From Candidatus Bathyarchaeia archaeon (GTDB taxonomy: Archaea; Thermoproteota; Bathyarchaeia; Bathyarchaeales; Bathycorpusculaceae): DNA of 64,000 nt. Positions within the stretch are counted from its first letter, which is position 1. Every line of letters starts with the position of its first letter. This document shows positions 1-64,000 of this stretch, piece after piece. The translations under genes and the position numbers were made by a program. The notes under the pieces were generated by a model. That model did not search any database. It had not been told where the DNA came from and saw only the letters and a program-made list of their open reading frames with translations. The DNA is taken from NCBI GenBank assembly GCA_038883655.1, contig JAVZLQ010000004.1, positions 128,001 to 192,000 on the forward strand, written 5' to 3'.

Positions 1-38
1 TCAGGGATATTTTAGACCCAACATTAAGGAGACGATGA
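1..38 (+). CDS. 3' end of peptide ABC transporter permease (OppC/DppC-like), partial
   Basis: Frame from nt 3 reads RDILDPTLRRR*, the typical (L)RDxLDP C-terminus of OppC; stop overlaps next ATG. Confidence 0.75.
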   Translation, partial: RDILDPTLRRR

Positions 39-1162
39 TTATGGAAAAACCTCTACTAGATATCCAGGATTTAGTTTTAAGATTTTATACATATGAAGGT
101 ATAGTTGAAGCTTTAGACGGCATAAAATTGACGCTGAAGGCAGGTGAAACGCTTGGACTTGTTGGTGAAACAGGATGCGGTAAGTCTGTAACAGGGCTTT
201 CAACTCTTGTCCTTGTTCCACCCCCAGGTAGAATTGAGGGTGGGCGTGTGATTTTCAAACGGAAAGACAAAAGGTACGATCTGCTGAAGCAGCGTGATGT
301 CTTTCTGAGAGCCGTTAGGGGCAAGGACATCTCCATGATTTTCCAAGATCCAAGATCAGCCCTGAATCCAGTATATACGGTTGGAGAACAGATTATAGAG
401 GTCCTTTTGCTTCATCGGCGAGTGGAGTTATGTAAAAAGGTTTTTCAGCAAGGAAATCTTTCAAGGCTAGAGAAGTATGCTTATTTCAGACTACTTACAA
501 ATCCGTATTCTATCCCTTTGAGAATCATATCACGGATACCCGTACTTAATCGATATAAACGTAAGATAAACCAATTGGCTAGAGAAGAAGCCATAAAAAT
601 GCTTAGGATAATGCGTATACCCGACCCGGAAAGAGTCGTAGACATGTATCCCCACGAACTTAGTGGCGGCATGGCCCAGCGTGTTGTCATAGCGATGGCA
701 CTTGCTTGCAATCCAGAACTTTTAATCGCAGACGAACCGACCACTAATCTTGATGTCACTGTTCAGCTTCAAATCTTAAACTTAATTAGAGAACTTAAGG
801 AAAAGTACAGGTCGTCAATATTATATATAACACATGATATGGGAGTTGTCGCAGAATTATGTGATCGTGTAGCTGTTATGTATGCAGGAAATGTTGTCGA
901 AATAGCAGGGGTCTATGAGATCTTCAAGAATCCTCTTCATCCATATACGAAAGGTTTATTAGAGTCTATTCCGCGTGCTGGGCATCCATTTAAATCGATT
1001 GAGGGCACTGTGCCAAGCCTGATAAATCCTCCAAAAGGCTGTAGGTTCCATGATAGGTGCCATTACGCTATGGACATTTGTGTTACTACGAAACCAGAAA
1101 TGGTGGAGGTTAAGAAGGAACATTTTGTAGCGTGTCATCTTTATCAGAGGGGACTTGAATGA
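35..1162 (+). CDS. oppD: Oligopeptide/dipeptide ABC transporter ATP-binding protein (OppD/DppD), with ~50 aa insertion
   Basis: Walker A GETGCGKS, LSGGMAQ signature, IADEPTT, C-terminal HPYT and GCRFHDRC motifs. Confidence 0.93.
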   Translation: MIMEKPLLDIQDLVLRFYTYEGIVEALDGIKLTLKAGETLGLVGETGCGKSVTGLSTLVLVPPPGRIEGGRVIFKRKDKRYDLLKQRDVFLRAVRGKDISMIFQDPRSALNPVYTVGEQIIEVLLLHRRVELCKKVFQQGNLSRLEKYAYFRLLTNPYSIPLRIISRIPVLNRYKRKINQLAREEAIKMLRIMRIPDPERVVDMYPHELSGGMAQRVVIAMALACNPELLIADEPTTNLDVTVQLQILNLIRELKEKYRSSILYITHDMGVVAELCDRVAVMYAGNVVEIAGVYEIFKNPLHPYTKGLLESIPRAGHPFKSIEGTVPSLINPPKGCRFHDRCHYAMDICVTTKPEMVEVKKEHFVACHLYQRGLE

Positions 1163-2211
1163 GTCGCTTAATTGCTGTTCGTAGGTTGAAAAAATATTAC
1201 CCCATATATGGTGGGGTTCTTAGGCGAAAAGTAGCTGAGGTGAAAGCTGTAGATGGCGTAAATTTGGATATAAAAAGAGGAGAATGTCTTGGCATAGTGG
1301 GTGAGTCTGGTTGCGGCAAGACTACATTAGCTAAAACAATAATTCGTTTACTTAGCCCGAGTGCTGGCAGTATATATTTCGCTGTTCCAGATGATGTTTT
1401 CGAGGAAATAGAGAAGTTGGAGAAGGATGGTACAGATAAGAAGAAACTGGATAAACTTCGTAAAGAGTATGATTTGGCCAAATTTAAAGGTAATAAGTTA
1501 AAGAAAATTAGAAGGAAAATGCAGATCGTATTTCAAGATCCAACGACTTCCCTTGATCCCAGAATGCTTGTCAAAGATATAGTTGGTGAACCTTTAATAG
1601 CGCAGAAGTTGGCTAGAGGACCGGAGGTTAAGAGAAGGGTTGTTGAAATATTAAATAGAGTTGGGCTTACTGAGAGGCATTTATATAGGTATCCGCACGA
1701 GTTTAGTGGCGGTCAGAGGCAGAGAATCGCCGTTGCTCGGGCGTTAGTGGTTAATCCGGATTTTGTTGTTTTAGATGAACCTACCTCTGCGGTTGACGTT
1801 TCCGTTAGGGCTCAACTTCTCAATCTGTTTCAAGAGTTACAGAAGAGCTTTAATCTAACTTATCTTTTTATAAGTCATGATTTAAGCGTTGTTGAATGTA
1901 TTTCTGATAGAGTTGGTGTTATGTATCTTGGAAAGCTGGTTGAACTTGCTTCTACTGCAGAAATTTATAAGAATCCATTACATCCTTACACTCTCGCTCT
2001 TTTCTCAGCGATTCCGGTTCCTGATCCCACTGTAAAGAGGGAGCGCATCATGCTTAGTGGTGATGTGCCAAGCCCTGTGAACCCACCTGCAGGTTGTAGG
2101 TTTCATCCACGTTGTTCTATAGCCATGGATGTTTGCCGCCAAGTTGAACCGGAGCTTATTGATGTTGGGCGGGAGCATATGGTTGCATGTCATGCAGTTA
2201 ATAAAGTGTAG
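1159..2211 (+). CDS. oppF: Oligopeptide/dipeptide ABC transporter ATP-binding protein (OppF/DppF)
   Basis: GESGCGKT, FSGGQRQR, LDEPTS, HPYT, GCRFHPRC; overlaps oppD stop. Confidence 0.93.
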   Translation: MSRLIAVRRLKKYYPIYGGVLRRKVAEVKAVDGVNLDIKRGECLGIVGESGCGKTTLAKTIIRLLSPSAGSIYFAVPDDVFEEIEKLEKDGTDKKKLDKLRKEYDLAKFKGNKLKKIRRKMQIVFQDPTTSLDPRMLVKDIVGEPLIAQKLARGPEVKRRVVEILNRVGLTERHLYRYPHEFSGGQRQRIAVARALVVNPDFVVLDEPTSAVDVSVRAQLLNLFQELQKSFNLTYLFISHDLSVVECISDRVGVMYLGKLVELASTAEIYKNPLHPYTLALFSAIPVPDPTVKRERIMLSGDVPSPVNPPAGCRFHPRCSIAMDVCRQVEPELIDVGREHMVACHAVNKV

Positions 2212-2222
2212 CTTTAGTTTAT

Positions 2223-2699
2223 TTATTGTTCTTTGATTAGTATTGTTATATTGCCGTATGCTTCGTCGCTGTCTATTCTTATTGTGAATGGGAAGTATCC
2301 GTCTTCTGTTTTTATGCTGCGGTAGGCGTACTGTAACTTTGGCAGCGTAATGTCTATTGTTTTGTTTTGCTTTATCTCGTCTATATATGGCCACTCTTCT
2401 AGTGGTGAAAATCCTGGGACTATTATGAGTACGTGATGCGCGTCTCCGCCGATTGCCGTGAGTTTGAAGCGTACTTGCGTGATGAATAAGTATTCGTTGG
2501 TGCTTCTGCTTTCATCCCATTCCGTTGGGATAGCGTCTTTAATTTCAAAATATTCGTTTGCTGGTACTTTTTGTCGTGACGGTTTGGGTGTTTGTGCTTC
2601 GCGGATCGCTGCTATGAGAATTACGGTTATTGCTATTGTAAAGAATGAGTAAATGTAAATTTTTCGAGTTTTTCGCCTTCTTTTTGCCTTTCTTTTCAT
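2223..2699 (-). CDS. Hypothetical membrane-anchored protein
   Basis: Basic N-terminus, one TM helix, beta-rich soluble domain. Confidence 0.65.
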   Translation of the reverse strand: MKRKAKRRRKTRKIYIYSFFTIAITVILIAAIREAQTPKPSRQKVPANEYFEIKDAIPTEWDESRSTNEYLFITQVRFKLTAIGGDAHHVLIIVPGFSPLEEWPYIDEIKQNKTIDITLPKLQYAYRSIKTEDGYFPFTIRIDSDEAYGNITILIKEQ

Positions 2700-2866
2700 G
2701 TGCGCTCACTAGTGATATTAAAATTTGAGCTTGTTTTCACATTAAGAGGTCTACGTTATAAGGGTGATTTGTGTTTCACATAAGTGTTTTGCTCTATTTT
2801 TAGTATATTTGAGTTTGCGACAAGTTTATTTTTAGATTTAGCATAACCTTTTTCGAGGAAGGCTAT

Positions 2867-3610
2867 TTGCTTCCAATAGGACTGAGAGTTCTCATTTCGT
2901 TATTCATTGGGTTCTTTGTTTTTAGGCCTGATGCTGTAGTTTTGTCTTATGGCGAGCCACCGCAGATTTTGGGAAGTATTGGTTATACCATTTCGACTGA
3001 TTCTGTCAGGTTTTTTGTTGTTGATGGTGTTGTTTATAATACTTTAGGTGCAAATGTTAAGTTGAATGTTACCGCTACCTTTTATGCAGCTCAGAATTTT
3101 TCGTTGGGAACTTCTTATGGCGGAACAAGTTTAAAGATATTGAGGCCTGGGCAGAAGGCGCCTTTTACCATTTATTTTGCGTTGAATTCCACCGATGATG
3201 TGTCACGTTATGACCTTGCTGTTTCTTATGTTGAAACTGACGAACAGCCTTTTGATGTTCTTGAGTTTAGGAATGTGGAAAATCGAAGCGAAGATTCGCG
3301 TTTGGTGATTGTTGGTGAGGTTTGGAACGGAAGGCCCTTTAAAGCTCTTAACGTTGGTGTTGCCTGTATTTGTTATAATGCTAGTGGAGGTTTTTGTGGC
3401 TTATATCGTACTTTTATTCGTTCAATTGACGGCGGAGAGTCTGGGAATTTTACAATTGGAATTGATGATCCGCTGCTTGTTGCTCGGTTTGATTTAGTTG
3501 CTTATTCTGGTGGTTATGAGTATACTTTCATTGCGAATTATGTTTTTTTTGCCTTTTTGGTTTTAGCCTTTGTTGTTTTCCTTGTTTTTATGAAGAGAAG
3601 GGGCTGGTGA
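2867..3610 (+). CDS. Membrane-anchored surface protein with two FxLYD-like Ig domains
   Basis: Two repeats of VxGxVxN...VxATFY/ICYN...LxPGQxAPF; C-terminal TM + KRRGW. Confidence 0.65.
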   Translation: MLPIGLRVLISLFIGFFVFRPDAVVLSYGEPPQILGSIGYTISTDSVRFFVVDGVVYNTLGANVKLNVTATFYAAQNFSLGTSYGGTSLKILRPGQKAPFTIYFALNSTDDVSRYDLAVSYVETDEQPFDVLEFRNVENRSEDSRLVIVGEVWNGRPFKALNVGVACICYNASGGFCGLYRTFIRSIDGGESGNFTIGIDDPLLVARFDLVAYSGGYEYTFIANYVFFAFLVLAFVVFLVFMKRRGW

Positions 3611-3623
3611 GCCGCTGAGCCGC

Positions 3624-3638
3624 TGGAAGAATGTTCCA
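3624..3638 (+). promoter_or_regulatory. Palindromic operator TGGAA-N5-TTCCA, 5 nt upstream of TATA-like box
   Basis: TGGAAGAATGTTCCA then TAAAG then CTTATTTA; same arrangement at four other cluster promoters. Confidence 0.7.
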
Positions 3639-3711
3639 TAAAGCTTATTTATTTCACTTTTCATAAAATGTAGTGCAAGAAATTTGGGAGAGGTAAAGGA
3701 GAGAAAAGACT

Positions 3712-6360
3712 ATGAAGAAATCAACTTTAACGGCACTTTTGATTGTGGCGTTGATGTTTCCATTGATTGCTGTTCCGATGGTTCATGCGCAAGAACCAAC
3801 AGATCTTAAGCACCTGATTTTGGACACCATTGGTGAACCTCAAGATATTGATCCTGCGTGGGCTTATGATACTGCCAGCGCTGAACTTTTGATGAACATT
3901 TATGAGCCTCTGCTTTGGTTCAATCGTACCGAGATGGCCACTTATATTCCAAGACTTGCGGTAAGCTGGACTTTGGAGGCTATTGACGAGGTTAGTCCTG
4001 AAGGGCTGGAGTGGAAATCTAGGGTTACTTTTAAGTTGCGTGTTCCAGAAAATGGTTATGCTCCTGTTTACTTCCACAGCGATGGTGTGAATGATATTCC
4101 TGGTGAGGGTGCGCAGCTGACAGCTGTGGATGTTGAGTACACCTTTGAGAGACTGCTCATTACGGATGCTGCCACTGGCCCAAGCTGGATGGTTTGGGAG
4201 CCATTAACAGGCGGCTACGCCATGAGCGATTTGAACGAAACTCTAACAGACCTTGGCTGGCCAGTTAACGAGACAACTGGTTGGAACACGATGTGTGATG
4301 AGGCCATAGATCATGCTATTCAACAAAACGGAACGCACATTTGGTTTAACCTTATCATGCCATATGAACCGTTCTTACAAATAGTTGCTCAGAACTGGGG
4401 TGGAATACTAAATAAGGATTGGTGTGTATGGCACGGCGACTGGCCAGGCATGGAGGTCGGCGACGACTGGTACTTGTGGCATGACCCAGAAACTTCGCCA
4501 CTGTACAGTTCTGACCCGTCTGCTCCTGGTCCAAACTTGGACGCTGCTTTGGGTACTGGTCCATACATGCTTGACTATTGGAACAAGGGTTCAGGCAACG
4601 CTTGGTCCATAATTAAGAATCCGAACTACTGGATGGGTTGGGATACTCCATTCCATCCTGAAGGTTGGCCAGCAGGTGTAACAATTAACGGACACGTTGA
4701 GAGGTTCACTTCAAACTACATTCCTGAGTGGACCACGAGGCGGCTGAGGTTCCTTGGTGGTGTTTCAGATTTCTGCGCAGTTCCAAGAATGTACATGGGT
4801 CAAGTTTTGGGTCAGCCTGGAATAGACTGCATATATCCGCTGCCAGTGCTAGCGTGCGACGCGTTCTTCTTCAACTTCCTAGTAAAGGACACGAGCACAC
4901 ACTTGGGTAGAGTTCTGCCGAACGGCACGTTTGCAGAGGATGGATGTCCACCGAACATCTTTGAGGATCAAAACGTTAGGTTGGCATTCGCCCACATGTT
5001 CGATTACACAACCTTCCTATATGCAGCGTTCCTGAACGAGGCAGTTTCTCCGCCTACGCCAATAATTCCAGGATTAGCCTACCACGACCCGTCAATTGGA
5101 CAGACTGAAAACCCAGCGCTTGGAACAAAGAAGAAGTATGGAATTTCATTTGAGCCTCCAGACACTGAAGCATACAACTTGACATTGGCGGTGAAATACC
5201 TACAACAAGCATGGGGCGGCCAACTATGGGCGAACGGCTTCACAATGGATGCTGTTTACAATGAGGGCAACCTAGCAAGGCAAATAGCTGCTACTCTTAT
5301 TAAAGACGCCTTTGACTGGATTAACGCCCACTACGGCACAAAGTTCACTGTCAAAGTGACAAGCATTCCATGGGGCGCTTACAGAACAGAGCAAAGGGCA
5401 AGAGTTATGCCGTACTTCATCGTAGGCTGGCTGGCTGACTACCCAGACGCCCACAACTTTGCACACCCATTCATGCACAGCACTGGTGCATTCTCAAGGT
5501 GGCAAGGTTACAAGGGTGTAACAAGCTTCCCGAATGAGGAGTTTGATACACACATAGAGCAAGGCATTAACACGCTGAACCCAGCGGAGAGACAAGGCAA
5601 CTACACATGGCTACAGCAACACTATGTGGACTTCGCTCCGGGCTTTGTTACAGCGCAGGCTGCTGGAAGACACTTCGAAAGAGACTGGGTTGAGGGATGG
5701 TACTACAACCCAATCTACCCAGGAAACTATGTCTACGACTTGTGGAAGGCAATAGCCGTAACACCAAAGCCTGTTGATGTAGCCGTAACAGCAATAACAA
5801 GTGTTAAGACAATTGAAATAGGCTATCCATATCCGGACAACAAGCCCATACTACCATTCCCATCACCAATAGAAGTTGACGTTGAAAGAATAGACACAAA
5901 CACTGAAGTGCCAGCAATCCAAGTGATTATCGGTTTAGGCTTAAGAAACGTTGAAACTGGCAGAGAAATAATCTTAGACGTTGACCTTGCAACATTAACA
6001 ATCGGCGAAAGCTACACTGCGGAATTCTATGACTTCATACAAGATCCAAACGCGCCAATAGAGCCAGGCACCTACGTGGTGTTTGCCCAAGTCCTAGTCA
6101 TATCAGGATTCGCATATGACTCGGACGCTTCCAATAACAAGTTAAATGATGGCACAGTAGAAGTCGGCTACCTAGTTGGAGATGTCAACGTGGACGGCAG
6201 CGTCGACATGGCTGACATTTCAATCGCGATTGACGCGTTCATGACGTATCCTGGACACCCAGCATTTGACTTCAGATGCGACGTGCTCGAAGACCTCACG
6301 ATCGACATGGGTGACATTTCGTTCCTAATCGACTTATTCATGGTATCGTTTGACCCATAA
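3712..6360 (+). CDS. Peptide ABC substrate-binding protein (family 5) with Ig-like linker and C-terminal dockerin
   Basis: Signal peptide; DPAWAYD...NIYEPL, GTGPY, GWLADYPD SBP5 motifs; C-terminal duplicated Ca loops DVNVDGSVDMAD / DVLEDLTIDMGD. Confidence 0.88.
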   Translation: MKKSTLTALLIVALMFPLIAVPMVHAQEPTDLKHLILDTIGEPQDIDPAWAYDTASAELLMNIYEPLLWFNRTEMATYIPRLAVSWTLEAIDEVSPEGLEWKSRVTFKLRVPENGYAPVYFHSDGVNDIPGEGAQLTAVDVEYTFERLLITDAATGPSWMVWEPLTGGYAMSDLNETLTDLGWPVNETTGWNTMCDEAIDHAIQQNGTHIWFNLIMPYEPFLQIVAQNWGGILNKDWCVWHGDWPGMEVGDDWYLWHDPETSPLYSSDPSAPGPNLDAALGTGPYMLDYWNKGSGNAWSIIKNPNYWMGWDTPFHPEGWPAGVTINGHVERFTSNYIPEWTTRRLRFLGGVSDFCAVPRMYMGQVLGQPGIDCIYPLPVLACDAFFFNFLVKDTSTHLGRVLPNGTFAEDGCPPNIFEDQNVRLAFAHMFDYTTFLYAAFLNEAVSPPTPIIPGLAYHDPSIGQTENPALGTKKKYGISFEPPDTEAYNLTLAVKYLQQAWGGQLWANGFTMDAVYNEGNLARQIAATLIKDAFDWINAHYGTKFTVKVTSIPWGAYRTEQRARVMPYFIVGWLADYPDAHNFAHPFMHSTGAFSRWQGYKGVTSFPNEEFDTHIEQGINTLNPAERQGNYTWLQQHYVDFAPGFVTAQAAGRHFERDWVEGWYYNPIYPGNYVYDLWKAIAVTPKPVDVAVTAITSVKTIEIGYPYPDNKPILPFPSPIEVDVERIDTNTEVPAIQVIIGLGLRNVETGREIILDVDLATLTIGESYTAEFYDFIQDPNAPIEPGTYVVFAQVLVISGFAYDSDASNNKLNDGTVEVGYLVGDVNVDGSVDMADISIAIDAFMTYPGHPAFDFRCDVLEDLTIDMGDISFLIDLFMVSFDP

Positions 6361-6380
6361 ACGCCAACAAACATCCAAAA

Positions 6381-6398
6381 ATTCCCTTTTCTTTTTTA
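6381..6398 (+). terminator. Oligo-T archaeal terminator-like tract
   Basis: ATTCCCTTTTCTTTTTTA shortly after the stop; similar CCC(T)CTTTT tracts follow genes ending at 9775, 14154, 14935 and 19060. Confidence 0.5.
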
Positions 6399-6485
6399 AT
6401 ATTTATGCGTGCAACATCGTTATGAAACTCAAATTCGATTCGACAGATTAATAAATTGGACTTATAAAATTTAATCAGCCAAAAG

Positions 6486-7238
6486 GTGGGAGATTTGAGG
6501 AAACTTGCCTTAACATTAACGTTGATATCGCTTCTCCTCACGCTTCTAAACATAACTGGGCCAATAAGATTTCAAGAAGCTAAGGCGCAAGGAACAACAT
6601 TAGCCGTAAGCAAAATCTACAACGTAAACCAGACAGGAACTTTACTAGTCAACATAACTGTTTCAGAAGTTTCAGGCATGTTTGGATGGATTATAAGTCT
6701 ACAATGGGATCCAAGCGTATTGCAGGTGAACACCGGAGACAAGAACGGGCTTCTTAAAAGCAGAGTTTACTACAACATTTACGAAGGCGACTTCATGAAA
6801 AACGTAAGCGCAACAAGTTTTTCGGTGAATAGGGTAGACAATGCGACGGGCAACATTACGAATCTCTCATGCTTCTTCAAGGTTACGGGCACCACGGTTA
6901 GCGGCAGCGGGCTTCTCGCCACAATAAACTTTACACTGTTGGAGGTCGGCACAACCGCAATAAACGTTACATATTCTTCACTAATTAACAGGGATGGAAA
7001 GGGAATAGACCACATAGTAGTATCAGGTTTAGTCACAGATCAGCCCGAACCTCCTCCACCGCCAATTTGGACGCAGTTCTGGTTCCAGGCAACCCTTGTA
7101 ACAGTGATGGTCGTTGTTGTAATTCCCGCGCTAATTATAAAGAGGTTGAGCGGCAAAACGAGTTTAACAGCTGAGGACATAGAAAAGATAATGGGGTACG
7201 AGGAGAACGTTGAGGGCGAACCTCTAAACGAAGATTAG
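6486..7238 (+). CDS. Membrane-anchored single-cohesin protein
   Basis: Signal, cohesin-like pattern (VNITVSEV..GW..SLQWDPSVL..EGDFM..GSGLLATINF), PEPPPPP linker, TM helix, acidic tail. Confidence 0.75.
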   Translation: MGDLRKLALTLTLISLLLTLLNITGPIRFQEAKAQGTTLAVSKIYNVNQTGTLLVNITVSEVSGMFGWIISLQWDPSVLQVNTGDKNGLLKSRVYYNIYEGDFMKNVSATSFSVNRVDNATGNITNLSCFFKVTGTTVSGSGLLATINFTLLEVGTTAINVTYSSLINRDGKGIDHIVVSGLVTDQPEPPPPPIWTQFWFQATLVTVMVVVVIPALIIKRLSGKTSLTAEDIEKIMGYEENVEGEPLNED

Positions 7239-7311
7239 TGTGGCTATTATTTCTCTGAAATGAGTGTTTTTCAACATATTTATTTCATGTTCGAAACATT
7301 TCTTTTTTCGG

Positions 7312-7326
7312 TAGAAGATTTCTCCA
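7312..7326 (+). promoter_or_regulatory. Operator TAGAA-N5-CTCCA upstream of TATA
   Basis: TAGAAGATTTCTCCA, 5 nt gap, TTTAAATT. Confidence 0.6.
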
Positions 7327-7384
7327 TAACATTTAAATTGGCAGAGTGCGTAGTAATTTTTGCAAAAAGGAGAAGGGAGAAAAT

Positions 7385-9775
7385 ATGAGAAAGATTCTAC
7401 AGAAGGTTAGTGTGATTCCATTAGTTGCATTGATTCTTTTGGGTATGCTGCCAATGTTATCAATAGTTAACGCCGCCACAACAGAAATCTACGTGTCTCC
7501 AGCCAACATCATATACGACACCTCAACAGCCACTCTTGGAACCCGCTTCAACATAACCGTATGGGTTAAAGGCGTAGAAGACATGAAAACTTGGCAGGTG
7601 GAAATGCACTTCAACCACAGCGTAATAAACGTTACACGCTGGTTTGAACCTACATGGAACTCCAGCTACGTGTTCTATGGGAAAACGACGCTTCCAGTTC
7701 CAGCACCACCAAAAGTAAGTTATGGCTCTGTTAGTCCAACTGAAGGCTGGCTTGGTGTCGGTTCAGCGCTCTTCCCAGCTCCAAGCCCTGGAGGAGGCTT
7801 TACTGGTAATGGACTACTGTGCATAATAGAGTTTGAGATAAAGAGTTTGCCAGGAAAGTTTCAAGAGTTCACAAGCATACTTGATCTGAACTATCCAGGT
7901 GGCACGTTCTGGATTAAGGCAGGCGAATCCGCAAAAAGAGCATTTGACGTTTATACCCCTGGGTTCTACAAGATAACGTGGGTTCTCCCGCCGAAGCCAC
8001 GCCTAGCAGTTGACCCAACATACCGCGAGTATGGACCATGGGACTACGTTGTAGGCTGGAAATTCAACGAGCTAGTCTTCATAGACGATTTGGACCCAGC
8101 ATGGGGACTAACAACCGCGACATTCGCCCTAGAATTTGACCCAACGCTTCTCGCAATCTCGAGCTGGTCGGTTGACACACTTTGGGCTACATCCACGGTA
8201 ACTCCAGACACTGGAAGAATAAATGTTTCGGTTGCAGATCCAACGGCAACTCCAAGCGGAGACGTGCCCATAATCGTAATCGAATTCGAAATAATCTATC
8301 AAGGCGAGTCTCCGCCACTACCCCCAATGAGCTACAACGAATCGCCATTAAACCTCGTTGACATAGTGCTCTACAACCACGTTGAGCAAATACCGACAAA
8401 TCCGCCTCTTAACGGCAAAGTCAGAATATACGCGTTGATGGCGTTGCCGCTATCGTGGCTTGAGGTTGTAGACGCAGTGGACGGAGACCACCTAGTAGAA
8501 TTAGGACCAGAACCATCAATAGGCAAAGAATTCGAAGTCCACGTGATAATAAGGAACCTGCACCCAGAATGGAAGATGGTTGCATACCAGTTCAGGCTAT
8601 GCTTTGACGACTCGCTGATTGAAGGAGTAAGCATAACTGAAGGACCCTTCCTCAAAGACCCAAGATGGAACAAGTACGGCACACTATTCATCAGCAGATT
8701 TGACCCGCCAATCTATCCATACAGGGCATGCGCCGTGGTAGGCGACATCCTATGGAACTACACGTACCTAACAACGTTCCCACAGGCCCCAGGACCAGAC
8801 GTACCAAACCTAGTACCACCAGTCAATCCAATACTAGCAACAATCAGATTCCGCGCAAAGGCGCAAGCCTCAATTGACCTAAATGACGTGCTGGATCTTT
8901 GGGACGGAGGCATCCCACCAGTAGACCGCTTCCTAATGGATGTAGACAGGAACTGGATACCACTAACAGATAACATCAACTGCACTTACAAGATGAAAGG
9001 ATTCGGCCAGCCTGGAAGAGTAATCGACGTATTCGGTGGAGTAATAGACACGCAAATAACAGGGTTAGATCCATACCCAGACGGCTTCAACGGAAAAGGC
9101 CCTAACCAACCAATGGACATGGTGTGGCCACAAAAAGAAGTTGTACTATACGCCAAAGTAACATATAACTACTGGCCAGTGCAAAACAAACCAGTCTCAT
9201 TCGAAGTAACAGGACCAAATGGTTTTGAGTGGAAGGGCACAGCCATAACAAACGAAAGCGGCATCGCCAGAATAACATTCAGAATGCCATGGCAATGCTT
9301 CGACGCAGAAAAATACTTCGGAGTATACACAGTTACCGCAACAGCAGATGTATATTGCGTAGTTGTCAATGACACAATGCAGTTCCACTACGACTGGCTC
9401 GTAAGAATATTCAAAGTAACAACAAACAAGTTAGAGTACAACCACTGCGAAACAGTTGAAATAACAGTGACATACGGATCACACCTTATGATGCCAATCG
9501 ATCGGCAGAAATTCCCAGCTGAATTCTGGGTCTACATAAGCGATGAAGTCAACCAACCCATAGGCAAAGACCTAGAAAGACTTTACATCGGAGGAGCAAC
9601 CTTCTGCCAGTACAAGAATGGAACATTGACGTTCAGGATTCACGTACCCAAGTATGCAGTAGCTGGCTGGGCTGACATACATGTCAACTGCTTCAGCGAG
9701 AATCCAACGCTAGGCGGCTGGGCATGGTGTCCAGAAGTCTTGGTAGACAACGCCATATACATAAGGCCATACTAA
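7385..9775 (+). CDS. Secreted scaffoldin-like protein: three cohesin-like domains plus C-terminal Ig-like region
   Basis: ORF 7346..9775; likely ATG 7385 after purine-rich SD; three cohesin-like beta units (~7480-7975, ~8000-8430, ~8450-8995); no TM or dockerin seen. Confidence 0.72.
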   Translation: MRKILQKVSVIPLVALILLGMLPMLSIVNAATTEIYVSPANIIYDTSTATLGTRFNITVWVKGVEDMKTWQVEMHFNHSVINVTRWFEPTWNSSYVFYGKTTLPVPAPPKVSYGSVSPTEGWLGVGSALFPAPSPGGGFTGNGLLCIIEFEIKSLPGKFQEFTSILDLNYPGGTFWIKAGESAKRAFDVYTPGFYKITWVLPPKPRLAVDPTYREYGPWDYVVGWKFNELVFIDDLDPAWGLTTATFALEFDPTLLAISSWSVDTLWATSTVTPDTGRINVSVADPTATPSGDVPIIVIEFEIIYQGESPPLPPMSYNESPLNLVDIVLYNHVEQIPTNPPLNGKVRIYALMALPLSWLEVVDAVDGDHLVELGPEPSIGKEFEVHVIIRNLHPEWKMVAYQFRLCFDDSLIEGVSITEGPFLKDPRWNKYGTLFISRFDPPIYPYRACAVVGDILWNYTYLTTFPQAPGPDVPNLVPPVNPILATIRFRAKAQASIDLNDVLDLWDGGIPPVDRFLMDVDRNWIPLTDNINCTYKMKGFGQPGRVIDVFGGVIDTQITGLDPYPDGFNGKGPNQPMDMVWPQKEVVLYAKVTYNYWPVQNKPVSFEVTGPNGFEWKGTAITNESGIARITFRMPWQCFDAEKYFGVYTVTATADVYCVVVNDTMQFHYDWLVRIFKVTTNKLEYNHCETVEITVTYGSHLMMPIDRQKFPAEFWVYISDEVNQPIGKDLERLYIGGATFCQYKNGTLTFRIHVPKYAVAGWADIHVNCFSENPTLGGWAWCPEVLVDNAIYIRPY

Positions 9776-9852
9776 TAGCTAGCTTTATATTTCATCCCCT
9801 CTTTTTCTTGTTTAGTTGAAACTTAACATAAATCTCTAGGAGAGCCCATAAC

Positions 9853-10887
9853 ATGAAAACAAAAAAACATACATTCACGGTTAAACTCCTATTAATTCTA
9901 ATCTTAATCACAACAGCATCCACATTAAAAATTAACAGAGTCTATACAGAAACAGAAACAACAATACAGCCAAACCCAACAAACACAAACACATCAATAG
10001 GCGAAAACTTCACAATAACAATGACAGTAATAAACGTAACAAACCTAAACGCATGGCAACTCCACCTAACCTTCAACCCACAAATGCTATACTGCACAGA
10101 AGTATACTTACCATCAGAAAACATATTCACACCCTACACTGCCATACTACTCTACCAAATAAACAACACCGAAGGAACAATACGCGCATTCTGCGCACTA
10201 GAAGGAACATTCGGCGTAAACGGAACAGGAACACTAAGCCAAATAAAATTCCAAAGCAAAAACCCAGGAATAACAAGCATAAACCTAATAACAGAAGTCC
10301 AAATTCCATACGGAACATACCTACAAGATCCAAACTACAACCTAATACCATACCAAGTCATAAACCCAACAGTAACAATAAGCGGACCAAACTTCCAACA
10401 AAACACATTCAACATAACACAAAACTCACAAACATACCAAATAACAATACTAAGCAACTCAACAATAACAGCATTCAACTACAACGCGACATTCCAAACA
10501 ATACAATACGACGCAACAGGCACAGACGGAACAACAGGACTATCATCAATAGCCATTCCAAAAACACTCCTAAACGGAATAATAGCAACCCTAATCAACG
10601 AACAAGCCGTACCCTACAACCAATTTGAAAACCAAACACACAACTTCCTCACATTCAACTACACCCACACAACCAAACACATAAAAATCCTCACAACAAT
10701 ACTGGGCGACATAAGCGGAGACCGCACGACAGACATGCTAGACATATCTATAATAATAGACGCGTTCATGACATTCCCAGGAAGCCAAAATTGGAACTCA
10801 CTAGCAGACATAAACAAAGACAACAATGTGGACATGTCAGACATATCGATAGCTGTTGAAAACTTCATGAAAACATGGATTCCCTAA
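9853..10887 (+). CDS. Secreted cohesin + dockerin adaptor protein
   Basis: Cohesin-like NVTNLNAWQLHLTFNPQML..GTGTLSQIKF; C-terminal GDISGDRTTDMLD / DINKDNNVDMSD. Confidence 0.8.
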   Translation: MKTKKHTFTVKLLLILILITTASTLKINRVYTETETTIQPNPTNTNTSIGENFTITMTVINVTNLNAWQLHLTFNPQMLYCTEVYLPSENIFTPYTAILLYQINNTEGTIRAFCALEGTFGVNGTGTLSQIKFQSKNPGITSINLITEVQIPYGTYLQDPNYNLIPYQVINPTVTISGPNFQQNTFNITQNSQTYQITILSNSTITAFNYNATFQTIQYDATGTDGTTGLSSIAIPKTLLNGIIATLINEQAVPYNQFENQTHNFLTFNYTHTTKHIKILTTILGDISGDRTTDMLDISIIIDAFMTFPGSQNWNSLADINKDNNVDMSDISIAVENFMKTWIP

Positions 10888-10959
10888 CAAATAATCACGG
10901 AATAACCTTTATAATTTCCAAATCAACATAACATCCTGGGGAGAAAAGGAGAAAAACAA

Positions 10960-11979
10960 ATGACTAAAAAACAGAAACCAACACTACTTCTTCTAACATT
11001 CACTATAATAATAAGCGTATTATCGCTTTCCTCCTTACAAAACATCAAGTCCGCAAGCAACCTAACACTAACACTGTTTGCACAAGAAGCCTACGACATA
11101 ACCAACCCCATAACAATAAACGGAAGCCTAACACAAGACGGCACACCAGTAACAGACGCACTAGTCTCAATGCAAATAAATAACCCGCGGGGAAACATTC
11201 ACATAATGCGCGTTTTCACAACAGGCTCCACACCACCAGGCCCATGGCCAGTTGAAATAGTAGACTTCTATCTCTGCGACGCAAATGGCAATCCAAAAAC
11301 CAACTTTAAACCAGGAGGAGCGCTGGGCTACACAATCACAGTTAAAAATAATGGAGCTTCGCCCCAATACGTAATAGTGATCCTAACATTCGCATACTCA
11401 AATGGACTGCCATTCTCAGTAATAACGGCCTTCAACGAAACACTCGAGCCAAGCGCAATACGCACAAGCTTCAGATACATATATGACTTCATACCAAGCA
11501 ACGCCCCACTTGGCCCAGCATACGCCTACGCAGTAGCGATAAACAACCTAACACAGTATGGAGGAATGGCATGGTGTCCAGAAAGATCAACAACATTCAA
11601 CATAACCTTAAGCAGCGGAAGCCTAACACTCAATGGATATCAAACAGCACTTTTAGACTCAACTCCTGGAACCTTCAGCATTACCATTAAAATATCGGAC
11701 AATGGCGGACGACTCGGCAACTACACAATATACGCAAATACGTGGTACAACCTCTCATACGCACAAGACACAAAAATCTTCAAAGCATTTCTAAGATCAG
11801 ACGTTAATTTAGATGGAACTGTAGACATGGCTGACATATCAATTCTAATAGAAAAATTTATGTTAACAGATGATGATCCAGATTGGGACCCTATCTACGA
11901 CCTTGTCGAAGATGGCAGCATCGACATGGCTGACATCTCCAAAGCTATAGATGACTATTTTCTGTGGGGCTATTATTAA
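10960..11979 (+). CDS. Secreted Ig-like domain protein with C-terminal dockerin
   Basis: Signal peptide; DVNLDGTVDMAD / DLVEDGSIDMAD; GGMAWCPE motif shared with ORF 7385. Confidence 0.8.
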   Translation: MTKKQKPTLLLLTFTIIISVLSLSSLQNIKSASNLTLTLFAQEAYDITNPITINGSLTQDGTPVTDALVSMQINNPRGNIHIMRVFTTGSTPPGPWPVEIVDFYLCDANGNPKTNFKPGGALGYTITVKNNGASPQYVIVILTFAYSNGLPFSVITAFNETLEPSAIRTSFRYIYDFIPSNAPLGPAYAYAVAINNLTQYGGMAWCPERSTTFNITLSSGSLTLNGYQTALLDSTPGTFSITIKISDNGGRLGNYTIYANTWYNLSYAQDTKIFKAFLRSDVNLDGTVDMADISILIEKFMLTDDDPDWDPIYDLVEDGSIDMADISKAIDDYFLWGYY

Positions 11980-11987
11980 CACGCAAG

Positions 11988-12002
11988 TAGAATTATATTC
12001 CA
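11988..12002 (+). promoter_or_regulatory. Operator TAGAA-N5-TTCCA upstream of TATA-like box
   Basis: TAGAATTATATTCCA, 5 nt gap, CTTAAGAA. Confidence 0.65.
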
Positions 12003-12051
12003 AAAACCTTAAGAACACTTAGAAAATAATAATTATCGAGAGAAAGGAGAA

Positions 12052-14154
12052 ATGCATATGAAAATTAAACAGTACAAGGTTACATTATCGATCTTAATGA
12101 TTCTAGTTTCAACCCTAATGACGATACATTCGGCGTTATCTTCGCCAACATCAGAAGTATACGTGGACCCACCAGATTATATATACGATGCATCCACAAC
12201 CCCGATCGGCACATTATTTAACGTAACAGTAAAAGTCAAATATGTAACAGACATGAAAACATGGCAAGTAAAAATGTGGTTTAACGACAGCTTCATCAAC
12301 GTAACGCGCTGGTACGAACCGAAATGGGACTCAAACTACGTGTTTTACGGCAAAACTACACTACCAGTTCCAGCCCCACCACAAGTAGCTTATGGTCCCG
12401 GAGGATGGTGTGGCGTGGGAGCAAGTCTATTCCCAGCCCCAAGCCCGGGAGAAGGCTTTACTGGAAGTGGGGTCCTATGCATAATAACTTTTAACATAAC
12501 TGCCCTCCCACCACCAAACAAAACATATGCGTGCTTGCTAAACATAACAAACTATCCAGATACATTCTGGATAAGGGCAGGAGAAACAGCAAAACTGCGC
12601 TATGACATTTATAGGAATGGCTACTATGAAATAAGCCCACCATTAATCCCATATGACGTAACAATCAATGCATACTGCAACACCGAGGCACAGCAAATAA
12701 ACGCGGCAATAACGAAAGACGGAATACCAACAGGATATAATACACCACACACGTTCACAGGCTTAACTGGCACACACACATTCACCGTCCCAGAAAAGGA
12801 TTCAAAAGGCCACCCATTCAAACAGTGGAGCACAGGAGAAACAAGCAGAACAATAACGGTGGATTCTGGTGGAACATTCACAGCATATTACGAGGCAATA
12901 GTAATTGAAGGTACAAGAATTTACGTTGACCCGCCAGAAATTATCGATCCAACAATGCTGCCTTGCTCAACCTTTGACATTAACATAACAATCGATGACG
13001 TTTCAAATATGATCTCCTGCGAATTCAACCTTACATATGACCCTAACGTGCTCCAATGGATAGGCATAAAAACCTTCAGAATTTCCGGTCAAACCCCAAC
13101 AACACAGGTCATTATTGATGATGAGGCTGGTTTCATATGGGTTAAACTACGCTATGGCTCATCAATCTTAACAACCTCTCCTATAGCACTGGTTGCAATA
13201 TCATTCCATGTAGAAGGACTAGGATCAACAGTCTTAGACTTGCATGACACTGAACTTCTAGACACAGAAGGCGCACCAATAGAACATCAAGCCATAGACG
13301 GCTTCTTCATGAGCCTCATTCGCGACGTAGCAGTAATAGATGCTGTTCCATCAAGCAACTGGGCATATCCGGGCTGGCCTGTAACCATAAAAGTCACTGT
13401 TAAAAACTTGGGCAATATAAGCGAAACCTTCAGTGTAAGGGCGTTCAGTAATGACACATTAATCGGCACGGCCCCTGTTGTTGATTTAGCGCCAAACACA
13501 CAAACAGACGTATACATACCTTGGGATACATCTGGCTTAGGAGGAATATTCATTATACGGGCTGAAGCTATAGCAGTGCCCTATGAATATGACTTAACTA
13601 ACAACGTGTTAACCGACGGCACCGTTGAAATAGTAACGGTAATGCATGACATTGCAGTTATAGACGTAACTCCAGAACAATTATGGGCTTATCAAGGGTG
13701 GACACTTAAAATAAACGTTACAGTCAAAAACCTTGGAGAAACTAGCGAAGTTTTTAACTTAACCGCGTACTACAACGACAACATAATTGACATTATAACT
13801 GAATTAAATATAGACCCTGGAGAGGAACTTACCATCGAGTACGAATGGAACACTTCCCTCGTTACTCCTTGCAACAACTACACTATCAAAGCTGAAGCAT
13901 CTATAGTGCTGTACGAATACAATGTAACAAACAACCTATACGTAGATGGAGCAGTAAAAGTTAGGATGCCCGGCGACGCAAATGGTGATGGAACGGTAGA
14001 CATGGCTGACATATCTATTCTGATAGAGGCATTTATGACGTATCCAAGTCATCCAAACTGGAAGCCAGAAGCCGACTTAGACCGCAGTGGCTACGTTGAC
14101 ATGGTTGACATATCAATAGCTATAGAAAACTTTAACGAATCCTGTCTCAGATAA
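12052..14154 (+). CDS. Secreted adaptor scaffoldin: cohesin, beta repeat, cohesin, 2x CARDB, dockerin
   Basis: Cohesin 1 near-identical to those of ORFs 7385 and 14210; two (R/H)DVAV..VTVKNLG..ETF..WDT CARDB-like units; DANGDGTVDMAD / DLDRSGYVDMVD. Confidence 0.82.
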   Translation: MHMKIKQYKVTLSILMILVSTLMTIHSALSSPTSEVYVDPPDYIYDASTTPIGTLFNVTVKVKYVTDMKTWQVKMWFNDSFINVTRWYEPKWDSNYVFYGKTTLPVPAPPQVAYGPGGWCGVGASLFPAPSPGEGFTGSGVLCIITFNITALPPPNKTYACLLNITNYPDTFWIRAGETAKLRYDIYRNGYYEISPPLIPYDVTINAYCNTEAQQINAAITKDGIPTGYNTPHTFTGLTGTHTFTVPEKDSKGHPFKQWSTGETSRTITVDSGGTFTAYYEAIVIEGTRIYVDPPEIIDPTMLPCSTFDINITIDDVSNMISCEFNLTYDPNVLQWIGIKTFRISGQTPTTQVIIDDEAGFIWVKLRYGSSILTTSPIALVAISFHVEGLGSTVLDLHDTELLDTEGAPIEHQAIDGFFMSLIRDVAVIDAVPSSNWAYPGWPVTIKVTVKNLGNISETFSVRAFSNDTLIGTAPVVDLAPNTQTDVYIPWDTSGLGGIFIIRAEAIAVPYEYDLTNNVLTDGTVEIVTVMHDIAVIDVTPEQLWAYQGWTLKINVTVKNLGETSEVFNLTAYYNDNIIDIITELNIDPGEELTIEYEWNTSLVTPCNNYTIKAEASIVLYEYNVTNNLYVDGAVKVRMPGDANGDGTVDMADISILIEAFMTYPSHPNWKPEADLDRSGYVDMVDISIAIENFNESCLR

Positions 14155-14209
14155 CTCCCACCTTTATTTTTGAAGCATAAATCTTAAAAATTGAAGTACA
14201 CCATATTCT

Positions 14210-14935
14210 ATGCCTAAGGTGAAAACTTTGAAAGCATTATGTGTTAAAAGGAGAAGTCTATTATCTGCACTACTAATATCGGCAATAATCTTCGCTTCAA
14301 TCTTGTCAATGACAGAGTTTCGAGTATTCGCAGCAACCTCAGCCTACGTTTCTCCGGATTTAATAGTTTTAGACCCGGCAACCAACGGGACAATAGGCAC
14401 CTTATTCAATGTAACAGTGTGGGTTACAGGCGTAGAAGACATGAAAACATGGCAAGTAAAAATGTCATTCAACCATAGCATGATAAATATAACACGCTGG
14501 TACGAGCCCACATGGGACCCAGACTACGTTTTCTACGGCAAAACTACACTTCCAGTCCCAGGTCCAGTAAACGTGCGCTACGAATATGTAAATGAAACTA
14601 GCGGTTGGATTGGCGTCGGTTCAGCAATCTTCCCAGCCCCAAGCCCAGGAAACGGCTTCACAGGCGATGGGCTTCTGTGCATATTACAATTTAATGTTAC
14701 AGCGTCCCCACCTGAAGGCGAACTATACACAACCCAACTTTATATAAACTATCCAACAGACACGTTCTGGATTAAAGCTGGTGAAAGCACAAAAAGAGCA
14801 TTTGACTCTTACACTCCAGGAACAGTCACAATAATACCGGAATTCATTGCACTCATAATGTTGATTGGATTAGTAGTGTCAACCGTTACTGTGACATTAT
14901 CCAGAAAACATGTTCGAAAAGTCAAAACAGCATAG
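14210..14935 (+). CDS. Single-cohesin protein with PEF-CTERM-like sorting signal
   Basis: Cohesin near-identical to N-terminal cohesins of ORFs 7385/12052; ends IIPEF + hydrophobic helix + RKHVRKVK. Confidence 0.8.
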   Translation: MPKVKTLKALCVKRRSLLSALLISAIIFASILSMTEFRVFAATSAYVSPDLIVLDPATNGTIGTLFNVTVWVTGVEDMKTWQVKMSFNHSMINITRWYEPTWDPDYVFYGKTTLPVPGPVNVRYEYVNETSGWIGVGSAIFPAPSPGNGFTGDGLLCILQFNVTASPPEGELYTTQLYINYPTDTFWIKAGESTKRAFDSYTPGTVTIIPEFIALIMLIGLVVSTVTVTLSRKHVRKVKTA

Positions 14936-15005
14936 AATTATAATAATAAACTTTCACACCTCCTTTTTTCTTTAGCATTTAATTGCAGAGCATATATAAT
15001 TTTCA

Positions 15006-15020
15006 TAGAAAAAAGTTCCA
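15006..15020 (+). promoter_or_regulatory. Operator TAGAA-N5-TTCCA upstream of TATA
   Basis: TAGAAAAAAGTTCCA, 5 nt gap, TTTAAAAA. Confidence 0.65.
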
Positions 15021-15109
15021 TAAAATTTAAAAAGTTTTCAAGCAGAAAATATTTTACCCAAAAGTACACTTTTGGGTGTCTAAAAAATTAAAAGAGAGGA
15101 GAGAGGAAA

Positions 15110-18100
15110 ATGGAAGGTAAGCTGTTAGCTGCGCTGATGCTCTCGTTGCTTCTTATAAGCTCCTTAACTGTTTTGCCTATTATGTCGATAAGTGCCAGTG
15201 ATGGAACATTTAATGTGGTCTTAGGAGGAGCGGTTGCTGCTCTTGCCAAGGCTAGAGGAACAAGCGAACAGCATTATTGGGGAAGCGGATGTTGGGCGGC
15301 GGTACTAGGACAAAAGTTTGAGATGTACATTGACCCCACGCTTCCGCCATTTAACGCCTTAGGCACCTTCACAATAGATGACATATCCAGCATCTCCTAT
15401 CACACGAATAAGCCTGGTTCCCAAAATGATGCAGATTTCTATTTGGTGATTTACACCAAACCTGACGGAGTTGATGATAAGGCAACATGGTACGGGTATA
15501 AATTAATTGGCGAACCATATTATTCAAGAAACCTTAACGCTCCTAGCAATCAGTGGAATAAATGGAGCACGGATGTTGGCGCAAACCAGCTCACCTTCTT
15601 TGATCCAGACACCATAGGTTTCTATGGATTTTATGGCCAACCAACCCTCCAAGATATACAAGCCGGACCAATTAATTGGAACAACTATTATTCAGGTTGT
15701 CCAGTAACCAATATCGATTATGGAGTTGAAACTGTAAAGTATATTTCTTTCCAAACTGGAACGGCTTGGATGAACGTTTTTCAAGGCTACATAGACGCCA
15801 TAACAATAGCTCTAAATGATGGAACAACTGTTACCGTTGACCTTGAAGGATTTGCAAGCGAAATATGGGTGGATGACGACTGGACTGGTTTACCACCAGG
15901 CTACGAAGTTGAACCGGGCAAATTTATAGGCTACAACGCCTTCTCAAAAATACAAGATGCTGTTATTGCATCTATTTCTGGCGGTGTAATTTATGTCTAC
16001 GAGGGAACGTATACTGTTTCTTCTACAATAATTATTGACAAAACACTTACCTTGCTAGGGCCACAAGCTGATGTTGATCCACGTCCCATCTACGGCGGGC
16101 GAACTGGTCCAGAAGCTATCATTGAAGGTGATGGAATTATTTCAAATGTTATTAAAATCGCTGCAAATAACGTTGTGATTAATGGTTTCACAATAAGAAC
16201 TGGAAAAGGCGATATAATTCGTCAAGATGGGCCAAACACAGGAACAGTCGTTAAATATAACATAATTCATGACGGACGAGGAGACGAAGGAATACAACTT
16301 GCAAAATGTACAAACGGCATAATAGAATACAACTACGTATATGACATTGCTACTCCAGGTGATGCCATCAGTTTTGCCGACTCAAATTATTGCATCATAC
16401 GGTTTAACGAAGTTTATAACATCGGAAGCGAGAACGCTGCAATCTATGTTTACGGTTCAAACAACATGGCAATTGTTGGCAACATAGTTCACAACGTAAC
16501 ATTAAATGACGGTATCAAATTGGGGTCTAAGAATGGTGCTGATGCAGGAAAGGCTGGAGGGCTAATCAAGGGTAACATTATTTATGATGTGGAGCAGGAT
16601 GGCATAAGCGTTTATACCAGTCATGTTGTTGTCGAAGAAAATGAAATATACAATTGTAGAAGCGAAAATGGCGCCATCTACATCGCATTTGCAGTTTCCA
16701 ACATCACTGTCAGATATAACAACATCCACGATAACAACTTGAAAACATCAAAGAGACAAACATCGGCTGGCATACTAATTGAAAACAGAGTTAATGTTTC
16801 AACTGTCACTCTAAACTACAATAACATATATAATAACAAACCCTATGGCTGCACAAATGAGGCTACTGGACTACTTGACGCCCGCTTTAACTGGTGGGGC
16901 GACGCGAGTGGTCCGACGCATGCGTCTAATTCAGGCGGTATGGGCGATAAAATCAGCGATAACGTTGATTATAGTCCATGGCTCGGTAACCCATTTGAAA
17001 TCATGCCAAGAATATATCACGTTAATCCAACAGGTGCACCCGGCGCAATTCAAGAAGCCATAGACGCGGCAAGTCCTTTTGACACGGTGATTGTGCATGA
17101 GGGAACATATGCGGAGCAAGTAATGATAAACAAGAGCCTAATATTGCACGGCCTTGCTGGGGCCAAAATATTGGCTCCAGACGTGCGAAGCCCAGTCACC
17201 ATTCCAGAGTCAACCGCAATTTTCGATCCAGTGATCTTTGCTTATGGCTCTTTGAGTGGAGCAGGAACAATCGATGTTACCATTGAAGGGTTCGAAGTAG
17301 ACGGCGGAAATAAAGCTTCCAGTAGCTATCGCTATGTTGGAATCTTATGTCGCAACGTTAAACCAGGCGCAATTTCAAACAATGTAATTCACAGCTTGTA
17401 CCCACCCTCTGGAAAAGGAAGCGGACCGCAGACTTTCGGTCTACTTGTTTACGGCGATTCTGATGTAACAATTCAGCACAACGAAATCAAAGATTTTAGC
17501 AGAGGCGGGATAGGCGTTTCCGGCGATGCTGGTCCAAGCGCAGATCCTTACGCCCTTGTCCAACAAAACACGGTCTTTGGAAACGGCTTAGAAACCGAAA
17601 CAAACTGGTGGGCTGAAAATGGTATACAAATAGCATATGGCGCCAAGGCGCATGTTGTAGGCAACGAGGTCTTCGATTGCATGGTAAATAACCCAAGTTG
17701 GGCGTCGACCGGCATACTGGTGGTTGACACAGCCGACACAGTTGTTGAAAACAACTATGTCGAAGGCTGTGACATTGGCATAGGTGCCGTGGACTTTCCA
17801 AGCGCATACGGTCCACCATGGAATTACCACATCCTTTCAGATGTTCTCATAACTGGCAACACCCTGGTCGGCAATACATGGCAAATAGATATCTCAAACG
17901 ACGCAAGAAACGTTAGCGTGACTTACAATGACATCATAAACGCGATTGAGGATGGAATAGATGTTTGGAGTTATTTCGGAGATGTGTTTCCAACAAACAT
18001 AACGATACACTACAACAACATTACAGGTAGCGGTTCATACGGAGTATGGGCAAGCGAAGACATACCAGAACCAGTTGACGCACGATATAACTGGTGGGGA

Positions 18101-19060
18101 CATGAGACAGGTCCTCTCCACGAGACAAGCTGGATTTACATGGGCTCGCCATACGGTCCACATTTCGGCCTAGGCGATAAAGTTAGTGATTACGTGCTTT
18201 ACGTTCCATGGATCTCAGTTGTGCATGATGTTGCAGTAATTGATGTTTCATTTTTACCTACAAGCCTAGTTGCAGGAGAAACTGTTACAATAAATGTGAC
18301 CGTTGAAAACCAAGGAAGCGACTTCGAAAGCTTTACCGTAACAGTTTACTATGATAATACGCCGATAGAAAGTCAAGACGTTATCAATCTGTTTCCGGGC
18401 TTTAACATCACGTTAACTTTCTATTGGAATACCCCACTGGAATTACCCAGAGGAGTCTACATCATAAAGGCGGAAGCATCAATAGTACTTGAAGAAATAG
18501 ATATCCAAGACAACACGTTTACTGATGGAACGGTCGAAATATTATGGCATGATGTAGCTATTGTCGAAATTTCTCCTTCACGAGACTGGGTTTATCAGGG
18601 ACATAACCTTAACATAAACGTTACCGTTCTAAATAAGGGAGATTTCCTCGAAGAAATAACTGTGACACTCTACTATAACATAACTGCAGGACAAACAATA
18701 GGCGCGCAAATAATAACGCTGCCTCCTGGAGAAAGCGCCACACTAACTTTCGTCTGGGACACAACAGATGTAGAATACTGCCACAACTACCAAATAGTCG
18801 TCACAGCAACAATAACCGCACCGGACAATGATCCGTTGGATAACACTTTAACTGATGGAAGTGTAAAAGTTAGAATTCTCGGAGATGTAAACGGCGACGA
18901 AACAGTTGACATGGCAGATATATCGATAATGATCGACGCATTTTTCTCCTATGCAGGGCATCCGCTATGGAACCCAGATCTGGACGTATACATAGACGAT
19001 TCCGTTGATATGGCAGACATAGGCATACTCATCTCAAATTTCCTACTATCGTGCCAATAA
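15110..19060 (+). CDS. Large secreted protein: N-terminal beta domain, two parallel beta-helix (pectin-lyase-like/NosD) modules, 2x CARDB, dockerin
   Basis: IQDAV..GTY and IQEAIDAA..GTY starts, GI-x-x/N-x-I-x-N repeats, two DARxNWWG caps; DVNGDETVDMAD / DVYIDDSVDMAD. Confidence 0.82.
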   Translation: MEGKLLAALMLSLLLISSLTVLPIMSISASDGTFNVVLGGAVAALAKARGTSEQHYWGSGCWAAVLGQKFEMYIDPTLPPFNALGTFTIDDISSISYHTNKPGSQNDADFYLVIYTKPDGVDDKATWYGYKLIGEPYYSRNLNAPSNQWNKWSTDVGANQLTFFDPDTIGFYGFYGQPTLQDIQAGPINWNNYYSGCPVTNIDYGVETVKYISFQTGTAWMNVFQGYIDAITIALNDGTTVTVDLEGFASEIWVDDDWTGLPPGYEVEPGKFIGYNAFSKIQDAVIASISGGVIYVYEGTYTVSSTIIIDKTLTLLGPQADVDPRPIYGGRTGPEAIIEGDGIISNVIKIAANNVVINGFTIRTGKGDIIRQDGPNTGTVVKYNIIHDGRGDEGIQLAKCTNGIIEYNYVYDIATPGDAISFADSNYCIIRFNEVYNIGSENAAIYVYGSNNMAIVGNIVHNVTLNDGIKLGSKNGADAGKAGGLIKGNIIYDVEQDGISVYTSHVVVEENEIYNCRSENGAIYIAFAVSNITVRYNNIHDNNLKTSKRQTSAGILIENRVNVSTVTLNYNNIYNNKPYGCTNEATGLLDARFNWWGDASGPTHASNSGGMGDKISDNVDYSPWLGNPFEIMPRIYHVNPTGAPGAIQEAIDAASPFDTVIVHEGTYAEQVMINKSLILHGLAGAKILAPDVRSPVTIPESTAIFDPVIFAYGSLSGAGTIDVTIEGFEVDGGNKASSSYRYVGILCRNVKPGAISNNVIHSLYPPSGKGSGPQTFGLLVYGDSDVTIQHNEIKDFSRGGIGVSGDAGPSADPYALVQQNTVFGNGLETETNWWAENGIQIAYGAKAHVVGNEVFDCMVNNPSWASTGILVVDTADTVVENNYVEGCDIGIGAVDFPSAYGPPWNYHILSDVLITGNTLVGNTWQIDISNDARNVSVTYNDIINAIEDGIDVWSYFGDVFPTNITIHYNNITGSGSYGVWASEDIPEPVDARYNWWGHETGPLHETSWIYMGSPYGPHFGLGDKVSDYVLYVPWISVVHDVAVIDVSFLPTSLVAGETVTINVTVENQGSDFESFTVTVYYDNTPIESQDVINLFPGFNITLTFYWNTPLELPRGVYIIKAEASIVLEEIDIQDNTFTDGTVEILWHDVAIVEISPSRDWVYQGHNLNINVTVLNKGDFLEEITVTLYYNITAGQTIGAQIITLPPGESATLTFVWDTTDVEYCHNYQIVVTATITAPDNDPLDNTLTDGSVKVRILGDVNGDETVDMADISIMIDAFFSYAGHPLWNPDLDVYIDDSVDMADIGILISNFLLSCQ

Positions 19061-19114
19061 AAATGAAAATAATCCCCCTCTTTTTTATTTAGTTAGGATG
19101 ATGGCAATTTCATA

Positions 19115-19129
19115 TAGAAGATAATTCCA
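19115..19129 (+). promoter_or_regulatory. Operator TAGAA-N5-TTCCA upstream of TATA
   Basis: TAGAAGATAATTCCA, 5 nt gap, TTTAAATG. Confidence 0.65.
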
Positions 19130-19184
19130 AAAATTTTAAATGATATAAAGTTATATTTTATGTTGCCGAGGGGAGAGGAAGCTC

Positions 19185-22100
19185 TTGTTAAAAAAGCAGC
19201 TGCCACTGTTGATCTTCTTTGCTTTATTAATTATGTCTTCATATCATGTTATTCCTGTTGGAGCTGCGCCCTGTGCTATCCTTAAGGTTTCTCTGCCTGA
19301 TGGCGTTTATCATGGTGTTGATGTTGACCCTTGGCTGAATGAAAGTTATGTTTTGAGTCTTACGGGTGCTGTTCAGACTTTTGTTGTTAGAATAAATAAT
19401 ACGAGTGCGTCGTTGAGGTCTTATGATACTCGTTTGGTTATTGCGCTTAACGATGCTGGATATAATAACCTTTTGTCGCTTGTTGTAAATGGCACGAGTG
19501 TGCCTAAGTCTGCCTTTAAGTGTGGCACGCCCAAGCCGTATAATAAGTGGACTTGGCCTTCCGGCGATGTTTACCCAACATGGTTTAACGATACATGCGT
19601 TAATGTCGGTACGATTGGAAAGAAGAGCTATGTGGACTTGGTTGTTTCCGTCAATTTTTCTGATCCTAGCGGCGCGAGGATGCATTTTGACGCTTATGGG
19701 AAGACAGTCACATATTCTCCGCCGAGTGATGGTTATATAACACATAACCCGCTTTCTGAAGATTCCACGGTTCTCTTTCAGGCTGGTCCCCCACCTCAAC
19801 AGCCACCATTCGCTAGCTTCACGTTTACGCCAACATATCCAGAAGCTAACCAAGTTGTTACTTTTGATGCTTCTGGCAGCTATGACCCAGACGGGCAAAT
19901 TGTAAGTTATGCTTGGGATTTTGGAGACGGCACACCAATTGTTGTTGAAAATGACCCAACAACCTATCATACCTACACTTCTTTTGGAGACTACATTGTC
20001 AGGTTAACAGTCACGGATGACGATGGCTTGACAGACGAGGAAACCGCTGTAGTCCACGTTAGTCAACATCCGATTGCAGCCTTCACGTTTTCGCCGCCAG
20101 ACCCACTCGTTCACGAAGTTGTGACTTTTGATGCATCAGCGTCAAGTCCAGACGGAGGCGTAATAGTAAGTTACACATGGGATTTCGGCGACGGCAACAT
20201 CACAACTGTTTCAGAACCAATAATTACGCATGCATATGAAGCTTGGGGAAAATACACGGTTACGTTGAACGTTACGGACAGCGAAGGAAAATGGGACACT
20301 GAAACCAAAGAAATAACAGTTGAGAACGCGCCAGTAGCGGACTTCACCTGGGACCCGTACCTTCCACAAAGAGGCGAAACGGTCACTTTCAACGCTTCAA
20401 TATCTTCCCCAGATGGTGGCGTAATTATAAGTTATGCTTGGGATTTTGGAGACGGCACACCCATGATTGAGGAAAACGACCCAATCGTAACACATGTCTA
20501 TGCAATAGCAGGCGACTACCTGGTCACATTAAATGTCACGGACAGCGAGGGCAGATGGGACACGGAAACAAAAACAATAAGGGTTGCTCCTGTCGCGTAT
20601 TATTTGGAAGTTAAGACGGACCCAGAAGGCATAACGACAATTCCAGGCGAAAACTGGTATGACGAAGGTGCAGAGGTTACGTTAACTGCGCCGGAAATTG
20701 TGCCGATCTCGGATGGTGCGCGTTATAGGTTTAGCTATTGGGATGTTGATGGTATACCGCAGGGAATAGGCGTAAACCAAATAACCGTTTTAATGAATGC
20801 TAATCACGTAGCCACCGCCCACTACATAACTGAGTATTACTTGACTGTTTCCTCTCCCTTCGGCATTGTGGGCGGCGAAGGATGGTACCAAACCGGAGCA
20901 ACAGCCTACGCAACACTAAGCACGGGCATCGTTGACCACGGAAACGGAACGCGAAGAGTCTTCATAAACTGGGGTGGAGACGCTTCAGGGACAAACTATG
21001 CCCAAAGCAACCCAATAGTCATGGATGGTCCGAAAACGGCGATAGCAAACTGGAAGACGCAATATTATCTTGAATTGCAAGCAAATCCGCCTGGTGTGAC
21101 CGCACCCTCAGGTACAGGATGGTATGATGCGGAAACATACGCTCCAATATCTACTCTCGAATATGTTCCAGGAGGATCGCGTTACCGCTTTGTAAGTTGG
21201 ACCACCGCCAACATGGCTGAAATAACTGATCCGTACTCGCCTTCAACAACAGTTCTTGTTGACGAGCCAAAGACTGTGACTGCAAATTATGTACATCAGT
21301 ATCAAGTCACTTTCGCGCAGACTGGTCTGGACGGGGATGCAAGCGGGACAGTAGTAACGGTTAACGACACCGCGTTAACGTATTCCAACTTGCCCTATAG
21401 CATTTGGGTTGACGAAAACAGCATAATACTCTACTCTTATGGAGGCACCATTTCAAGCACCGTTTCCGGCAAAAAATTCGTGCTTACAGGCATCACTGGT
21501 CCTTCTTCGCCAATAACCGTAACAGCAGACACAACAGTAACCGGAAACTACAAGACCCAATATTACCTTGAAGTTTCATCCGCATATGGTTCTCCTTCTC
21601 CCACGTCTGGGTGGTATGACGCTGGAAGCGGTATAACCGCCACTGTTAACTCACCGGTTTCTGGTCCTACTGGAACAAGATACGTTTGCACTGGTTGGAG
21701 TGGAGCAGGCAGCGTTCCACCATCTGGAATGGGCACAAGTGTAACTTTCACGTTGAATGCGCCATCAAGCATAACATGGAACTGGAAGACACAATACCTA
21801 TTAACGGTTGTCACGGATCCGCCAGGCTTAACACCGCAGCCAGCAAGAAATCCGACTGGCGAAGCAGGCCCGGCCAACAGCTGGTGGTATGACGCTGGCA
21901 CAAGCGTTATGTTGACAGCTCAGACCGTGACGGGTTACACTTTCAGCTACTGGGATGTTGACGGCGCTTCTCAGGGGAGTGGAGTAAACCCAATAACTGT
22001 TGTCGTGAATGCTCCGAAAACGGCGACAGCTCACTACACAGTGCAAGTAATAACTTACACGCTTAAAATTGAAACAACTACTGGCGGCACAACAAACCCA

Positions 22101-22661
22101 ACACCGGGAACATACACTTACGCAGCTGGTTCGCAAGTTCAAGTTACTGCCATCCCAAGCAGTGGCTACGTTTTCGACCATTGGGAACTTAATGGCACAA
22201 ACGTGGGAACAGCCACAACATACACCGTAACGATGAACAACAACTACATCTTAAAAGCTATCTTCAGGCAAATCCCGCCACTAACAGTTTCGATAAGCCC
22301 GATGTCAGCCTCAATGCTGGTTGGGCAACAAGTAACATTCACGTCAAACGTTACAGGTGGAACAGCGCCCTACACCTACCAATGGTACTTAAACGACGCT
22401 GCGGTTCCAAGCGCCAATGGAACAAGCTGGACATTTAAGCCTACAGCGGCAGGCATATACTACGTGTATTTGAAGGTTGTGGACGCTGGCGGTAATATAG
22501 CTCAATCTGGTGTCGCAAGAATAGAGGCTGCATCAGTCCCTGTTGGCGGCTACTCTGTTTCGTTGGCTAAAACGCCTCAAATAAAGCCATTGGCAGCATA
22601 CGTATCAGTTTTATACCTATTCGGAGCAATTTTAAGCCTAACAAAGCGCAAAAGAAAATAG
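19185..22661 (+). CDS. Surface protein with 3 PKD domains, multiple beta-grasp/InlB-B-like repeats and a C-terminal PVGG-TM-basic anchor
   Basis: Three SY(A/T)WDFGDG PKD motifs; repeated YYLxV..GWYD/W; ends VPVGGYSV..TM..KRKRK. Confidence 0.82.
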   Translation: MLKKQLPLLIFFALLIMSSYHVIPVGAAPCAILKVSLPDGVYHGVDVDPWLNESYVLSLTGAVQTFVVRINNTSASLRSYDTRLVIALNDAGYNNLLSLVVNGTSVPKSAFKCGTPKPYNKWTWPSGDVYPTWFNDTCVNVGTIGKKSYVDLVVSVNFSDPSGARMHFDAYGKTVTYSPPSDGYITHNPLSEDSTVLFQAGPPPQQPPFASFTFTPTYPEANQVVTFDASGSYDPDGQIVSYAWDFGDGTPIVVENDPTTYHTYTSFGDYIVRLTVTDDDGLTDEETAVVHVSQHPIAAFTFSPPDPLVHEVVTFDASASSPDGGVIVSYTWDFGDGNITTVSEPIITHAYEAWGKYTVTLNVTDSEGKWDTETKEITVENAPVADFTWDPYLPQRGETVTFNASISSPDGGVIISYAWDFGDGTPMIEENDPIVTHVYAIAGDYLVTLNVTDSEGRWDTETKTIRVAPVAYYLEVKTDPEGITTIPGENWYDEGAEVTLTAPEIVPISDGARYRFSYWDVDGIPQGIGVNQITVLMNANHVATAHYITEYYLTVSSPFGIVGGEGWYQTGATAYATLSTGIVDHGNGTRRVFINWGGDASGTNYAQSNPIVMDGPKTAIANWKTQYYLELQANPPGVTAPSGTGWYDAETYAPISTLEYVPGGSRYRFVSWTTANMAEITDPYSPSTTVLVDEPKTVTANYVHQYQVTFAQTGLDGDASGTVVTVNDTALTYSNLPYSIWVDENSIILYSYGGTISSTVSGKKFVLTGITGPSSPITVTADTTVTGNYKTQYYLEVSSAYGSPSPTSGWYDAGSGITATVNSPVSGPTGTRYVCTGWSGAGSVPPSGMGTSVTFTLNAPSSITWNWKTQYLLTVVTDPPGLTPQPARNPTGEAGPANSWWYDAGTSVMLTAQTVTGYTFSYWDVDGASQGSGVNPITVVVNAPKTATAHYTVQVITYTLKIETTTGGTTNPTPGTYTYAAGSQVQVTAIPSSGYVFDHWELNGTNVGTATTYTVTMNNNYILKAIFRQIPPLTVSISPMSASMLVGQQVTFTSNVTGGTAPYTYQWYLNDAAVPSANGTSWTFKPTAAGIYYVYLKVVDAGGNIAQSGVARIEAASVPVGGYSVSLAKTPQIKPLAAYVSVLYLFGAILSLTKRKRK

Positions 22662-22712
22662 GGCTTTCTTCTCTTCTGAATTTTGTTCCATGCATCCCAA
22701 CGTGGAGTGTCG

Positions 22713-23666
22713 ATGGTTAAAAAGAAAGGTAAAATTTCGGATGTAAAGAGGCGATATACAACACGAAGGTTGGCAGCGCTCTCACTACTTTTAACCACCA
22801 TAATAATTTCAGCTTTTCTCATATTCCATTTCTTTTTCTGGACAAGCGAGGTAAAATTTTCCTTTAAAGCAGCGATAGTTGACCAGTTAGGAAGCGCTTT
22901 TGAAAGTCAAAACTTTGTCGAAAACGTAATAAATATTCTACGACAACACAATTTCACGGTTATGCATAATCGAAGCGCGGAAATAACAGTGAATTTTTAT
23001 AAGAACCTTCCTAAATCCAATCCCGGCATAATACTTTTCAGAGTGCACTCAGCAATAAGAAGCAACACAAACTTTGTGGACTTTTTCACTTCAGAGTGTT
23101 ACCAAAGTGGAATATACGGAGAGTATGGCGACGCTTTAAGCGTTGCTTGGCTTCCATGGGAACCCCCGGGCAAATACTATTTTGCAATTGGCCCAAAATT
23201 TGTAAAGTTTATGGATGGCATTTTTCCAAAAAGCGTCGTTATTGCCATGGGTTGTAGTAGCTTAAATGGCACTACGATGGCTCAAGCCTTCATTGATAAA
23301 GGCGCTAAACTATACATCGGATGGACTGATAGCGTTGCCATTGAGGATTCAGATTATTCGACGCTTAAACTTTTAGAACTGCTCTTTGTACAGAATAAAA
23401 CCATTAAGGATGCAATTGACCAGTGTAATAGCCTTTGGTTTCAGTATCCTGGACGTCTTGACTATTTTCCAAAAGGAGCAGAAGTAGATAACAAGAAAAT
23501 TTGGAACTTGATTCTTGATTCTAATTTTCATCAATTTAGTTCGCTAAAATTTGAGGATTTAACATTTCTAACGTTTGTGCCGTTTAGAATTGAAGGAACG
23601 CCTATTAAGAGGTCTCAATTGTCTTTTCGTAATGTTTGGCGACAACGCTATAAATGTGCGATCTAA
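22713..23666 (+). CDS. Membrane-anchored protein with possible caspase/gingipain-like (clan CD) His-Cys dyad
   Basis: ORF 22683..23666, likely ATG 22713; N-terminal TM; LFRVHS ... IAMGCSS ... AFIDKGAKLYIGW. Confidence 0.5.
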   Translation: MVKKKGKISDVKRRYTTRRLAALSLLLTTIIISAFLIFHFFFWTSEVKFSFKAAIVDQLGSAFESQNFVENVINILRQHNFTVMHNRSAEITVNFYKNLPKSNPGIILFRVHSAIRSNTNFVDFFTSECYQSGIYGEYGDALSVAWLPWEPPGKYYFAIGPKFVKFMDGIFPKSVVIAMGCSSLNGTTMAQAFIDKGAKLYIGWTDSVAIEDSDYSTLKLLELLFVQNKTIKDAIDQCNSLWFQYPGRLDYFPKGAEVDNKKIWNLILDSNFHQFSSLKFEDLTFLTFVPFRIEGTPIKRSQLSFRNVWRQRYKCAI

Positions 23667-23946
23667 GGATATCTCCAGAATATTTTAGGTCTCGAATATT
23701 TTTTATTGCATCTGCTAATTCCTTGTCTTCTATGACTTCGTTAATCCATTTTTCGAAGTCCCCTCTGTAAAGGTGAAATTCTAGCGATTTCACGTCGACT
23801 TCGTTTATTTTTTCCAGAAACTCTTTGAGGGAGCATGCGCTTATGCCAGTGTAGTTTCCTATTGATGTGAAGAAGTAGAAGGCTTTCTCCCTTGGAACGG
23901 TTCTCAGGATTTTTGATGTTTCTGTTTTCATGGCGTTTCTCTCCAT
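23605..23946 (-). CDS. DUF5752-like small protein
   Basis: AFYF..G.YTG..A.SL.EF...SLEFHL.RGDFEKWI..VI.D.ELA pattern. Confidence 0.75.
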   Translation of the reverse strand: MERNAMKTETSKILRTVPREKAFYFFTSIGNYTGISACSLKEFLEKINEVDVKSLEFHLYRGDFEKWINEVIEDKELADAIKNIRDLKYSGDILRSHIYSVVAKHYEKTIETS

Positions 23947-23951
23947 TATTA

Positions 23952-24467
23952 TTATGTGTTCTTTTTATAAGTGTTAACCTTTGTGGGGTCATTGACCATT
24001 AAAAAGGGGGTTTCCTTAAACTTTTTTGTCACTATTGAAGTGCGAACTCTTAAAACTCCTTGTAGTGGCGCGACTGAGCGCGCAATGAACTCGTGGAGGC
24101 TTTCCTGGTTTTCTGCTATTACTTTTGCAATTATTTGGAGTTCTTCTGAGAGGGATGAGTAGACTTCTAGGACTTGTGGTGATTGGCAGAGTTTTTCGGC
24201 AACTTTTTCGCTTTCTTTCGGGTCTGTGTAAATGGTCATTAATGCTGTAACATTTTTGTTTCCAATTTTCTCCGAGTCTATTATTGTCGTGTACCTCTTT
24301 ATTATACCGTGATTTTCCATTTTCTTGATTCTGTCATAGACTGTGGAGTGAGCTATTCCTAGAAGTTTGCCAATCTCTGTGTAGGTTTGCCTTGCATTTT
24401 CTTGTAAGGCTTGCAAAATTTTGAAGTCTGTAGAATCCAATGTGAAGGAGTTGCTTTTCTGGTTCAA
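23952..24467 (-). CDS. Lrp/AsnC family transcriptional regulator
   Basis: LDSTDFKILQALQENAR..TEIGKLLG..STVYDRIKKME..GII HTH plus RAM domain. Confidence 0.92.
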   Translation of the reverse strand: MNQKSNSFTLDSTDFKILQALQENARQTYTEIGKLLGIAHSTVYDRIKKMENHGIIKRYTTIIDSEKIGNKNVTALMTIYTDPKESEKVAEKLCQSPQVLEVYSSLSEELQIIAKVIAENQESLHEFIARSVAPLQGVLRVRTSIVTKKFKETPFLMVNDPTKVNTYKKNT

Positions 24468-24690
24468 AGAGTCTTCCCTTTTCGTGGAGTTGTCTGCGTT
24501 GGATTTATGGTTTATTGCCGTAAAAATGTAGAAAATGCGCCTTTTTTCCTTTAATTTTTCGCTTTCAGGCTTTCCGAAAAAAATGTAGCGTCTATAGTTT
24601 ATTATCTACAAAATTTCAATTTTCAGCGTTGTTTTCCTTCATTTTTTCAAAGTAAATAGATAAATAAGTTTAAATTTGTGTCTGATTTAA

Positions 24691-24705
24691 TAGAATATTG
24701 TTCTA
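24691..24705 (+). promoter_or_regulatory. Palindrome TAGAA-N5-TTCTA in Lrp-divergent intergenic region
   Basis: TAGAATATTGTTCTA lies downstream of TTTAAAT (24669), near the expected start site of ORF 24741. Confidence 0.5.
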
Positions 24706-24740
24706 GAAGATTCTAACATCGTAGAGGTCGAGATTGAGAA

Positions 24741-25229
24741 ATGAAAATGCCTAAAGTCTGGGAAATTTTGGAAAAGTTTAAAAGTTTATGTAGGCTTCGC
24801 GGTTGGAGGGCTTCTGAGAATGAGGATTTAATTAAGGTTGGTAATGAATACCATAATTTCTTATATGCAAGGGATATTCATCCGTCGTCGTTTAGAAAGA
24901 TTGCTTCGAATAGAAAATGTGCAGTCAAGGAAGGTTTGTCTTACACGATTGTTGAAGCTGCTTACACGGCTTGGCTTTTTCTAGAACCCCCTTCAAAAGC
25001 GCTTTTGAGGGATATCCTTGAAAACCCAGAATTTGCCGAGCACATCGCAGTTTACGACTTAAGCTCATTGTTGGAGGGGAAAAACTTTTGTGCAAAAATA
25101 AATGAAACACAGAGTCCTGTTTTCCAAGAGTTTGAGAACTTCCTTGAGAAGGAATTGGATATCAAGTTTGGGGTTATCACACTTTCGGGTAGTCACGTGT
25201 TGCTAAATGATGCAGCTGTTGAAGGTTAA
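24741..25229 (+). CDS. Hypothetical protein
   Basis: 162 aa ORF with SD-like GAGG and TATA upstream. Confidence 0.65.
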   Translation: MKMPKVWEILEKFKSLCRLRGWRASENEDLIKVGNEYHNFLYARDIHPSSFRKIASNRKCAVKEGLSYTIVEAAYTAWLFLEPPSKALLRDILENPEFAEHIAVYDLSSLLEGKNFCAKINETQSPVFQEFENFLEKELDIKFGVITLSGSHVLLNDAAVEG

Positions 25230-25297
25230 AGGCTTAATCATGTAATTTCAAAGGTTTGATAAGGGTGAATGCTTAAAGTATATTCTGTGAAGCCGAT

Positions 25298-25870
25298 ATG
25301 TCGCAGGATGCTGAAAAGATAAAGAGGCTTGTCGAATTTAAAGAGAAACTTGAGAAAAAGATCGAGCAGCTCAAGTCTGAACTTGAAGAGTTGCAGGCAA
25401 CACTTGAACTTGTAAAATCAATGCTGCTTGAGAAAGGGTTTAAACGCGCAGAGATAACCGTGAAAACAGAAGCTGAAGCAGCAACGCCACCGCCCACACC
25501 AACAACCACGTACGAAAGTGTAGTTCAGTTAAAGGCTATGTCTGGGGAGTTGCTTGCCACGCTTTATTTAGGCGAAGGCTTTTTACGTGTTGTGCCAGCT
25601 GAAGATAAAAGCTTCAATGTTAACACACCGCCGTTTAACTCCTTTCTTGTTGAAAGAGTTTTAATGAAGATGCAGGAAAAGGATTTAGAGTTGGCAAGGG
25701 CTGGACAATTACCACCAGAAAAGGTTTTTTCATATAACATTGTTAAGGATGGTGATGTTTTCCGCGAAATTTACGTAAAGAATGTTGACGAGGATCGTTT
25801 GAGAGAACTAAAATCGAGCATTCGCTGGACTTTGGAGAAGATGTATGAAAAAATGAGGGGGCAAAGCTAA
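25298..25870 (+). CDS. Hypothetical protein with N-terminal coiled coil
   Basis: Coiled coil, Pro/Thr linker, globular domain ending LKSSIRWTLEKM. Confidence 0.75.
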   Translation: MSQDAEKIKRLVEFKEKLEKKIEQLKSELEELQATLELVKSMLLEKGFKRAEITVKTEAEAATPPPTPTTTYESVVQLKAMSGELLATLYLGEGFLRVVPAEDKSFNVNTPPFNSFLVERVLMKMQEKDLELARAGQLPPEKVFSYNIVKDGDVFREIYVKNVDEDRLRELKSSIRWTLEKMYEKMRGQS

Positions 25871-25875
25871 ATCGT

Positions 25876-26436
25876 TCAACGTCTGTCAAAATATATGTTT
25901 TTGCCCTTTGCAGATATCGGGATTCCCATGATGACCGTTGCCTCAGGAAGCATTTTTAACCTTAAGGCGGCTGTGCCTATACGGTACATTATGCGGTTGT
26001 CAACGTTTAATATACTTGCAGTTTTAACCGCTGAGCCTAGGGCTATTCCAAGGTCTAAGGCTTTGAAGATGCAGTTTGGTCCGTAAAAGTCTTGTCCAAG
26101 TTTTTTCTCTTTTTCTTCGAATTCCTTGCAATTCTTGCTGCCGCACGCGCTACAGTTTATCCCAACGCTTTTGTTTCCTCTAACGCCAATCAAAATGACT
26201 GCTTCTGAATCTCTGACGTTTTTTGCGTCTCTTTTGAAGCCTTCAATTTTTCTTTCTTCAGCTATTTTCTCCATCATTTCAGCTATGGCTTCTTTTTCTC
26301 CATCATAAACTATGCATGTTAATATGTCGTCCAAGCCCGCTGTTTTCGGGGCGGTTCTTGCAGCCACTAACATCAGCTTAGCTGCTTCGAGAAGCGCTTC
26401 GCGTTCACCTTCTATACTTTCAATTTTTGGACACAT
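25876..26436 (-). CDS. DUF2148 / ferredoxin-like nitroreductase-fold protein
   Basis: AARTAPK, NCSACGSKNC, DLGIALGSA..VDNRIMY.IG. Confidence 0.85.
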   Translation of the reverse strand: MCPKIESIEGEREALLEAAKLMLVAARTAPKTAGLDDILTCIVYDGEKEAIAEMMEKIAEERKIEGFKRDAKNVRDSEAVILIGVRGNKSVGINCSACGSKNCKEFEEKEKKLGQDFYGPNCIFKALDLGIALGSAVKTASILNVDNRIMYRIGTAALRLKMLPEATVIMGIPISAKGKNIYFDRR

Positions 26437-26500
26437 TGTGCATCACACGCTTGTCAGCGATTATGCATTTATGCTTAGTTGGTTTGGTTTTAAACCTTTT

Positions 26501-26635
26501 CTAGAATGGTCTAAAAATGCTTTTTAAAAGTTCGATTAACTTATTCAGTTGTCCTGTATAAATGCCTATTGCAAAAAATGAGAAACCGAGCAGCAAAAGC
26601 AGTGCGCCCATTATTCGTTTTTCCTCGATGTCCAT
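26501..26635 (-). CDS. Small single-TM protein (44 aa), absent from ORF track
   Basis: MDIEEKRIMGALLLLLGFSFFAIGIYTGQLNKLIELLKSIFRPF*; GAGGT SD overlapping the trx stop. Confidence 0.6.
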   Translation of the reverse strand: MDIEEKRIMGALLLLLGFSFFAIGIYTGQLNKLIELLKSIFRPF

Positions 26636-26640
26636 AGCCT

Positions 26641-26967
26641 TTACCTCAAGTGCTTGTTTATGACTGCTTCGATGTGGTTTTTTGGGACGAGTCCAACGAT
26701 TCTGTCAACTTCTTTCCCATTCTTTATAAGTACCAAAGTTGGTATGCTAAAAACTTGGAAGCGCTCTGCCGTCTGTGGGTTCTCATCAACGTTTAACTTT
26801 CCAACAAAAATTTTGCCAGAGTATTCTCTACATAATTCATCAATTGTTGGAGCAAGGGCTCGGCATGGACCACACCATGGAGCCCAAAAGTCTATTAGGG
26901 CTAAAGTGTTTTTGTTGATTACACTATCAAAGTTTGAATCTGTTAGGTGTACTGGTTCTGCTGGCAT
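26641..26967 (-). CDS. trxA: Thioredoxin
   Basis: DFWAPWCGPC, SIPT. Confidence 0.95.
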   Translation of the reverse strand: MPAEPVHLTDSNFDSVINKNTLALIDFWAPWCGPCRALAPTIDELCREYSGKIFVGKLNVDENPQTAERFQVFSIPTLVLIKNGKEVDRIVGLVPKNHIEAVINKHLR

Positions 26968-27080
26968 TTTTCTTTCTCCTTTTGGACTTTCATTAACTCT
27001 TGAAGTTTCTTTACGCGTATGTGTTCAAGTTCTTTATCTTCGTCTGATATAAATTGTTCGCGCTTTCTGCTCATGTCCTT

Positions 27081-27518
27081 TCATCTGCTGCCTTTTAACT
27101 TATTCTGAAGAGCCTTAAACTTTGCGTAGGTTCCTTTTGGACTTTTCAGTTTATCTGCAAGTTTTTCGAATGGACAAATCTCGGTCTTGTTTGGAGCCAA
27201 AATTTTTTCAACAAGCCTTTCCCATTCATGCTGAATCGAGTATTTTTGCAGAATCTTCACGGCTTTTTCGCTTAATATGGTTGCGTAAACGGCTTTAACA
27301 TTTGCATCAACGCATAATAGGGCTATTGCCTTTCCAACAACCTTATCTGCAACAGAGCCCCCATTAAGTTTTTCTCCAAACTTTTCCATGGCTTCTAGGA
27401 AACCAGAAATCCCGTGAGATGTAGTTTCAAAAATTACTTTACCACTTTTTACTATTGAAAGCGTCAAACCCCTCCGCTTTAGCCTTCTTTTGGCTATTTC
27501 TAAATCACTGTTTTCCAT
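27081..27518 (-). CDS. DUF1893 / TM1506-like protein
   Basis: VADKVVGKA..A...CPFE pattern. Confidence 0.8.
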   Translation of the reverse strand: MENSDLEIAKRRLKRRGLTLSIVKSGKVIFETTSHGISGFLEAMEKFGEKLNGGSVADKVVGKAIALLCVDANVKAVYATILSEKAVKILQKYSIQHEWERLVEKILAPNKTEICPFEKLADKLKSPKGTYAKFKALQNKLKGSR

Positions 27519-27531
27519 TTTAGGTTTAAAA

Positions 27532-27972
27532 TTATTCTAAACTATTTATTGCTTTTTTTACATTGAATATTTCGTCTTCAAGGGCGTATGCCACTTTCTG
27601 CGCCAAATCTTCGTTCGCTATTCCCTGCGAGAGCTTTTGTTTCAGCTCTTCTACCAGTTTGGGCTTCACATGAATTTTTATGGATTTTCGGAATTTCTGC
27701 GATTTAAAATGGGCCACAATTTCCTTTTCAGATCCCTCTATTGATAGCTTTCCGTTTCCAACAGTACATTGGGTTGACGCTTGAATTCCATCGATGATGC
27801 ATGAGAGAGGCGTAACCATAGGAACTTTAATAAGCACTTTCATCTCGCCTTTCAACATTTTCTTCGCATATTCGCCCATCCTAACTCCAATAACCAAGAA
27901 TGGACCTAAATGTCCATGAAGTTCCCGTGCCTTTTCTATAACGGAATCGGGTTTATCGCTTGTTTTAGGCAT
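27532..27972 (-). CDS. fmdE: FmdE family protein
   Basis: LHGHLGPFLVIGVRMG, SCIIDGIQASTQCTVGNG. Confidence 0.85.
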   Translation of the reverse strand: MPKTSDKPDSVIEKARELHGHLGPFLVIGVRMGEYAKKMLKGEMKVLIKVPMVTPLSCIIDGIQASTQCTVGNGKLSIEGSEKEIVAHFKSQKFRKSIKIHVKPKLVEELKQKLSQGIANEDLAQKVAYALEDEIFNVKKAINSLE

Positions 27973-28528
27973 TTATGATTCTCCTTATGTTTGCCTTTTC
28001 TAAGGCGCCTATAACCGGCAATGTTATAGCTAAGCTTAGTATTCCTCCTAGCAGGTGGAGTGCTCCCCAGAATGTAAGCGCCCACTCTATTGTTGCCCAC
28101 TCCAAAGTTTTGTTGCTGAAGAAGATGCCAATTATTGCTCCAGCGAAGTAGGCGGATATTATTGTCGCAAAAATTGTTGTGACTATGTGTCTTGGTTTTA
28201 AACAAATTTTATGTTTGCTAGCAAACATTAGCATGTCGAACAGTATTGCTGATAATGCAAAGCCTATCATGTGTGGCGAAGGTCTCAGCATCAGCACTAT
28301 TATTGCGCCTATTACGCCAACCATGGATGCTGTTCCAAATTTGCCAGTAGCCCAAGTCGTTAATAAAAGCGTGAAGAAAACCGAAAAATCGCATAGTATT
28401 GGGAGCCTCCACAACTGGAAGCCCATTGGACCAACATTTAAGTTGAGAACCGTCCATAACGCACAGAAAAAGCCCACCAACGCTATGTCTTGCGCTGTGA
28501 GGCGCCTTTTATCATGCACTTTTTTCAC
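27965..28528 (-). CDS. Integral membrane protein, ECF S-component-like
   Basis: ~6 TM helices; DIALVGFFCAL N-terminus, GKFGTA. Confidence 0.6.
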   Translation of the reverse strand: MKKVHDKRRLTAQDIALVGFFCALWTVLNLNVGPMGFQLWRLPILCDFSVFFTLLLTTWATGKFGTASMVGVIGAIIVLMLRPSPHMIGFALSAILFDMLMFASKHKICLKPRHIVTTIFATIISAYFAGAIIGIFFSNKTLEWATIEWALTFWGALHLLGGILSLAITLPVIGALEKANIRRIINA

Positions 28529-28799
28529 CGTTGGGCTTCGTTACCGCCAACCCTATAGTGTAGGCTGTCATCAGCACAAGGAAGAAGCCGCAGATTCCAG
28601 CCAACAATGTTGAGGCATACTGGTTTTCTATCGTTGGCAGCGTGTAGTCTGGCATTAAACCGTTCCAGTATGGCTCACCTTCTTCTATTTGGAAGGTTTT
28701 AACAACAGTTTCTAAGCCGTCTGGGAATTCTGAGGCGAATGGTATAAGCACCACCAAACAAACCAATATTATGATTAGGGCTTTAAGGCAGCCTCGCAT
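28512..28799 (-). CDS. PDGLE-domain nickel/cobalt transport component (NikN-like)
   Basis: PFASEFPDGLE, PDY motifs, two TM. Confidence 0.85.
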   Translation of the reverse strand: MRGCLKALIIILVCLVVLIPFASEFPDGLETVVKTFQIEEGEPYWNGLMPDYTLPTIENQYASTLLAGICGFFLVLMTAYTIGLAVTKPNGEKSA

Positions 28800-29451
28800 G
28801 TTTTCCTCTCCTTAAAATGTTTAGTCCGCTTAGTGCTGTTGGCTGTAGCCTCCAAAGTTGTGCAGTTAATGTTGTTGTAATTGCTGCTTCGCCTAAGCCT
28901 ATCAGGACATGCCAAAAGAGCATGGCTGGAACCGTGGCTACTATGCCCCCAACATTTAAGAACACTGGAAAAATTTCCAATGCGCATGCCAAAGCGCCCA
29001 AAACCACTGAAAGCCAAGAGGCGACAAAAACGCTTACAAAGAACAAGCCTTTCTTACTGGTATTTTTTGCAAGGTATTTTATTATAAAGAAGCTTAGTGC
29101 GCCAATCACTGCCATGTTGAAGATGTTTGCTCCAAGTGCCATTATGCCACCGTCCGCAAAGAATAGCGCTTGCATGAGCAGCACAACGGTCATGCCTAAA
29201 GCTGCAGCATACGGTCCGAGAAGCACAGCGAGGAATGTTCCGCCTACTAGGTGCCCACTTGTCCCGTATGCTATTGGGAAGTTTATCATTTGCGCTACAA
29301 ATATGAATGCGCTTGAAACTGCTAAAAGTGGAGCGAGAGACCTTTCGTATGTGGCTTTTGCTTTTCTCCAAGACCATGCGAGAAAGGCAATTGATATTGC
29401 GTACATTAACGCGGCGATTTCTGGCGTTATTAGGCCGTCTGGTATGTGCAA
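28783..29451 (-). CDS. nikM: Nickel ECF transporter S component NikM (CbiM family)
   Basis: N-terminal MHIPDG, GTSGHLVG, QALFFADGG..ALGAN. Confidence 0.88.
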   Translation of the reverse strand: MHIPDGLITPEIAALMYAISIAFLAWSWRKAKATYERSLAPLLAVSSAFIFVAQMINFPIAYGTSGHLVGGTFLAVLLGPYAAALGMTVVLLMQALFFADGGIMALGANIFNMAVIGALSFFIIKYLAKNTSKKGLFFVSVFVASWLSVVLGALACALEIFPVFLNVGGIVATVPAMLFWHVLIGLGEAAITTTLTAQLWRLQPTALSGLNILRRGKHARLP

Positions 29452-29462
29452 GCTTAAACCTC

Positions 29463-29492
29463 GGTAATACTTTTATGAATTTTAGTATTACC
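29463..29492. promoter_or_regulatory. NikR operator
   Basis: Perfect inverted repeat GGTAATACT-N12-AGTATTACC (GTAATA-N16-TATTAC) between divergent nikM and nikR. Confidence 0.85.
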
Positions 29493-29644
29493 ATTCTACA
29501 TAAAAACTTTGCTGTAAAAATTAACCGCTTTCTAACATTTTTGGAGTTGAAAAGTCGGTAAGTGACCGCTCTCCCCCTCTAGATTTTGGTAAGTCTAGCA
29601 AAAGTTTTATTGTGAGCCCTTTTTAGGTAGTATGTGGGAAATTT

Positions 29645-30052
29645 ATGTCGAAGATTGTTCGTGTAGGTGTAACTTTTCCGCCAGATTTGCTTAAAGATTT
29701 TGACGAGGTTACGCGTAAGATGGGTTATGAGAACCGCTCAAAGGCTGTTCAAGACGCCGTTAGGCTGTTTGTTTCAGAGAAGAAGTGGCTTCAAGAAGAA
29801 CGCGGCGAACAAGCTGGCGTTTTGACGGTACTTTATGATCATGAAGTTAGGGGATTAGAAAGCACACTAACGGATATTCAGCATCACTATTCGCATATAA
29901 TCTGTTCGACAATGCACATTCACCTTAGCGAACGTGATTGTCTAGAGGCTATTGCAGTTAAGGGAAAAGCCGAAGAAATAAGAAAGTTAAGCGGCGAATT
30001 AGCCTCAAAAAGAGGTGTTAAAATACTTAAAATAACTATTGTTCACGTTTAG
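29645..30052 (+). CDS. nikR: Nickel-responsive regulator NikR
   Basis: RHH N-terminus (RVGVT..LLKDFD..NRSKAVQDA), HxH..C nickel site (MHIHLSERDCLE). Confidence 0.93.
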   Translation: MSKIVRVGVTFPPDLLKDFDEVTRKMGYENRSKAVQDAVRLFVSEKKWLQEERGEQAGVLTVLYDHEVRGLESTLTDIQHHYSHIICSTMHIHLSERDCLEAIAVKGKAEEIRKLSGELASKRGVKILKITIVHV

Positions 30053-30969
30053 CCTTTCTTGTTTGTTATTTCAAACATTCGTTCTAAGGCTTTTCTGGCG
30101 CGCTTTGCTATCGGCTCTGGAACATTAACAACGTACTTTTCCTCTTTTAAGGCGACGTAAAGCCTCTCAAGAGTGTTCAACTTCATGTTTGGGCATATGG
30201 CCTCCTCGTAGGCTAGAATAAATTTTTTTTGCGGGTTATCCTTCCTTAGCCGATGCAAAAGCCCCTCTTCAGTGGCAACAATAAACGTTTTTGCGCTGCT
30301 TTCCTTTGCATAACGGCACATCTGCGAGGTACTCCCAACGAAATCAGCTGTTCTACGCATTTCCTGCGTGCATTCCGGATGAACCATGACCACGGCATCT
30401 GGATACTGCGCCTTAAGAACTTGCACTTCCTCTGGCTGAAAAAGCAGATGCGTGGGACAAAAGCCCCATTCTGGGATTGGGATAATTGTTTTTCCAGTTT
30501 TTTCTTGGACGTGTTCAGCCAAGTTTCTGTCTGGTCCGAAGAGGATTGTTTCCGCATTTATTGATTCTATTACTTCAACAGCGTTAGCTGATGTGCAGCA
30601 GATATCGCAGTAAGCTTTTGCCGATGCCAAAGTATTAACGTACAGGACTACTGGAACGAGTGGATAGAGAACTTTCCACCTTTTAATTTCGTCAACCGTT
30701 AGCATCTGCGCCATTGGACAGCGCGCGCCAAGGGTTGGCAGCAAAACCTTCTTTTCTGGGTTAAGTATCGCCGCGGATTCAGCCATAAAATCCACTGCTG
30801 AGAAAAGTATGATTTCAGCTTCTTTTTCCTCCATGGCTTTTCTGCTCAACTCTATGCTATCGCCAACGTAGTCCGCTATATCTTGGATTTCTGGTCTTTG
30901 ATAGTTGTGGGCCAAGATTACGGCTTTCTTCTCTTTCTTCAACTTGAGTATTTTGTCAGCTAATGCCAC
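30049..30969 (-). CDS. nadA: Quinolinate synthase NadA
   Basis: ILAHNYQ, GDS, FMAE, CPMA, YVNT, CTSAN, CPTH, HPEC, GSTS, CPNM. Confidence 0.96.
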   Translation of the reverse strand: MALADKILKLKKEKKAVILAHNYQRPEIQDIADYVGDSIELSRKAMEEKEAEIILFSAVDFMAESAAILNPEKKVLLPTLGARCPMAQMLTVDEIKRWKVLYPLVPVVLYVNTLASAKAYCDICCTSANAVEVIESINAETILFGPDRNLAEHVQEKTGKTIIPIPEWGFCPTHLLFQPEEVQVLKAQYPDAVVMVHPECTQEMRRTADFVGSTSQMCRYAKESSAKTFIVATEEGLLHRLRKDNPQKKFILAYEEAICPNMKLNTLERLYVALKEEKYVVNVPEPIAKRARKALERMFEITNKKG

Positions 30970-30994
30970 ACTTTTCGCCTTTTAAACCTGTTGT

Positions 30995-31094
30995 TTGTAA
31001 GGATTTTCTAACAGCATTGATGGATATATCCTTTACTTGCAATTTCTTTTGCGGATGCCTCAACATACTTGTAAGGATTTTCTAACAGCATTGA
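30995..31094. repeat. Perfect 26-bp direct repeat upstream of nadA
   Basis: TTGTAAGGATTTTCTAACAGCATTGA at 30995-31020 and 31069-31094, 48 bp apart. Confidence 0.9.
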
Positions 31095-31251
31095 AAAAGA
31101 AACAGAAACTTAATGCCACGTTTCAGCGCTAACTTGCGGGAATTTCGCCTATATGGCAGAAGGGACAACCCTTGCTTTTCTTTGTCCATAAGGCAGCCGT
31201 TTATTTCCAAGCTCCACAGTTCACTTTGCCGCTTTTTAGACTACACGTTGC

Positions 31252-31452
31252 TTATTGCTTTCTTTTTTCTATGATTAATCTTTTTCCGTCAATTTTTACG
31301 GTTACGTCTTCGCCTACCTTGAACGGAAAACTTGTATCTGTAGAAACCTCCTTGGGTATGTAAATGAAAATTTTGCTGTATTTCTTCCCTCTATCTACGA
31401 CTTTTCCTTTTCCTTCACCCGTCATAGGCGCACTTGCGCCCCAACAATACAA
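31252..31452 (-). CDS. AbrB/MazE/SpoVT-like DNA-binding protein
   Basis: IYIPKEV....FPFKVGEDVTVKIDGKRLIIE; true start probably internal ATG (MTGEG). Confidence 0.75.
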   Translation of the reverse strand: MYCWGASAPMTGEGKGKVVDRGKKYSKIFIYIPKEVSTDTSFPFKVGEDVTVKIDGKRLIIEKRKQ

Positions 31453-31494
31453 ATTAAATTAATTTTGATTACGTAATGATATAAAAATTTTTAG

Positions 31495-32346
31495 CTAGGA
31501 TCTTACTGTGAATTCGCAGTAGGCATCTCCTTTTGCCACGCATTTAGTTTCATTAACTTTTACCTCTTTTCCAAAAAAGCGGGTGAACATGCCAGCAATA
31601 GCGCCTCTATAAAATTGGCTGTATGGTTCTTTGCTTCCTTTGCCTAATTCGCATTCAAAACTTTCGTATATGCGTAATTGAGCTGTTCCCTTTTCAATGT
31701 CTACTTTTACATTGTCAATTATTCCCCAACCTAACGTCATATTAGTCGCTTTAGCCACCTCGATCAAATCTTCCAGATTTTCTGAACCAGCAGTATTGAC
31801 GTATTCGTCATACGCATTAAATCCAATAGTAAAACCTTGGTAATATAGCATGACGTCTCCCGCGGAACCGAATTTTTTCCTAATTCCAGTAAATAAAGCT
31901 CCATAAATCGACTTCCTGAATATTACAACTCTCTGGTTTTCGGCAATCACCAACGGGAAAAAGTAGTTATCATAAAAAATGCCATTCCTGTCGGGTTTTA
32001 TGAGTTGGGCGTTAACTACAAAACTTTGGCTTTTAATAAGATTTAGGACTTGTTCAGGTGAAATTTTGGCTTCTGAGAAGTCTAGGAATGCAATAGCAGT
32101 TAAAACTGGTTTGTCTATTTCCTCCATTGAAAATTGAATGTAACGAACAACAACGCCTGAACCATACGCAAGCCCAGACAATTTCTTAAGCGCACTTACA
32201 TCCACTTTCGATTCTATGACAAATCCGTAAATTTTCTTGTTTTTGTCAGAAAGCATGATCCTTCCAATGTTTAAAGGTTTAAAACGTCCCTTGTGGCTTC
32301 GCTGTACACCTTTTTGTGTAACTTGGTAGGTGCACAACATAACCAC
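31495..32346 (-). CDS. V4R-domain protein with ACT-like N-terminus
   Basis: GWG..V...ESFEC...SQFYRGAIAG...ETKCVAKGDAYCEF. Confidence 0.85.
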   Translation of the reverse strand: MVMLCTYQVTQKGVQRSHKGRFKPLNIGRIMLSDKNKKIYGFVIESKVDVSALKKLSGLAYGSGVVVRYIQFSMEEIDKPVLTAIAFLDFSEAKISPEQVLNLIKSQSFVVNAQLIKPDRNGIFYDNYFFPLVIAENQRVVIFRKSIYGALFTGIRKKFGSAGDVMLYYQGFTIGFNAYDEYVNTAGSENLEDLIEVAKATNMTLGWGIIDNVKVDIEKGTAQLRIYESFECELGKGSKEPYSQFYRGAIAGMFTRFFGKEVKVNETKCVAKGDAYCEFTVRS

Positions 32347-32515
32347 CCAAGGTAGTTATTTAATAAAAAACAACAGCATATATGCCTTGTTAACCCAAAA
32401 TCTGAAACACAAAAACTAACTCCAAAGAAACAAAATACAAATACCTCAAAACAACAATAGAAAACTCCACATACTCAAAATTCAAAAACTAAAATTTCTA
32501 ATTTGGTATAATTTA

Positions 32516-32632
32516 TGCGGCGGGCCGGATTTGAACCGGCGAACCCCTACGGGAGAGGATGGCTCATAGGAGTTTAGCCTTTAAACATCGATCTTGAGTC
32601 CTCCGCCTTTGACCTGGCTTGGCTACCGCCGC
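32516..32632 (-). tRNA. trnL: tRNA-Leu(CAA) with 32-nt intron at position 37/38 (intron 32561-32592)
   Basis: Acceptor GCGGCGG/CCGCCGC+A, anticodon stem GAGGA/TCCTC with CT-CAA-GA, long variable arm, T arm GCCGG-TTCAAAT-CCGGC; BHB-like CTCA/TGAG helix. Confidence 0.93.
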
Positions 32633-32863
32633 TTACAAGTTTTTCTGGTTTTCTTTCTTATTAATTATTTGTTTATCGCGTGTGAATGTAGGTTTTGTAC
32701 AAAAAAGTTTATTAATGAGGTGTGGGGTTTACGTTTTTAGCTCTTTAAGATTGGAGACTTTTTAGTTGGATGACCCTCGCATCGGAGGAAATTGAAGGTT
32801 TGAAAAGGTACGCGTCAAATGTTTCCTATACGTTTATGTTTGAAATTGAATGGAGGATTCCGA

Positions 32864-35800
32864 TTGGATGAATTTTTAAAAGAGGATAGAAATCAGCTTT
32901 TGAAGGCATTCTTTAGAGAAAAGGGTCTCGTGCGTCAGCATTTGGACTCTTTCAACGAGTTCATCGACCACGGCCTTCAAGAGGTCATAGACGAAGTTGG
33001 CGAAATCCCGATAGAGGTTCCGGAAAGCCCCTACAAGGTTAAGCTTGGACAGGTTTGGATAATAGATCCACAGACTAGGATAACTGGGCCTTACGTGACC
33101 GAAGTCGACGGGACAAAGCATGAAATTTACCCAATGGAGGCGAGGCTCCGCAACCTAACCTACGCAGCTCCAGTGGCGCTTGAAATGACGCCAGTGATTG
33201 ACGGAAGAGAGCAAGACACGGAGCTTGTATTTATTGGAAACATTCCAGTAATGCTCAAATCAAAGCTGTGCTTCTTATCACAACTTTCAAGGGAAGAGTT
33301 AATAGCTTGTGGAGAAGACCCAGACGACCCTGGGGGCTACTTTATTGTTAATGGTTCTGAGCGCGTTATTGTTGCGATGGAGGACTTGGCTCCTAACCGC
33401 ATTATTGTTGACATAGACGAGAAGGGTACAACGCCAGTTTATCAGGCTAAGATGTTTTCAACCACTGTTGGTTTTAGGGCAAGGATTGAGCTTAAACTGA
33501 AATCTGATGGGGTAATCTATGTTTCGATGCCAGGCGTGCCTTCGGAAATTCCGCTCGTTGTGGTGATGCGCGCTCTAGGATTGGAGTCAGATAAGGAAAT
33601 AGCTGAAGCCATTTCTTTGGATAGGGATATTCAAGCTCAGCTTGAGGCAACATTTGAAAAGTCCCTCGGCGTTGACACGGTGAAAGACGCAATATTATTT
33701 ATTGGCAACCGTGTTGCACACGGCCAAGTTGAGGAGTACCGCATCCAAAAGGCTGAAACAATACTCGACAAGAACTTTTTGCCGCATATTGGGAGAACAA
33801 GCCAAAGCAGAAGGGCTAAAGCAATTTTTTTAGGCGAGATGGCGTGTCGCGTAATTGAATTAAAACTTGGGAGGAGACAACCAGACGACAAAGACCACTT
33901 TAAAAACAAGAGGCTGCGACTTGCTGGTCCACTGCTTGCAGACCTCTTCCGAGTGGCGTTCAGAAACCTTGTAAGGGACATAAAATATCAGCTTGAACGC
34001 ATAGGCGTCAAAGGTCCCATAATAACTGTTTCTGCGGCTGTTCGTCCAGGAATAATAACCGAAAGGCTTCAGCATGCGCTTGCAACTGGAAATTGGGGAA
34101 GGGGGCGCGTCGGCGTAACACAGCTTTTGGATAGAACAAATCACCTTTCAACCCTAAGCCACCTTCGAAGACTGCAGTCTCCATTAAGCAGGAGCCAACC
34201 AAACTTTGAAGCAAGAGACTTGCATCCAACACATTGGGGTCGGTTATGCCCAAATGAGACACCTGAAGGCTCAAACTGCGGACTTGTCAAAAATTTGGCT
34301 TTGTCCGCTTGCATCTCCGTTGGCGTAAACCCAGAAAAAATGAAGCAGGTGCTTTTCGATATGGGCGTGGTTCCTATAGAAGAGGCGAACGAAACCCTCA
34401 AGCTTTCTGGAGCCAAAGTTTTTGTTGATGGAAACATAATTGGTTACTGCGTTTCTCCAGAAAAGTTGACACGCGAATTTAGGGAAAGGCGTAGAAGAGG
34501 CGAAATCTCAACCGAAGTCAACATAGCCTATTACCCGAAACTTCAAACAAAAAGAGAAGAGGTTTACGTTAACTGCGACGAGGGAAGGGTGCGGCGTCCA
34601 CTCATAATAGTTGATAATGGCGTGCCAAGGCTTCAGCGTGAACACGTTGAGAAGGTGGTTTCCGGAGAATGGTCTTGGGAAGACCTTGTCAAAAACGGTT
34701 TAATCGAATACCTTGACGCCGAGGAGGAGGAAAATGCCTATGTTGCCGTCAGCCAAGAAGAGCTAACGCCAGAACACACACACTTAGAGATTGCAACTTA
34801 CACAATTCTTGGAATATGCGCATCAACAATACCATACGCAGAACACAACCAGTCGCCACGTAACTCTTACCAAGCAGCAATGGCAAAACAAGCCTTAGGC
34901 GTTTACGCCACAAACTTCCATCAAAGAGTCGACTCAAGGTCGCACATACTTCATTATCCACAAGTGCCTCTCGTCGAAACCGCATTGATGGATGTTATGG
35001 GTTATAAACTTCGCCCCTCCGGGCAGAACTGCGTGGTTGCTGTTCTCTCCTATGAAGGCTATAATATGGAAGACGCCCTAATATTCAACAAAGCCTCAAT
35101 AGAAAGGGGATTAGCTCGCTCAACCTTTTACAGAATATATGAAGCTGAATGTCGCCAATACCTTGGAGGTTCGAAAGACAAGTTTACGCTGCCAGAGCCC
35201 GGAACACGCGGATACAGGGGCGAACAGTACTACAGACTGCTTGAGCCAGACGGAATAATAAGTTTGGAGGCTGCTGTTGCCGGTGGAGACGTACTCATAG
35301 GCAGAATTAGCCCGCCAAGGTTCATCGAGGAGTACAAGGAGTTTGAGGTTAAGGGTCCATCAATGCGTGACACTTCCGTGGACATGCGCCCATCCGAAAC
35401 TGGTATTGTGGATGCAGTGTTCTTAACGGAGTCTGGAGAAGGAAGCAAGCTTGTGAAGGTTAGGGTGCGCGATCAGCGTATACCAGAGTTGGGCGACAAG
35501 TTTGCCTCGCGTCACGGGCAAAAAGGCGTTATAGGGTTGATTGTTCCACAAGAGGACTTGCCCTTCACCGAGGATGGCATTGTTCCAGACATAATAATTA
35601 ACCCGCATGCGATTCCATCAAGAATGACTATTGGACAGTTCATAGAGTCAATCGCTGGGAAGGTTGCCGCTGTACGTGGAAAGTCGGTTGATGGCACACC
35701 CTTCGCAAACGAAAGGTCTGATGAACTTCGAAAAGCGCTTATAAAGCTTGGGTTCAGCCACACTGGAACAGAAGTCTTCTACAATGGCGTAACTGGAGAA

Positions 35801-36229
35801 AAGTTCATTGCAGATGTTTTCGTTGGAATAGTCTATTACCAGAAGCTTCACCACATGGTTGCAGACAAGATACATGCCAGAGCAAGAGGGCAAGTGCAGA
35901 TGCTGACAAGACAGCCCACAGAAGGAAGAGCCAGAGGCGGAGGCTTAAGGTTCGGCGAAATGGAACGCGACTGCTTAATAGGTCATGGCGCGGCGATGCT
36001 CCTCCGTGATAGGCTTCTTGAAGAATCCGACAAGTACACGCTTTATGTATGTGAAAACTGCGGTTACATAGCCTATTACGACATGAAACAGCGCAAGTAT
36101 GTATGCAGGGTCTGCGAGGACAAGGCGAAAATCTCTCCGGTCGTGGTTTCATACGCTTTTAAGCTTCTTCTACAGGAATTGATGAGCCTTTGTATTGCAC
36201 CTAGATTAAAGCTTAAGGAGAAGGCATGA
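32864..36229 (+). CDS. rpo2: DNA-directed RNA polymerase subunit B (Rpo2), unsplit
   Basis: GYFIVNGSE, GDKFASRHGQKG, GGLRFGEMERD, C-terminal Zn ribbon; likely TTG start at 32864 after GGAGG (ORF track 32819). Confidence 0.97.
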   Translation: MDEFLKEDRNQLLKAFFREKGLVRQHLDSFNEFIDHGLQEVIDEVGEIPIEVPESPYKVKLGQVWIIDPQTRITGPYVTEVDGTKHEIYPMEARLRNLTYAAPVALEMTPVIDGREQDTELVFIGNIPVMLKSKLCFLSQLSREELIACGEDPDDPGGYFIVNGSERVIVAMEDLAPNRIIVDIDEKGTTPVYQAKMFSTTVGFRARIELKLKSDGVIYVSMPGVPSEIPLVVVMRALGLESDKEIAEAISLDRDIQAQLEATFEKSLGVDTVKDAILFIGNRVAHGQVEEYRIQKAETILDKNFLPHIGRTSQSRRAKAIFLGEMACRVIELKLGRRQPDDKDHFKNKRLRLAGPLLADLFRVAFRNLVRDIKYQLERIGVKGPIITVSAAVRPGIITERLQHALATGNWGRGRVGVTQLLDRTNHLSTLSHLRRLQSPLSRSQPNFEARDLHPTHWGRLCPNETPEGSNCGLVKNLALSACISVGVNPEKMKQVLFDMGVVPIEEANETLKLSGAKVFVDGNIIGYCVSPEKLTREFRERRRRGEISTEVNIAYYPKLQTKREEVYVNCDEGRVRRPLIIVDNGVPRLQREHVEKVVSGEWSWEDLVKNGLIEYLDAEEEENAYVAVSQEELTPEHTHLEIATYTILGICASTIPYAEHNQSPRNSYQAAMAKQALGVYATNFHQRVDSRSHILHYPQVPLVETALMDVMGYKLRPSGQNCVVAVLSYEGYNMEDALIFNKASIERGLARSTFYRIYEAECRQYLGGSKDKFTLPEPGTRGYRGEQYYRLLEPDGIISLEAAVAGGDVLIGRISPPRFIEEYKEFEVKGPSMRDTSVDMRPSETGIVDAVFLTESGEGSKLVKVRVRDQRIPELGDKFASRHGQKGVIGLIVPQEDLPFTEDGIVPDIIINPHAIPSRMTIGQFIESIAGKVAAVRGKSVDGTPFANERSDELRKALIKLGFSHTGTEVFYNGVTGEKFIADVFVGIVYYQKLHHMVADKIHARARGQVQMLTRQPTEGRARGGGLRFGEMERDCLIGHGAAMLLRDRLLEESDKYTLYVCENCGYIAYYDMKQRKYVCRVCEDKAKISPVVVSYAFKLLLQELMSLCIAPRLKLKEKA

Positions 36230-39200
36230 TTATGGCAGCGGAAGAAATAGTGCATAAAGTTGTAGATGAAATCCAGTTTGGGTTATTCTCGCCACAGGAA
36301 ATCCGCAAGCTCTCAGTTGTGGAAATTCAAACACCAGACACCTACGACGAGGACGGCGCACCAATAACTGCTGGGCTTATGGACGGTAGACTCGGAACTC
36401 TGGAGCCGAGGCAAAGATGCAGGACTTGTGGAAACACAGCAGTTAGGTGCCCAGGACACTTCGGACATATTGAACTTGCCGTTCCAATAATACACATAGA
36501 ATTTACAAAGCTAATCTATGACCTTTTGAGGTCAACCTGCAGAAACTGCGGACGCATCTTGCTGCCAGACGAAACCATAAAGCGTGTGAGAGCAAAAATT
36601 AACAAAACCAAGCAGCTCTTAGGTGTTGTTCCAGACGAGGTTAGCAAGTGGGTTGTTCAAGAGGCAAAAACTAAGCAGTGTCCACACTGCGGCGCGGTTC
36701 AGTACAAAATAACTTTCGAGAAGCCAACAAAGTTCAGCGAGCAGATTCCAGAAAGTGGTTCTGAACCGCTAACGCCAAGTATGATTCGCGAAAGGCTTGA
36801 ACGGATTCCAGACGACGACCTTGAACTTTTAGGTTTTAACCCCAAAGCTGCACGCCCAGAATGGATGGTTCTGCAAGTTCTTCCAGTCCCACCAGTTTAC
36901 GTTCGCCCATCAATAACGCTTGAAACGGGCATACGCTCGGAAGATGACTTAACCCACAAACTTGTGGACATAATACGCATAAACCAGCGACTAAAGGAAA
37001 ATATGGACGCTGGAGCCCCAACCCTCATAATCCAAGACCTATCAGAACTCTTACAATACCACGTGACAACATACTTCAACAATGAAGCGTCGGGCATACC
37101 GCCAGCAAGACACCGTTCAGGAAGAGCCCTAAAAACGCTCTCGCAAAGGTTGAAGGGAAAAGAGGGAAGATTCAGAAGCAACCTCTCTGGAAAACGTGTT
37201 GACTTTTCAGCGAGAACAGTCATATCGCCGGATCCAAACCTTGACATAAGCGAGGTTGGCGTTCCACAAGAAGTTGCGATGCGCTTATCCGTTCCAGAAA
37301 AAGTCACAGAATGGAACATCGAAGAAATGCGAAAACTTGTGATAAACGGACCGGAAAAATACCCGGGCGCGCTTTACATTATTAGACCAGACGGGAAACG
37401 CATAAGACTAGAGTTTGTAGCGGATAGGACGAAGATTGCTGAGGCGTTAGAGCCAGGCTATATCGTTGAAAGACATCTCAAAAACGGGGACATAGCGATC
37501 TTTAATCGCCAACCATCGCTTCACAGAATGTCCATCATGGCGCATTATGTTCGCGTTTTGCCATACAAGACGTTCCGTCTACACCTCTGTGTTTGTCCAC
37601 CATACAACGCGGACTTCGACGGAGATGAAATGAACCTTCACATACCACAAAGCGAAGAAGCACGCACAGAGGCGCTTATGCTAATGCAAGTTCAAGACCA
37701 GATACTCTCGCCTCGATTTGGCGGTCCAATAATTGGGGCAATACGCGATTTCATAACTGCAGCCTACCTATTCACAAGAAAAAACAATTACTTGACAAAA
37801 AGCGAGGTTGGCAGGCTACTCGCCGCAGCAGGATACGATGGACCATTGCCAGAGCCAAAAATAAAAGAGCCCCAGCCACTTTGGACTGGCAAACAGATTT
37901 TCAGCCTCTTCCTACCAAAAGATTTTAACTACGTTTTGAAGGCAACGATTTGCCAAGGATGCGCCAGGTGTTTAGAGGAAAATTGTCCACATGACGCGTA
38001 TGTTGTTGTAAAAAATGGAGAGTTGATAAGCGGTGTTATAGATAGGCGTTCAATAGGAGCTGAACAATCTGAAAGCCTCCTCCACAGAATAATAAAGGAT
38101 TATGGAACAAAGGCTGGAAGGGAATTTCTAAACAGGATGACAAGGCTTTTGAAGCTTTTCATTTCAATGAGGGGATTCACATACTCATATCAGGAGCTTA
38201 TTCTCTCACCGGAGGCTGAAAACAAGATAAAGGAAACAATGGAGAAAGTCCAGAAAAAAGTCGAGGAACTAATAGAAAGCTATCGAAAAGGCACATTGCA
38301 AAGGCTTCCAGGACAGACACTTGAGGATTCTTTTGAGATCTACATTATGAATGAACTGGCAAAGGCAAGAGATGATGCTGGTAAAATAGCGGACAAAGAC
38401 TTCACGCTTGAAAATTCTGGCATTGTGATGACGCGGACAGGCGCGAGAGGATCAAACCTTAACATTGGGCAGATGAGCGCTTGTGTGGGACAGCAGTCGG
38501 TGCGAGGCAAAAGAATACTGCGTGGATATATCGGACGTGCACTCCCACACTTTAAAGCTGGCGACCCAAGTCCAAGAGCTAGGGGGTTCGTCTACTCATC
38601 CTACCAGAGAGGACTTGACGCCATTGAATTCTTCTTCCATGCCATGGGAGGGCGCGAGGGACTCGTCGACACGGCTGTTAGGACACAGCAAAGCGGTTAC
38701 ATGCAGAGACGACTAATCAACGCCCTCGAACACATACGCCTAGAATATGATGGAACTGTTAGGAACTCTGCTGGAGACATAATTCAGTTCAAATATGGCG
38801 AGGATGGAGTTGATCCAGCAAAGAGCGACCATGGAAAAGCCGTTAACGTCAACAGACTTGTCGACCAAGTAAGAATAGCAACTGAAGGCGGCAAACCCGC
38901 GGAAGTCGAATACATCAAAAAGAAGATTGAGGAGGTCAAAGACCAACTCACGCCCCTGCTTGTAGAAGAACTTAAGCAATGCTTGTCAAAGGCAAAAATA
39001 AGTAAGGAAGGGGTGGACAAAGCAGTAAAACTAACAGTCGAGCATTATAAACGCTCCTTGATGGAGCCAGGCGAGGCAGTCGGCATAATTGCAGCCCAAT
39101 CAATAGGTGAGCCTGGCACACAAATGACGCTTAGAACTTTCCATTATGCTGGTGTTAGGGAGCAAAACGTAACCTTGGGATTGCCGAGGCTGATAGAGAT

Positions 39201-40056
39201 TGTTGACGCTAGGCGGATTCCATCAACGCCAATAATGACGATTTACTTAACTGAAAAGTATAGAAAGAGCAGAGAAGCTGCTGTTAAAATCGCCAGAAAC
39301 ATAGTTTATACAACTTTAGAGAATTTGGCGCGAGCCATATACGAGGATGCTGTCCGCGGCGAGATTGTCGTGGAACTCAGCAAGGTTATGATGGAAGACC
39401 GTAGCGTAACACTTGAAGAGCTTAAAGAGAAGCTGCAAATCCCAAACTGCGCAATAAGAATGAGGGGCAACATAATTCGCGTGAAGCCCAAAAAGGAGGA
39501 AAACCTCAAAAAATTGTTGGACAAAATCTCTTCATTTTACATTAAAGGCGTTTCTGGCATAAAACGTGTTTTAGTTACAGAAGAGAAGGGAGAGTGGATT
39601 ATAAGAACAGATGGCTCAAACTTGCCAAAGGTTCTTGAAATCTGCGGAGTGGATCCCTCGCGGACAACAACAAACAACATACACGAAATAGCCAAAACTT
39701 TGGGTATTGAGGCGGCTAGAAACGCTCTAATAAACGAGTCTAAAGGCGTTCTGGAAGAGCAAGGGTTAGATGTTGATGTTCGCCACGTCATGCTTGTTGC
39801 TGACATGATGACCGCTACTGGCGAAGTACAGCAGATAGGAAGGCATGGCATAAGCGGGAAGAAATCAAGTGTTCTGGCGAGGGCAGCATTTGAGATAACC
39901 GTTCCAAACATTGTTGATGCTGCAGTTAAGGGCGAAAGCGACCCATTGGAAGGCGTAACTGAAAACGTTATAGTTGGGCAGTCGATACCAATAGGCACTG
40001 GACTAGTCGAATTATACATGTCCACGTTCGAGATGGGGAGGAAAAACGAGAAATGA
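36226..40056 (+). CDS. rpo1: DNA-directed RNA polymerase subunit A, fused A'+A'' (Rpo1)
   Basis: CPGHFGH, YNADFDGDEMN, bridge helix, and AQSIGEPGTQMTLRTFH (A'' motif) in one ORF. Confidence 0.97.
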   Translation: MIMAAEEIVHKVVDEIQFGLFSPQEIRKLSVVEIQTPDTYDEDGAPITAGLMDGRLGTLEPRQRCRTCGNTAVRCPGHFGHIELAVPIIHIEFTKLIYDLLRSTCRNCGRILLPDETIKRVRAKINKTKQLLGVVPDEVSKWVVQEAKTKQCPHCGAVQYKITFEKPTKFSEQIPESGSEPLTPSMIRERLERIPDDDLELLGFNPKAARPEWMVLQVLPVPPVYVRPSITLETGIRSEDDLTHKLVDIIRINQRLKENMDAGAPTLIIQDLSELLQYHVTTYFNNEASGIPPARHRSGRALKTLSQRLKGKEGRFRSNLSGKRVDFSARTVISPDPNLDISEVGVPQEVAMRLSVPEKVTEWNIEEMRKLVINGPEKYPGALYIIRPDGKRIRLEFVADRTKIAEALEPGYIVERHLKNGDIAIFNRQPSLHRMSIMAHYVRVLPYKTFRLHLCVCPPYNADFDGDEMNLHIPQSEEARTEALMLMQVQDQILSPRFGGPIIGAIRDFITAAYLFTRKNNYLTKSEVGRLLAAAGYDGPLPEPKIKEPQPLWTGKQIFSLFLPKDFNYVLKATICQGCARCLEENCPHDAYVVVKNGELISGVIDRRSIGAEQSESLLHRIIKDYGTKAGREFLNRMTRLLKLFISMRGFTYSYQELILSPEAENKIKETMEKVQKKVEELIESYRKGTLQRLPGQTLEDSFEIYIMNELAKARDDAGKIADKDFTLENSGIVMTRTGARGSNLNIGQMSACVGQQSVRGKRILRGYIGRALPHFKAGDPSPRARGFVYSSYQRGLDAIEFFFHAMGGREGLVDTAVRTQQSGYMQRRLINALEHIRLEYDGTVRNSAGDIIQFKYGEDGVDPAKSDHGKAVNVNRLVDQVRIATEGGKPAEVEYIKKKIEEVKDQLTPLLVEELKQCLSKAKISKEGVDKAVKLTVEHYKRSLMEPGEAVGIIAAQSIGEPGTQMTLRTFHYAGVREQNVTLGLPRLIEIVDARRIPSTPIMTIYLTEKYRKSREAAVKIARNIVYTTLENLARAIYEDAVRGEIVVELSKVMMEDRSVTLEELKEKLQIPNCAIRMRGNIIRVKPKKEENLKKLLDKISSFYIKGVSGIKRVLVTEEKGEWIIRTDGSNLPKVLEICGVDPSRTTTNNIHEIAKTLGIEAARNALINESKGVLEEQGLDVDVRHVMLVADMMTATGEVQQIGRHGISGKKSSVLARAAFEITVPNIVDAAVKGESDPLEGVTENVIVGQSIPIGTGLVELYMSTFEMGRKNEK

Positions 40057-40388
40057 TTGACATAGACAAGGCAATAGCCACAGCCGTAAAAACCGGCAAG
40101 GTTTTCTTCGGAGCGAACACGGCCATACACAGCGCCAAAAGCGGAAGGGCGAAAATGATAATTTTGGCTTCAAACTGTCCAAAAAACATACGCGAAGACC
40201 TAGAATACTACTGCAAACTTTCAAAAATACCACTAATCGTTTATAAGGGTTCATCAATGGATTTAGCTGCTGTCTGTGGAAAACCTTATGTTGTTTCAGC
40301 GTTAAGTATAAGAGAACCAGGTGATTCAGAAATACTTGAGTTAGCTGAAAAAGGCGAGTCAGAGGAATCCGTTGGAGGCGGCGAATGA
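40053..40388 (+). CDS. rpl30e: 50S ribosomal protein L30e
   Basis: AVKTGKV.FG..A...ASNCP...DLAAVCGKPY; canonical position after rpoA. Confidence 0.95.
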   Translation: MIDIDKAIATAVKTGKVFFGANTAIHSAKSGRAKMIILASNCPKNIREDLEYYCKLSKIPLIVYKGSSMDLAAVCGKPYVVSALSIREPGDSEILELAEKGESEESVGGGE

Positions 40389-40822
40389 CAAGCGGAATAA
40401 AAATTACAAGTACAGAGATGCGTTACATTGCGCTTTTTGAAAGCATAACAGGAGCAAGCGTCAAGGACTGCATAGTCGATGAGGAACAGGGGCGCGTAAT
40501 CTTCGTTGTAAACGAGGGACAAATAGGCGTAGCCATTGGAAAAGGCGGAAGAAACATCCGCACTTTGGAGTCAATGACTGGAAAGAAACACGAAATAATC
40601 GAGTATTCAGAAGATCCTGTTCAATTCATAAAAAATGCCCTAAAACCAGCAATAGTTAAGGAGGTTCGCCTCACGGAGAGAACCGATGGAAAGAGAATAG
40701 CCGTTGTTACTGTTAATCCGCGGGATAAGGGTGTAGCCATTGGCAAGAACGGAAGAAACGCTGAAAGACTGCGTTTTCTAGCAAAACGATATTTTGACAT
40801 ACAAAACGTAAGCATAACCTAG
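40385..40822 (+). CDS. nusA: Archaeal NusA (two KH domains)
   Basis: AIGKGG and AIGKNG KH motifs; operon position. Confidence 0.95.
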   Translation: MTSGIKITSTEMRYIALFESITGASVKDCIVDEEQGRVIFVVNEGQIGVAIGKGGRNIRTLESMTGKKHEIIEYSEDPVQFIKNALKPAIVKEVRLTERTDGKRIAVVTVNPRDKGVAIGKNGRNAERLRFLAKRYFDIQNVSIT

Positions 40823-40824
40823 AC

Positions 40825-41019
40825 TTGGAGAATCCCAGAATGAAAAGGCAAAAGTTGTTAACTTTATTCGCGTTTTTCCTATTTTCCATCTTAATAGGTG
40901 TTGCTAGGGCTGAAGACGATTTTATCTTCACTCAGTTTCTGGAAACTCCGCTGATAATTTTAACAATTCTAATCATAATTGACATCATAGCCTTCGTTTA
41001 TCATAGAATAAGGAAGTAA
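40825..41019 (+). CDS. Small two-TM membrane protein
   Basis: Two hydrophobic segments and a basic C-terminus. Confidence 0.5.
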   Translation: MENPRMKRQKLLTLFAFFLFSILIGVARAEDDFIFTQFLETPLIILTILIIIDIIAFVYHRIRK

Positions 41020-41031
41020 ACGCTGGGCATT

Positions 41032-41586
41032 CTACTTTGACAGGAGCATTTCTATAAGCGCTTTTTGGTCTACTTCTGCGCGTGTCCGCCAATCCAAATA
41101 CAACTGTTCATTTTCATCTTGCGTCAGATAACCATACCTAATGTAGCGGTCAATGTTGACGTCGACCTTCCACCCTGGAAGCTTCTCGCGTAAGAGTTCC
41201 TCAACTTCCTTTCTTGGAGCTTTCCCCTTCTTTGATATTATGTAGGCTATGGCTATTGCAAGTCCAGCTAAGTCGTCTATTCTCCACCCAATCATCTTCG
41301 CCTCTTTAGGCGTTAACTCGCCTCGTAATGTTATGTAGAACCTTGCTCTATCCAAATCTTCCAATGTTGGATTTTCCTTCGGCTTATCCTCCTCAAAGAC
41401 GGTTTTGACCTGCAAGTCCAAAGTCTTCAAGTGCTCGTCCAGAAGCTTGAGAACTTTTGGGTAGTCTGCTCCAAGGGATTTTCGCAGTTCCCATCCTTTT
41501 ACGCCTGGCTTTTTGTGTCGTCTATAAAATAGCATGTGAACTGCCCTCTTCATTTTGCTTGCGTAGTAAGCTTTGCGTTTGCTCAT
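41032..41586 (-). CDS. Tandem winged-helix kite subunit (Nse1/Nse3-MAGE/ScpB-like)
   Basis: LAGLAIAIAYIISKKG..EVEELL..YIRYGYL..YLDWRTRAEV resembles MAGE WH-B; third gene of SMC operon. Confidence 0.65.
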   Translation of the reverse strand: MSKRKAYYASKMKRAVHMLFYRRHKKPGVKGWELRKSLGADYPKVLKLLDEHLKTLDLQVKTVFEEDKPKENPTLEDLDRARFYITLRGELTPKEAKMIGWRIDDLAGLAIAIAYIISKKGKAPRKEVEELLREKLPGWKVDVNIDRYIRYGYLTQDENEQLYLDWRTRAEVDQKALIEMLLSK

Positions 41587-42413
41587 TTTAGGCGTTCTCC
41601 CTTGCGTTTAAGCCATTCTTCTGGTGAGATGGCTATGGGCACGGAAACTAGCTGTTTTTTACCAAGTTTGGCTGGAGGCTTCTCGTAGGGTTTTATGAAA
41701 ATCTCCTCTTCAAGTGGACGGATCTCTAATGTTGCATAGCCATATGTGATTAAGAAGCTTGTCATAAAAGCCCTATGGACTGTTTCCTCATATGTTTCAG
41801 CCATGATGAAGTCCCAATAACTTATCTTTTCATCTTCACCTTGTTCGGCGGTTTTATTTTTGAGTTCGCGCCAAAAGTTTTCCAGTTCTTCGGAGAAGGC
41901 TTTGTCCAGCAGTATTCTCTGTTCTATTAGTTCTTTGCGTGTTGCCTTGCCCGCTTCGGCTTCCATCGGCAGAGGTTCCTTCCACCTCTCTTTCAGTGGC
42001 AGTAAGCTTTCCCAGTATCGTATTGCCTCTGCTAGGCTGTGAAGTGAAATTTGCTCCAATTCGACTGTTGGATGCCAAGCGTAAAGGAAACTTTCAACAA
42101 TGTCTTCTTTTTCTATCCGCCTTATCTTCTCTTCTAGCAGGAATGGGTCTGTGTAAAGCGACGTTGAACGGTGTTTAACCCACTCGCTTTGCAGTTTTAT
42201 GACCGAGGCTATGTGATGTATTGTTTCAGCGTCTAGGCATAGATCTTCTGGGATTTCCCATTCTGGAAAATACTCCTTAACCGTTGCTATAATGTCGTCC
42301 ACGTCTATCAAGAACGGGTCTAGGGAGCGCTCCTCCACGGATCTGCACATTTCAATTATGCGCTGGAGCTTCTCCCTACCAGCCTTTATTCGCTCCTTCT
42401 TTGACTGCATCAA
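41583..42413 (-). CDS. Putative kleisin (ScpA/Nse4-like)
   Basis: LDPFLIDV N-terminal motif like ScpA DPWDIDI; C-terminal WH-like FMTSFLITYGYATLEIRPLEEEIFI; translationally coupled to SMC. Confidence 0.65.
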   Translation of the reverse strand: MMQSKKERIKAGREKLQRIIEMCRSVEERSLDPFLIDVDDIIATVKEYFPEWEIPEDLCLDAETIHHIASVIKLQSEWVKHRSTSLYTDPFLLEEKIRRIEKEDIVESFLYAWHPTVELEQISLHSLAEAIRYWESLLPLKERWKEPLPMEAEAGKATRKELIEQRILLDKAFSEELENFWRELKNKTAEQGEDEKISYWDFIMAETYEETVHRAFMTSFLITYGYATLEIRPLEEEIFIKPYEKPPAKLGKKQLVSVPIAISPEEWLKRKGERLK

Positions 42414-44353
42414 GTAACCTCGCGTATTATCGATTTGCCCTCAACATTTTGCACAGTAATTATGTTAATGGCTTCTTTTGCGAATGTCACTTGGCTTGGC
42501 GTGATTATAATGTATTGGGCGTTTGCATCTTTAACCATTGATATTAATATTTTAGCAATTAGCTCGCGGTTTTTCGGGTCCATGTGGATATCATACTCGT
42601 CAACTGCCCTGAACGGTGAGCGGACGTGCTGTTGTAAGGCTAGAAGAAAGCTCATTGTGGCTGTTGTTCTTTCTCCACCGCTTTGCGTGTAAGCATCTAA
42701 TGGAACTGGTTTTGCACCCTTAAAGCCCACAAGAATCTCCAGTCCAGCAGCCTCAATGTCGTGCTCGTTAACAAGCCTAACTTCACCTACAGCTTGAGAT
42801 TGGCTTAAGATTTTCTGGTATTCTAAGCTTACGCGGTCGAGAAGGCTCTGGATGACTGTTCGCCAAGCTTGCATCCTCGTCTTAATCTCTTCAAGTGCTT
42901 TTTCCCTGTTTTCCGCAACAAGCCTAGCCTTATCCTTGAGCTCCAAATACAGTTTTGAGTAGGATTCATACATGCGTTCTATGTCCTCTGAAACGTTTGA
43001 AAGTGCTGCCAGGTGCCCATCCGTAACCCTCAATTCATCCAAGATTTCGCCTACGCTCTTGACAACCGCAATTCTTGGTCCAGTTTGCTCTGCGCGGTTT
43101 ATGGCTTCATTTAACTGTGCCTTTGCGCTTTTTAGTTGTTGCTCGATTTCTTCCAAATCCGCTTTGACGTTTTCACGGCGGAACTGAAGCAAAGCCAGCT
43201 TAACGCGGTTTTCTAGAACTTGGCTGCCGACTTTTTCGATGTTTTCATCTAGGCTTTTGATTTTCAACTGGTTTTCATCTATCTTGCCCTTCAACTTTAA
43301 AAGGTTTTGACTAAAGCTTTGTATAAGCTCTTTAAGATTTTCGGCTCTTAAGAGTTTAAACTGCGCGTTTTCTTGCACGGGCGGGTTTAAGCCTTCTCCG
43401 GAAAACCTTTCAAATGTTGAGGTTTCCTTTAGAAGCTGTTCGTAAATGGCGACTGTAGCTTCGTTTCCAGCCTTTTCACGTTCAAGACTTAAGCGTTCCT
43501 CAAATAACGTTTTCCACTCGCTTCTCAACTTTTCCAGTTCACTTTGATGCGTGTTTAGGTGCTCTTCCACTTCGCTTGTTTCTTTTTCGATTTGGCTTAA
43601 AGTGGCCAGCCGCCTTCTCTTTTCAGCTTCCAACCCGTTTATTGTTTCTTCTCTTCTGGCAACTTCTGCCCACGCCAGCTCCCTCTCCAAAAACCGCCTC
43701 TTCGTCATTAGCTGCTTTTTCTCTTGGTATCGCTCGTACTGTTCCCGCCAATAATTGAGTGTCTGTTCGGCGGATTCCAAAAGCTTGCTTATGGATTCTT
43801 CTTGGCTTAGGATTCGCGTTAACTTTTTCTGCGCTTCCAAAACATTGACGCGGAAAGGCTCCAGTCCAACAGCTGCTTCTACCATGCGTAGCTTTTGTTG
43901 TTGCGAGAGCACTGTGAACTGTTCAACCATGTTTTGATGCATTATTATGAGCATGTTGTTCGGGTCGACGCCAAGCTTTGAGAGGAATCTGTCAACCTCC
44001 GCCTTCGTAACAGCCCTATTCTCCAACTCAAACCAGTACTGCCCATCCCTACGCAAAACACGCGTGAGAAAAATCTGATCCTTGTTAAATTTTGGAACTG
44101 GGCGCCTCCCGCCTTTCTTAGCGTTATCCAAAATTAGCGTGACGCGCGCTTGGTCCTTGCCCCAACGAATCAAGTCGCTCAATTTCCTAGAACGTTCAGT
44201 ATAAGACTGCCCAAGAGCTACAGAAATAGCTAATAAAAGCGAGGATTTTCCAGAACCATTCGGACCGCAAACAACATTTACGCCTGGTTTAAGGGGTACC
44301 CTAGCGTACTCGTAGCTCATGAAGTTTTCAAGGATTACCTCGCTGACGAGCAT
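42410..44353 (-). CDS. Short SMC-family ATPase, SMC5/6-like
   Basis: LENFMSY, GPNGSGKSS, coiled coils, QSGGERT, SPFRAVDEYDIHMDPKNR, QYIIITP. Confidence 0.88.
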   Translation of the reverse strand: MLVSEVILENFMSYEYARVPLKPGVNVVCGPNGSGKSSLLLAISVALGQSYTERSRKLSDLIRWGKDQARVTLILDNAKKGGRRPVPKFNKDQIFLTRVLRRDGQYWFELENRAVTKAEVDRFLSKLGVDPNNMLIIMHQNMVEQFTVLSQQQKLRMVEAAVGLEPFRVNVLEAQKKLTRILSQEESISKLLESAEQTLNYWREQYERYQEKKQLMTKRRFLERELAWAEVARREETINGLEAEKRRRLATLSQIEKETSEVEEHLNTHQSELEKLRSEWKTLFEERLSLEREKAGNEATVAIYEQLLKETSTFERFSGEGLNPPVQENAQFKLLRAENLKELIQSFSQNLLKLKGKIDENQLKIKSLDENIEKVGSQVLENRVKLALLQFRRENVKADLEEIEQQLKSAKAQLNEAINRAEQTGPRIAVVKSVGEILDELRVTDGHLAALSNVSEDIERMYESYSKLYLELKDKARLVAENREKALEEIKTRMQAWRTVIQSLLDRVSLEYQKILSQSQAVGEVRLVNEHDIEAAGLEILVGFKGAKPVPLDAYTQSGGERTTATMSFLLALQQHVRSPFRAVDEYDIHMDPKNRELIAKILISMVKDANAQYIIITPSQVTFAKEAINIITVQNVEGKSIIREVT

Positions 44354-44554
44354 CTGCCATTCTTTTCCTCTAGCGCCTTCCCTACTGCAGTATAAAATAG
44401 AGGATAAAAACTCTTATTAAAACAATTAGGCAAGAAGGGGTTGGGGCTAATCTTTATTTTAACAAAATTTTGGACCCATGTTATGTATGTGTGGATATGC
44501 AAAACGCAAAACTTTAGTCTTCAACTCCATACAATAATTGTTGGCGATATCGAA

Positions 44555-45241
44555 ATGGTTGTTGCTGGCAAAGTGTTTAGGCTCGCGGAACAGCTTTCGT
44601 TGGCTGAAGTTGCTTCTAGGCTTAAGGATTATCGTGTTGAAGAGCCTTATGAGGAGGGCGATTACAAGTTTACGCTTGTTAGCGAAGTTGTTGGGCTTCT
44701 TTCAAAAGAAGGTGGGCTTCGGGGCATCTACTCCCATGATTACGTTATTCACGTTTTTCATAGGGGCAAGATGGCGCCTTTGCCACGCACAGTTGAAGCA
44801 CTGTTCAGTTTTGCAGAACATGGAAAAGCCACGTTTTTGACTGTTGTGGAGAAGAAGCGTCTAGCCAACTTCATAGCCAACAAGCTCAGCGAAATCCTAT
44901 TCGAGAAGGTTGGCGGAATAGTTGAAGCCCGAATCCCGCCTGAAACTTTGAGGGACTTCCACTTGAAGAATCCTGAAGATACGAAGATAACGTTTTTCGA
45001 TAACGTTGACATTCCAAACGTGAACAAGCTTTCGCTTTATGGACCAGACCTAATCAACACTTCGCTTTTCGAAGACTACTGCAAACATGGCGACCTCTGG
45101 TACGTCGTCGCAAGAACTAGAGAATACGGCTATGTGGTTGGCATAACCCGCGACGCGTCAGTCACGATATTCAACCTAACAGACAAAGAAAGATACTTGG
45201 AGTACGTGCAGAAGGAAGTTTACCCGCTAATAGCTAAATAG
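44555..45241 (+). CDS. Archaeal hypothetical protein
   Basis: ORF 44441..45241, likely start ATG 44555 (MVVAGKVF); divergent from SMC operon. Confidence 0.75.
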   Translation: MVVAGKVFRLAEQLSLAEVASRLKDYRVEEPYEEGDYKFTLVSEVVGLLSKEGGLRGIYSHDYVIHVFHRGKMAPLPRTVEALFSFAEHGKATFLTVVEKKRLANFIANKLSEILFEKVGGIVEARIPPETLRDFHLKNPEDTKITFFDNVDIPNVNKLSLYGPDLINTSLFEDYCKHGDLWYVVARTREYGYVVGITRDASVTIFNLTDKERYLEYVQKEVYPLIAK

Positions 45242-45297
45242 GAAGAGAAACCTTTTACGCTAGATTAACATTTCATAAACAGAATGGAGGACATCGG

Positions 45298-46719
45298 TTG
45301 TCCTTTTTAAGGAAATTTAAGGAAAAATTAACTCCACCGAACGCGTCCATTTCTTTGGAACTTGCGAAATGGCGATTCAGCCCAGGCGAAACCATTGAAG
45401 GCAAAGTTGTAGTCAAATCGGAAGAAGATTTTGACGCCGTTGGAATACGATGCGAAGTAGAATGCATCGAGGAAATTAAAAGTAGAGTAAGCGAGTACAA
45501 TTCGTCAAGAAAACGCATGATTGAAAGAGACGTCTGGAATAGAATTACGCATTTTGCGGAAAAACCAACGATTTGTGGTCCAATACACATCACAAAAGGG
45601 TCAACACAAGCTTTCCCAATAAGCATTAAGCTCCCAACAAGCGCATGGCTATCTCATAAAGGAGTTGACCGCAAGCTTACATGGATCATTAAGGGCGTAG
45701 TAGCCGTTGAAGGTAGACCAGACGCCACAAGCAAAACCATAGAAATTGAAGTTGGCGAGCCACAGCAAATTCAGCCTCCGCCACCACCGCCAATACCAGC
45801 TCCTGCTCCACAAGTGGCAGCACCTACTAGTCAAACAGCAGCCGCGCCTCCGCCGCCGAGTATGCCTTTGCCAACAAACTGTGGCAGATGTGGCGCTCCA
45901 TTAGGCGTGTCACATGAGGATTTGGTTGTAACTTGCAGATACTGTGGCTTTACCATGACTGTGGCAACGAGAGAAGAAGTAAGAAGGCACAGCATGTTGG
46001 AGAACCGTTTGTTCGCTCAGCAAGCCGTTGAAGCAGCGCGGAAGTACATGGATAAAGGCATTTTTAGGGTTGGTGTTTCAAAGGAAGCCGTTATAACAGA
46101 TGTGAAACTTCGTTACGTGCCCTTCTGGGTTTGCCAAGTAACCACAAACACCTATTTTAGGGGCGTTACTGGAACTGGAATTATGGGCGAAATCCACCAG
46201 GCGCAAGAGGCAGTTACAGACAAGAGGTCAAGTGGACTGGCAAAATTTGGAAAGCTCGTTCTTGCAGGAGTAAAAGCCTACGCTGAAACCCAACAGAAGG
46301 ACAGACGACCACAAACAGTAGCGTATTCCTTCTCTAACACTTATATTTGGCCGACTTTGGCTAGGCGGACAATGATAAGCGAAATAAACTATTATGATGT
46401 GCCAGCCGCGCGAAAGATTCCCTTTGACGTTGGGAAGATACCGTCAGATGTGGAATTCCTAAACATAGAGTTGAATGAGGAGGAAGCCAAAATGAAGATT
46501 AAAGCGGAAGTCGAAGCAAGGGAGCGGCTAATCGCTTCTGGGAAAGTGGACACACTTGAGACTTGCAGTACAAGTATTGTCATGGGTGAAATGGAGCTTG
46601 TTCACGCTCCAGTTTGGTTTGTGCATTACACTTTGGGCGGCGAAAACTACGTTGTCGCCGTTGATGGTTGCGAGGGGAAAGTTTTAGGTGGGGGAAGACC
46701 GCTATTTAAAATCAAATAG
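45298..46719 (+). CDS. Arrestin/Spo0M-like N-domain + Pro-rich linker + zinc ribbon + YdjG-like C-domain
   Basis: F.PGETIEGKVVV..FPISIKLP..S.KG...W.IKG arrestin-N pattern; CGRCG..CRYCG; YVPFW and HAPVWFVHY..VDG. Confidence 0.65.
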   Translation: MSFLRKFKEKLTPPNASISLELAKWRFSPGETIEGKVVVKSEEDFDAVGIRCEVECIEEIKSRVSEYNSSRKRMIERDVWNRITHFAEKPTICGPIHITKGSTQAFPISIKLPTSAWLSHKGVDRKLTWIIKGVVAVEGRPDATSKTIEIEVGEPQQIQPPPPPPIPAPAPQVAAPTSQTAAAPPPPSMPLPTNCGRCGAPLGVSHEDLVVTCRYCGFTMTVATREEVRRHSMLENRLFAQQAVEAARKYMDKGIFRVGVSKEAVITDVKLRYVPFWVCQVTTNTYFRGVTGTGIMGEIHQAQEAVTDKRSSGLAKFGKLVLAGVKAYAETQQKDRRPQTVAYSFSNTYIWPTLARRTMISEINYYDVPAARKIPFDVGKIPSDVEFLNIELNEEEAKMKIKAEVEARERLIASGKVDTLETCSTSIVMGEMELVHAPVWFVHYTLGGENYVVAVDGCEGKVLGGGRPLFKIK

Positions 46720-46736
46720 GATAGGGAAGTTGGAAA

Positions 46737-47264
46737 ATGTCGGAAAAGGAAACCATAGAGAAAGTGAAGGATAGGCAAGGAATTCTCGCGAAAATCCAGA
46801 ACATTTTCGGCTTGGGCTACGCGACTAAAGAAGACTTAAGGGAGCTGGACAAGAAACTAAGGGACTTCTACTATGCCGATTTTAGGAGCTTGCGCCACAG
46901 ATGGGAAGAAATATACTTAGCGGCTTTGAACGCTGGAAAAGCCACAGACGACTTCAAAAAGGTTATACAGATAATGGACCGTGTTGCAGAGAAAGTTAAT
47001 CGCGCTGACTATGGGTATGCTGGGCTTATGGACCGAAAGGGACACATAAAAGAAACGGAATTAGCCCGCGTCTTCAACTATGACAAGACGTTAAGCGACG
47101 AGATTCAAAAAATAATTGACGCTGTAAATGACTTGTACAAGGATAGCCAAGCTGAAAACTGGGCTGAAGCCGCCGCGAAGGCTCGGAACATTAAATCCTT
47201 AATACTCGGTTTTGAGTCTAAATGGGATGAAAGAGAAAAACAGTTTAGACCAATGGAGGTGTAA
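46737..47264 (+). CDS. Alpha-helical hypothetical protein, SPFH-associated
   Basis: GYATKEDLRELDKKLR, ADYGYAG; in operon with SPFH gene. Confidence 0.7.
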   Translation: MSEKETIEKVKDRQGILAKIQNIFGLGYATKEDLRELDKKLRDFYYADFRSLRHRWEEIYLAALNAGKATDDFKKVIQIMDRVAEKVNRADYGYAGLMDRKGHIKETELARVFNYDKTLSDEIQKIIDAVNDLYKDSQAENWAEAAAKARNIKSLILGFESKWDEREKQFRPMEV

Positions 47265-47269
47265 GTCAA

Positions 47270-48340
47270 ATGCCAGTTATTGAAAGGGTTTCATGGGATT
47301 ATGCTGGACCAGAAGACATAGCCTACAGATTCCCAAAACTCACTTTGAAATATGGAAGCCAAGTCATAGTTAAAGAGAACCAGTGGGCAGTTTTCTTCCG
47401 CGACGGAAAAGCCTACGACGTTTTCGGTCCTGGAAGGCACACCATAACGAGTAATAATATTCCGCTTTTGACTGGCGCCTTGAAGGCGCTTCGAATTATA
47501 GGCGACATATTCGATTGCGAAGTTATTTTTGTAAGCAACAGCCAGTTTAGGGCAAACTTCGGCGGAACAGCCTATTCCGCGCCAAGCGGAGACATAAAAT
47601 ATCAGGCGGAGCTTGGATTTTACGGTTACATGCTCTATAAAGTTGAAGACCCGAAGCTTTTCGTGACTGAGTTCTTCGGAAACAGAAACGCAAGCACATC
47701 GAGGGACATTGAAAACTACATTAGAGGTTTCATAAACGAGCGCATAATAAACGAGTTCGCAAACTACGACATATTCACCCTTGTGCGGAATGTTGACGCA
47801 ACCACGGATAAAGTTACGCTGAAAATAAGCGACGAAGCTGCGAGAGTAGGCTTGAAAGTGATAGACTGCGTATTCGAAGGCGTAAAGATCCCAGAAGAAG
47901 CTAGGCGTTTCGCTTCTGGATTGGGCGCCCAAGCTATGGTGATGCAATACATGAAAGAAACCGCCACGGAACTCAAAGGAAGCGAGGGTGGAGGCGCAGC
48001 CGCCGCCGGATTAGGCGCAGGAATGGGCTTAACAATGCCGTACATCATGGCGCAGCAGATGCAGCAAACCCAAGCGCAACAGTTGGTTATATGTCCAAGT
48101 TGCGGTGCGAAAAACCCCGTTGGAATGAAGTTCTGCGGAAACTGCGGCGCAAGTTTGGCTCCGCAAGCAAAGGTTATTTGTCCAAAGTGCAAAGCTGAGA
48201 ATCCGGCTGGAATGAAGTTCTGTGGGAACTGCGGTTCGCCCTTAACCTCGTCGACCAGCGAAGTTGCATGTCCGAAGTGTGGCACGAAGAATCCTGCTGG
48301 GACAAAGTTCTGCGGAAACTGCGGCGAAAAACTAGCCTAA
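47270..48340 (+). CDS. SPFH/band-7 domain protein (YdjI-like) with three zinc ribbons
   Basis: GSQVIVKENQWAVFFRDGK..DVFGPGRHTI; GAGMG; 3x CPxC..N..GxKFCGNCG. Confidence 0.88.
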   Translation: MPVIERVSWDYAGPEDIAYRFPKLTLKYGSQVIVKENQWAVFFRDGKAYDVFGPGRHTITSNNIPLLTGALKALRIIGDIFDCEVIFVSNSQFRANFGGTAYSAPSGDIKYQAELGFYGYMLYKVEDPKLFVTEFFGNRNASTSRDIENYIRGFINERIINEFANYDIFTLVRNVDATTDKVTLKISDEAARVGLKVIDCVFEGVKIPEEARRFASGLGAQAMVMQYMKETATELKGSEGGGAAAAGLGAGMGLTMPYIMAQQMQQTQAQQLVICPSCGAKNPVGMKFCGNCGASLAPQAKVICPKCKAENPAGMKFCGNCGSPLTSSTSEVACPKCGTKNPAGTKFCGNCGEKLA

Positions 48341-48669
48341 GACCTTTTTATCTTCTCCTTTTTCTTGTTTTGACTTTTTAATGGAGAACCACATTCTCCA
48401 CAAAAATTCATGTGCGATGACATCAACGCACCGCATGATGGACAAGTGATGGGCGCTGGCGGATACAAAGCTTTTCCACAATGTCCACAAAACTTGTTCT
48501 CAACAGGGTTTTTTCCGCCACATTTTAGACAAACCACGACTTGTTTGGCGATTCTTTGGGATGGTTGCATAATTTGGAACATGGACTGCGAAATCATTAG
48601 TCCCATGGCTAATCCCAAACCAGCAGAAAAAGCCTCGCCGACACCGTAGTTTACCAATTCTTTTCCCAA
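48337..48669 (-). CDS. Double zinc-ribbon protein
   Basis: AGLGLAMG segment then CLKC..FCGHCG and CPSC..FCGECG. Confidence 0.7.
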   Translation of the reverse strand: MGKELVNYGVGEAFSAGLGLAMGLMISQSMFQIMQPSQRIAKQVVVCLKCGGKNPVENKFCGHCGKALYPPAPITCPSCGALMSSHMNFCGECGSPLKSQNKKKEKIKRS

Positions 48670-48746
48670 TTTAAATCATGTGCTTTTGTTTGAGAAAAAC
48701 CTTGCTGATGATGTAGTCTTATTTGTAAGTTGGTGGTTAAATTGAA

Positions 48747-49355
48747 GTGGCGGTGCATATGAGTGCTGTTAAGGGTTTATGGAACATTGTGCTTAGCGGC
48801 TACCCAAAGTCTGGCAAGACAATGCTTGCCAACCGTTTGGTTGCGGAAAACAAGAAGTTTGCGCGGATAGGCGTGGACGAGTTGAGAACAATGCTTTTTA
48901 ATGAAGCGCCTCCATGCAGAGACGAGTTTCTCGTTTATTCGATAATTGCCCAACTACGCGATTATTTGTTGAAGAAGGGCTATAGCGTCGTAATAGATTC
49001 AACAGCGCCAGACAACGTGACCCGCGCTTTTTTGTTGATGACAAATGTTAAAAACGTGAACCGCTTGGTTGTTCTCTTCAACGTTGATAGGGAAGTCATA
49101 ATTGAAAGAAACATAGCGCTTTTCGGAGATGCCACACCCGTTTTCGCTTGGGATGAACGGTGGGAGACGCCGCCAGTGGGCGTTCCAATCTTCAAGTTTA
49201 AAAGCAACAATATGGAGGAGTTTGAGGCTTACTACGCGAGGCTTGCGGAACTTCTAGAAAGCGAAATGCACCCATACAAGCCAGAATTTCAACACGCCCT
49301 AACATCAAAAAAGAGAATTAACCTTTTTAGAAAACTTTTGAAAAAGCGCTTCTAG
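48747..49355 (+). CDS. P-loop kinase (AAA_33-like)
   Basis: SGYPKSGKT, DELR, VVIDST. Confidence 0.8.
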   Translation: MAVHMSAVKGLWNIVLSGYPKSGKTMLANRLVAENKKFARIGVDELRTMLFNEAPPCRDEFLVYSIIAQLRDYLLKKGYSVVIDSTAPDNVTRAFLLMTNVKNVNRLVVLFNVDREVIIERNIALFGDATPVFAWDERWETPPVGVPIFKFKSNNMEEFEAYYARLAELLESEMHPYKPEFQHALTSKKRINLFRKLLKKRF

Positions 49356-49362
49356 CCCCTAT

Positions 49363-49890
49363 TTAAAATTCTATTCCTCTTCTGGCTTGGTAGCCCTTAT
49401 TATATGGGTGTTTGACCTCCCTCATTTCCGTGACCAAGTCCGCTGCTTCTATTATCTCGTTTGGAGCGTATCTTCCAGTCAAAACCAGTTCCACGTGTTT
49501 CGGCTTACTTTTTATTAGCGTTAAAACTCTTTCAAGGCTTATTAGCTTCAAGTTTAATGCGACATTTACCTCGTCCAAAACTACTATGTCGTATTCCCCG
49601 CTTTTCACAACCGCTTCGGCAAGCGACAAGGCTTCCTCGGCATTTTCAATGTCTTCTTTAGAGGGCTTTTCCATTATGAACTTGCCTCTACCAAAGGCTT
49701 TCAGTTTGAGGTTTGGCAGTTTATCGACAATGTAGAGTTCGCCGTAGTCGAAGCCGCCTTTAATGAACTGTATAACGTAAACTTTTAAGCCCCTTCCTAT
49801 GGCTCTTAAGGCTAAGCCAAAAGCGGCTGTTGTTTTGCCCTTCCCATTTCCGGTATAAACTTGAACAAGACCTTTCTCAAGCTTGCCCAT
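49363..49890 (-). CDS. cobO: Cob(I)alamin adenosyltransferase (CobA/BtuR/CobO)
   Basis: YTGNGKGKTTAAFG, QFIKG, LDE, LTGR, KHPY..GIEF. Confidence 0.93.
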   Translation of the reverse strand: MGKLEKGLVQVYTGNGKGKTTAAFGLALRAIGRGLKVYVIQFIKGGFDYGELYIVDKLPNLKLKAFGRGKFIMEKPSKEDIENAEEALSLAEAVVKSGEYDIVVLDEVNVALNLKLISLERVLTLIKSKPKHVELVLTGRYAPNEIIEAADLVTEMREVKHPYNKGYQARRGIEF

Positions 49891-49896
49891 TTCCGT

Positions 49897-50850
49897 TTAC
49901 GCCTTTTTCAGCGATTCTCTGAGAAATTTTTCGGCGGCTGACGCTGGGTCCATCTCCTTCCTAATGATTTTCTCAAGTAATTCCTCAAATTTTCCTTCCT
50001 TTTTTAGCTTCTCAATTATTGACTGGGCAACTTTATCCTTAATCGCCTCCACAAGCTCAACTTCAGCCTTCAAAAGGGCTCTTTCGCGCTGCTTTTCTCT
50101 TTCTAGAAATTTTCTATGCTCCTCAAGCTTTTCAATTAATTCTGGGACGCCCTCGCCCGTGAGCGCAACTGTTTTTACTATTGGGATGCGCCACGCCTTT
50201 TCCTTGTTGTTTAGTTGTAGCATGGCTTGGATGTCGATGACTGTTTTGTCAGCGTTCTCCCGATCAGCCTTGTTGACGACGAATATGTCGGCTATTTCCA
50301 TCAAACCGGCCTTTATCGCCTGTATTTCGTCTCCCAGTCCGGGCGCGTGTATAACGACTACTGTTTGTGCCACTTTTACGATTTCAACTTCAGATTGACC
50401 AGCGCCAACTGTTTCCACGATAACCACATCTTTTCCAGCGGCATCCAAAACCTTCACGGCGTCGCTTGTCGCCTTAGCGATTCCGCCGGAATAGTTGCGC
50501 GTAGCCATGCTTCTAATGAAAACTTCTGGGTCTGTGCTTAACTCTTGCATCCTAATCCTATCGCCTAAAAACGCTCCGCCAGTGAACGGGCTTGTTGGGT
50601 CAACGGCGACAACACCCACTTTCCTGCCCATCCGCCTATACTCGCGTACAATCTTTTCTATCAACGTACTTTTGCCAGAGCCGCCTGGACCAGTTAATCC
50701 TATCACGTGGGCTTTTCCGGTGTGCGGGTAAATGGCGGCTATTATTTCCTTTGCTTGAGGCTCATCGTTTTCAATTATTGTTATTGCCTTTGCTATGCTT
50801 CTTCTGTCTCCGGATAGGACACCCTTGACTATCTCTTCAGTTTTTATCAA
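49897..50850 (-). CDS. meaB: MeaB/ArgK G-protein chaperone
   Basis: GPGGSGKST, DPTSPFTGGAFLGDRIRM, ETVGAGQSE, NKAD. Confidence 0.95.
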   Translation of the reverse strand: MIKTEEIVKGVLSGDRRSIAKAITIIENDEPQAKEIIAAIYPHTGKAHVIGLTGPGGSGKSTLIEKIVREYRRMGRKVGVVAVDPTSPFTGGAFLGDRIRMQELSTDPEVFIRSMATRNYSGGIAKATSDAVKVLDAAGKDVVIVETVGAGQSEVEIVKVAQTVVVIHAPGLGDEIQAIKAGLMEIADIFVVNKADRENADKTVIDIQAMLQLNNKEKAWRIPIVKTVALTGEGVPELIEKLEEHRKFLEREKQRERALLKAEVELVEAIKDKVAQSIIEKLKKEGKFEELLEKIIRKEMDPASAAEKFLRESLKKA

Positions 50851-50863
50851 TTGCTACACATCT

Positions 50864-51265
50864 TCAAGTTCTTTTTGAACAGTAGTCCAAGATGCACTGG
50901 ATTATCTTTTCTGTGGGAGTTCCCGGTCCAAAAACCTCCTTAATTCCTATCTTCTTCAGTTCTGGTATGTCTTCTTCTGGGATTATTCCTCCAGCGAAAA
51001 CCAAGATGTCTGTTAGGCCCTTCTCTTTTAGCAGTTGCATTATTCTCGGGAAAAGCGCTTTATGCGCTCCAGAGAGTATGCTTAATCCTATTACGTCAAC
51101 GTCCTCTTGTAGGGCCGTCTCAACTATTTGTTCTGGAGTTTGCCTCAAGCCAGTGTATATGACTTCCATTCCAGCGTCTCTTAGGGCTCTTGCCACGACT
51201 TTTGCTCCTCTGTCGTGGCTGTCCAAACCAGGCTTTGCGATTAACACTCTAATTTTCTTCTGCAT
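50864..51265 (-). CDS. Acyl-CoA mutase cobalamin-binding subunit
   Basis: [10 protein letters not shown] (DxHxxG), [14 protein letters not shown]. Confidence 0.95.
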
Positions 51266-51287
51266 GCTTTTTCACCAACCCTCATTT

Positions 51288-52967
51288 TTAGATTAATATT
51301 AGTTCTTTGTATTCTCCGTAGACTTTGCGCAGCACGTCTATTATTTCGCCTAATGTGGCGTAAGCTTTAACCGCCTCAATTATTGTTGGCATGAGGTTTT
51401 CGTTCTTCTGCGCCGCGTAGTGGAGTTTTTCAAGGACTTCCTTAACTTTTCTGTTGTCCCTTTCCCTTTTTAGCTTTTGCAATCTTGCAACTTGCTCTTC
51501 TTCAACTTTCGGGTCTATCCTCAAAAGTTCTATTGGGCATTCCTCTTCAATTGTGTACTCGTTTAAGCCGACTACTATGCGCTTTTTCTCCTCTATTTCA
51601 CGCTGATATCTATACGCGCTGTCTGCTATTTCCCGCTGGAAGAAGCCCTTCTCTATTGCGGGTATGACGCCGCCCATGTCGTCTATTTTTTGGATGTATT
51701 CCATAGCCCTTTCTTCCATTTCGTTTGTTAAGGCTTCAACGTAATAGGAGCCCGCAAGCGGGTCAACAGTGTTTGTTACTCCGCTTTCGTAAGCTATTAT
51801 TTGCTGTGTTCGTAAGGCAACCCTCACTGACTCCTCTGTTGGCAAGCATAAGGCTTCGTCAAAAGAGTTCGTGTGCAAAGACTGTGTTCCGCCTAGAACT
51901 GCAGCAAGCGCCTGAATTGTTGTGCGTATAATGTTGTTGAGTGGTTGCTGGGCTGTTAGTGTGCATCCTGATGTTTGAACGTGCATGCGCATCCACATTG
52001 ACCTCGGGTTTTTTGCATGGAAGCGCTCTTTCATTATCCTAGCCCAAAGTCTCCGTGCTGCGCGGAACTTGGCTATCTCCTCGAAAAAGTCGTTGTGTGA
52101 CGCGAAGAAGAACGATAACCTTGGGGCGAAATCATCTACTTTTAAGCCTCTCTTCAACGTGGATTCAACGTAGGCTATTCCATCATAAAGTGTGAACGCC
52201 AACTCTTGTAGCGCGGTTGCGCCTGCCTCGCGTATGTGGTAGCCGCTTATGCTTATCGGGTTCCATTTTGGCAGGTGTCTAGCGCAGTATTCGATTATGT
52301 CTGTTGAAAGTTTAAGTGAAGGCTCTGGTGGGAAAATGCACAGTTTTTGGGCGAAAAACTCTTTTAAGTTGTCGTTTTGGGTTGTTCCGCCTAGCTTTTC
52401 CCTTGGAACCCCCTGCTTGTCGCCCACGGCAACGTACATAGCAAGCAGCACTGTTGCTGGACCATTTATGGTCATTGAAGTTGTAACTTTGTCAAGTGGT
52501 ATGCCGTCGAAGAGAACCTCCATATCTTGCAGTGAGGATATGGCTACACCGCAGACGCCGACCTCGCCCCTCGCCATTGGATGGTCAGAATCATAGCCCA
52601 TAATCGTTGGATAGTCGAAAGCCGTGCTTAAGCCCGTTTCGCCCTCGCTTAACAGGTATTTGAAGCGCTTGTTCGTGTCCGCTGCTGTGCCATAACCGGC
52701 AAACATGCGCATAGTCCACAAACGTCCACGGTACATGGTTGCGTGTAAACCCCTCGTGAACGGGTATTCACCTGGAAAGCCAAAGTCACGCATATAATCC
52801 ATTTCCTTAACGTCTTCCGGCGTGTAAAGGCGTTTTATCTCGATGCCAGAATGATTACGAAACTCCTTCTGCCTTTCTGGACATTGCTTAATCCAGTTTG
52901 GCAGGGTAGTTCTTTCCCAACGTTCCCTTTCTTTAGCTATTTCCTCAATTTTCCGCTTATCAAACAT
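51288..52967 (-). CDS. Acyl-CoA mutase large subunit, isobutyryl-CoA-mutase-type active site
   Basis: [17 protein letters not shown] (Phe), [10 protein letters not shown] (Gln), [11 protein letters not shown]. Confidence 0.9.
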
Positions 52968-53056
52968 GTTATGCCAACCCCGTTGCAGGTTGATTTTGAA
53001 CTAAAATATGGCGTCAAGCCTAAAAAGTTATTTCTAAAAGAAGCCATTAAACAATC

Positions 53057-53120
53057 ATTTGAAAGGGTGCATGCGAAATGGATTTGAAAGGGTGCATGCG
53101 AAATGGATTTGGAGGGTGCA
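53057..53120 (+). repeat. Tandem 25-bp duplication covering the RBS/start of the downstream gene
   Basis: ATTTGAAAGGGTGCATGCGAAATGG at 53057-53081 and 53082-53106 plus degenerate partial third copy. Confidence 0.9.
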
Positions 53121-54278
53121 GATTTTTCAACTAAGGCTGTCCATGGCGGAGAAAAACTTGAAAGGGGAAGCGTTGCAACACCAATCTATGAAACGTCTGT
53201 TTTCGCCTTCAAAAGCACGAGAGAGTTAATCGACGTTGTAAGCGAGAAGGCTGAGGGCTATGTGTACACAAGATATGACAATCCCACAGTTCGGGCTGTT
53301 GAGCAGAAAATGGCGGTTCTCGAAGGGTCTGAAGATGCCGCTGCGTTTTCCTCTGGAATGGCAGCAATAACAACTACATTGCTGACTTTGGTTTCGAAGG
53401 ATGAACATGTTATTGCATCGAGAGACCTTTATGGCGGAACCCTAACCTTCTTCCAAGAGATACTGCCAAGATTCGACGTCGAAGTCAGCCTAGTAGACGC
53501 CACAAACCTCGATGAGGTGAAAGAAGCGATCCAAAGGAACACGCGTGTCGTTTATGCAGAGACTCCAACAAACCCAACATTGAAAGTCGTGGATTTGCCG
53601 CGTCTAGCAGCCATAGCCAAAAAGCACAGTATAACAACAGTCATTGATAGCACGCTTGCCACACCCTACAATTTGACGCCCATAAAGTTCGGCATAGACG
53701 TTGTTCTCCACAGTGCCACAAAATATTTGGGCGGACATAACGACGTGACAGCTGGAATAGTTTGCGGTTCAGAGGATTTCATACAAAAACTTAAGAAGAC
53801 AAGGAAAATTTTGGGCGGAACCCTAGACCCCATGACGGCTTGGCTTTTACTTCGCGGCTTGAAAACCCTAGCCCTAAGGATGGAGAGGCACAACAATAAC
53901 GGCATGCAAATAGCCAAATTTTTGGAAAAGCATCCAAAAATTGCCAAAGTCTACTATCCTGGTTTGCCAAGCCACCCACAACATAAAATCGCCAAAAAAC
54001 AGATGCGCGGCTACGGCGGAGTCGTAAGCTTCGAAGTTAAAGGAGATTTTGAAAAAACCATAAAGTTTATTGAAAGTCTAAAACTTTGCCTTTTAGCCGC
54101 AAGTCTAGGTGGAACAGAAACTCTCGTGACGCAACCAGTAACATCGTCGCATTACTTCATAAGCAAGGAACAACGTCGAGAATTGGGCATAACAGACCAG
54201 CTTGTACGCCTAGCCCTAGGAATAGAACACCCCAAAGACATAATAAACGACATAAAACAAGCGCTTGAGAATATATGA
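53103..54278 (+). CDS. PLP-dependent trans-sulfuration enzyme (cystathionine gamma-synthase / methionine gamma-lyase family)
   Basis: YTRYDNPT, SSGMAAI, ETPTNP, HSATKYLGGH, SLGG. Confidence 0.92.
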   Translation: MDLEGADFSTKAVHGGEKLERGSVATPIYETSVFAFKSTRELIDVVSEKAEGYVYTRYDNPTVRAVEQKMAVLEGSEDAAAFSSGMAAITTTLLTLVSKDEHVIASRDLYGGTLTFFQEILPRFDVEVSLVDATNLDEVKEAIQRNTRVVYAETPTNPTLKVVDLPRLAAIAKKHSITTVIDSTLATPYNLTPIKFGIDVVLHSATKYLGGHNDVTAGIVCGSEDFIQKLKKTRKILGGTLDPMTAWLLLRGLKTLALRMERHNNNGMQIAKFLEKHPKIAKVYYPGLPSHPQHKIAKKQMRGYGGVVSFEVKGDFEKTIKFIESLKLCLLAASLGGTETLVTQPVTSSHYFISKEQRRELGITDQLVRLALGIEHPKDIINDIKQALENI

Positions 54279-54353
54279 TATGAAAGGCCAAGCGTTATCA
54301 CGCTAACAAAGCCTATGTTAAACAATAACATTCGCCTGTTCACATTTGTTCTT

Positions 54354-55295
54354 TTAAAAGAATATTTGAGCTGTTATTAAAATTATAATCAGTATTGGCA
54401 GTGTTTTTAACGCCTTTTTGTTGAATTTTTGTGCTTCTTCTGTTTTCTTTGCGTCCACGAGTTTCATGATGTACACTGAGGCTGAAAGGTTGTAGAGGAA
54501 AATCGCGTATATGGCGAGCATCATTCTGTCAGCTAAAGTCAAATAGCCCACTGGAGGTATGCCACTGAGTAATGCCAAATGAGACGCTGCTGCGGACATG
54601 AGCGTCGTAACGCCCAAACTTATTCTTTGGGCAAAGTTCTGAGGTGATATAGCAAAAGCAAGCAGAGATATTGTGGTTATAACGGCAATGGGCAAAAAGT
54701 TTTTGATAAACGACGAAACTACAGGACGCTTTAGGGTAATGCTAAAAACGAATCTTGAATATGTTTCGTCAATGTATGAATGCTCTGTTACACTCTGTTC
54801 GAAATCTCCAATCTCCCATCCCGCCACATTTACTGCTTCGTCGATTGTCGACGTTAGGTCTGCTTCAAAAACTAGAAGAGAAGCGTTGAGGTTCTTGTGT
54901 TCTAATTCCACAGTAAGCGCGTGAGTTTCGTATGGATACCTTGAGAAATCAAAAGTTTTCATAAAATCTCCCCTAATGCGATATTCCAAATATCCCAGTG
55001 TCTCGTTTGCCTTAACTTCATATTTTGTTGTCGGAATGCCATTAACAAACTCGAAATCTCTTACCTTTTCTATGTTTATTTCAGAGGGGTCAAACCAGAA
55101 CCATAGATAGAAGTCCAGTCGATAACTGCTTGCAGCTAAATCCACTCGCTCAACATTTACTACCAACACTCCAACTGTGACACTTGCAGGGTTGCTTGAT
55201 GAATTTGCAGTTTTTACATTACGCATCAAAATTGAGAAGAGGAATAGTGTTACAAACAATAAGAATATTCGCCGACTTCTCATATCCTTTTCCAC
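54354..55295 (-). CDS. Prokaryotic pentameric ligand-gated ion channel (GLIC/ELIC-like)
   Basis: Signal; beta-sandwich with DFYLWF and FDFSRYPYETH Pro-loop; LKR pre-M1; four TM with M1 Pro, RISLGVTTL M2, PPVGYLTLAD M2-M3 loop. Confidence 0.85.
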   Translation of the reverse strand: MEKDMRSRRIFLLFVTLFLFSILMRNVKTANSSSNPASVTVGVLVVNVERVDLAASSYRLDFYLWFWFDPSEINIEKVRDFEFVNGIPTTKYEVKANETLGYLEYRIRGDFMKTFDFSRYPYETHALTVELEHKNLNASLLVFEADLTSTIDEAVNVAGWEIGDFEQSVTEHSYIDETYSRFVFSITLKRPVVSSFIKNFLPIAVITTISLLAFAISPQNFAQRISLGVTTLMSAAASHLALLSGIPPVGYLTLADRMMLAIYAIFLYNLSASVYIMKLVDAKKTEEAQKFNKKALKTLPILIIILITAQIFF

Positions 55296-55574
55296 CTACA
55301 TAGCGATAGCGTTTTGCTTCATGAAGGTTATTTGTTATATAAAAATTTCGAGCGTTCCGCACAGTATCACATGTTTAGTTTCGAGTTGATAAAAACGAGA
55401 AAATTGTATAAGCTCCAATTATCTGGTTAATTAAAAGCTCTGTTTGCTGGAAAATCTGGAGGGAGAGAGGGTAGACGCCTTACTGTTAGCTTCTATTCCA
55501 TTTTCCCGTAGCTTATGTTAAAGGGCGTTATTAGAAAATGTTTTAATTTAGGAAAAAGAAGGGAACAAAAAGAG

Positions 55575-56042
55575 CTATTTTGCTGGTTTGAAGTAGGCTA
55601 TGTCGTTTATTGAGGCTTTCCTCTCGCTTTGCGGCTTAAGCATGGCTTCAACTTCCATGCCTATGTAAACGGTGTCTGTTTCGCCTATCTTATGTATTAT
55701 CCCGCCGCATACACCATCAAACTTTATGAGTGCGTATATCTCTGGTTTCGCGAGTTTTTCTCCGTTGATGTTTACTGTAGCTATGGTGAAAGTGTGTATT
55801 ACGCCTTTCTTGCCAACGTCAACCCACTCTTCAAGTTTCTCAAAGCACCTTTCGCAGTACATCCTCGGAGGAACATAAATAACATTGCATCGCGGACATT
55901 TTGCGCCCATGATTCTGCCGTTCTCTTTAATCTCCTTGAAGAAGCGTTCGCCCGCAACCCCAAGCGTGTAAACGTAGTCCGCCTCCATGTGCCCTATCCA
56001 GTGGCGCGCATTGAACGGATTTGTTATTTTTTCCAAACTCAT
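55575..56042 (-). CDS. Zn-ribbon/OB-fold (DUF35) protein
   Basis: CPRC..YVPPRMYCERC, G.IHTFT. Confidence 0.9.
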   Translation of the reverse strand: MSLEKITNPFNARHWIGHMEADYVYTLGVAGERFFKEIKENGRIMGAKCPRCNVIYVPPRMYCERCFEKLEEWVDVGKKGVIHTFTIATVNINGEKLAKPEIYALIKFDGVCGGIIHKIGETDTVYIGMEVEAMLKPQSERKASINDIAYFKPAK

Positions 56043-56048
56043 GGCTTT

Positions 56049-56552
56049 TCACTCCTTTACGGGCTTAAAGTAGGCTATGTCCGTTATCGCTCCAGTACGC
56101 TCTTCAGGAGGCTTCCACACAGCTTTGACTTTCATTCCTATTTTGACTTCTCGCCAGTCGCCGTATTCCTCGATTCTGTGAACTATGCCCATCCCCTCAG
56201 ATGCGCCGTCCAAGTTTATTATAGCCACAACAATAGGTTCCTTAAGTCTGCTCGCATCTGCCGCCAGAAACGAAACTGAAAAAGTGTTTATTACGCCAGT
56301 GTCCTCCACATACTTCCATCCGTCAGTCGGCTTAAAGCACTTTTCACAGTAAATTCTCGGCGGAACCATTATACGTCCACATTTACTGCAAGTCGTCGCG
56401 ATAATCCGCCCATTTTTAAGCTCCTCAAGGAACTTACTTATTGCTATGCCAGCGCTCCACGCAAACTTCGCCTTCGGCCTAAACTTTTCAGCTGGAACCT
56501 TCCCTTCCCTCAAATCCCGTGTCTCAATCTCCTCACTTTTATAGTATCTCAT
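56049..56552 (-). CDS. Zn-ribbon/OB-fold (DUF35) protein
   Basis: CSKC..VPPRIYCEKC, GVINTFS, GMKVKAVW. Confidence 0.9.
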   Translation of the reverse strand: MRYYKSEEIETRDLREGKVPAEKFRPKAKFAWSAGIAISKFLEELKNGRIIATTCSKCGRIMVPPRIYCEKCFKPTDGWKYVEDTGVINTFSVSFLAADASRLKEPIVVAIINLDGASEGMGIVHRIEEYGDWREVKIGMKVKAVWKPPEERTGAITDIAYFKPVKE

Positions 56553-56571
56553 ACATTCATCCTCCTCTTTG

Positions 56572-57762
56572 CTAACGCCTCAAAACGATGACGGAGCCAT
56601 ACTGCATCAGGTCTCCCCATGCCTGAGCCACGCCAGTTCTTGGGTCACCTGGAATTTGCCTTTTTCCCGCTTCGCCGCGCAACTGCCAAAAGATTTCAGA
56701 GACTTTCATGAGTCCAGCTGCCGCTATTGGATTGCCACATCCGAGCAAACCTCCAGAGGGGCATGTTGGTAGGTCACCGTCTCTTTGTGTTACGCCTTCT
56801 CGTGTTAGTTTTGGGGCTTCGCCCTTCTTGCATAGGAGCAGTCCTTCCATGTGATGTAGCTCCTTATAGTCGAATGGGTCGTAGGGTTCAGCCACGTCGA
56901 TTTCTTTCGGCGGATTTTTGATTCCAGCCATCTTGTATGCCATTCTGGCAGCGTACTCCACATAGTCTGGATAGTATAGGTCGCGGTTTGTCCAATGCGT
57001 CGAGTCTATGCACCAGCCCACGCCGTCAATCCAGACGGGGTTGTCTGTAACCTCCTTCGCAACATCCTCCGACGCTAAAACAACTGCTGCCGCACCATCG
57101 CTTGTTGGGCTTACGTCTAAACGTTGAACTGGCCAAGCCATGATTTCCGAGTTTAGGACGTCTTCAACTGTTATATTTGCGGCAAGCTGGGCTATTGGGT
57201 TGTCTAGGGCGTTTCTTTTATTCTTCACTGATACGAGGGCTATGTCCTCTTTTTTGATGTTGTGTTTGTGCATGTAACGGTTCATTTCCAACGCGAATAT
57301 CCAGATGAGGTTCATTCCTATTGGACGTTCAAGTATTGGGTCGAATATTGTTGTGAAGGCATACTGTGGATGTGGATGACAAGAAGACATCTTCTCCTCG
57401 CAGATAACTAGACAAGTGTCAAACTGCCCAGAAGCAATATGCCACCACCCAGCCAACGGCGCAAAAACCCCAGTTCCACCGCCAACAAAAACCCTTATGT
57501 ACGGCTTATGGTAGGCGCCTGCCCCCTCAGCCAAATATTCGCCTTTCATGTGCACTCCGTCAAACGCGTCTGGAGCCGAGCCCATAACCACACTTTGTAT
57601 ATCGCGAAGCTCAAGTCCAGCTGCTTCGAGGGCTGTTTTCGCTGCTTCGTAAGACAATTCTTTGCCTGTTTCTTTCAAATTTCTTCTGAATAGCGTAACG
57701 CCAGCGCCGACAATTGCGACTCTTTTCTTCCCAAACATTTCACTTTTCACCTCACTTAACAT
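56572..57762 (-). CDS. Thiolase-superfamily protein lacking the nucleophilic Cys (Ltp3-like)
   Basis: Thiolase fold (SDGAAAVVL, PSGGLL); RVFVGGGTG replaces CxS; EPYDPF and GNP in place of HDxF and GHP. Confidence 0.8.
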   Translation of the reverse strand: MLSEVKSEMFGKKRVAIVGAGVTLFRRNLKETGKELSYEAAKTALEAAGLELRDIQSVVMGSAPDAFDGVHMKGEYLAEGAGAYHKPYIRVFVGGGTGVFAPLAGWWHIASGQFDTCLVICEEKMSSCHPHPQYAFTTIFDPILERPIGMNLIWIFALEMNRYMHKHNIKKEDIALVSVKNKRNALDNPIAQLAANITVEDVLNSEIMAWPVQRLDVSPTSDGAAAVVLASEDVAKEVTDNPVWIDGVGWCIDSTHWTNRDLYYPDYVEYAARMAYKMAGIKNPPKEIDVAEPYDPFDYKELHHMEGLLLCKKGEAPKLTREGVTQRDGDLPTCPSGGLLGCGNPIAAAGLMKVSEIFWQLRGEAGKRQIPGDPRTGVAQAWGDLMQYGSVIVLRR

Positions 57763-58906
57763 TACTTAACACAGCTACAACTCCAGTTGCTGTTGGAATT
57801 CCACGCCAAGTGTGGGCTAAGCCAACTTCCACGTCTGGTATTTGCCTTTGTCCAGCCTCTCCCCTAAGCTGTAGCACTGTTTCGAGAAGCTTTTGCATGC
57901 CAGAAGCCTCCAAACCGTAGCCCATCCCAAGCAAGCCTCCAGATGGGTTTACTGGAAACTCTCCTTCTAGGGCTGTGATGCCTTCCTCCGTGATTTTTCC
58001 GGCTTCGCCATAACCGCAGATTTTTAATGCTTCCATATGTTGAAGTTCCTTATAGGCAAACATGTCGTGAATTTCGGCGAAGTCGATCTCCCTATACGGA
58101 TTGTTTATCTTCGCTTGTTTGTACGCCATTTCAGCGGCTAATCTTGTGTAAACAGCCCTAGCCCAATCCCTCGTTTCCAAGCTTGAAGTTTCAGTGCACC
58201 AGCCTACGCCCTTAACCCAAACTGGTTTGTCCGTAAGTTTCTCTGCAACGTTTTCAGACGCCAAAACCATGACGACGCATCCGTCTGCTGGAGTACTTAT
58301 CTCCAACTTTTTCAGCGGATAAAAGCACATATCAGAGCATAACACTTGGTCAAGGGTTATTTTTGCGCCGTAAGCCGCATAAGGATTAAGCAACGCGTTC
58401 CTCTTGTTTTTCACAACTACTTGTGCGCATTGCTCCATTGTCGTGCATGTTTCATGCATGTAACGGTTCATTTCCATACCAGCCAAATAGTATGGATGCC
58501 CGCCTAAGGGTCTATTGAATATTGGGTCTAAACCGAAGGCGACAATGTCCATGTATGTGAGAATGTCCGAAGCTTTGCTGTGGGCTTCCACAACCACCGT
58601 GTCGAATTGACCCGTTTTGATGAGCATGTAGGCTGTTGCCAGTCCAAGCATACCATCACCGGAAACCGTGAAAAGATGGCGTAGTGCTGCCCCTAGCTGG
58701 TCTGGAACGAACTCGTCGAATATGCTGAAGCCTTCAAGGTAGTCTTCGGCACATGTCACGAAAACGTCAATGTCCTCTCTTGGGTTAACGCCAGCATCCT
58801 CGTACGCCTTTACAGCTGCCTCGTACATTAACTCCTTATAGGATAACTCTGGGGTTATTGGTCTAAAGCCGATGCATCCAACACCAACAATTGCAACTTC
58901 GCTCAT
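57752..58906 (-). CDS. Thiolase-superfamily protein lacking the nucleophilic Cys (Ltp4-like)
   Basis: FTVSGDG replaces CxS; EIHDMF, NPSGGLL, GYG instead of GHP. Confidence 0.8.
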   Translation of the reverse strand: MSEVAIVGVGCIGFRPITPELSYKELMYEAAVKAYEDAGVNPREDIDVFVTCAEDYLEGFSIFDEFVPDQLGAALRHLFTVSGDGMLGLATAYMLIKTGQFDTVVVEAHSKASDILTYMDIVAFGLDPIFNRPLGGHPYYLAGMEMNRYMHETCTTMEQCAQVVVKNKRNALLNPYAAYGAKITLDQVLCSDMCFYPLKKLEISTPADGCVVMVLASENVAEKLTDKPVWVKGVGWCTETSSLETRDWARAVYTRLAAEMAYKQAKINNPYREIDFAEIHDMFAYKELQHMEALKICGYGEAGKITEEGITALEGEFPVNPSGGLLGMGYGLEASGMQKLLETVLQLRGEAGQRQIPDVEVGLAHTWRGIPTATGVVAVLSNVK

Positions 58907-59060
58907 AGGCTTTTCTCCTTTCCTTTTTGGAGCCTAATAATGTGGAAGCGTGTTCACATAAAACTTTCGTGGAAAACTCAAAATTTCATTGATGAAATTT
59001 AAATACTTGTTGAAGTACTATTCAGTTCTTTAAAACGCATGTTTAAGGGAGAATTTAGCC

Positions 59061-60233
59061 TTGAAAGGCAAACCCCTAGTTTCAATTGTTTCTGCTGGAC
59101 TGTCAAAATTTGGAAAACGCGAAGGCTTATACGCTCGGGAACTCTTCGCAGAAGCAGCAAAAGAAGCTTTTGAACGCTGCCCAAACCTAGACCCAAAAAA
59201 GGATATTCAAGCATTGTTTGTCGGGCATATGGGCGAATCCTACGAACATCAAGGGCACACGGGCGCAACAGCTGCGGACTGGTCTGGACTACTACATATA
59301 CCAGCAACAAGAACTGAAGCCGCGTGCGCCTCTTCTGGAGCAGCATTAAGAGCAGCAATATACGCTGTACTTTCTGGTTTGTGCGACGTTGTTATGGTTG
59401 GAGGTGTTGAAAAAATGACTCATCGTACAACGCCTGAAGTTACGGAATATTTGGCTATGGCTTCCGATTTTCCCTTCGAGCAGTGGCATGGCATCACTTT
59501 TCCAGGCTTGTTCGCGTTGATGGCTACGGCGCACATGCACAAGTATGGTACAACAGAAAAGCAGATGGCTATGGTAGCCGTAAAAAACCATTATCATGGA
59601 AGCCTAAACCAGAAAGCGCACATGCAGAAGGAAATAACCCTTGAAACCGCCTTATCTTCACGCGTTATTGCTTGGCCCTTAAAACTCTACGACTGCTCCT
59701 TAATCACTGATGGAGCAAGCTGCCTAATACTAACAAAACCGGAACTTGCCAAAAAATACACTGACACGCCGGTTCATATAATCGGAAGCGGACAGGCAAG
59801 CGACACAATAGGCATGTATGAAAGGGGAGAATTCACGTCGCTTAGAGCAGCCAAACTAGCAGCAAAACAAGCCTACGAAATGGCTGATTTGGGACCAGAA
59901 GACATAGACTTGGCTGAAGTCCACGACTGCTTCACAATAGCCGAAATAATAGCCTACGAAGACCTGGGCTTCTGCAAGCCAGGCGAAGGCGGCGCCCTAG
60001 CTGAAAGTGGAGAAACCAAGCTCGGTGGAAGGATTCCAGTGAACACAAGCGGCGGATTAAAAGCGAAAGGGCATCCGGTAGGCGCAACTGGAACGGCTCA
60101 GGCTTACGAGATTTATTTGCAGTTGACTGGCCAAGCGGAGAAGAGGCAAGTTAAAGATGCGGAGATTGGGCTAACGCACAATGTTGGCGGTTCAGGCGCC
60201 ACAGCGGCGGTTCACATTTATAGGAGGGAATAG
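59061..60233 (+). CDS. Archaeal acetyl-CoA acetyltransferase (thiolase)
   Basis: EAACASS, EVHDCF, GHPVGATG, HNVGG. Confidence 0.92.
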   Translation: MKGKPLVSIVSAGLSKFGKREGLYARELFAEAAKEAFERCPNLDPKKDIQALFVGHMGESYEHQGHTGATAADWSGLLHIPATRTEAACASSGAALRAAIYAVLSGLCDVVMVGGVEKMTHRTTPEVTEYLAMASDFPFEQWHGITFPGLFALMATAHMHKYGTTEKQMAMVAVKNHYHGSLNQKAHMQKEITLETALSSRVIAWPLKLYDCSLITDGASCLILTKPELAKKYTDTPVHIIGSGQASDTIGMYERGEFTSLRAAKLAAKQAYEMADLGPEDIDLAEVHDCFTIAEIIAYEDLGFCKPGEGGALAESGETKLGGRIPVNTSGGLKAKGHPVGATGTAQAYEIYLQLTGQAEKRQVKDAEIGLTHNVGGSGATAAVHIYRRE

Positions 60234-60237
60234 CAAA

Positions 60238-60642
60238 ATGAGCGAGCAAAATGCACAGTTCACAATCGAACAGTTTTATAAGTATGTTTTACAAGGAAGG
60301 CTTATGGGCGGCAAATGTAGGCAATGCGGAAAAATTCATCTGCCGCCAAGACCTCTATGCGATAAATGTTACTCAAAAGATTTTGAATGGGTTGAACTGC
60401 CGCAGAAAGGCAAACTACTAACATACACGGTAATCTACGTGGCACCAACGCAATTTCAGGGAATGGCGCCATACGCTGTTGGCATAGTTGAACTTGAAAA
60501 TGGCGTGAAAATTCCGGGAATGATTAGAGGAATCGCTATAGAACAGATAAAAATAGGAATGCCATTAGCAATAGACTTCGGCACATGCGCAGCAACACAA
60601 GAATGGCCCCAATGGCCCAGATACTACTTTAAACCGGCCTAA
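60238..60642 (+). CDS. Zn-ribbon/OB-fold (DUF35) thiolase partner
   Basis: ATG 60238 after GGAGG; CRQC..PPRPLCDKC, TYTVI..PY.VGIVEL. Confidence 0.9.
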   Translation: MSEQNAQFTIEQFYKYVLQGRLMGGKCRQCGKIHLPPRPLCDKCYSKDFEWVELPQKGKLLTYTVIYVAPTQFQGMAPYAVGIVELENGVKIPGMIRGIAIEQIKIGMPLAIDFGTCAATQEWPQWPRYYFKPA

Positions 60643-61340
60643 TTTTCGCTTTGTTCTTCCATTTTTTTGTTTATGTATCCTATTAGCGTGGGCAAGTCTG
60701 TTATTGAGGTTATCATGTAGTTCGCTCCAGAGCTTATCAGTTCTTTTGGGCTTGAAACGCCTGTTGTTATGCCCACGGCTATGGCGCCCAAATCTCTTGC
60801 ACATTTCATGTCATTCGCGCTGTCGCCGACAACGACGGTTTCTTGAGGCTTAACGTCTAAAGCTTTTAACGTGGCTTCGAGGTGCTCTGTGTTTGGCTTA
60901 ACATTTTTCACCTTATTTCTCGGAGTTAATGCATCGAAAAATTCGCTTATTCTAAACCTTTTTAGTATAAATTCTGCAGATTTTTCGCTGTTTATTGTGC
61001 ATAACCCAAGTTTCAAGCCCATCTCCTTTAGCGCTTTCAATGTTTCCTTTACCCCTGGAAATGGGCTTGTGTATTTGGCGGCTTCCAACTCATACTTTTC
61101 CGCTATTTCTAGTGCTTCACTGCAGATTTTTGCAATTGCTTCTTCGTTCTGTCCATTGTTTTTCATGAAAATTTCAGTTTTCTTCAGCATTTCGAATATG
61201 CTTTCATTTGTGGAAAGCGTGGATGCTGGCATTCCCGCTCTGATAAGTAGGCTTCGAACATCTGCTCTAACCGCTCTATAGTCTATGTTAAATTTTGCGA
61301 TTGTTCCGTCCAGGTCGAAGATAACAGCCTTAACTTTCAT
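60639..61340 (-). CDS. HAD-superfamily hydrolase (phosphoglycolate phosphatase-like)
   Basis: FDLDGT, KP, VGDSAND. Confidence 0.9.
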   Translation of the reverse strand: MKVKAVIFDLDGTIAKFNIDYRAVRADVRSLLIRAGMPASTLSTNESIFEMLKKTEIFMKNNGQNEEAIAKICSEALEIAEKYELEAAKYTSPFPGVKETLKALKEMGLKLGLCTINSEKSAEFILKRFRISEFFDALTPRNKVKNVKPNTEHLEATLKALDVKPQETVVVGDSANDMKCARDLGAIAVGITTGVSSPKELISSGANYMITSITDLPTLIGYINKKMEEQSEN

Positions 61341-61463
61341 GTTTAATTCTCGCTTTTGCTTTCGAACTTGAAGGCATTAATCACGTTTCTAGCGAAATAT
61401 ACTTTACGGTTAAAGGGGCAAACCGCATATTTAACTAACATGCAAATAATATATCGATGAACC

Positions 61464-61688
61464 ATGGGCCTAGAAGAATATGCAAAAGAAAAATTATGGC
61501 TGATACTTGTGGAAACTGTTCACGCGCTGGTTTTGTACCCAAACCACAAGGCTTACACAAGGGAGGTCATACTTCATGAAAAACCAGACATAACACCACA
61601 AGAGCTAGCAGCAAGATTGGGCATACCACTTGGCGAAGCCCTTGTAATTCTCTATGAATTGGCTAACGAGAAAAAGTCAACTGTTTGA
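61464..61688 (+). CDS. Small HTH-like protein
   Basis: PDITPQELAARLGIPLGEALVIL. Confidence 0.65.
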   Translation: MGLEEYAKEKLWLILVETVHALVLYPNHKAYTREVILHEKPDITPQELAARLGIPLGEALVILYELANEKKSTV

Positions 61689-61690
61689 TT

Positions 61691-62530
61691 TTATGGTTTA
61701 GTGACCATTCTCACGGTTGCCAAGATTAGGATTGCGCCCAAAAGCACTTTTAGTAAATCCTTTTCCACAACTGCTGCTTGTGATGCCCCAACAAAGGCGC
61801 CGATTATGGAGCCTATGCTCATTATAATTGCTATTATGGTTGCGTTTCTGTTGGCGTGTCCCATCATGCGGTGTTTTATGAAGCCGGTGGCAACTGTAGG
61901 TATGGAAACGAGAAGGCTTGCTGTTCCAGCAACCTTTACGTCAAAGCCGAAAACGTAAATTAATGCTGGAATTCGGAACTCGCCTCCCGCGACACCGAAC
62001 ATTCCAGAAATTACGCCTATAACTACGCCAACAAGCACCGCCAAAAAAGTTTCTTCCGTAAAGCCTAAAGTGAACTCGAAAAGTGGTGGGGTGTGAATAA
62101 ATGGTTCAAGTCCAATTTTTAATCCGATTATGACTAAGAAAGCAGCCAAAACTTTTTTCAAAAATCCTTCCTTAACCCTTCCAGTTAAAGCTGCGCCAAG
62201 ATAACTTCCGATGATAGACGCAAAGGACATTATTAAGGCTACATTAATGGCTTGCGCATCCAAAAGTCCCAGCTGAAAACGTATAATGAATGAAACTATG
62301 ACTGTTAGGAGACCTACAAAGAGATTTACGGCAACTGCCGCTATTACTGGAAGCCCAATCACGTAAAGCAGTATGGGAATGCGAAATTCTCCCCCACCAA
62401 CGCCTATTAAACCTGCCGCTATTCCCATTAGAAAGCTAAAAAACAGCGCTGCAAATGCTTTAGCTGTTGAAACTTGTCTTTGGGTGATTTTAGGTCCTCC
62501 TCTCGCAATACGATGTGTTTGCTTAATCAT
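61691..62530 (-). CDS. TauE/SafE (TSUP) family membrane transporter
   Basis: Duplicated G.IGVGGG..IP / GMFGVAGG..IP motifs, ~8 TM; start uncertain. Confidence 0.88.
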   Translation of the reverse strand: MIKQTHRIARGGPKITQRQVSTAKAFAALFFSFLMGIAAGLIGVGGGEFRIPILLYVIGLPVIAAVAVNLFVGLLTVIVSFIIRFQLGLLDAQAINVALIMSFASIIGSYLGAALTGRVKEGFLKKVLAAFLVIIGLKIGLEPFIHTPPLFEFTLGFTEETFLAVLVGVVIGVISGMFGVAGGEFRIPALIYVFGFDVKVAGTASLLVSIPTVATGFIKHRMMGHANRNATIIAIIMSIGSIIGAFVGASQAAVVEKDLLKVLLGAILILATVRMVTKP

Positions 62531-62536
62531 GTCGAT

Positions 62537-62554
62537 TTAGACTTATAAGTCTAA
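62537..62554. promoter_or_regulatory. Perfect 18-bp palindrome in divergent tauE/modE-like intergenic region
   Basis: TTAGACTTATAAGTCTAA centred on TTATAA. Confidence 0.6.
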
Positions 62555-62573
62555 TACCACAAACAAGAATTAC

Positions 62574-62903
62574 ATGACAAGAAAGAGTAAATTCCAATAC
62601 AAAATATGGATAGAATATGAAGGAAAACCAGTTTTGGGCAAAGGTGGAGCTCAAATCCTAGAACAGGTAGAAAAGGAACAATCAATTTCACGAGCTGCTA
62701 AGAAACTTGGCATGTCCTACCGTTATGTTTGGAGTTACCTAAAAAAGATTGAGAAGGTATTGGGCGAGCCAGTCATAGAAACTTATAGAGGCGGCAAATC
62801 TGGTGGGGGAGGCGCAAAACTAACAAAGCAAGGCAAAAAACTGCTTGAGGATTATAAACTCGCTGAGGATTATTTGGCTGAAGTTCTCGCAAGAAAATTT
62901 TAA
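62574..62903 (+). CDS. ModE-type winged-helix regulator (DNA-binding domain only)
   Basis: LGKGG.QIL...SISRAAKKLGMSYRYVW...RGG..GGGAKLT. Confidence 0.88.
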   Translation: MTRKSKFQYKIWIEYEGKPVLGKGGAQILEQVEKEQSISRAAKKLGMSYRYVWSYLKKIEKVLGEPVIETYRGGKSGGGGAKLTKQGKKLLEDYKLAEDYLAEVLARKF

Positions 62904-62933
62904 TGGAGAAATTATGTTAAACATGTTTGGCTG

Positions 62934-63227
62934 TTGGTTAAGCAAACGCTGGGCAGAGAATTTGATGAAGCAAAAGAACATACAGAATGGCATCTTAAGG
63001 GTTTTCCAGAGTTTTGTTTAGTTGCTGAAGAGAAAAACATGATTGTAGGCTTCATAATTTCGCATCTTCATGAAAATGCTCTTGAAATAGAGGAGCTTTA
63101 TGCAGTGAAAGGATACGAGAACGTTTTCGGGTCTCTCATAAATGAAGTTTTGCGTAGGGTTCCAAAAGTGGACAACGTGACAATGGAGATTGATGTATTT
63201 CAAGCACTTATTAAGCAACTGAAATAA
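62934..63227 (+). CDS. Short GNAT-like protein, possibly degenerate
   Basis: CLVAEE..IVGFI...LEIEELY; acetyl-CoA loop poorly conserved. Confidence 0.45.
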   Translation: MVKQTLGREFDEAKEHTEWHLKGFPEFCLVAEEKNMIVGFIISHLHENALEIEELYAVKGYENVFGSLINEVLRRVPKVDNVTMEIDVFQALIKQLK

Positions 63228-63228
63228 T

Positions 63229-63780
63229 CTATTCCACTACGTATCTGTAGGCTATGTGTTCTCCTGCTGTCGGGCTTTTTCTTATTATGCGCAATATGTC
63301 GCCTGGTTTGGCGCCTATGGCTTTTACGGCTGGGTCTGAAGCCTTTATTTGTGGAAGTTGGTAAGGCTTAACCTTGTACTGCGCAAGAAGCTGTTCCCTT
63401 TCCTCTTCTGTTAGGATTTCGTGTTTTGGAACAAGTTTGTGCTCGAAAATGTCGAATGCTGGGAAAGTTTTTGGCAAGAGTTCAATTTTCTTCTTTTTTG
63501 CGCCTTGTTTGACGGCATGCGTGTACCTTCCGCCAGTGATTACTATTCCTTTTTCAATGCCTTCTTCCTTCATCACTTTCTGCATGCGGTTTATTGATGT
63601 TATTCCAACAGCGCTGTCTTCTGGTATGCACCATACTAGGGCTTTTTCCTTCTCCTTTGGAATTTCAACGAGAAAGCCAACAGCATCCTCATATTTTTCC
63701 CTTTTAATGAGCTTGTAACCCCTAAGTTTTATGAGCATCTTTGCCTTTCTTTCCTCTAAACTTTCTTCTTCCAAACTCAA
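63229..63780 (-). CDS. rpo5: RNA polymerase subunit Rpo5/RpoH with N-terminal Rpb5-like domain
   Basis: [39 protein letters not shown]-domain plus ~105 aa N-domain. Confidence 0.92.
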
Positions 63781-63847
63781 ACCTAAAACCCCTTTTATGA
63801 GGGCAATCGAAACCTTAACAAGCCATTAAACCTTTAAACTTTGCGCT

Positions 63848-64000
63848 TCAAATGCGCAGCACAACATTATCAACATACTTTTTCATGATCTCCGCAAACT
63901 CGGCGATTGTTGTTGGTGCGTAGGGCTTGACCACCCTAAAGTTTTCGTCAAAAGCGTTGTCTGGAATAAACTGTTGGAAGGCAAATGTTCTTGCACCTTT
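63848..64000 (-). CDS. 3' end of a gene, possibly a radical-SAM anaerobic ribonucleotide reductase activase, partial
   Basis: Reads KGARTFAFQQFIPDNAFDENFRVVKPY...VVLRI*; QQFxP is typical of NrdG-like C-termini. Confidence 0.5.
   Translation of the reverse strand, partial: KGARTFAFQQFIPDNAFDENFRVVKPYAPTTIAEFAEIMKKYVDNVVLRI

Follow-up and report, generated by a model that had tools for sequence, protein, structure and literature searches.

Bacterial cellulosomes, such as that of Clostridium thermocellum with CipA and its anchoring scaffoldins, are organised by a logic of anchor, adaptor, scaffoldin and cargo, and R. flavefaciens ScaE is the textbook example of a small anchored single-cohesin protein. 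Outside cellulosomes, cohesin and dockerin modules without assigned function are reportedly widespread, and Archaeoglobus fulgidus is said to possess cohesin-dockerin pairs. According to Chadwick et al. (2022; PMC9012536), the Archaeoglobus pairs have been verified to bind, and to do so specifically (Bayer 1999 and Haimovitz 2008, as cited there). The same study reports that methane-oxidising (ANME) archaea encode scaffoldin-like proteins with up to five cohesins, and that NikA/OppA and TroA binding proteins of these archaea carry dockerin tags.

Here we describe a locus from an uncultured hot-spring Bathyarchaeia archaeon (1.42 Mb genome, labelled G000), contained in a window of 64,000 nucleotides. 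A sequence-only reading of this window had cited only the isolated Archaeoglobus pairs as archaeal precedent; this kind of system had already been described in ANME archaea, and the novelty was overrated. Like the ANME sets (PMC9012536, PMC5244752), the present one is archaeal and non-cellulolytic, combines multi-cohesin scaffoldin-like proteins with dockerin-tagged NikA/OppA-type binding proteins, and would serve to attach functional proteins to the cell exterior. It differs in phylum and in being gathered into one conserved array, whereas the ANME account takes a census of domains and defines no operon. Its three-cohesin scaffoldin carries no dockerin, anchoring is by a TM helix or by an IPEF-TM-basic tail, not by S-layer domains, and three of its cohesins belong to a subfamily missed by the Pfam model. 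With cellulosomes it has in common the anchor/adaptor/scaffoldin/cargo logic, dockerins with a duplicated Ca2+-loop-helix, and PDB matches exclusively to cohesins of the same superfamily, the best being the Acetivibrio cellulolyticus ScaB adaptor cohesins 3l8q/4u3s. In contrast to cellulosomes, its scaffoldin lacks a curated CBM, there is no SLH or sortase anchoring, an ABC-transporter binding protein is among the cargo, and the host is an archaeon. The Archaeoglobus modules likewise stand outside cellulose degradation, but they are isolated and have no scaffoldins, whereas here a multi-level set comprises eight sockets and eight plugs.

The locus is an array of eight adjacent plus-strand ORFs for secreted proteins, spanning positions 3712-19060 (Table 1). 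A Kyte-Doolittle scan found a hydrophobic N-terminal segment in seven of them; in the eighth, adaptor 2, the segment falls slightly below the scan threshold and is seen in the translation. The eight proteins hold eight cohesins and five dockerins, as borne out by Pfam, profiles and hhalign, and the parts list proposed earlier, with two membrane anchors, a three-cohesin scaffoldin, two cohesin-dockerin adaptors and three dockerin cargos, is supported. In the whole genome, all three Pfam cohesin matches and all four proteins matched by the type A HMM (see below) lie inside this 15-kb stretch, as do five of the eight dockerin-bearing ORFs found by a six-frame scan. Eight dockerin ORFs thus face eight cohesin modules that are confined to the cluster, and this clustering is not due to chance. 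We consider it reasonably probable that the locus encodes a non-cellulosomal cohesin-dockerin assembly for cell-surface display and nutrient capture.

Table 1. Features of the cohesin-dockerin cluster and its flanks (nucleotide positions in the window, except for the permeases).
Feature	Position	Strand	Domains and remarks
Two permeases, just upstream of the window	G000:C4:126010-128038		BPD_transp_1 with BPD_transp_1_N and OppC_N
Opp/Dpp-type ABC ATPase	35-1162	+	ABC_tran, oligo_HPY
Opp/Dpp-type ABC ATPase	1159-2211	+	ABC_tran, oligo_HPY
Membrane-anchored FxLYD-domain protein	2867-3610	+	NF038353 FxLYD_dom, 29.1 bits (cut-off 23); between ATPases and binding protein
Binding protein (cargo), SBP_bac_5 (OppA/NikA family)	3712-6360	+	PF00496, 123.4 bits; C-terminal dockerin 6178-6333
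Anchor 1	6486-7238	+	Signal peptide, cohesin 6639-7025, PEPPPPP linker, TM helix, short cytoplasmic tail
Scaffoldin	7346-9775	+	Type A cohesin 7478-7990, cohesin B 7991-8440, cohesin C 8441-9025
Scaffoldin, C-terminal domain D	9026-9772	+	Ig-like, conserved
Adaptor 1	9853-10887	+	Cohesin 9982-10377, unassigned middle domain, dockerin 10702-10851
Wzt_C/CARDB-like cargo	10960-11979	+	Beta-sandwich; Wzt_C 24.9-26.0 bits (below cut-off 30.4); dockerin 11797-11940
Adaptor 2	12052-14154	+	Type A cohesin 12139-12651, unassigned domain (~90 aa), second cohesin 12967-13224, two CARDB (48.1 bits), dockerin 13969-14130
Anchor 2	14210-14935	+	Signal peptide, type A cohesin 14327-14845, C-terminal tail 14834-14932
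Beta-helix cargo, 1316 aa	15110-19060	+	Unassigned N-terminal domain, two beta-helix regions, two CARDB, dockerin 18878-19042
PKD/Flg_new_2 surface protein, 1158 aa	19185-22661	+	PKD_4 211 bits, Flg_new_2 99.6 bits
Membrane protein, 327 aa	22683-23666	+	

Three of the eight cohesins pass the Pfam cut-off for PF00963 (24.1 bits): those of anchor 1 (29.5-31.4 bits) and adaptor 1 (30.5-30.9; absent from the whole-protein Pfam scan listing, found in other Pfam scans) and the second module of adaptor 2 (42.4-46.5). Scaffoldin modules B and C score below it (15.4 and 17.9 bits), and the N-terminal module of the scaffoldin, adaptor 2 and anchor 2, which we call type A, has no Pfam match. The three type A copies are 49-59% identical in pairwise comparison, the type A HMM matches adaptor 2 at 1.1e-94, and the family profile retrieved only cohesins from the PDB (15 of 15 matches). 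As judged by sequence profiles and ESM-Atlas look-alikes, the type A module is a cohesin, the fold support consisting of these profiles and ESM-Atlas's own model (pTM 0.68). For the scaffoldin, all 22 PDB matches of the family profile were again cohesins, with per-module E-values of 7e-10 for A, 1.1e-3 for C and a weak 0.11 for B; hhalign linked the modules to one another with probabilities of 93.6% (A and B), 98.0% (A and C) and 99.4% (B and C), and domain D to none of the three (1.4% or less). Dockerin, membrane anchor and TM tail are all absent from the scaffoldin, and 40 of its 61 homologues span at least 93% of its length. Its three cohesins had been recognised correctly, but the start assigned to it, 7385, is an internal ATG in the frame that opens at 7346. 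Both adaptors do combine cohesin and dockerin, as claimed, with the correction that adaptor 2 carries two cohesins.

All five dockerins of the cluster were found with Dockerin_1 (PF00404; cut-off 22.9 bits). The Pfam scan gave 23.9 bits for the binding protein, 31.0 for adaptor 2 and 20.4 for the Wzt_C/CARDB-like cargo, and together with the six-frame genome scan it gave 26.5-30 for adaptor 1 and 22.3-23.9 for the beta-helix cargo. In the six-frame scan all five exceed the cut-off, the Wzt_C/CARDB-like cargo only when a neighbouring in-frame match is added (23.5 bits). Their sequences show a 12-residue D-x-[DN]-x-D-G...D loop, duplicated and followed by a helix. The absence of a recognisable glycoside hydrolase, noted earlier, holds for all dockerin proteins of the genome: none of the eight carries such a Pfam domain.

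Two cohesin proteins are predicted to be held in the membrane. The TM segment of anchor 1 (aa 200-218, Kyte-Doolittle scan) agrees with the role first assigned to it. Anchor 2, a protein of about 240 aa with a TM segment at aa 212-230, ends in an I-P-E-F motif, a TM helix and a Lys/Arg cluster, a tail kept in 23 of the 43 rows of its alignment and found by pattern search in only two proteins of the genome. Its role as a membrane anchor is upheld by this segment, but the PEF-CTERM-like label is not, as the curated model TIGR03024 gave no match at E<=1. A PDB profile search with anchor 2 returned cohesins only, and in the ESM-Atlas it matched Bathyarchaeota cohesin clusters at 0.96 and cohesin models with TM scores of 0.53-0.62. 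It resembles ESM-Atlas clusters of cohesin with PGF-CTERM, PEP-CTERM, IPTL-CTERM or Gram_pos_anchor in being small and in having a single cohesin and a sorting-type tail; it departs from other small anchored single-cohesin proteins in missing the curated PEF-CTERM model, and its processing is only putative. The genome encodes one exosortase/archaeosortase-family enzyme, nearest to thaumarchaeosortase and ArtC and below the cut-offs of both.

The cluster directly follows a complete importer with OppB/C-type permeases and OppD/F-type ATPases, separated from it by the FxLYD-domain protein (hydrophobic segments at aa 1-19 and 222-240). The binding protein, which also has a CARDB-like spacer assigned by eye, is the only PF00496 match in the genome. 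Its signal peptide is its sole hydrophobic segment, and the signal region of the translation contains no Cys. Since it has neither lipid nor TM anchor, the dockerin would be its tether beside the upstream permease. The importer may take up peptides or oligosaccharides: the designation "peptide" derives solely from SBP_bac_5 membership, a family that includes oligosaccharide- and nickel-binding members too. PF00404 is present in 26 of 120 binding-protein homologues among the matches listed, in a precomputed annotation that misses the dockerin of the query itself. Some homologues are covalent fusions (P0163, SBP5-PQQ propeller-NosD beta-helix-dockerin; P0181, beta-helix-SBP5-propeller-NosD; P0179, NosD-SBP5) that join relatives of the binding protein to beta-helices and PQQ propellers, domain types that are dockerin-tagged here.

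Both remaining cargos have the dockerin attributed to them, and their folds had to be relabelled. The "Ig-like" cargo is better described as a Wzt_C/CARDB-like beta-sandwich, albeit below cut-off; by position it corresponds to the (PKD)-dockerin protein of related clusters, and BLAST aligned it with the N-terminal halves of PKD-dockerin proteins (L005, L022, L024) at 28-31% identity. The larger cargo had been read as a double beta-helix; we reject a double-stranded beta-helix in favour of two right-handed parallel beta-helix regions of Beta_helix/NosD type (Beta_helix 103.2 bits in four stretches, NosD_copper_fam in two; CARDB 48.8 bits).

The cohesin-dockerin array is kept across genera. Among ten related loci, the order scaffoldin, dockerin protein, adaptor and small TM-tailed cohesin anchor is complete in four (G190, G300, G082, L005), partial at contig ends in three (L001, G072, L004) and different in three (G288, L003, L002). 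A dockerin-tagged SBP_bac_5 adjoins cohesin genes in four of the ten (L005, L004, G288, L003), and G190 offers a weak case (25.4 bits, below cut-off). Adaptor 1 has an orthologue in L001 (47.5% identity), and by BLAST adaptor 2 has full-length orthologues in six related loci (37-45%). Across 301 sampled genomes of the class, dockerins occur in 64 and the type A cohesin in 30. When 34 type A modules are placed in a tree, copies group by genome and not by protein role (SH-aLRT 99 for the three copies of G000, 97 for four of L001, 98 for four of L020 and 98 for three of L021); the tree requires 12 label changes, where 11 is the minimum and 25.6 the mean after shuffling (0 of 200 shuffles as low). 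The host proteins are nevertheless full-length orthologues across genomes, and this combination would be expected if the copies were homogenised towards one partner, suggesting, as far as sequences can tell, one shared specificity per genome. The dockerins of the genome are nearly uniform (six of the seven treed fall in one clade of a weakly supported tree), while its cohesins have diverged into no fewer than six sequence types that BLAST fails to connect; a simple code of one plug for one socket is not an obvious fit.

In the assembly that we propose, the two membrane-held cohesin proteins would form the base, anchor 1 through its TM helix and anchor 2 through the IPEF motif, TM helix and basic tail, possibly after processing by the single archaeosortase-family enzyme. 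The scaffoldin, with three cohesins, and the two adaptors, with cohesin(s) and a dockerin, would multiply the sockets, into which dockerin-tagged secreted proteins would plug in a Ca2+-dependent manner. The key cargo would be the sole OppA/NikA-family binding protein, tethered near the Opp-type permease; other cargo may include two beta-helix proteins, a PQQ-type propeller, the Wzt_C-like beta-sandwich and a possible cysteine peptidase. Sharing one scaffold could co-localise polymer binding or processing with product uptake. The cluster thus probably fastens to the cell surface the only nutrient receptor of peptide type that the cell has, along with several other secreted proteins.

The earlier suggestion of a nutrient-capture or envelope lattice rather than a cellulase complex is sustained in its non-cellulolytic part, which the synteny, the adjoining Opp-type importer and the lack of glycoside hydrolases all fit. 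An architecture of this kind could also serve a glycan-directed, cellulosome-like complex differing in substrate alone. The beta-helix cargos would then act on polysaccharides as lyases or hydrolases, the Wzt_C-like protein would bind carbohydrate as a targeting module, and the importer would take oligosaccharides. Thermotoga and Pyrococcus do have Opp-family binding proteins that bind oligosaccharides, right-handed beta-helix domains occur on two dockerin proteins, and the Wzt_C-type sandwich (below cut-off) and a CBM96 on the L001 orthologue of the PKD/Flg_new_2 protein point the same way. As noted in PMC13452462, moreover, beta-helix tailspikes are as a rule polysaccharide lyases or glycosyl hydrolases. 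We nonetheless regard a glycan-directed complex as unlikely, with no GH, PL or CE Pfam domain on any of the eight dockerin proteins, no curated CBM match in any protein of the window, and, next to the SBP-dockerin/ABC genes of L003, a subtilase joined to both a dockerin and a type A cohesin, which speaks for protein and not for glycan. A phmmer search with the binding protein gave no relative of solved structure at E<=1e-3, so that its ligand may belong to either class.

Quite improbable, in our estimate, is an adhesive or envelope lattice, in which the links build a surface layer or attach cells to cells or particles through PKD, CARDB and beta-helix modules, with the binding protein carried along incidentally. 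The numerous Ig-like, PKD and CARDB modules would suit it, as would adaptor 2, whose type A cohesin and dockerin make head-to-tail chains conceivable, the large PKD/Flg_new_2 TM protein encoded after the cluster both here and in L001, and the adhesion role proposed for ANME dockerins (PMC5244752 and PMC13452462). The position of the cluster directly after the importer genes argues instead for uptake as a core function, as do the dockerin-tagged SBP_bac_5 in four of ten related loci and the covalent fusions of binding-protein domains to beta-helix and propeller in relatives. That the modules do not pair at all, the cohesin-like ones binding other ligands and the dockerin-like ones being simple Ca2+-binding stabilisers, seems very improbable to us. 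Five of the eight cohesin-like modules do lie below or outside the Pfam model, and PMC9012536 and PMC5244752 cite Peer et al. (2009) for non-cellulosomal modules without assigned function being widespread; yet all cohesins and five of the eight dockerin ORFs sit in one co-oriented array conserved across genera, type A cohesins are homogenised genome by genome, and the Archaeoglobus pairs are reported to bind (PMC9012536).

The proposed display and nutrient-capture assembly may extend further downstream. The PKD/Flg_new_2 protein, whose C-terminus is a TM segment with a KRKRK tail, and the membrane protein after it carry neither cohesin nor dockerin, and in L001 the cluster is followed by orthologues of both (64-65% identity), making positions 19185-23666 a probable extension of the cluster.

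The eight open reading frames between 3712 and 19060 of the window, which we name by their start positions, are consecutive, lie on the + strand and are separated by gaps of 55-174 bases. Each begins with a hydrophobic segment resembling a signal peptide, above the Kyte-Doolittle threshold in seven of them and just under it in 12052. The ORF listing and the hydrophobicity scan thus bear out the run of co-oriented secreted proteins proposed in the sequence-only reading. Family matches for the genes upstream and for the first ORF of the array assemble into a complete Opp/Dpp-type importer (two BPD_transp_1 permeases, two oligo_HPY ATPases and an SBP_bac_5 receptor); they concern the component families. 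The receptor, 3712, is the only SBP_bac_5 protein in the source genome, which comprises 1.42 Mb in 19 contigs and is 93% complete; the window spans positions 128001-192000 of its contig C4.

Features outside the array, with positions in the window unless a contig or locus is named (G000, source genome; C1, C2 and C4, its contigs; L handles, individual loci)
Feature	Location	Strand	Remarks
Two permeases, BPD_transp_1 with BPD_transp_1_N and OppC_N	just upstream of the window		Pfam
Two ATPases with oligo_HPY extension	35-2211	+	Pfam
158-aa ORF	2223-2699	-	lies between the ATPase and FxLYD genes; no family matched in Pfam or NCBIfam; may not be a gene
Membrane-anchored FxLYD-domain protein	2867-3610	+	directly upstream of the array, after the ATPases
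1080-aa secreted dockerin protein	G000:C4:115554-118796 (L028:555-3797)		~9 kb upstream
Three neighbouring secreted proteins (L026)	G000:C1:220244-225530
PQQ propeller protein with shared tail	C1:223797-225530
NosD beta-helix protein with shared tail	C2:208114-209490
Subtilase-cohesin-dockerin protein of a related locus, 1825 aa	L003:5756-11233

The array was said to hold about eight cohesin-like modules, and Pfam, profile matches to the PDB and hhalign together uphold this count: one module in 6486, three in the 809-aa scaffoldin 7346 (A, B and C in order), one in 9853, two in 12052 and one in 14210. The search with the Pfam cohesin model PF00963 (curated cut-off 24.1 bits), which had been suggested as a check, recovers a part of them. 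Three of the eight modules exceed the cut-off (6486 with 31.4, 9853 with 30.9 and 12052-B with 42.4 bits), 7346-B and 7346-C remain below it (15.4 and 17.9 bits), and the other three have no match in a scan of protein pieces. The 9853 cohesin was missed when the whole protein was scanned and was found by the piece scan and the six-frame scan; strand composition bias is probably the cause. The three modules invisible to Pfam, which we call type A, are about 170 aa long, directly follow the signal peptide in 7346, 12052 and 14210, and share 49-59% identity. Compared with the PDB, a type A profile built from 43 sequences matched cohesins in 15 of 15 cases (best 3l8q, 4.5e-5). A profile of 34 full-length scaffoldin homologues did so in 22 of 22, with a near-full-length cohesin alignment for module A (3l8q, 7e-10; 1tyj, 2.6e-6), 1.1e-3 for module C and a weak 0.11 for module B; by direct phmmer, 7346 had no PDB match at E<=1. 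The three modules of 7346 are also related to each other by hhalign (A with B 93.6%, A with C 98.0%, B with C 99.4%, over 134-141 columns). The C-terminal 250 aa of the protein show no such kinship to A, B or C (1.4% or less) and have only weak Big_1/MG4 matches.

In the ESM Atlas, the feature clusters nearest to 14210 (0.96; 19 of 30 matches) are Bathyarchaeota proteins named "cohesin domain-containing". The predicted Atlas model of 14210 (pTM 0.68, pLDDT 0.74) reaches TM 0.53-0.62 to cohesin models, and 3 of 10 Atlas rows for this protein reach the PF00963 bar. A search of 1.84 billion representative proteins with type A returned 380 clusters at E<=1e-3, or 166 when 1e-10 is required, with up to five copies in one protein. 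Larger type A scaffoldins therefore occur elsewhere, as the metagenome proteins P0242, P0256 and P0265 (663-1525 aa) contain four to five type A stretches. Complex prediction for aa 40-212 of 14210, which hold its type A cohesin, with the 3712 dockerin gave scores of 0.10 and 0.27, where the mark is 0.32; these uncontrolled values count neither way.

Pfam places Dockerin_1 domains at the C-termini of 3712, 9853, 10960, 12052 and 15110. All five dockerins claimed at the outset pass the curated PF00404 cut-off (22.9 bits) in a six-frame scan of the genome, 15110 with 23.9 bits and 10960 only as the sum with a neighbouring match (23.5); scanned as proteins, both fall narrowly short of it (20.4 for 10960, 22.3 for 15110). 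By phmmer, the tails of 12052 and 15110 match cellulosomal dockerins in the PDB. Alignments show a pair of F-hand Ca2+ loops in tandem (Asp/Asn at positions 1, 3, 5, 9 and 12), each followed by a helix, in all five; the strict loop pattern is kept in both loops of 3712, 9853 and 12052 and in the first alone in 10960 and 15110, and the second loop of the 3712 dockerin has Leu at position 3. The same duplicated loop-helix unit, with the consensus GDVNGDGxVDMxDI...ADxxxDGxIDMxDI, is seen across 29 aligned dockerins from this genome and its relatives. Genome-wide there are eight dockerin-bearing ORFs: five in the array, the 1080-aa upstream protein, and one each on contigs C1 and C2.

The dockerins of this genome are nearly uniform, whereas its cohesin types are too divergent for BLAST to link them. 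In a short, weak dockerin tree (2 of 26 branches well supported), six of the seven dockerins of this genome fall together and that of 9853 groups with its orthologue from the related locus L001; with support at this level, we dropped the idea of reading specificity classes from the tree. The PQQ propeller and NosD beta-helix proteins on C1 and C2 are identical over their last ~70 residues, which comprise the end of a CARDB domain and the dockerin. Since these tails agree letter for letter on different heads, the alignment suggests a recent exchange of a CARDB-dockerin cassette, or gene conversion, between the two genes.

Two of the cohesin proteins had been taken for membrane anchors, and the hydrophobicity scan agrees, predicting a TM helix at aa 200-218 of 6486, between a PEPPPPP linker and a short tail, and another at aa 212-230 of 14210, between the motif I-I-P-E-F and the tail RKHVRKVKTA. 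The 14210 terminus had further been described as PEF-CTERM-like. The shape of the tail justifies this, and 23 of the 43 rows in the type A alignment share I-P-E-[FL] (once as L-E-L) followed by a TM segment and a K/R tail. Membership in the family is not borne out by the curated model: TIGR03024 for PEF-CTERM (cut-off 23 bits) has no match to 14210 at E<=1, and "PEF-CTERM-like" is a description of tail shape alone. The best match of this model in the genome, sub-threshold at 18.5 bits, is another protein, at C1:221675, the first of the three neighbours at L026; it consists of a PQQ-type propeller followed by V-P-E-F, a TM segment and a basic tail. Beside it are a PETase-like esterase with Ig-like domains and a PQQ-propeller-CARDB-dockerin protein. 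The genome encodes one enzyme of the exosortase/archaeosortase family (PF09721 over cut-off; TIGR04178 52.9 bits, cut-off 23), which does not reach the cut-offs of the archaeosortase subtype models, and the motif pattern finds only two candidate tail substrates. We considered co-occurrence with archaeosortase as support for the 14210 tail and dropped it, the enzyme family being present in 200 of 301 genomes of the class and so too common.

What could be carried on these cohesins? The binding protein 3712 combines SBP_bac_5 (PF00496, 123.4 bits) with its dockerin (PF00404, 23.9 bits). Its sequence has no Cys in the signal region, the hydrophobicity scan finds the signal peptide as its sole hydrophobic segment, and phmmer gave no PDB match at E<=1e-3. 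In 10960 we find a Wzt_C/CARDB-like beta-sandwich (below cut-off). The last ORF, 15110, had been called a double beta-helix protein; a cupin-like reading of this is rejected, as its matches are to right-handed parallel beta-helix (NosD-like) families, in two regions that accompany two CARDB domains, and its PDB matches by phmmer are confined to the dockerin and a CARDB-like domain. The dockerin carriers outside the array are a NosD-type beta-helix protein, a PQQ-type propeller and the 1080-aa upstream protein. The latter has about four N-terminal repeats of ~130 aa of no known family, an internal half-dockerin, a CARDB domain and a terminal dockerin. Its middle part matches Peptidase_C39_2 with 18.8 bits, below the cut-off of 24, and its Atlas feature matches (0.75-0.91) are to dockerin-bearing C10/C39_2 peptidase clusters. 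That this protein could be a cysteine peptidase with a dockerin tag is a lead only. No Pfam glycoside hydrolase domain was found on any of the eight dockerin proteins of the genome, as the sequence-only reading had anticipated for the array.

Four of the five nearest loci from named records belong to Bathyarchaeia or Bathyarchaeota MAGs, and one is labelled Archaeoglobales. Among 301 sampled genomes of the class, 64 have dockerins and 30 have type A cohesins (14 of 48 in the same family, the source genome excluded). The synteny survey that had been called for revealed a core order of scaffoldin, (PKD-)dockerin protein, adaptor and TM-tailed type A anchor, complete in four of ten related loci (G190, G300, G082 and L005), partly visible at contig ends in three (L001, G072 and L004) and different in three (G288, L003 and L002). 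The relatives of the scaffoldin are ~790-810 aa long with 35-38% identity over the full length, those of the adaptor ~615-740 aa with 37-45% identity, and those of the type A anchor ~225-245 aa in G190, G300 and G082 but 543-567 aa in L005. In the array, 10960 takes the place of the (PKD-)dockerin protein, and L001 keeps the order of 9853 and 10960 in its orthologues. Four loci, L005, L004, G288 and L003, have a gene for a dockerin-tagged SBP_bac_5 next to cohesin genes, and G190 may be a fifth, weak case; in G288 and L003 this gene is followed by ORFs in the permease position, putative permeases whose C-termini resemble those of the source genome's permeases. Adjoining the SBP-dockerin and ABC permease genes of L003 is a gene for a subtilase (Peptidase_S8, 188 bits) continued by four CARDB domains, DUF4350, a type A cohesin, more CARDB and a dockerin.

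In a tree of 34 type A modules, copies cluster by genome and not by host protein, with SH-aLRT values of 99 for the three copies of the source genome, 97 for four of L001, 98 for four of L020, 98 for three of L021 and 99 for two of L022. The tree requires 12 label changes (minimum 11), compared to a mean of 25.6 after shuffling and none as low in 200 shuffles, a figure that expresses clustering only, since kin share labels. The scaffoldin copies of G190 and L005 are exceptions, standing apart from the others of their own genomes. The host proteins are full-length orthologues between genomes despite this clustering of their modules. The pattern fits a homogenisation of type A sockets within each genome, as would be expected if they serve one partner. 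In the same tree, the scaffoldin type A module of L004, the locus labelled Archaeoglobales, is a close sister of that of L005 from Bathyarchaeota (SH-aLRT 99, short branches), and in both loci the SBP-dockerin gene directly precedes the scaffoldin gene. This could reflect either mis-binning of the 3.4-kb L004 contig or a transfer of the cluster between lineages.

Homologues of 3712 offer a view of which functions might belong together. Several are covalent fusions: P0163 is arranged as SBP5-PQQ propeller-NosD beta-helix-dockerin, P0181 as beta-helix-SBP5-propeller-NosD, P0179 as NosD-SBP5 and P0192 as NosD-Mo-oxidoreductase domain-SBP5. A dockerin is annotated on 26 of the 120 listed homologues, an undercount, as the query's own dockerin was missed. 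The fused domain types are the same types that carry dockerins in the source genome, and because relatives join them covalently to SBP5, this "Rosetta-stone" pattern supports the idea that the binding protein and the cargo types work side by side.

The earlier interpretation was right in its architecture, since anchor, scaffold, adaptor and cargo parts were all found, and its wiring is a proposal. As we picture it, the two membrane-held cohesin proteins 6486 and 14210 would form the base, the adaptors 9853 and 12052 together with the scaffoldin, which itself lacks both a dockerin and an anchor, would multiply the sockets, and the dockerin proteins would plug in. To remain at the surface of a cell that has no outer membrane, the binding protein needs a tether. 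The dockerin is the sole candidate tether of 3712, so the Opp-type importer probably depends on the scaffold. With beta-helix, propeller and possibly peptidase proteins on a shared scaffold, binding or breakdown of polymers could take place beside uptake. We consider surface display and tethering the probable role of the system. A more ambitious reading, which we hold to be rather unlikely as a whole, is a Bathyarchaeia "nutrisome": a species-specific plug-and-socket assembly with a four-gene core built on type A cohesins that standard models miss. This assembly would hold the sole oligopeptide-type receptor at the membrane together with polymer-processing beta-helix, propeller and peptidase proteins, and would be the non-covalent equivalent of the SBP-propeller-beta-helix fusions of relatives. 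Concerted evolution would keep the type A sockets of each genome alike, and one dockerin code would serve all; these parts of the "nutrisome" share the same tentative standing.

Bathyarchaeia are abundant and uncultured, and we know of no account of how they retain proteins outside the cell and supply the few transporters they have. The cluster offers a compact, fully enumerable test system, with eight sockets and eight plugs in a 1.4-Mb genome. Its sole OppA-type receptor, probably dependent on a dockerin, suits the question of how archaea without an outer membrane retain proteins at the surface, and the cluster as a whole suits asking whether cohesin-dockerin scaffolds couple polymer processing to uptake. 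If the "nutrisome" were real, it would provide a physical mechanism for the scavenging of detrital polymers attributed to Bathyarchaeia. Pfam-based censuses undercount archaeal cohesins, given that three of the eight here are invisible and two more sub-threshold. Cohesin-dockerin pairs from hot springs could, in addition, be of use as thermostable parts for assembly.

Bacterial cellulosomes are built from the same cohesin and dockerin families, but the features that define them are missing. Cellulosomes carry dockerin-tagged glycoside hydrolases as their main cargo, a class that Pfam does not find on the eight dockerin proteins here; their scaffoldins combine several cohesins with a CBM, whereas none was detected beside the three cohesins of 7346; and their SLH or sortase anchoring is absent from this system. 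The closest published system is that of the ANME archaea. Chadwick et al. (2022; PMC9012536, section 32) describe ANME proteins with a dockerin and up to five cohesins, identify binding proteins of the NikA/OppA and TroA types as frequent bearers of dockerins, and cite an earlier survey (Peer et al., 2009) as having found no scaffoldins in archaea. Domain counts for cohesins and dockerins in ANME appear in Timmers et al. (2017; PMC5244752), and the idea that dockerins attach transporters to the ANME cell exterior is repeated in a 2026 paper (PMC13452462). The present system resembles these in the dockerin on a NikA/OppA-family binding protein (3712) and in the combination of a dockerin with multiple cohesins on one protein (12052, two cohesins), and differs in that the three-cohesin protein 7346 has no dockerin. 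The novelty initially seen in the array was accordingly overrated, as PMC9012536 already reports scaffoldin-like proteins and dockerin-tagged binding proteins. Our literature search found no description of a cohesin-dockerin system in Bathyarchaeia, and the passages of PMC12862909 and PMC13452462 in which these words occur describe none. What is added here is a core operon that is defined and conserved, a cohesin subfamily that Pfam misses, its genome-wise homogenisation and the fusion proteins that link the cargo types. The gain is one of breadth and of a defined operon and not of a new principle, since for ANME archaea the general idea has been published.

For 6486-14935, no run with RNA is on record. 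A second study contains near-identical DNA, in contigs of two runs that are labelled metatranscriptomic and marked as probably DNA; these attest occurrence and not expression. In contigs of runs X3 and X4, from other samples, window positions 7718-7888 are joined to 14606-14747, so that the type A modules of 7346 and 14210 meet and ~6.9 kb are left out, with junction flanks of only 25-43 letters. They may represent a deletion variant that lacks the intervening genes, or an assembly chimera across paralogous modules. Finally, the interval 10001-12000 of the window, over the Asn/Thr-rich genes 9853 and 10960, is strongly biased in strand composition, with a GC skew of -0.30 and an AT skew of +0.35.
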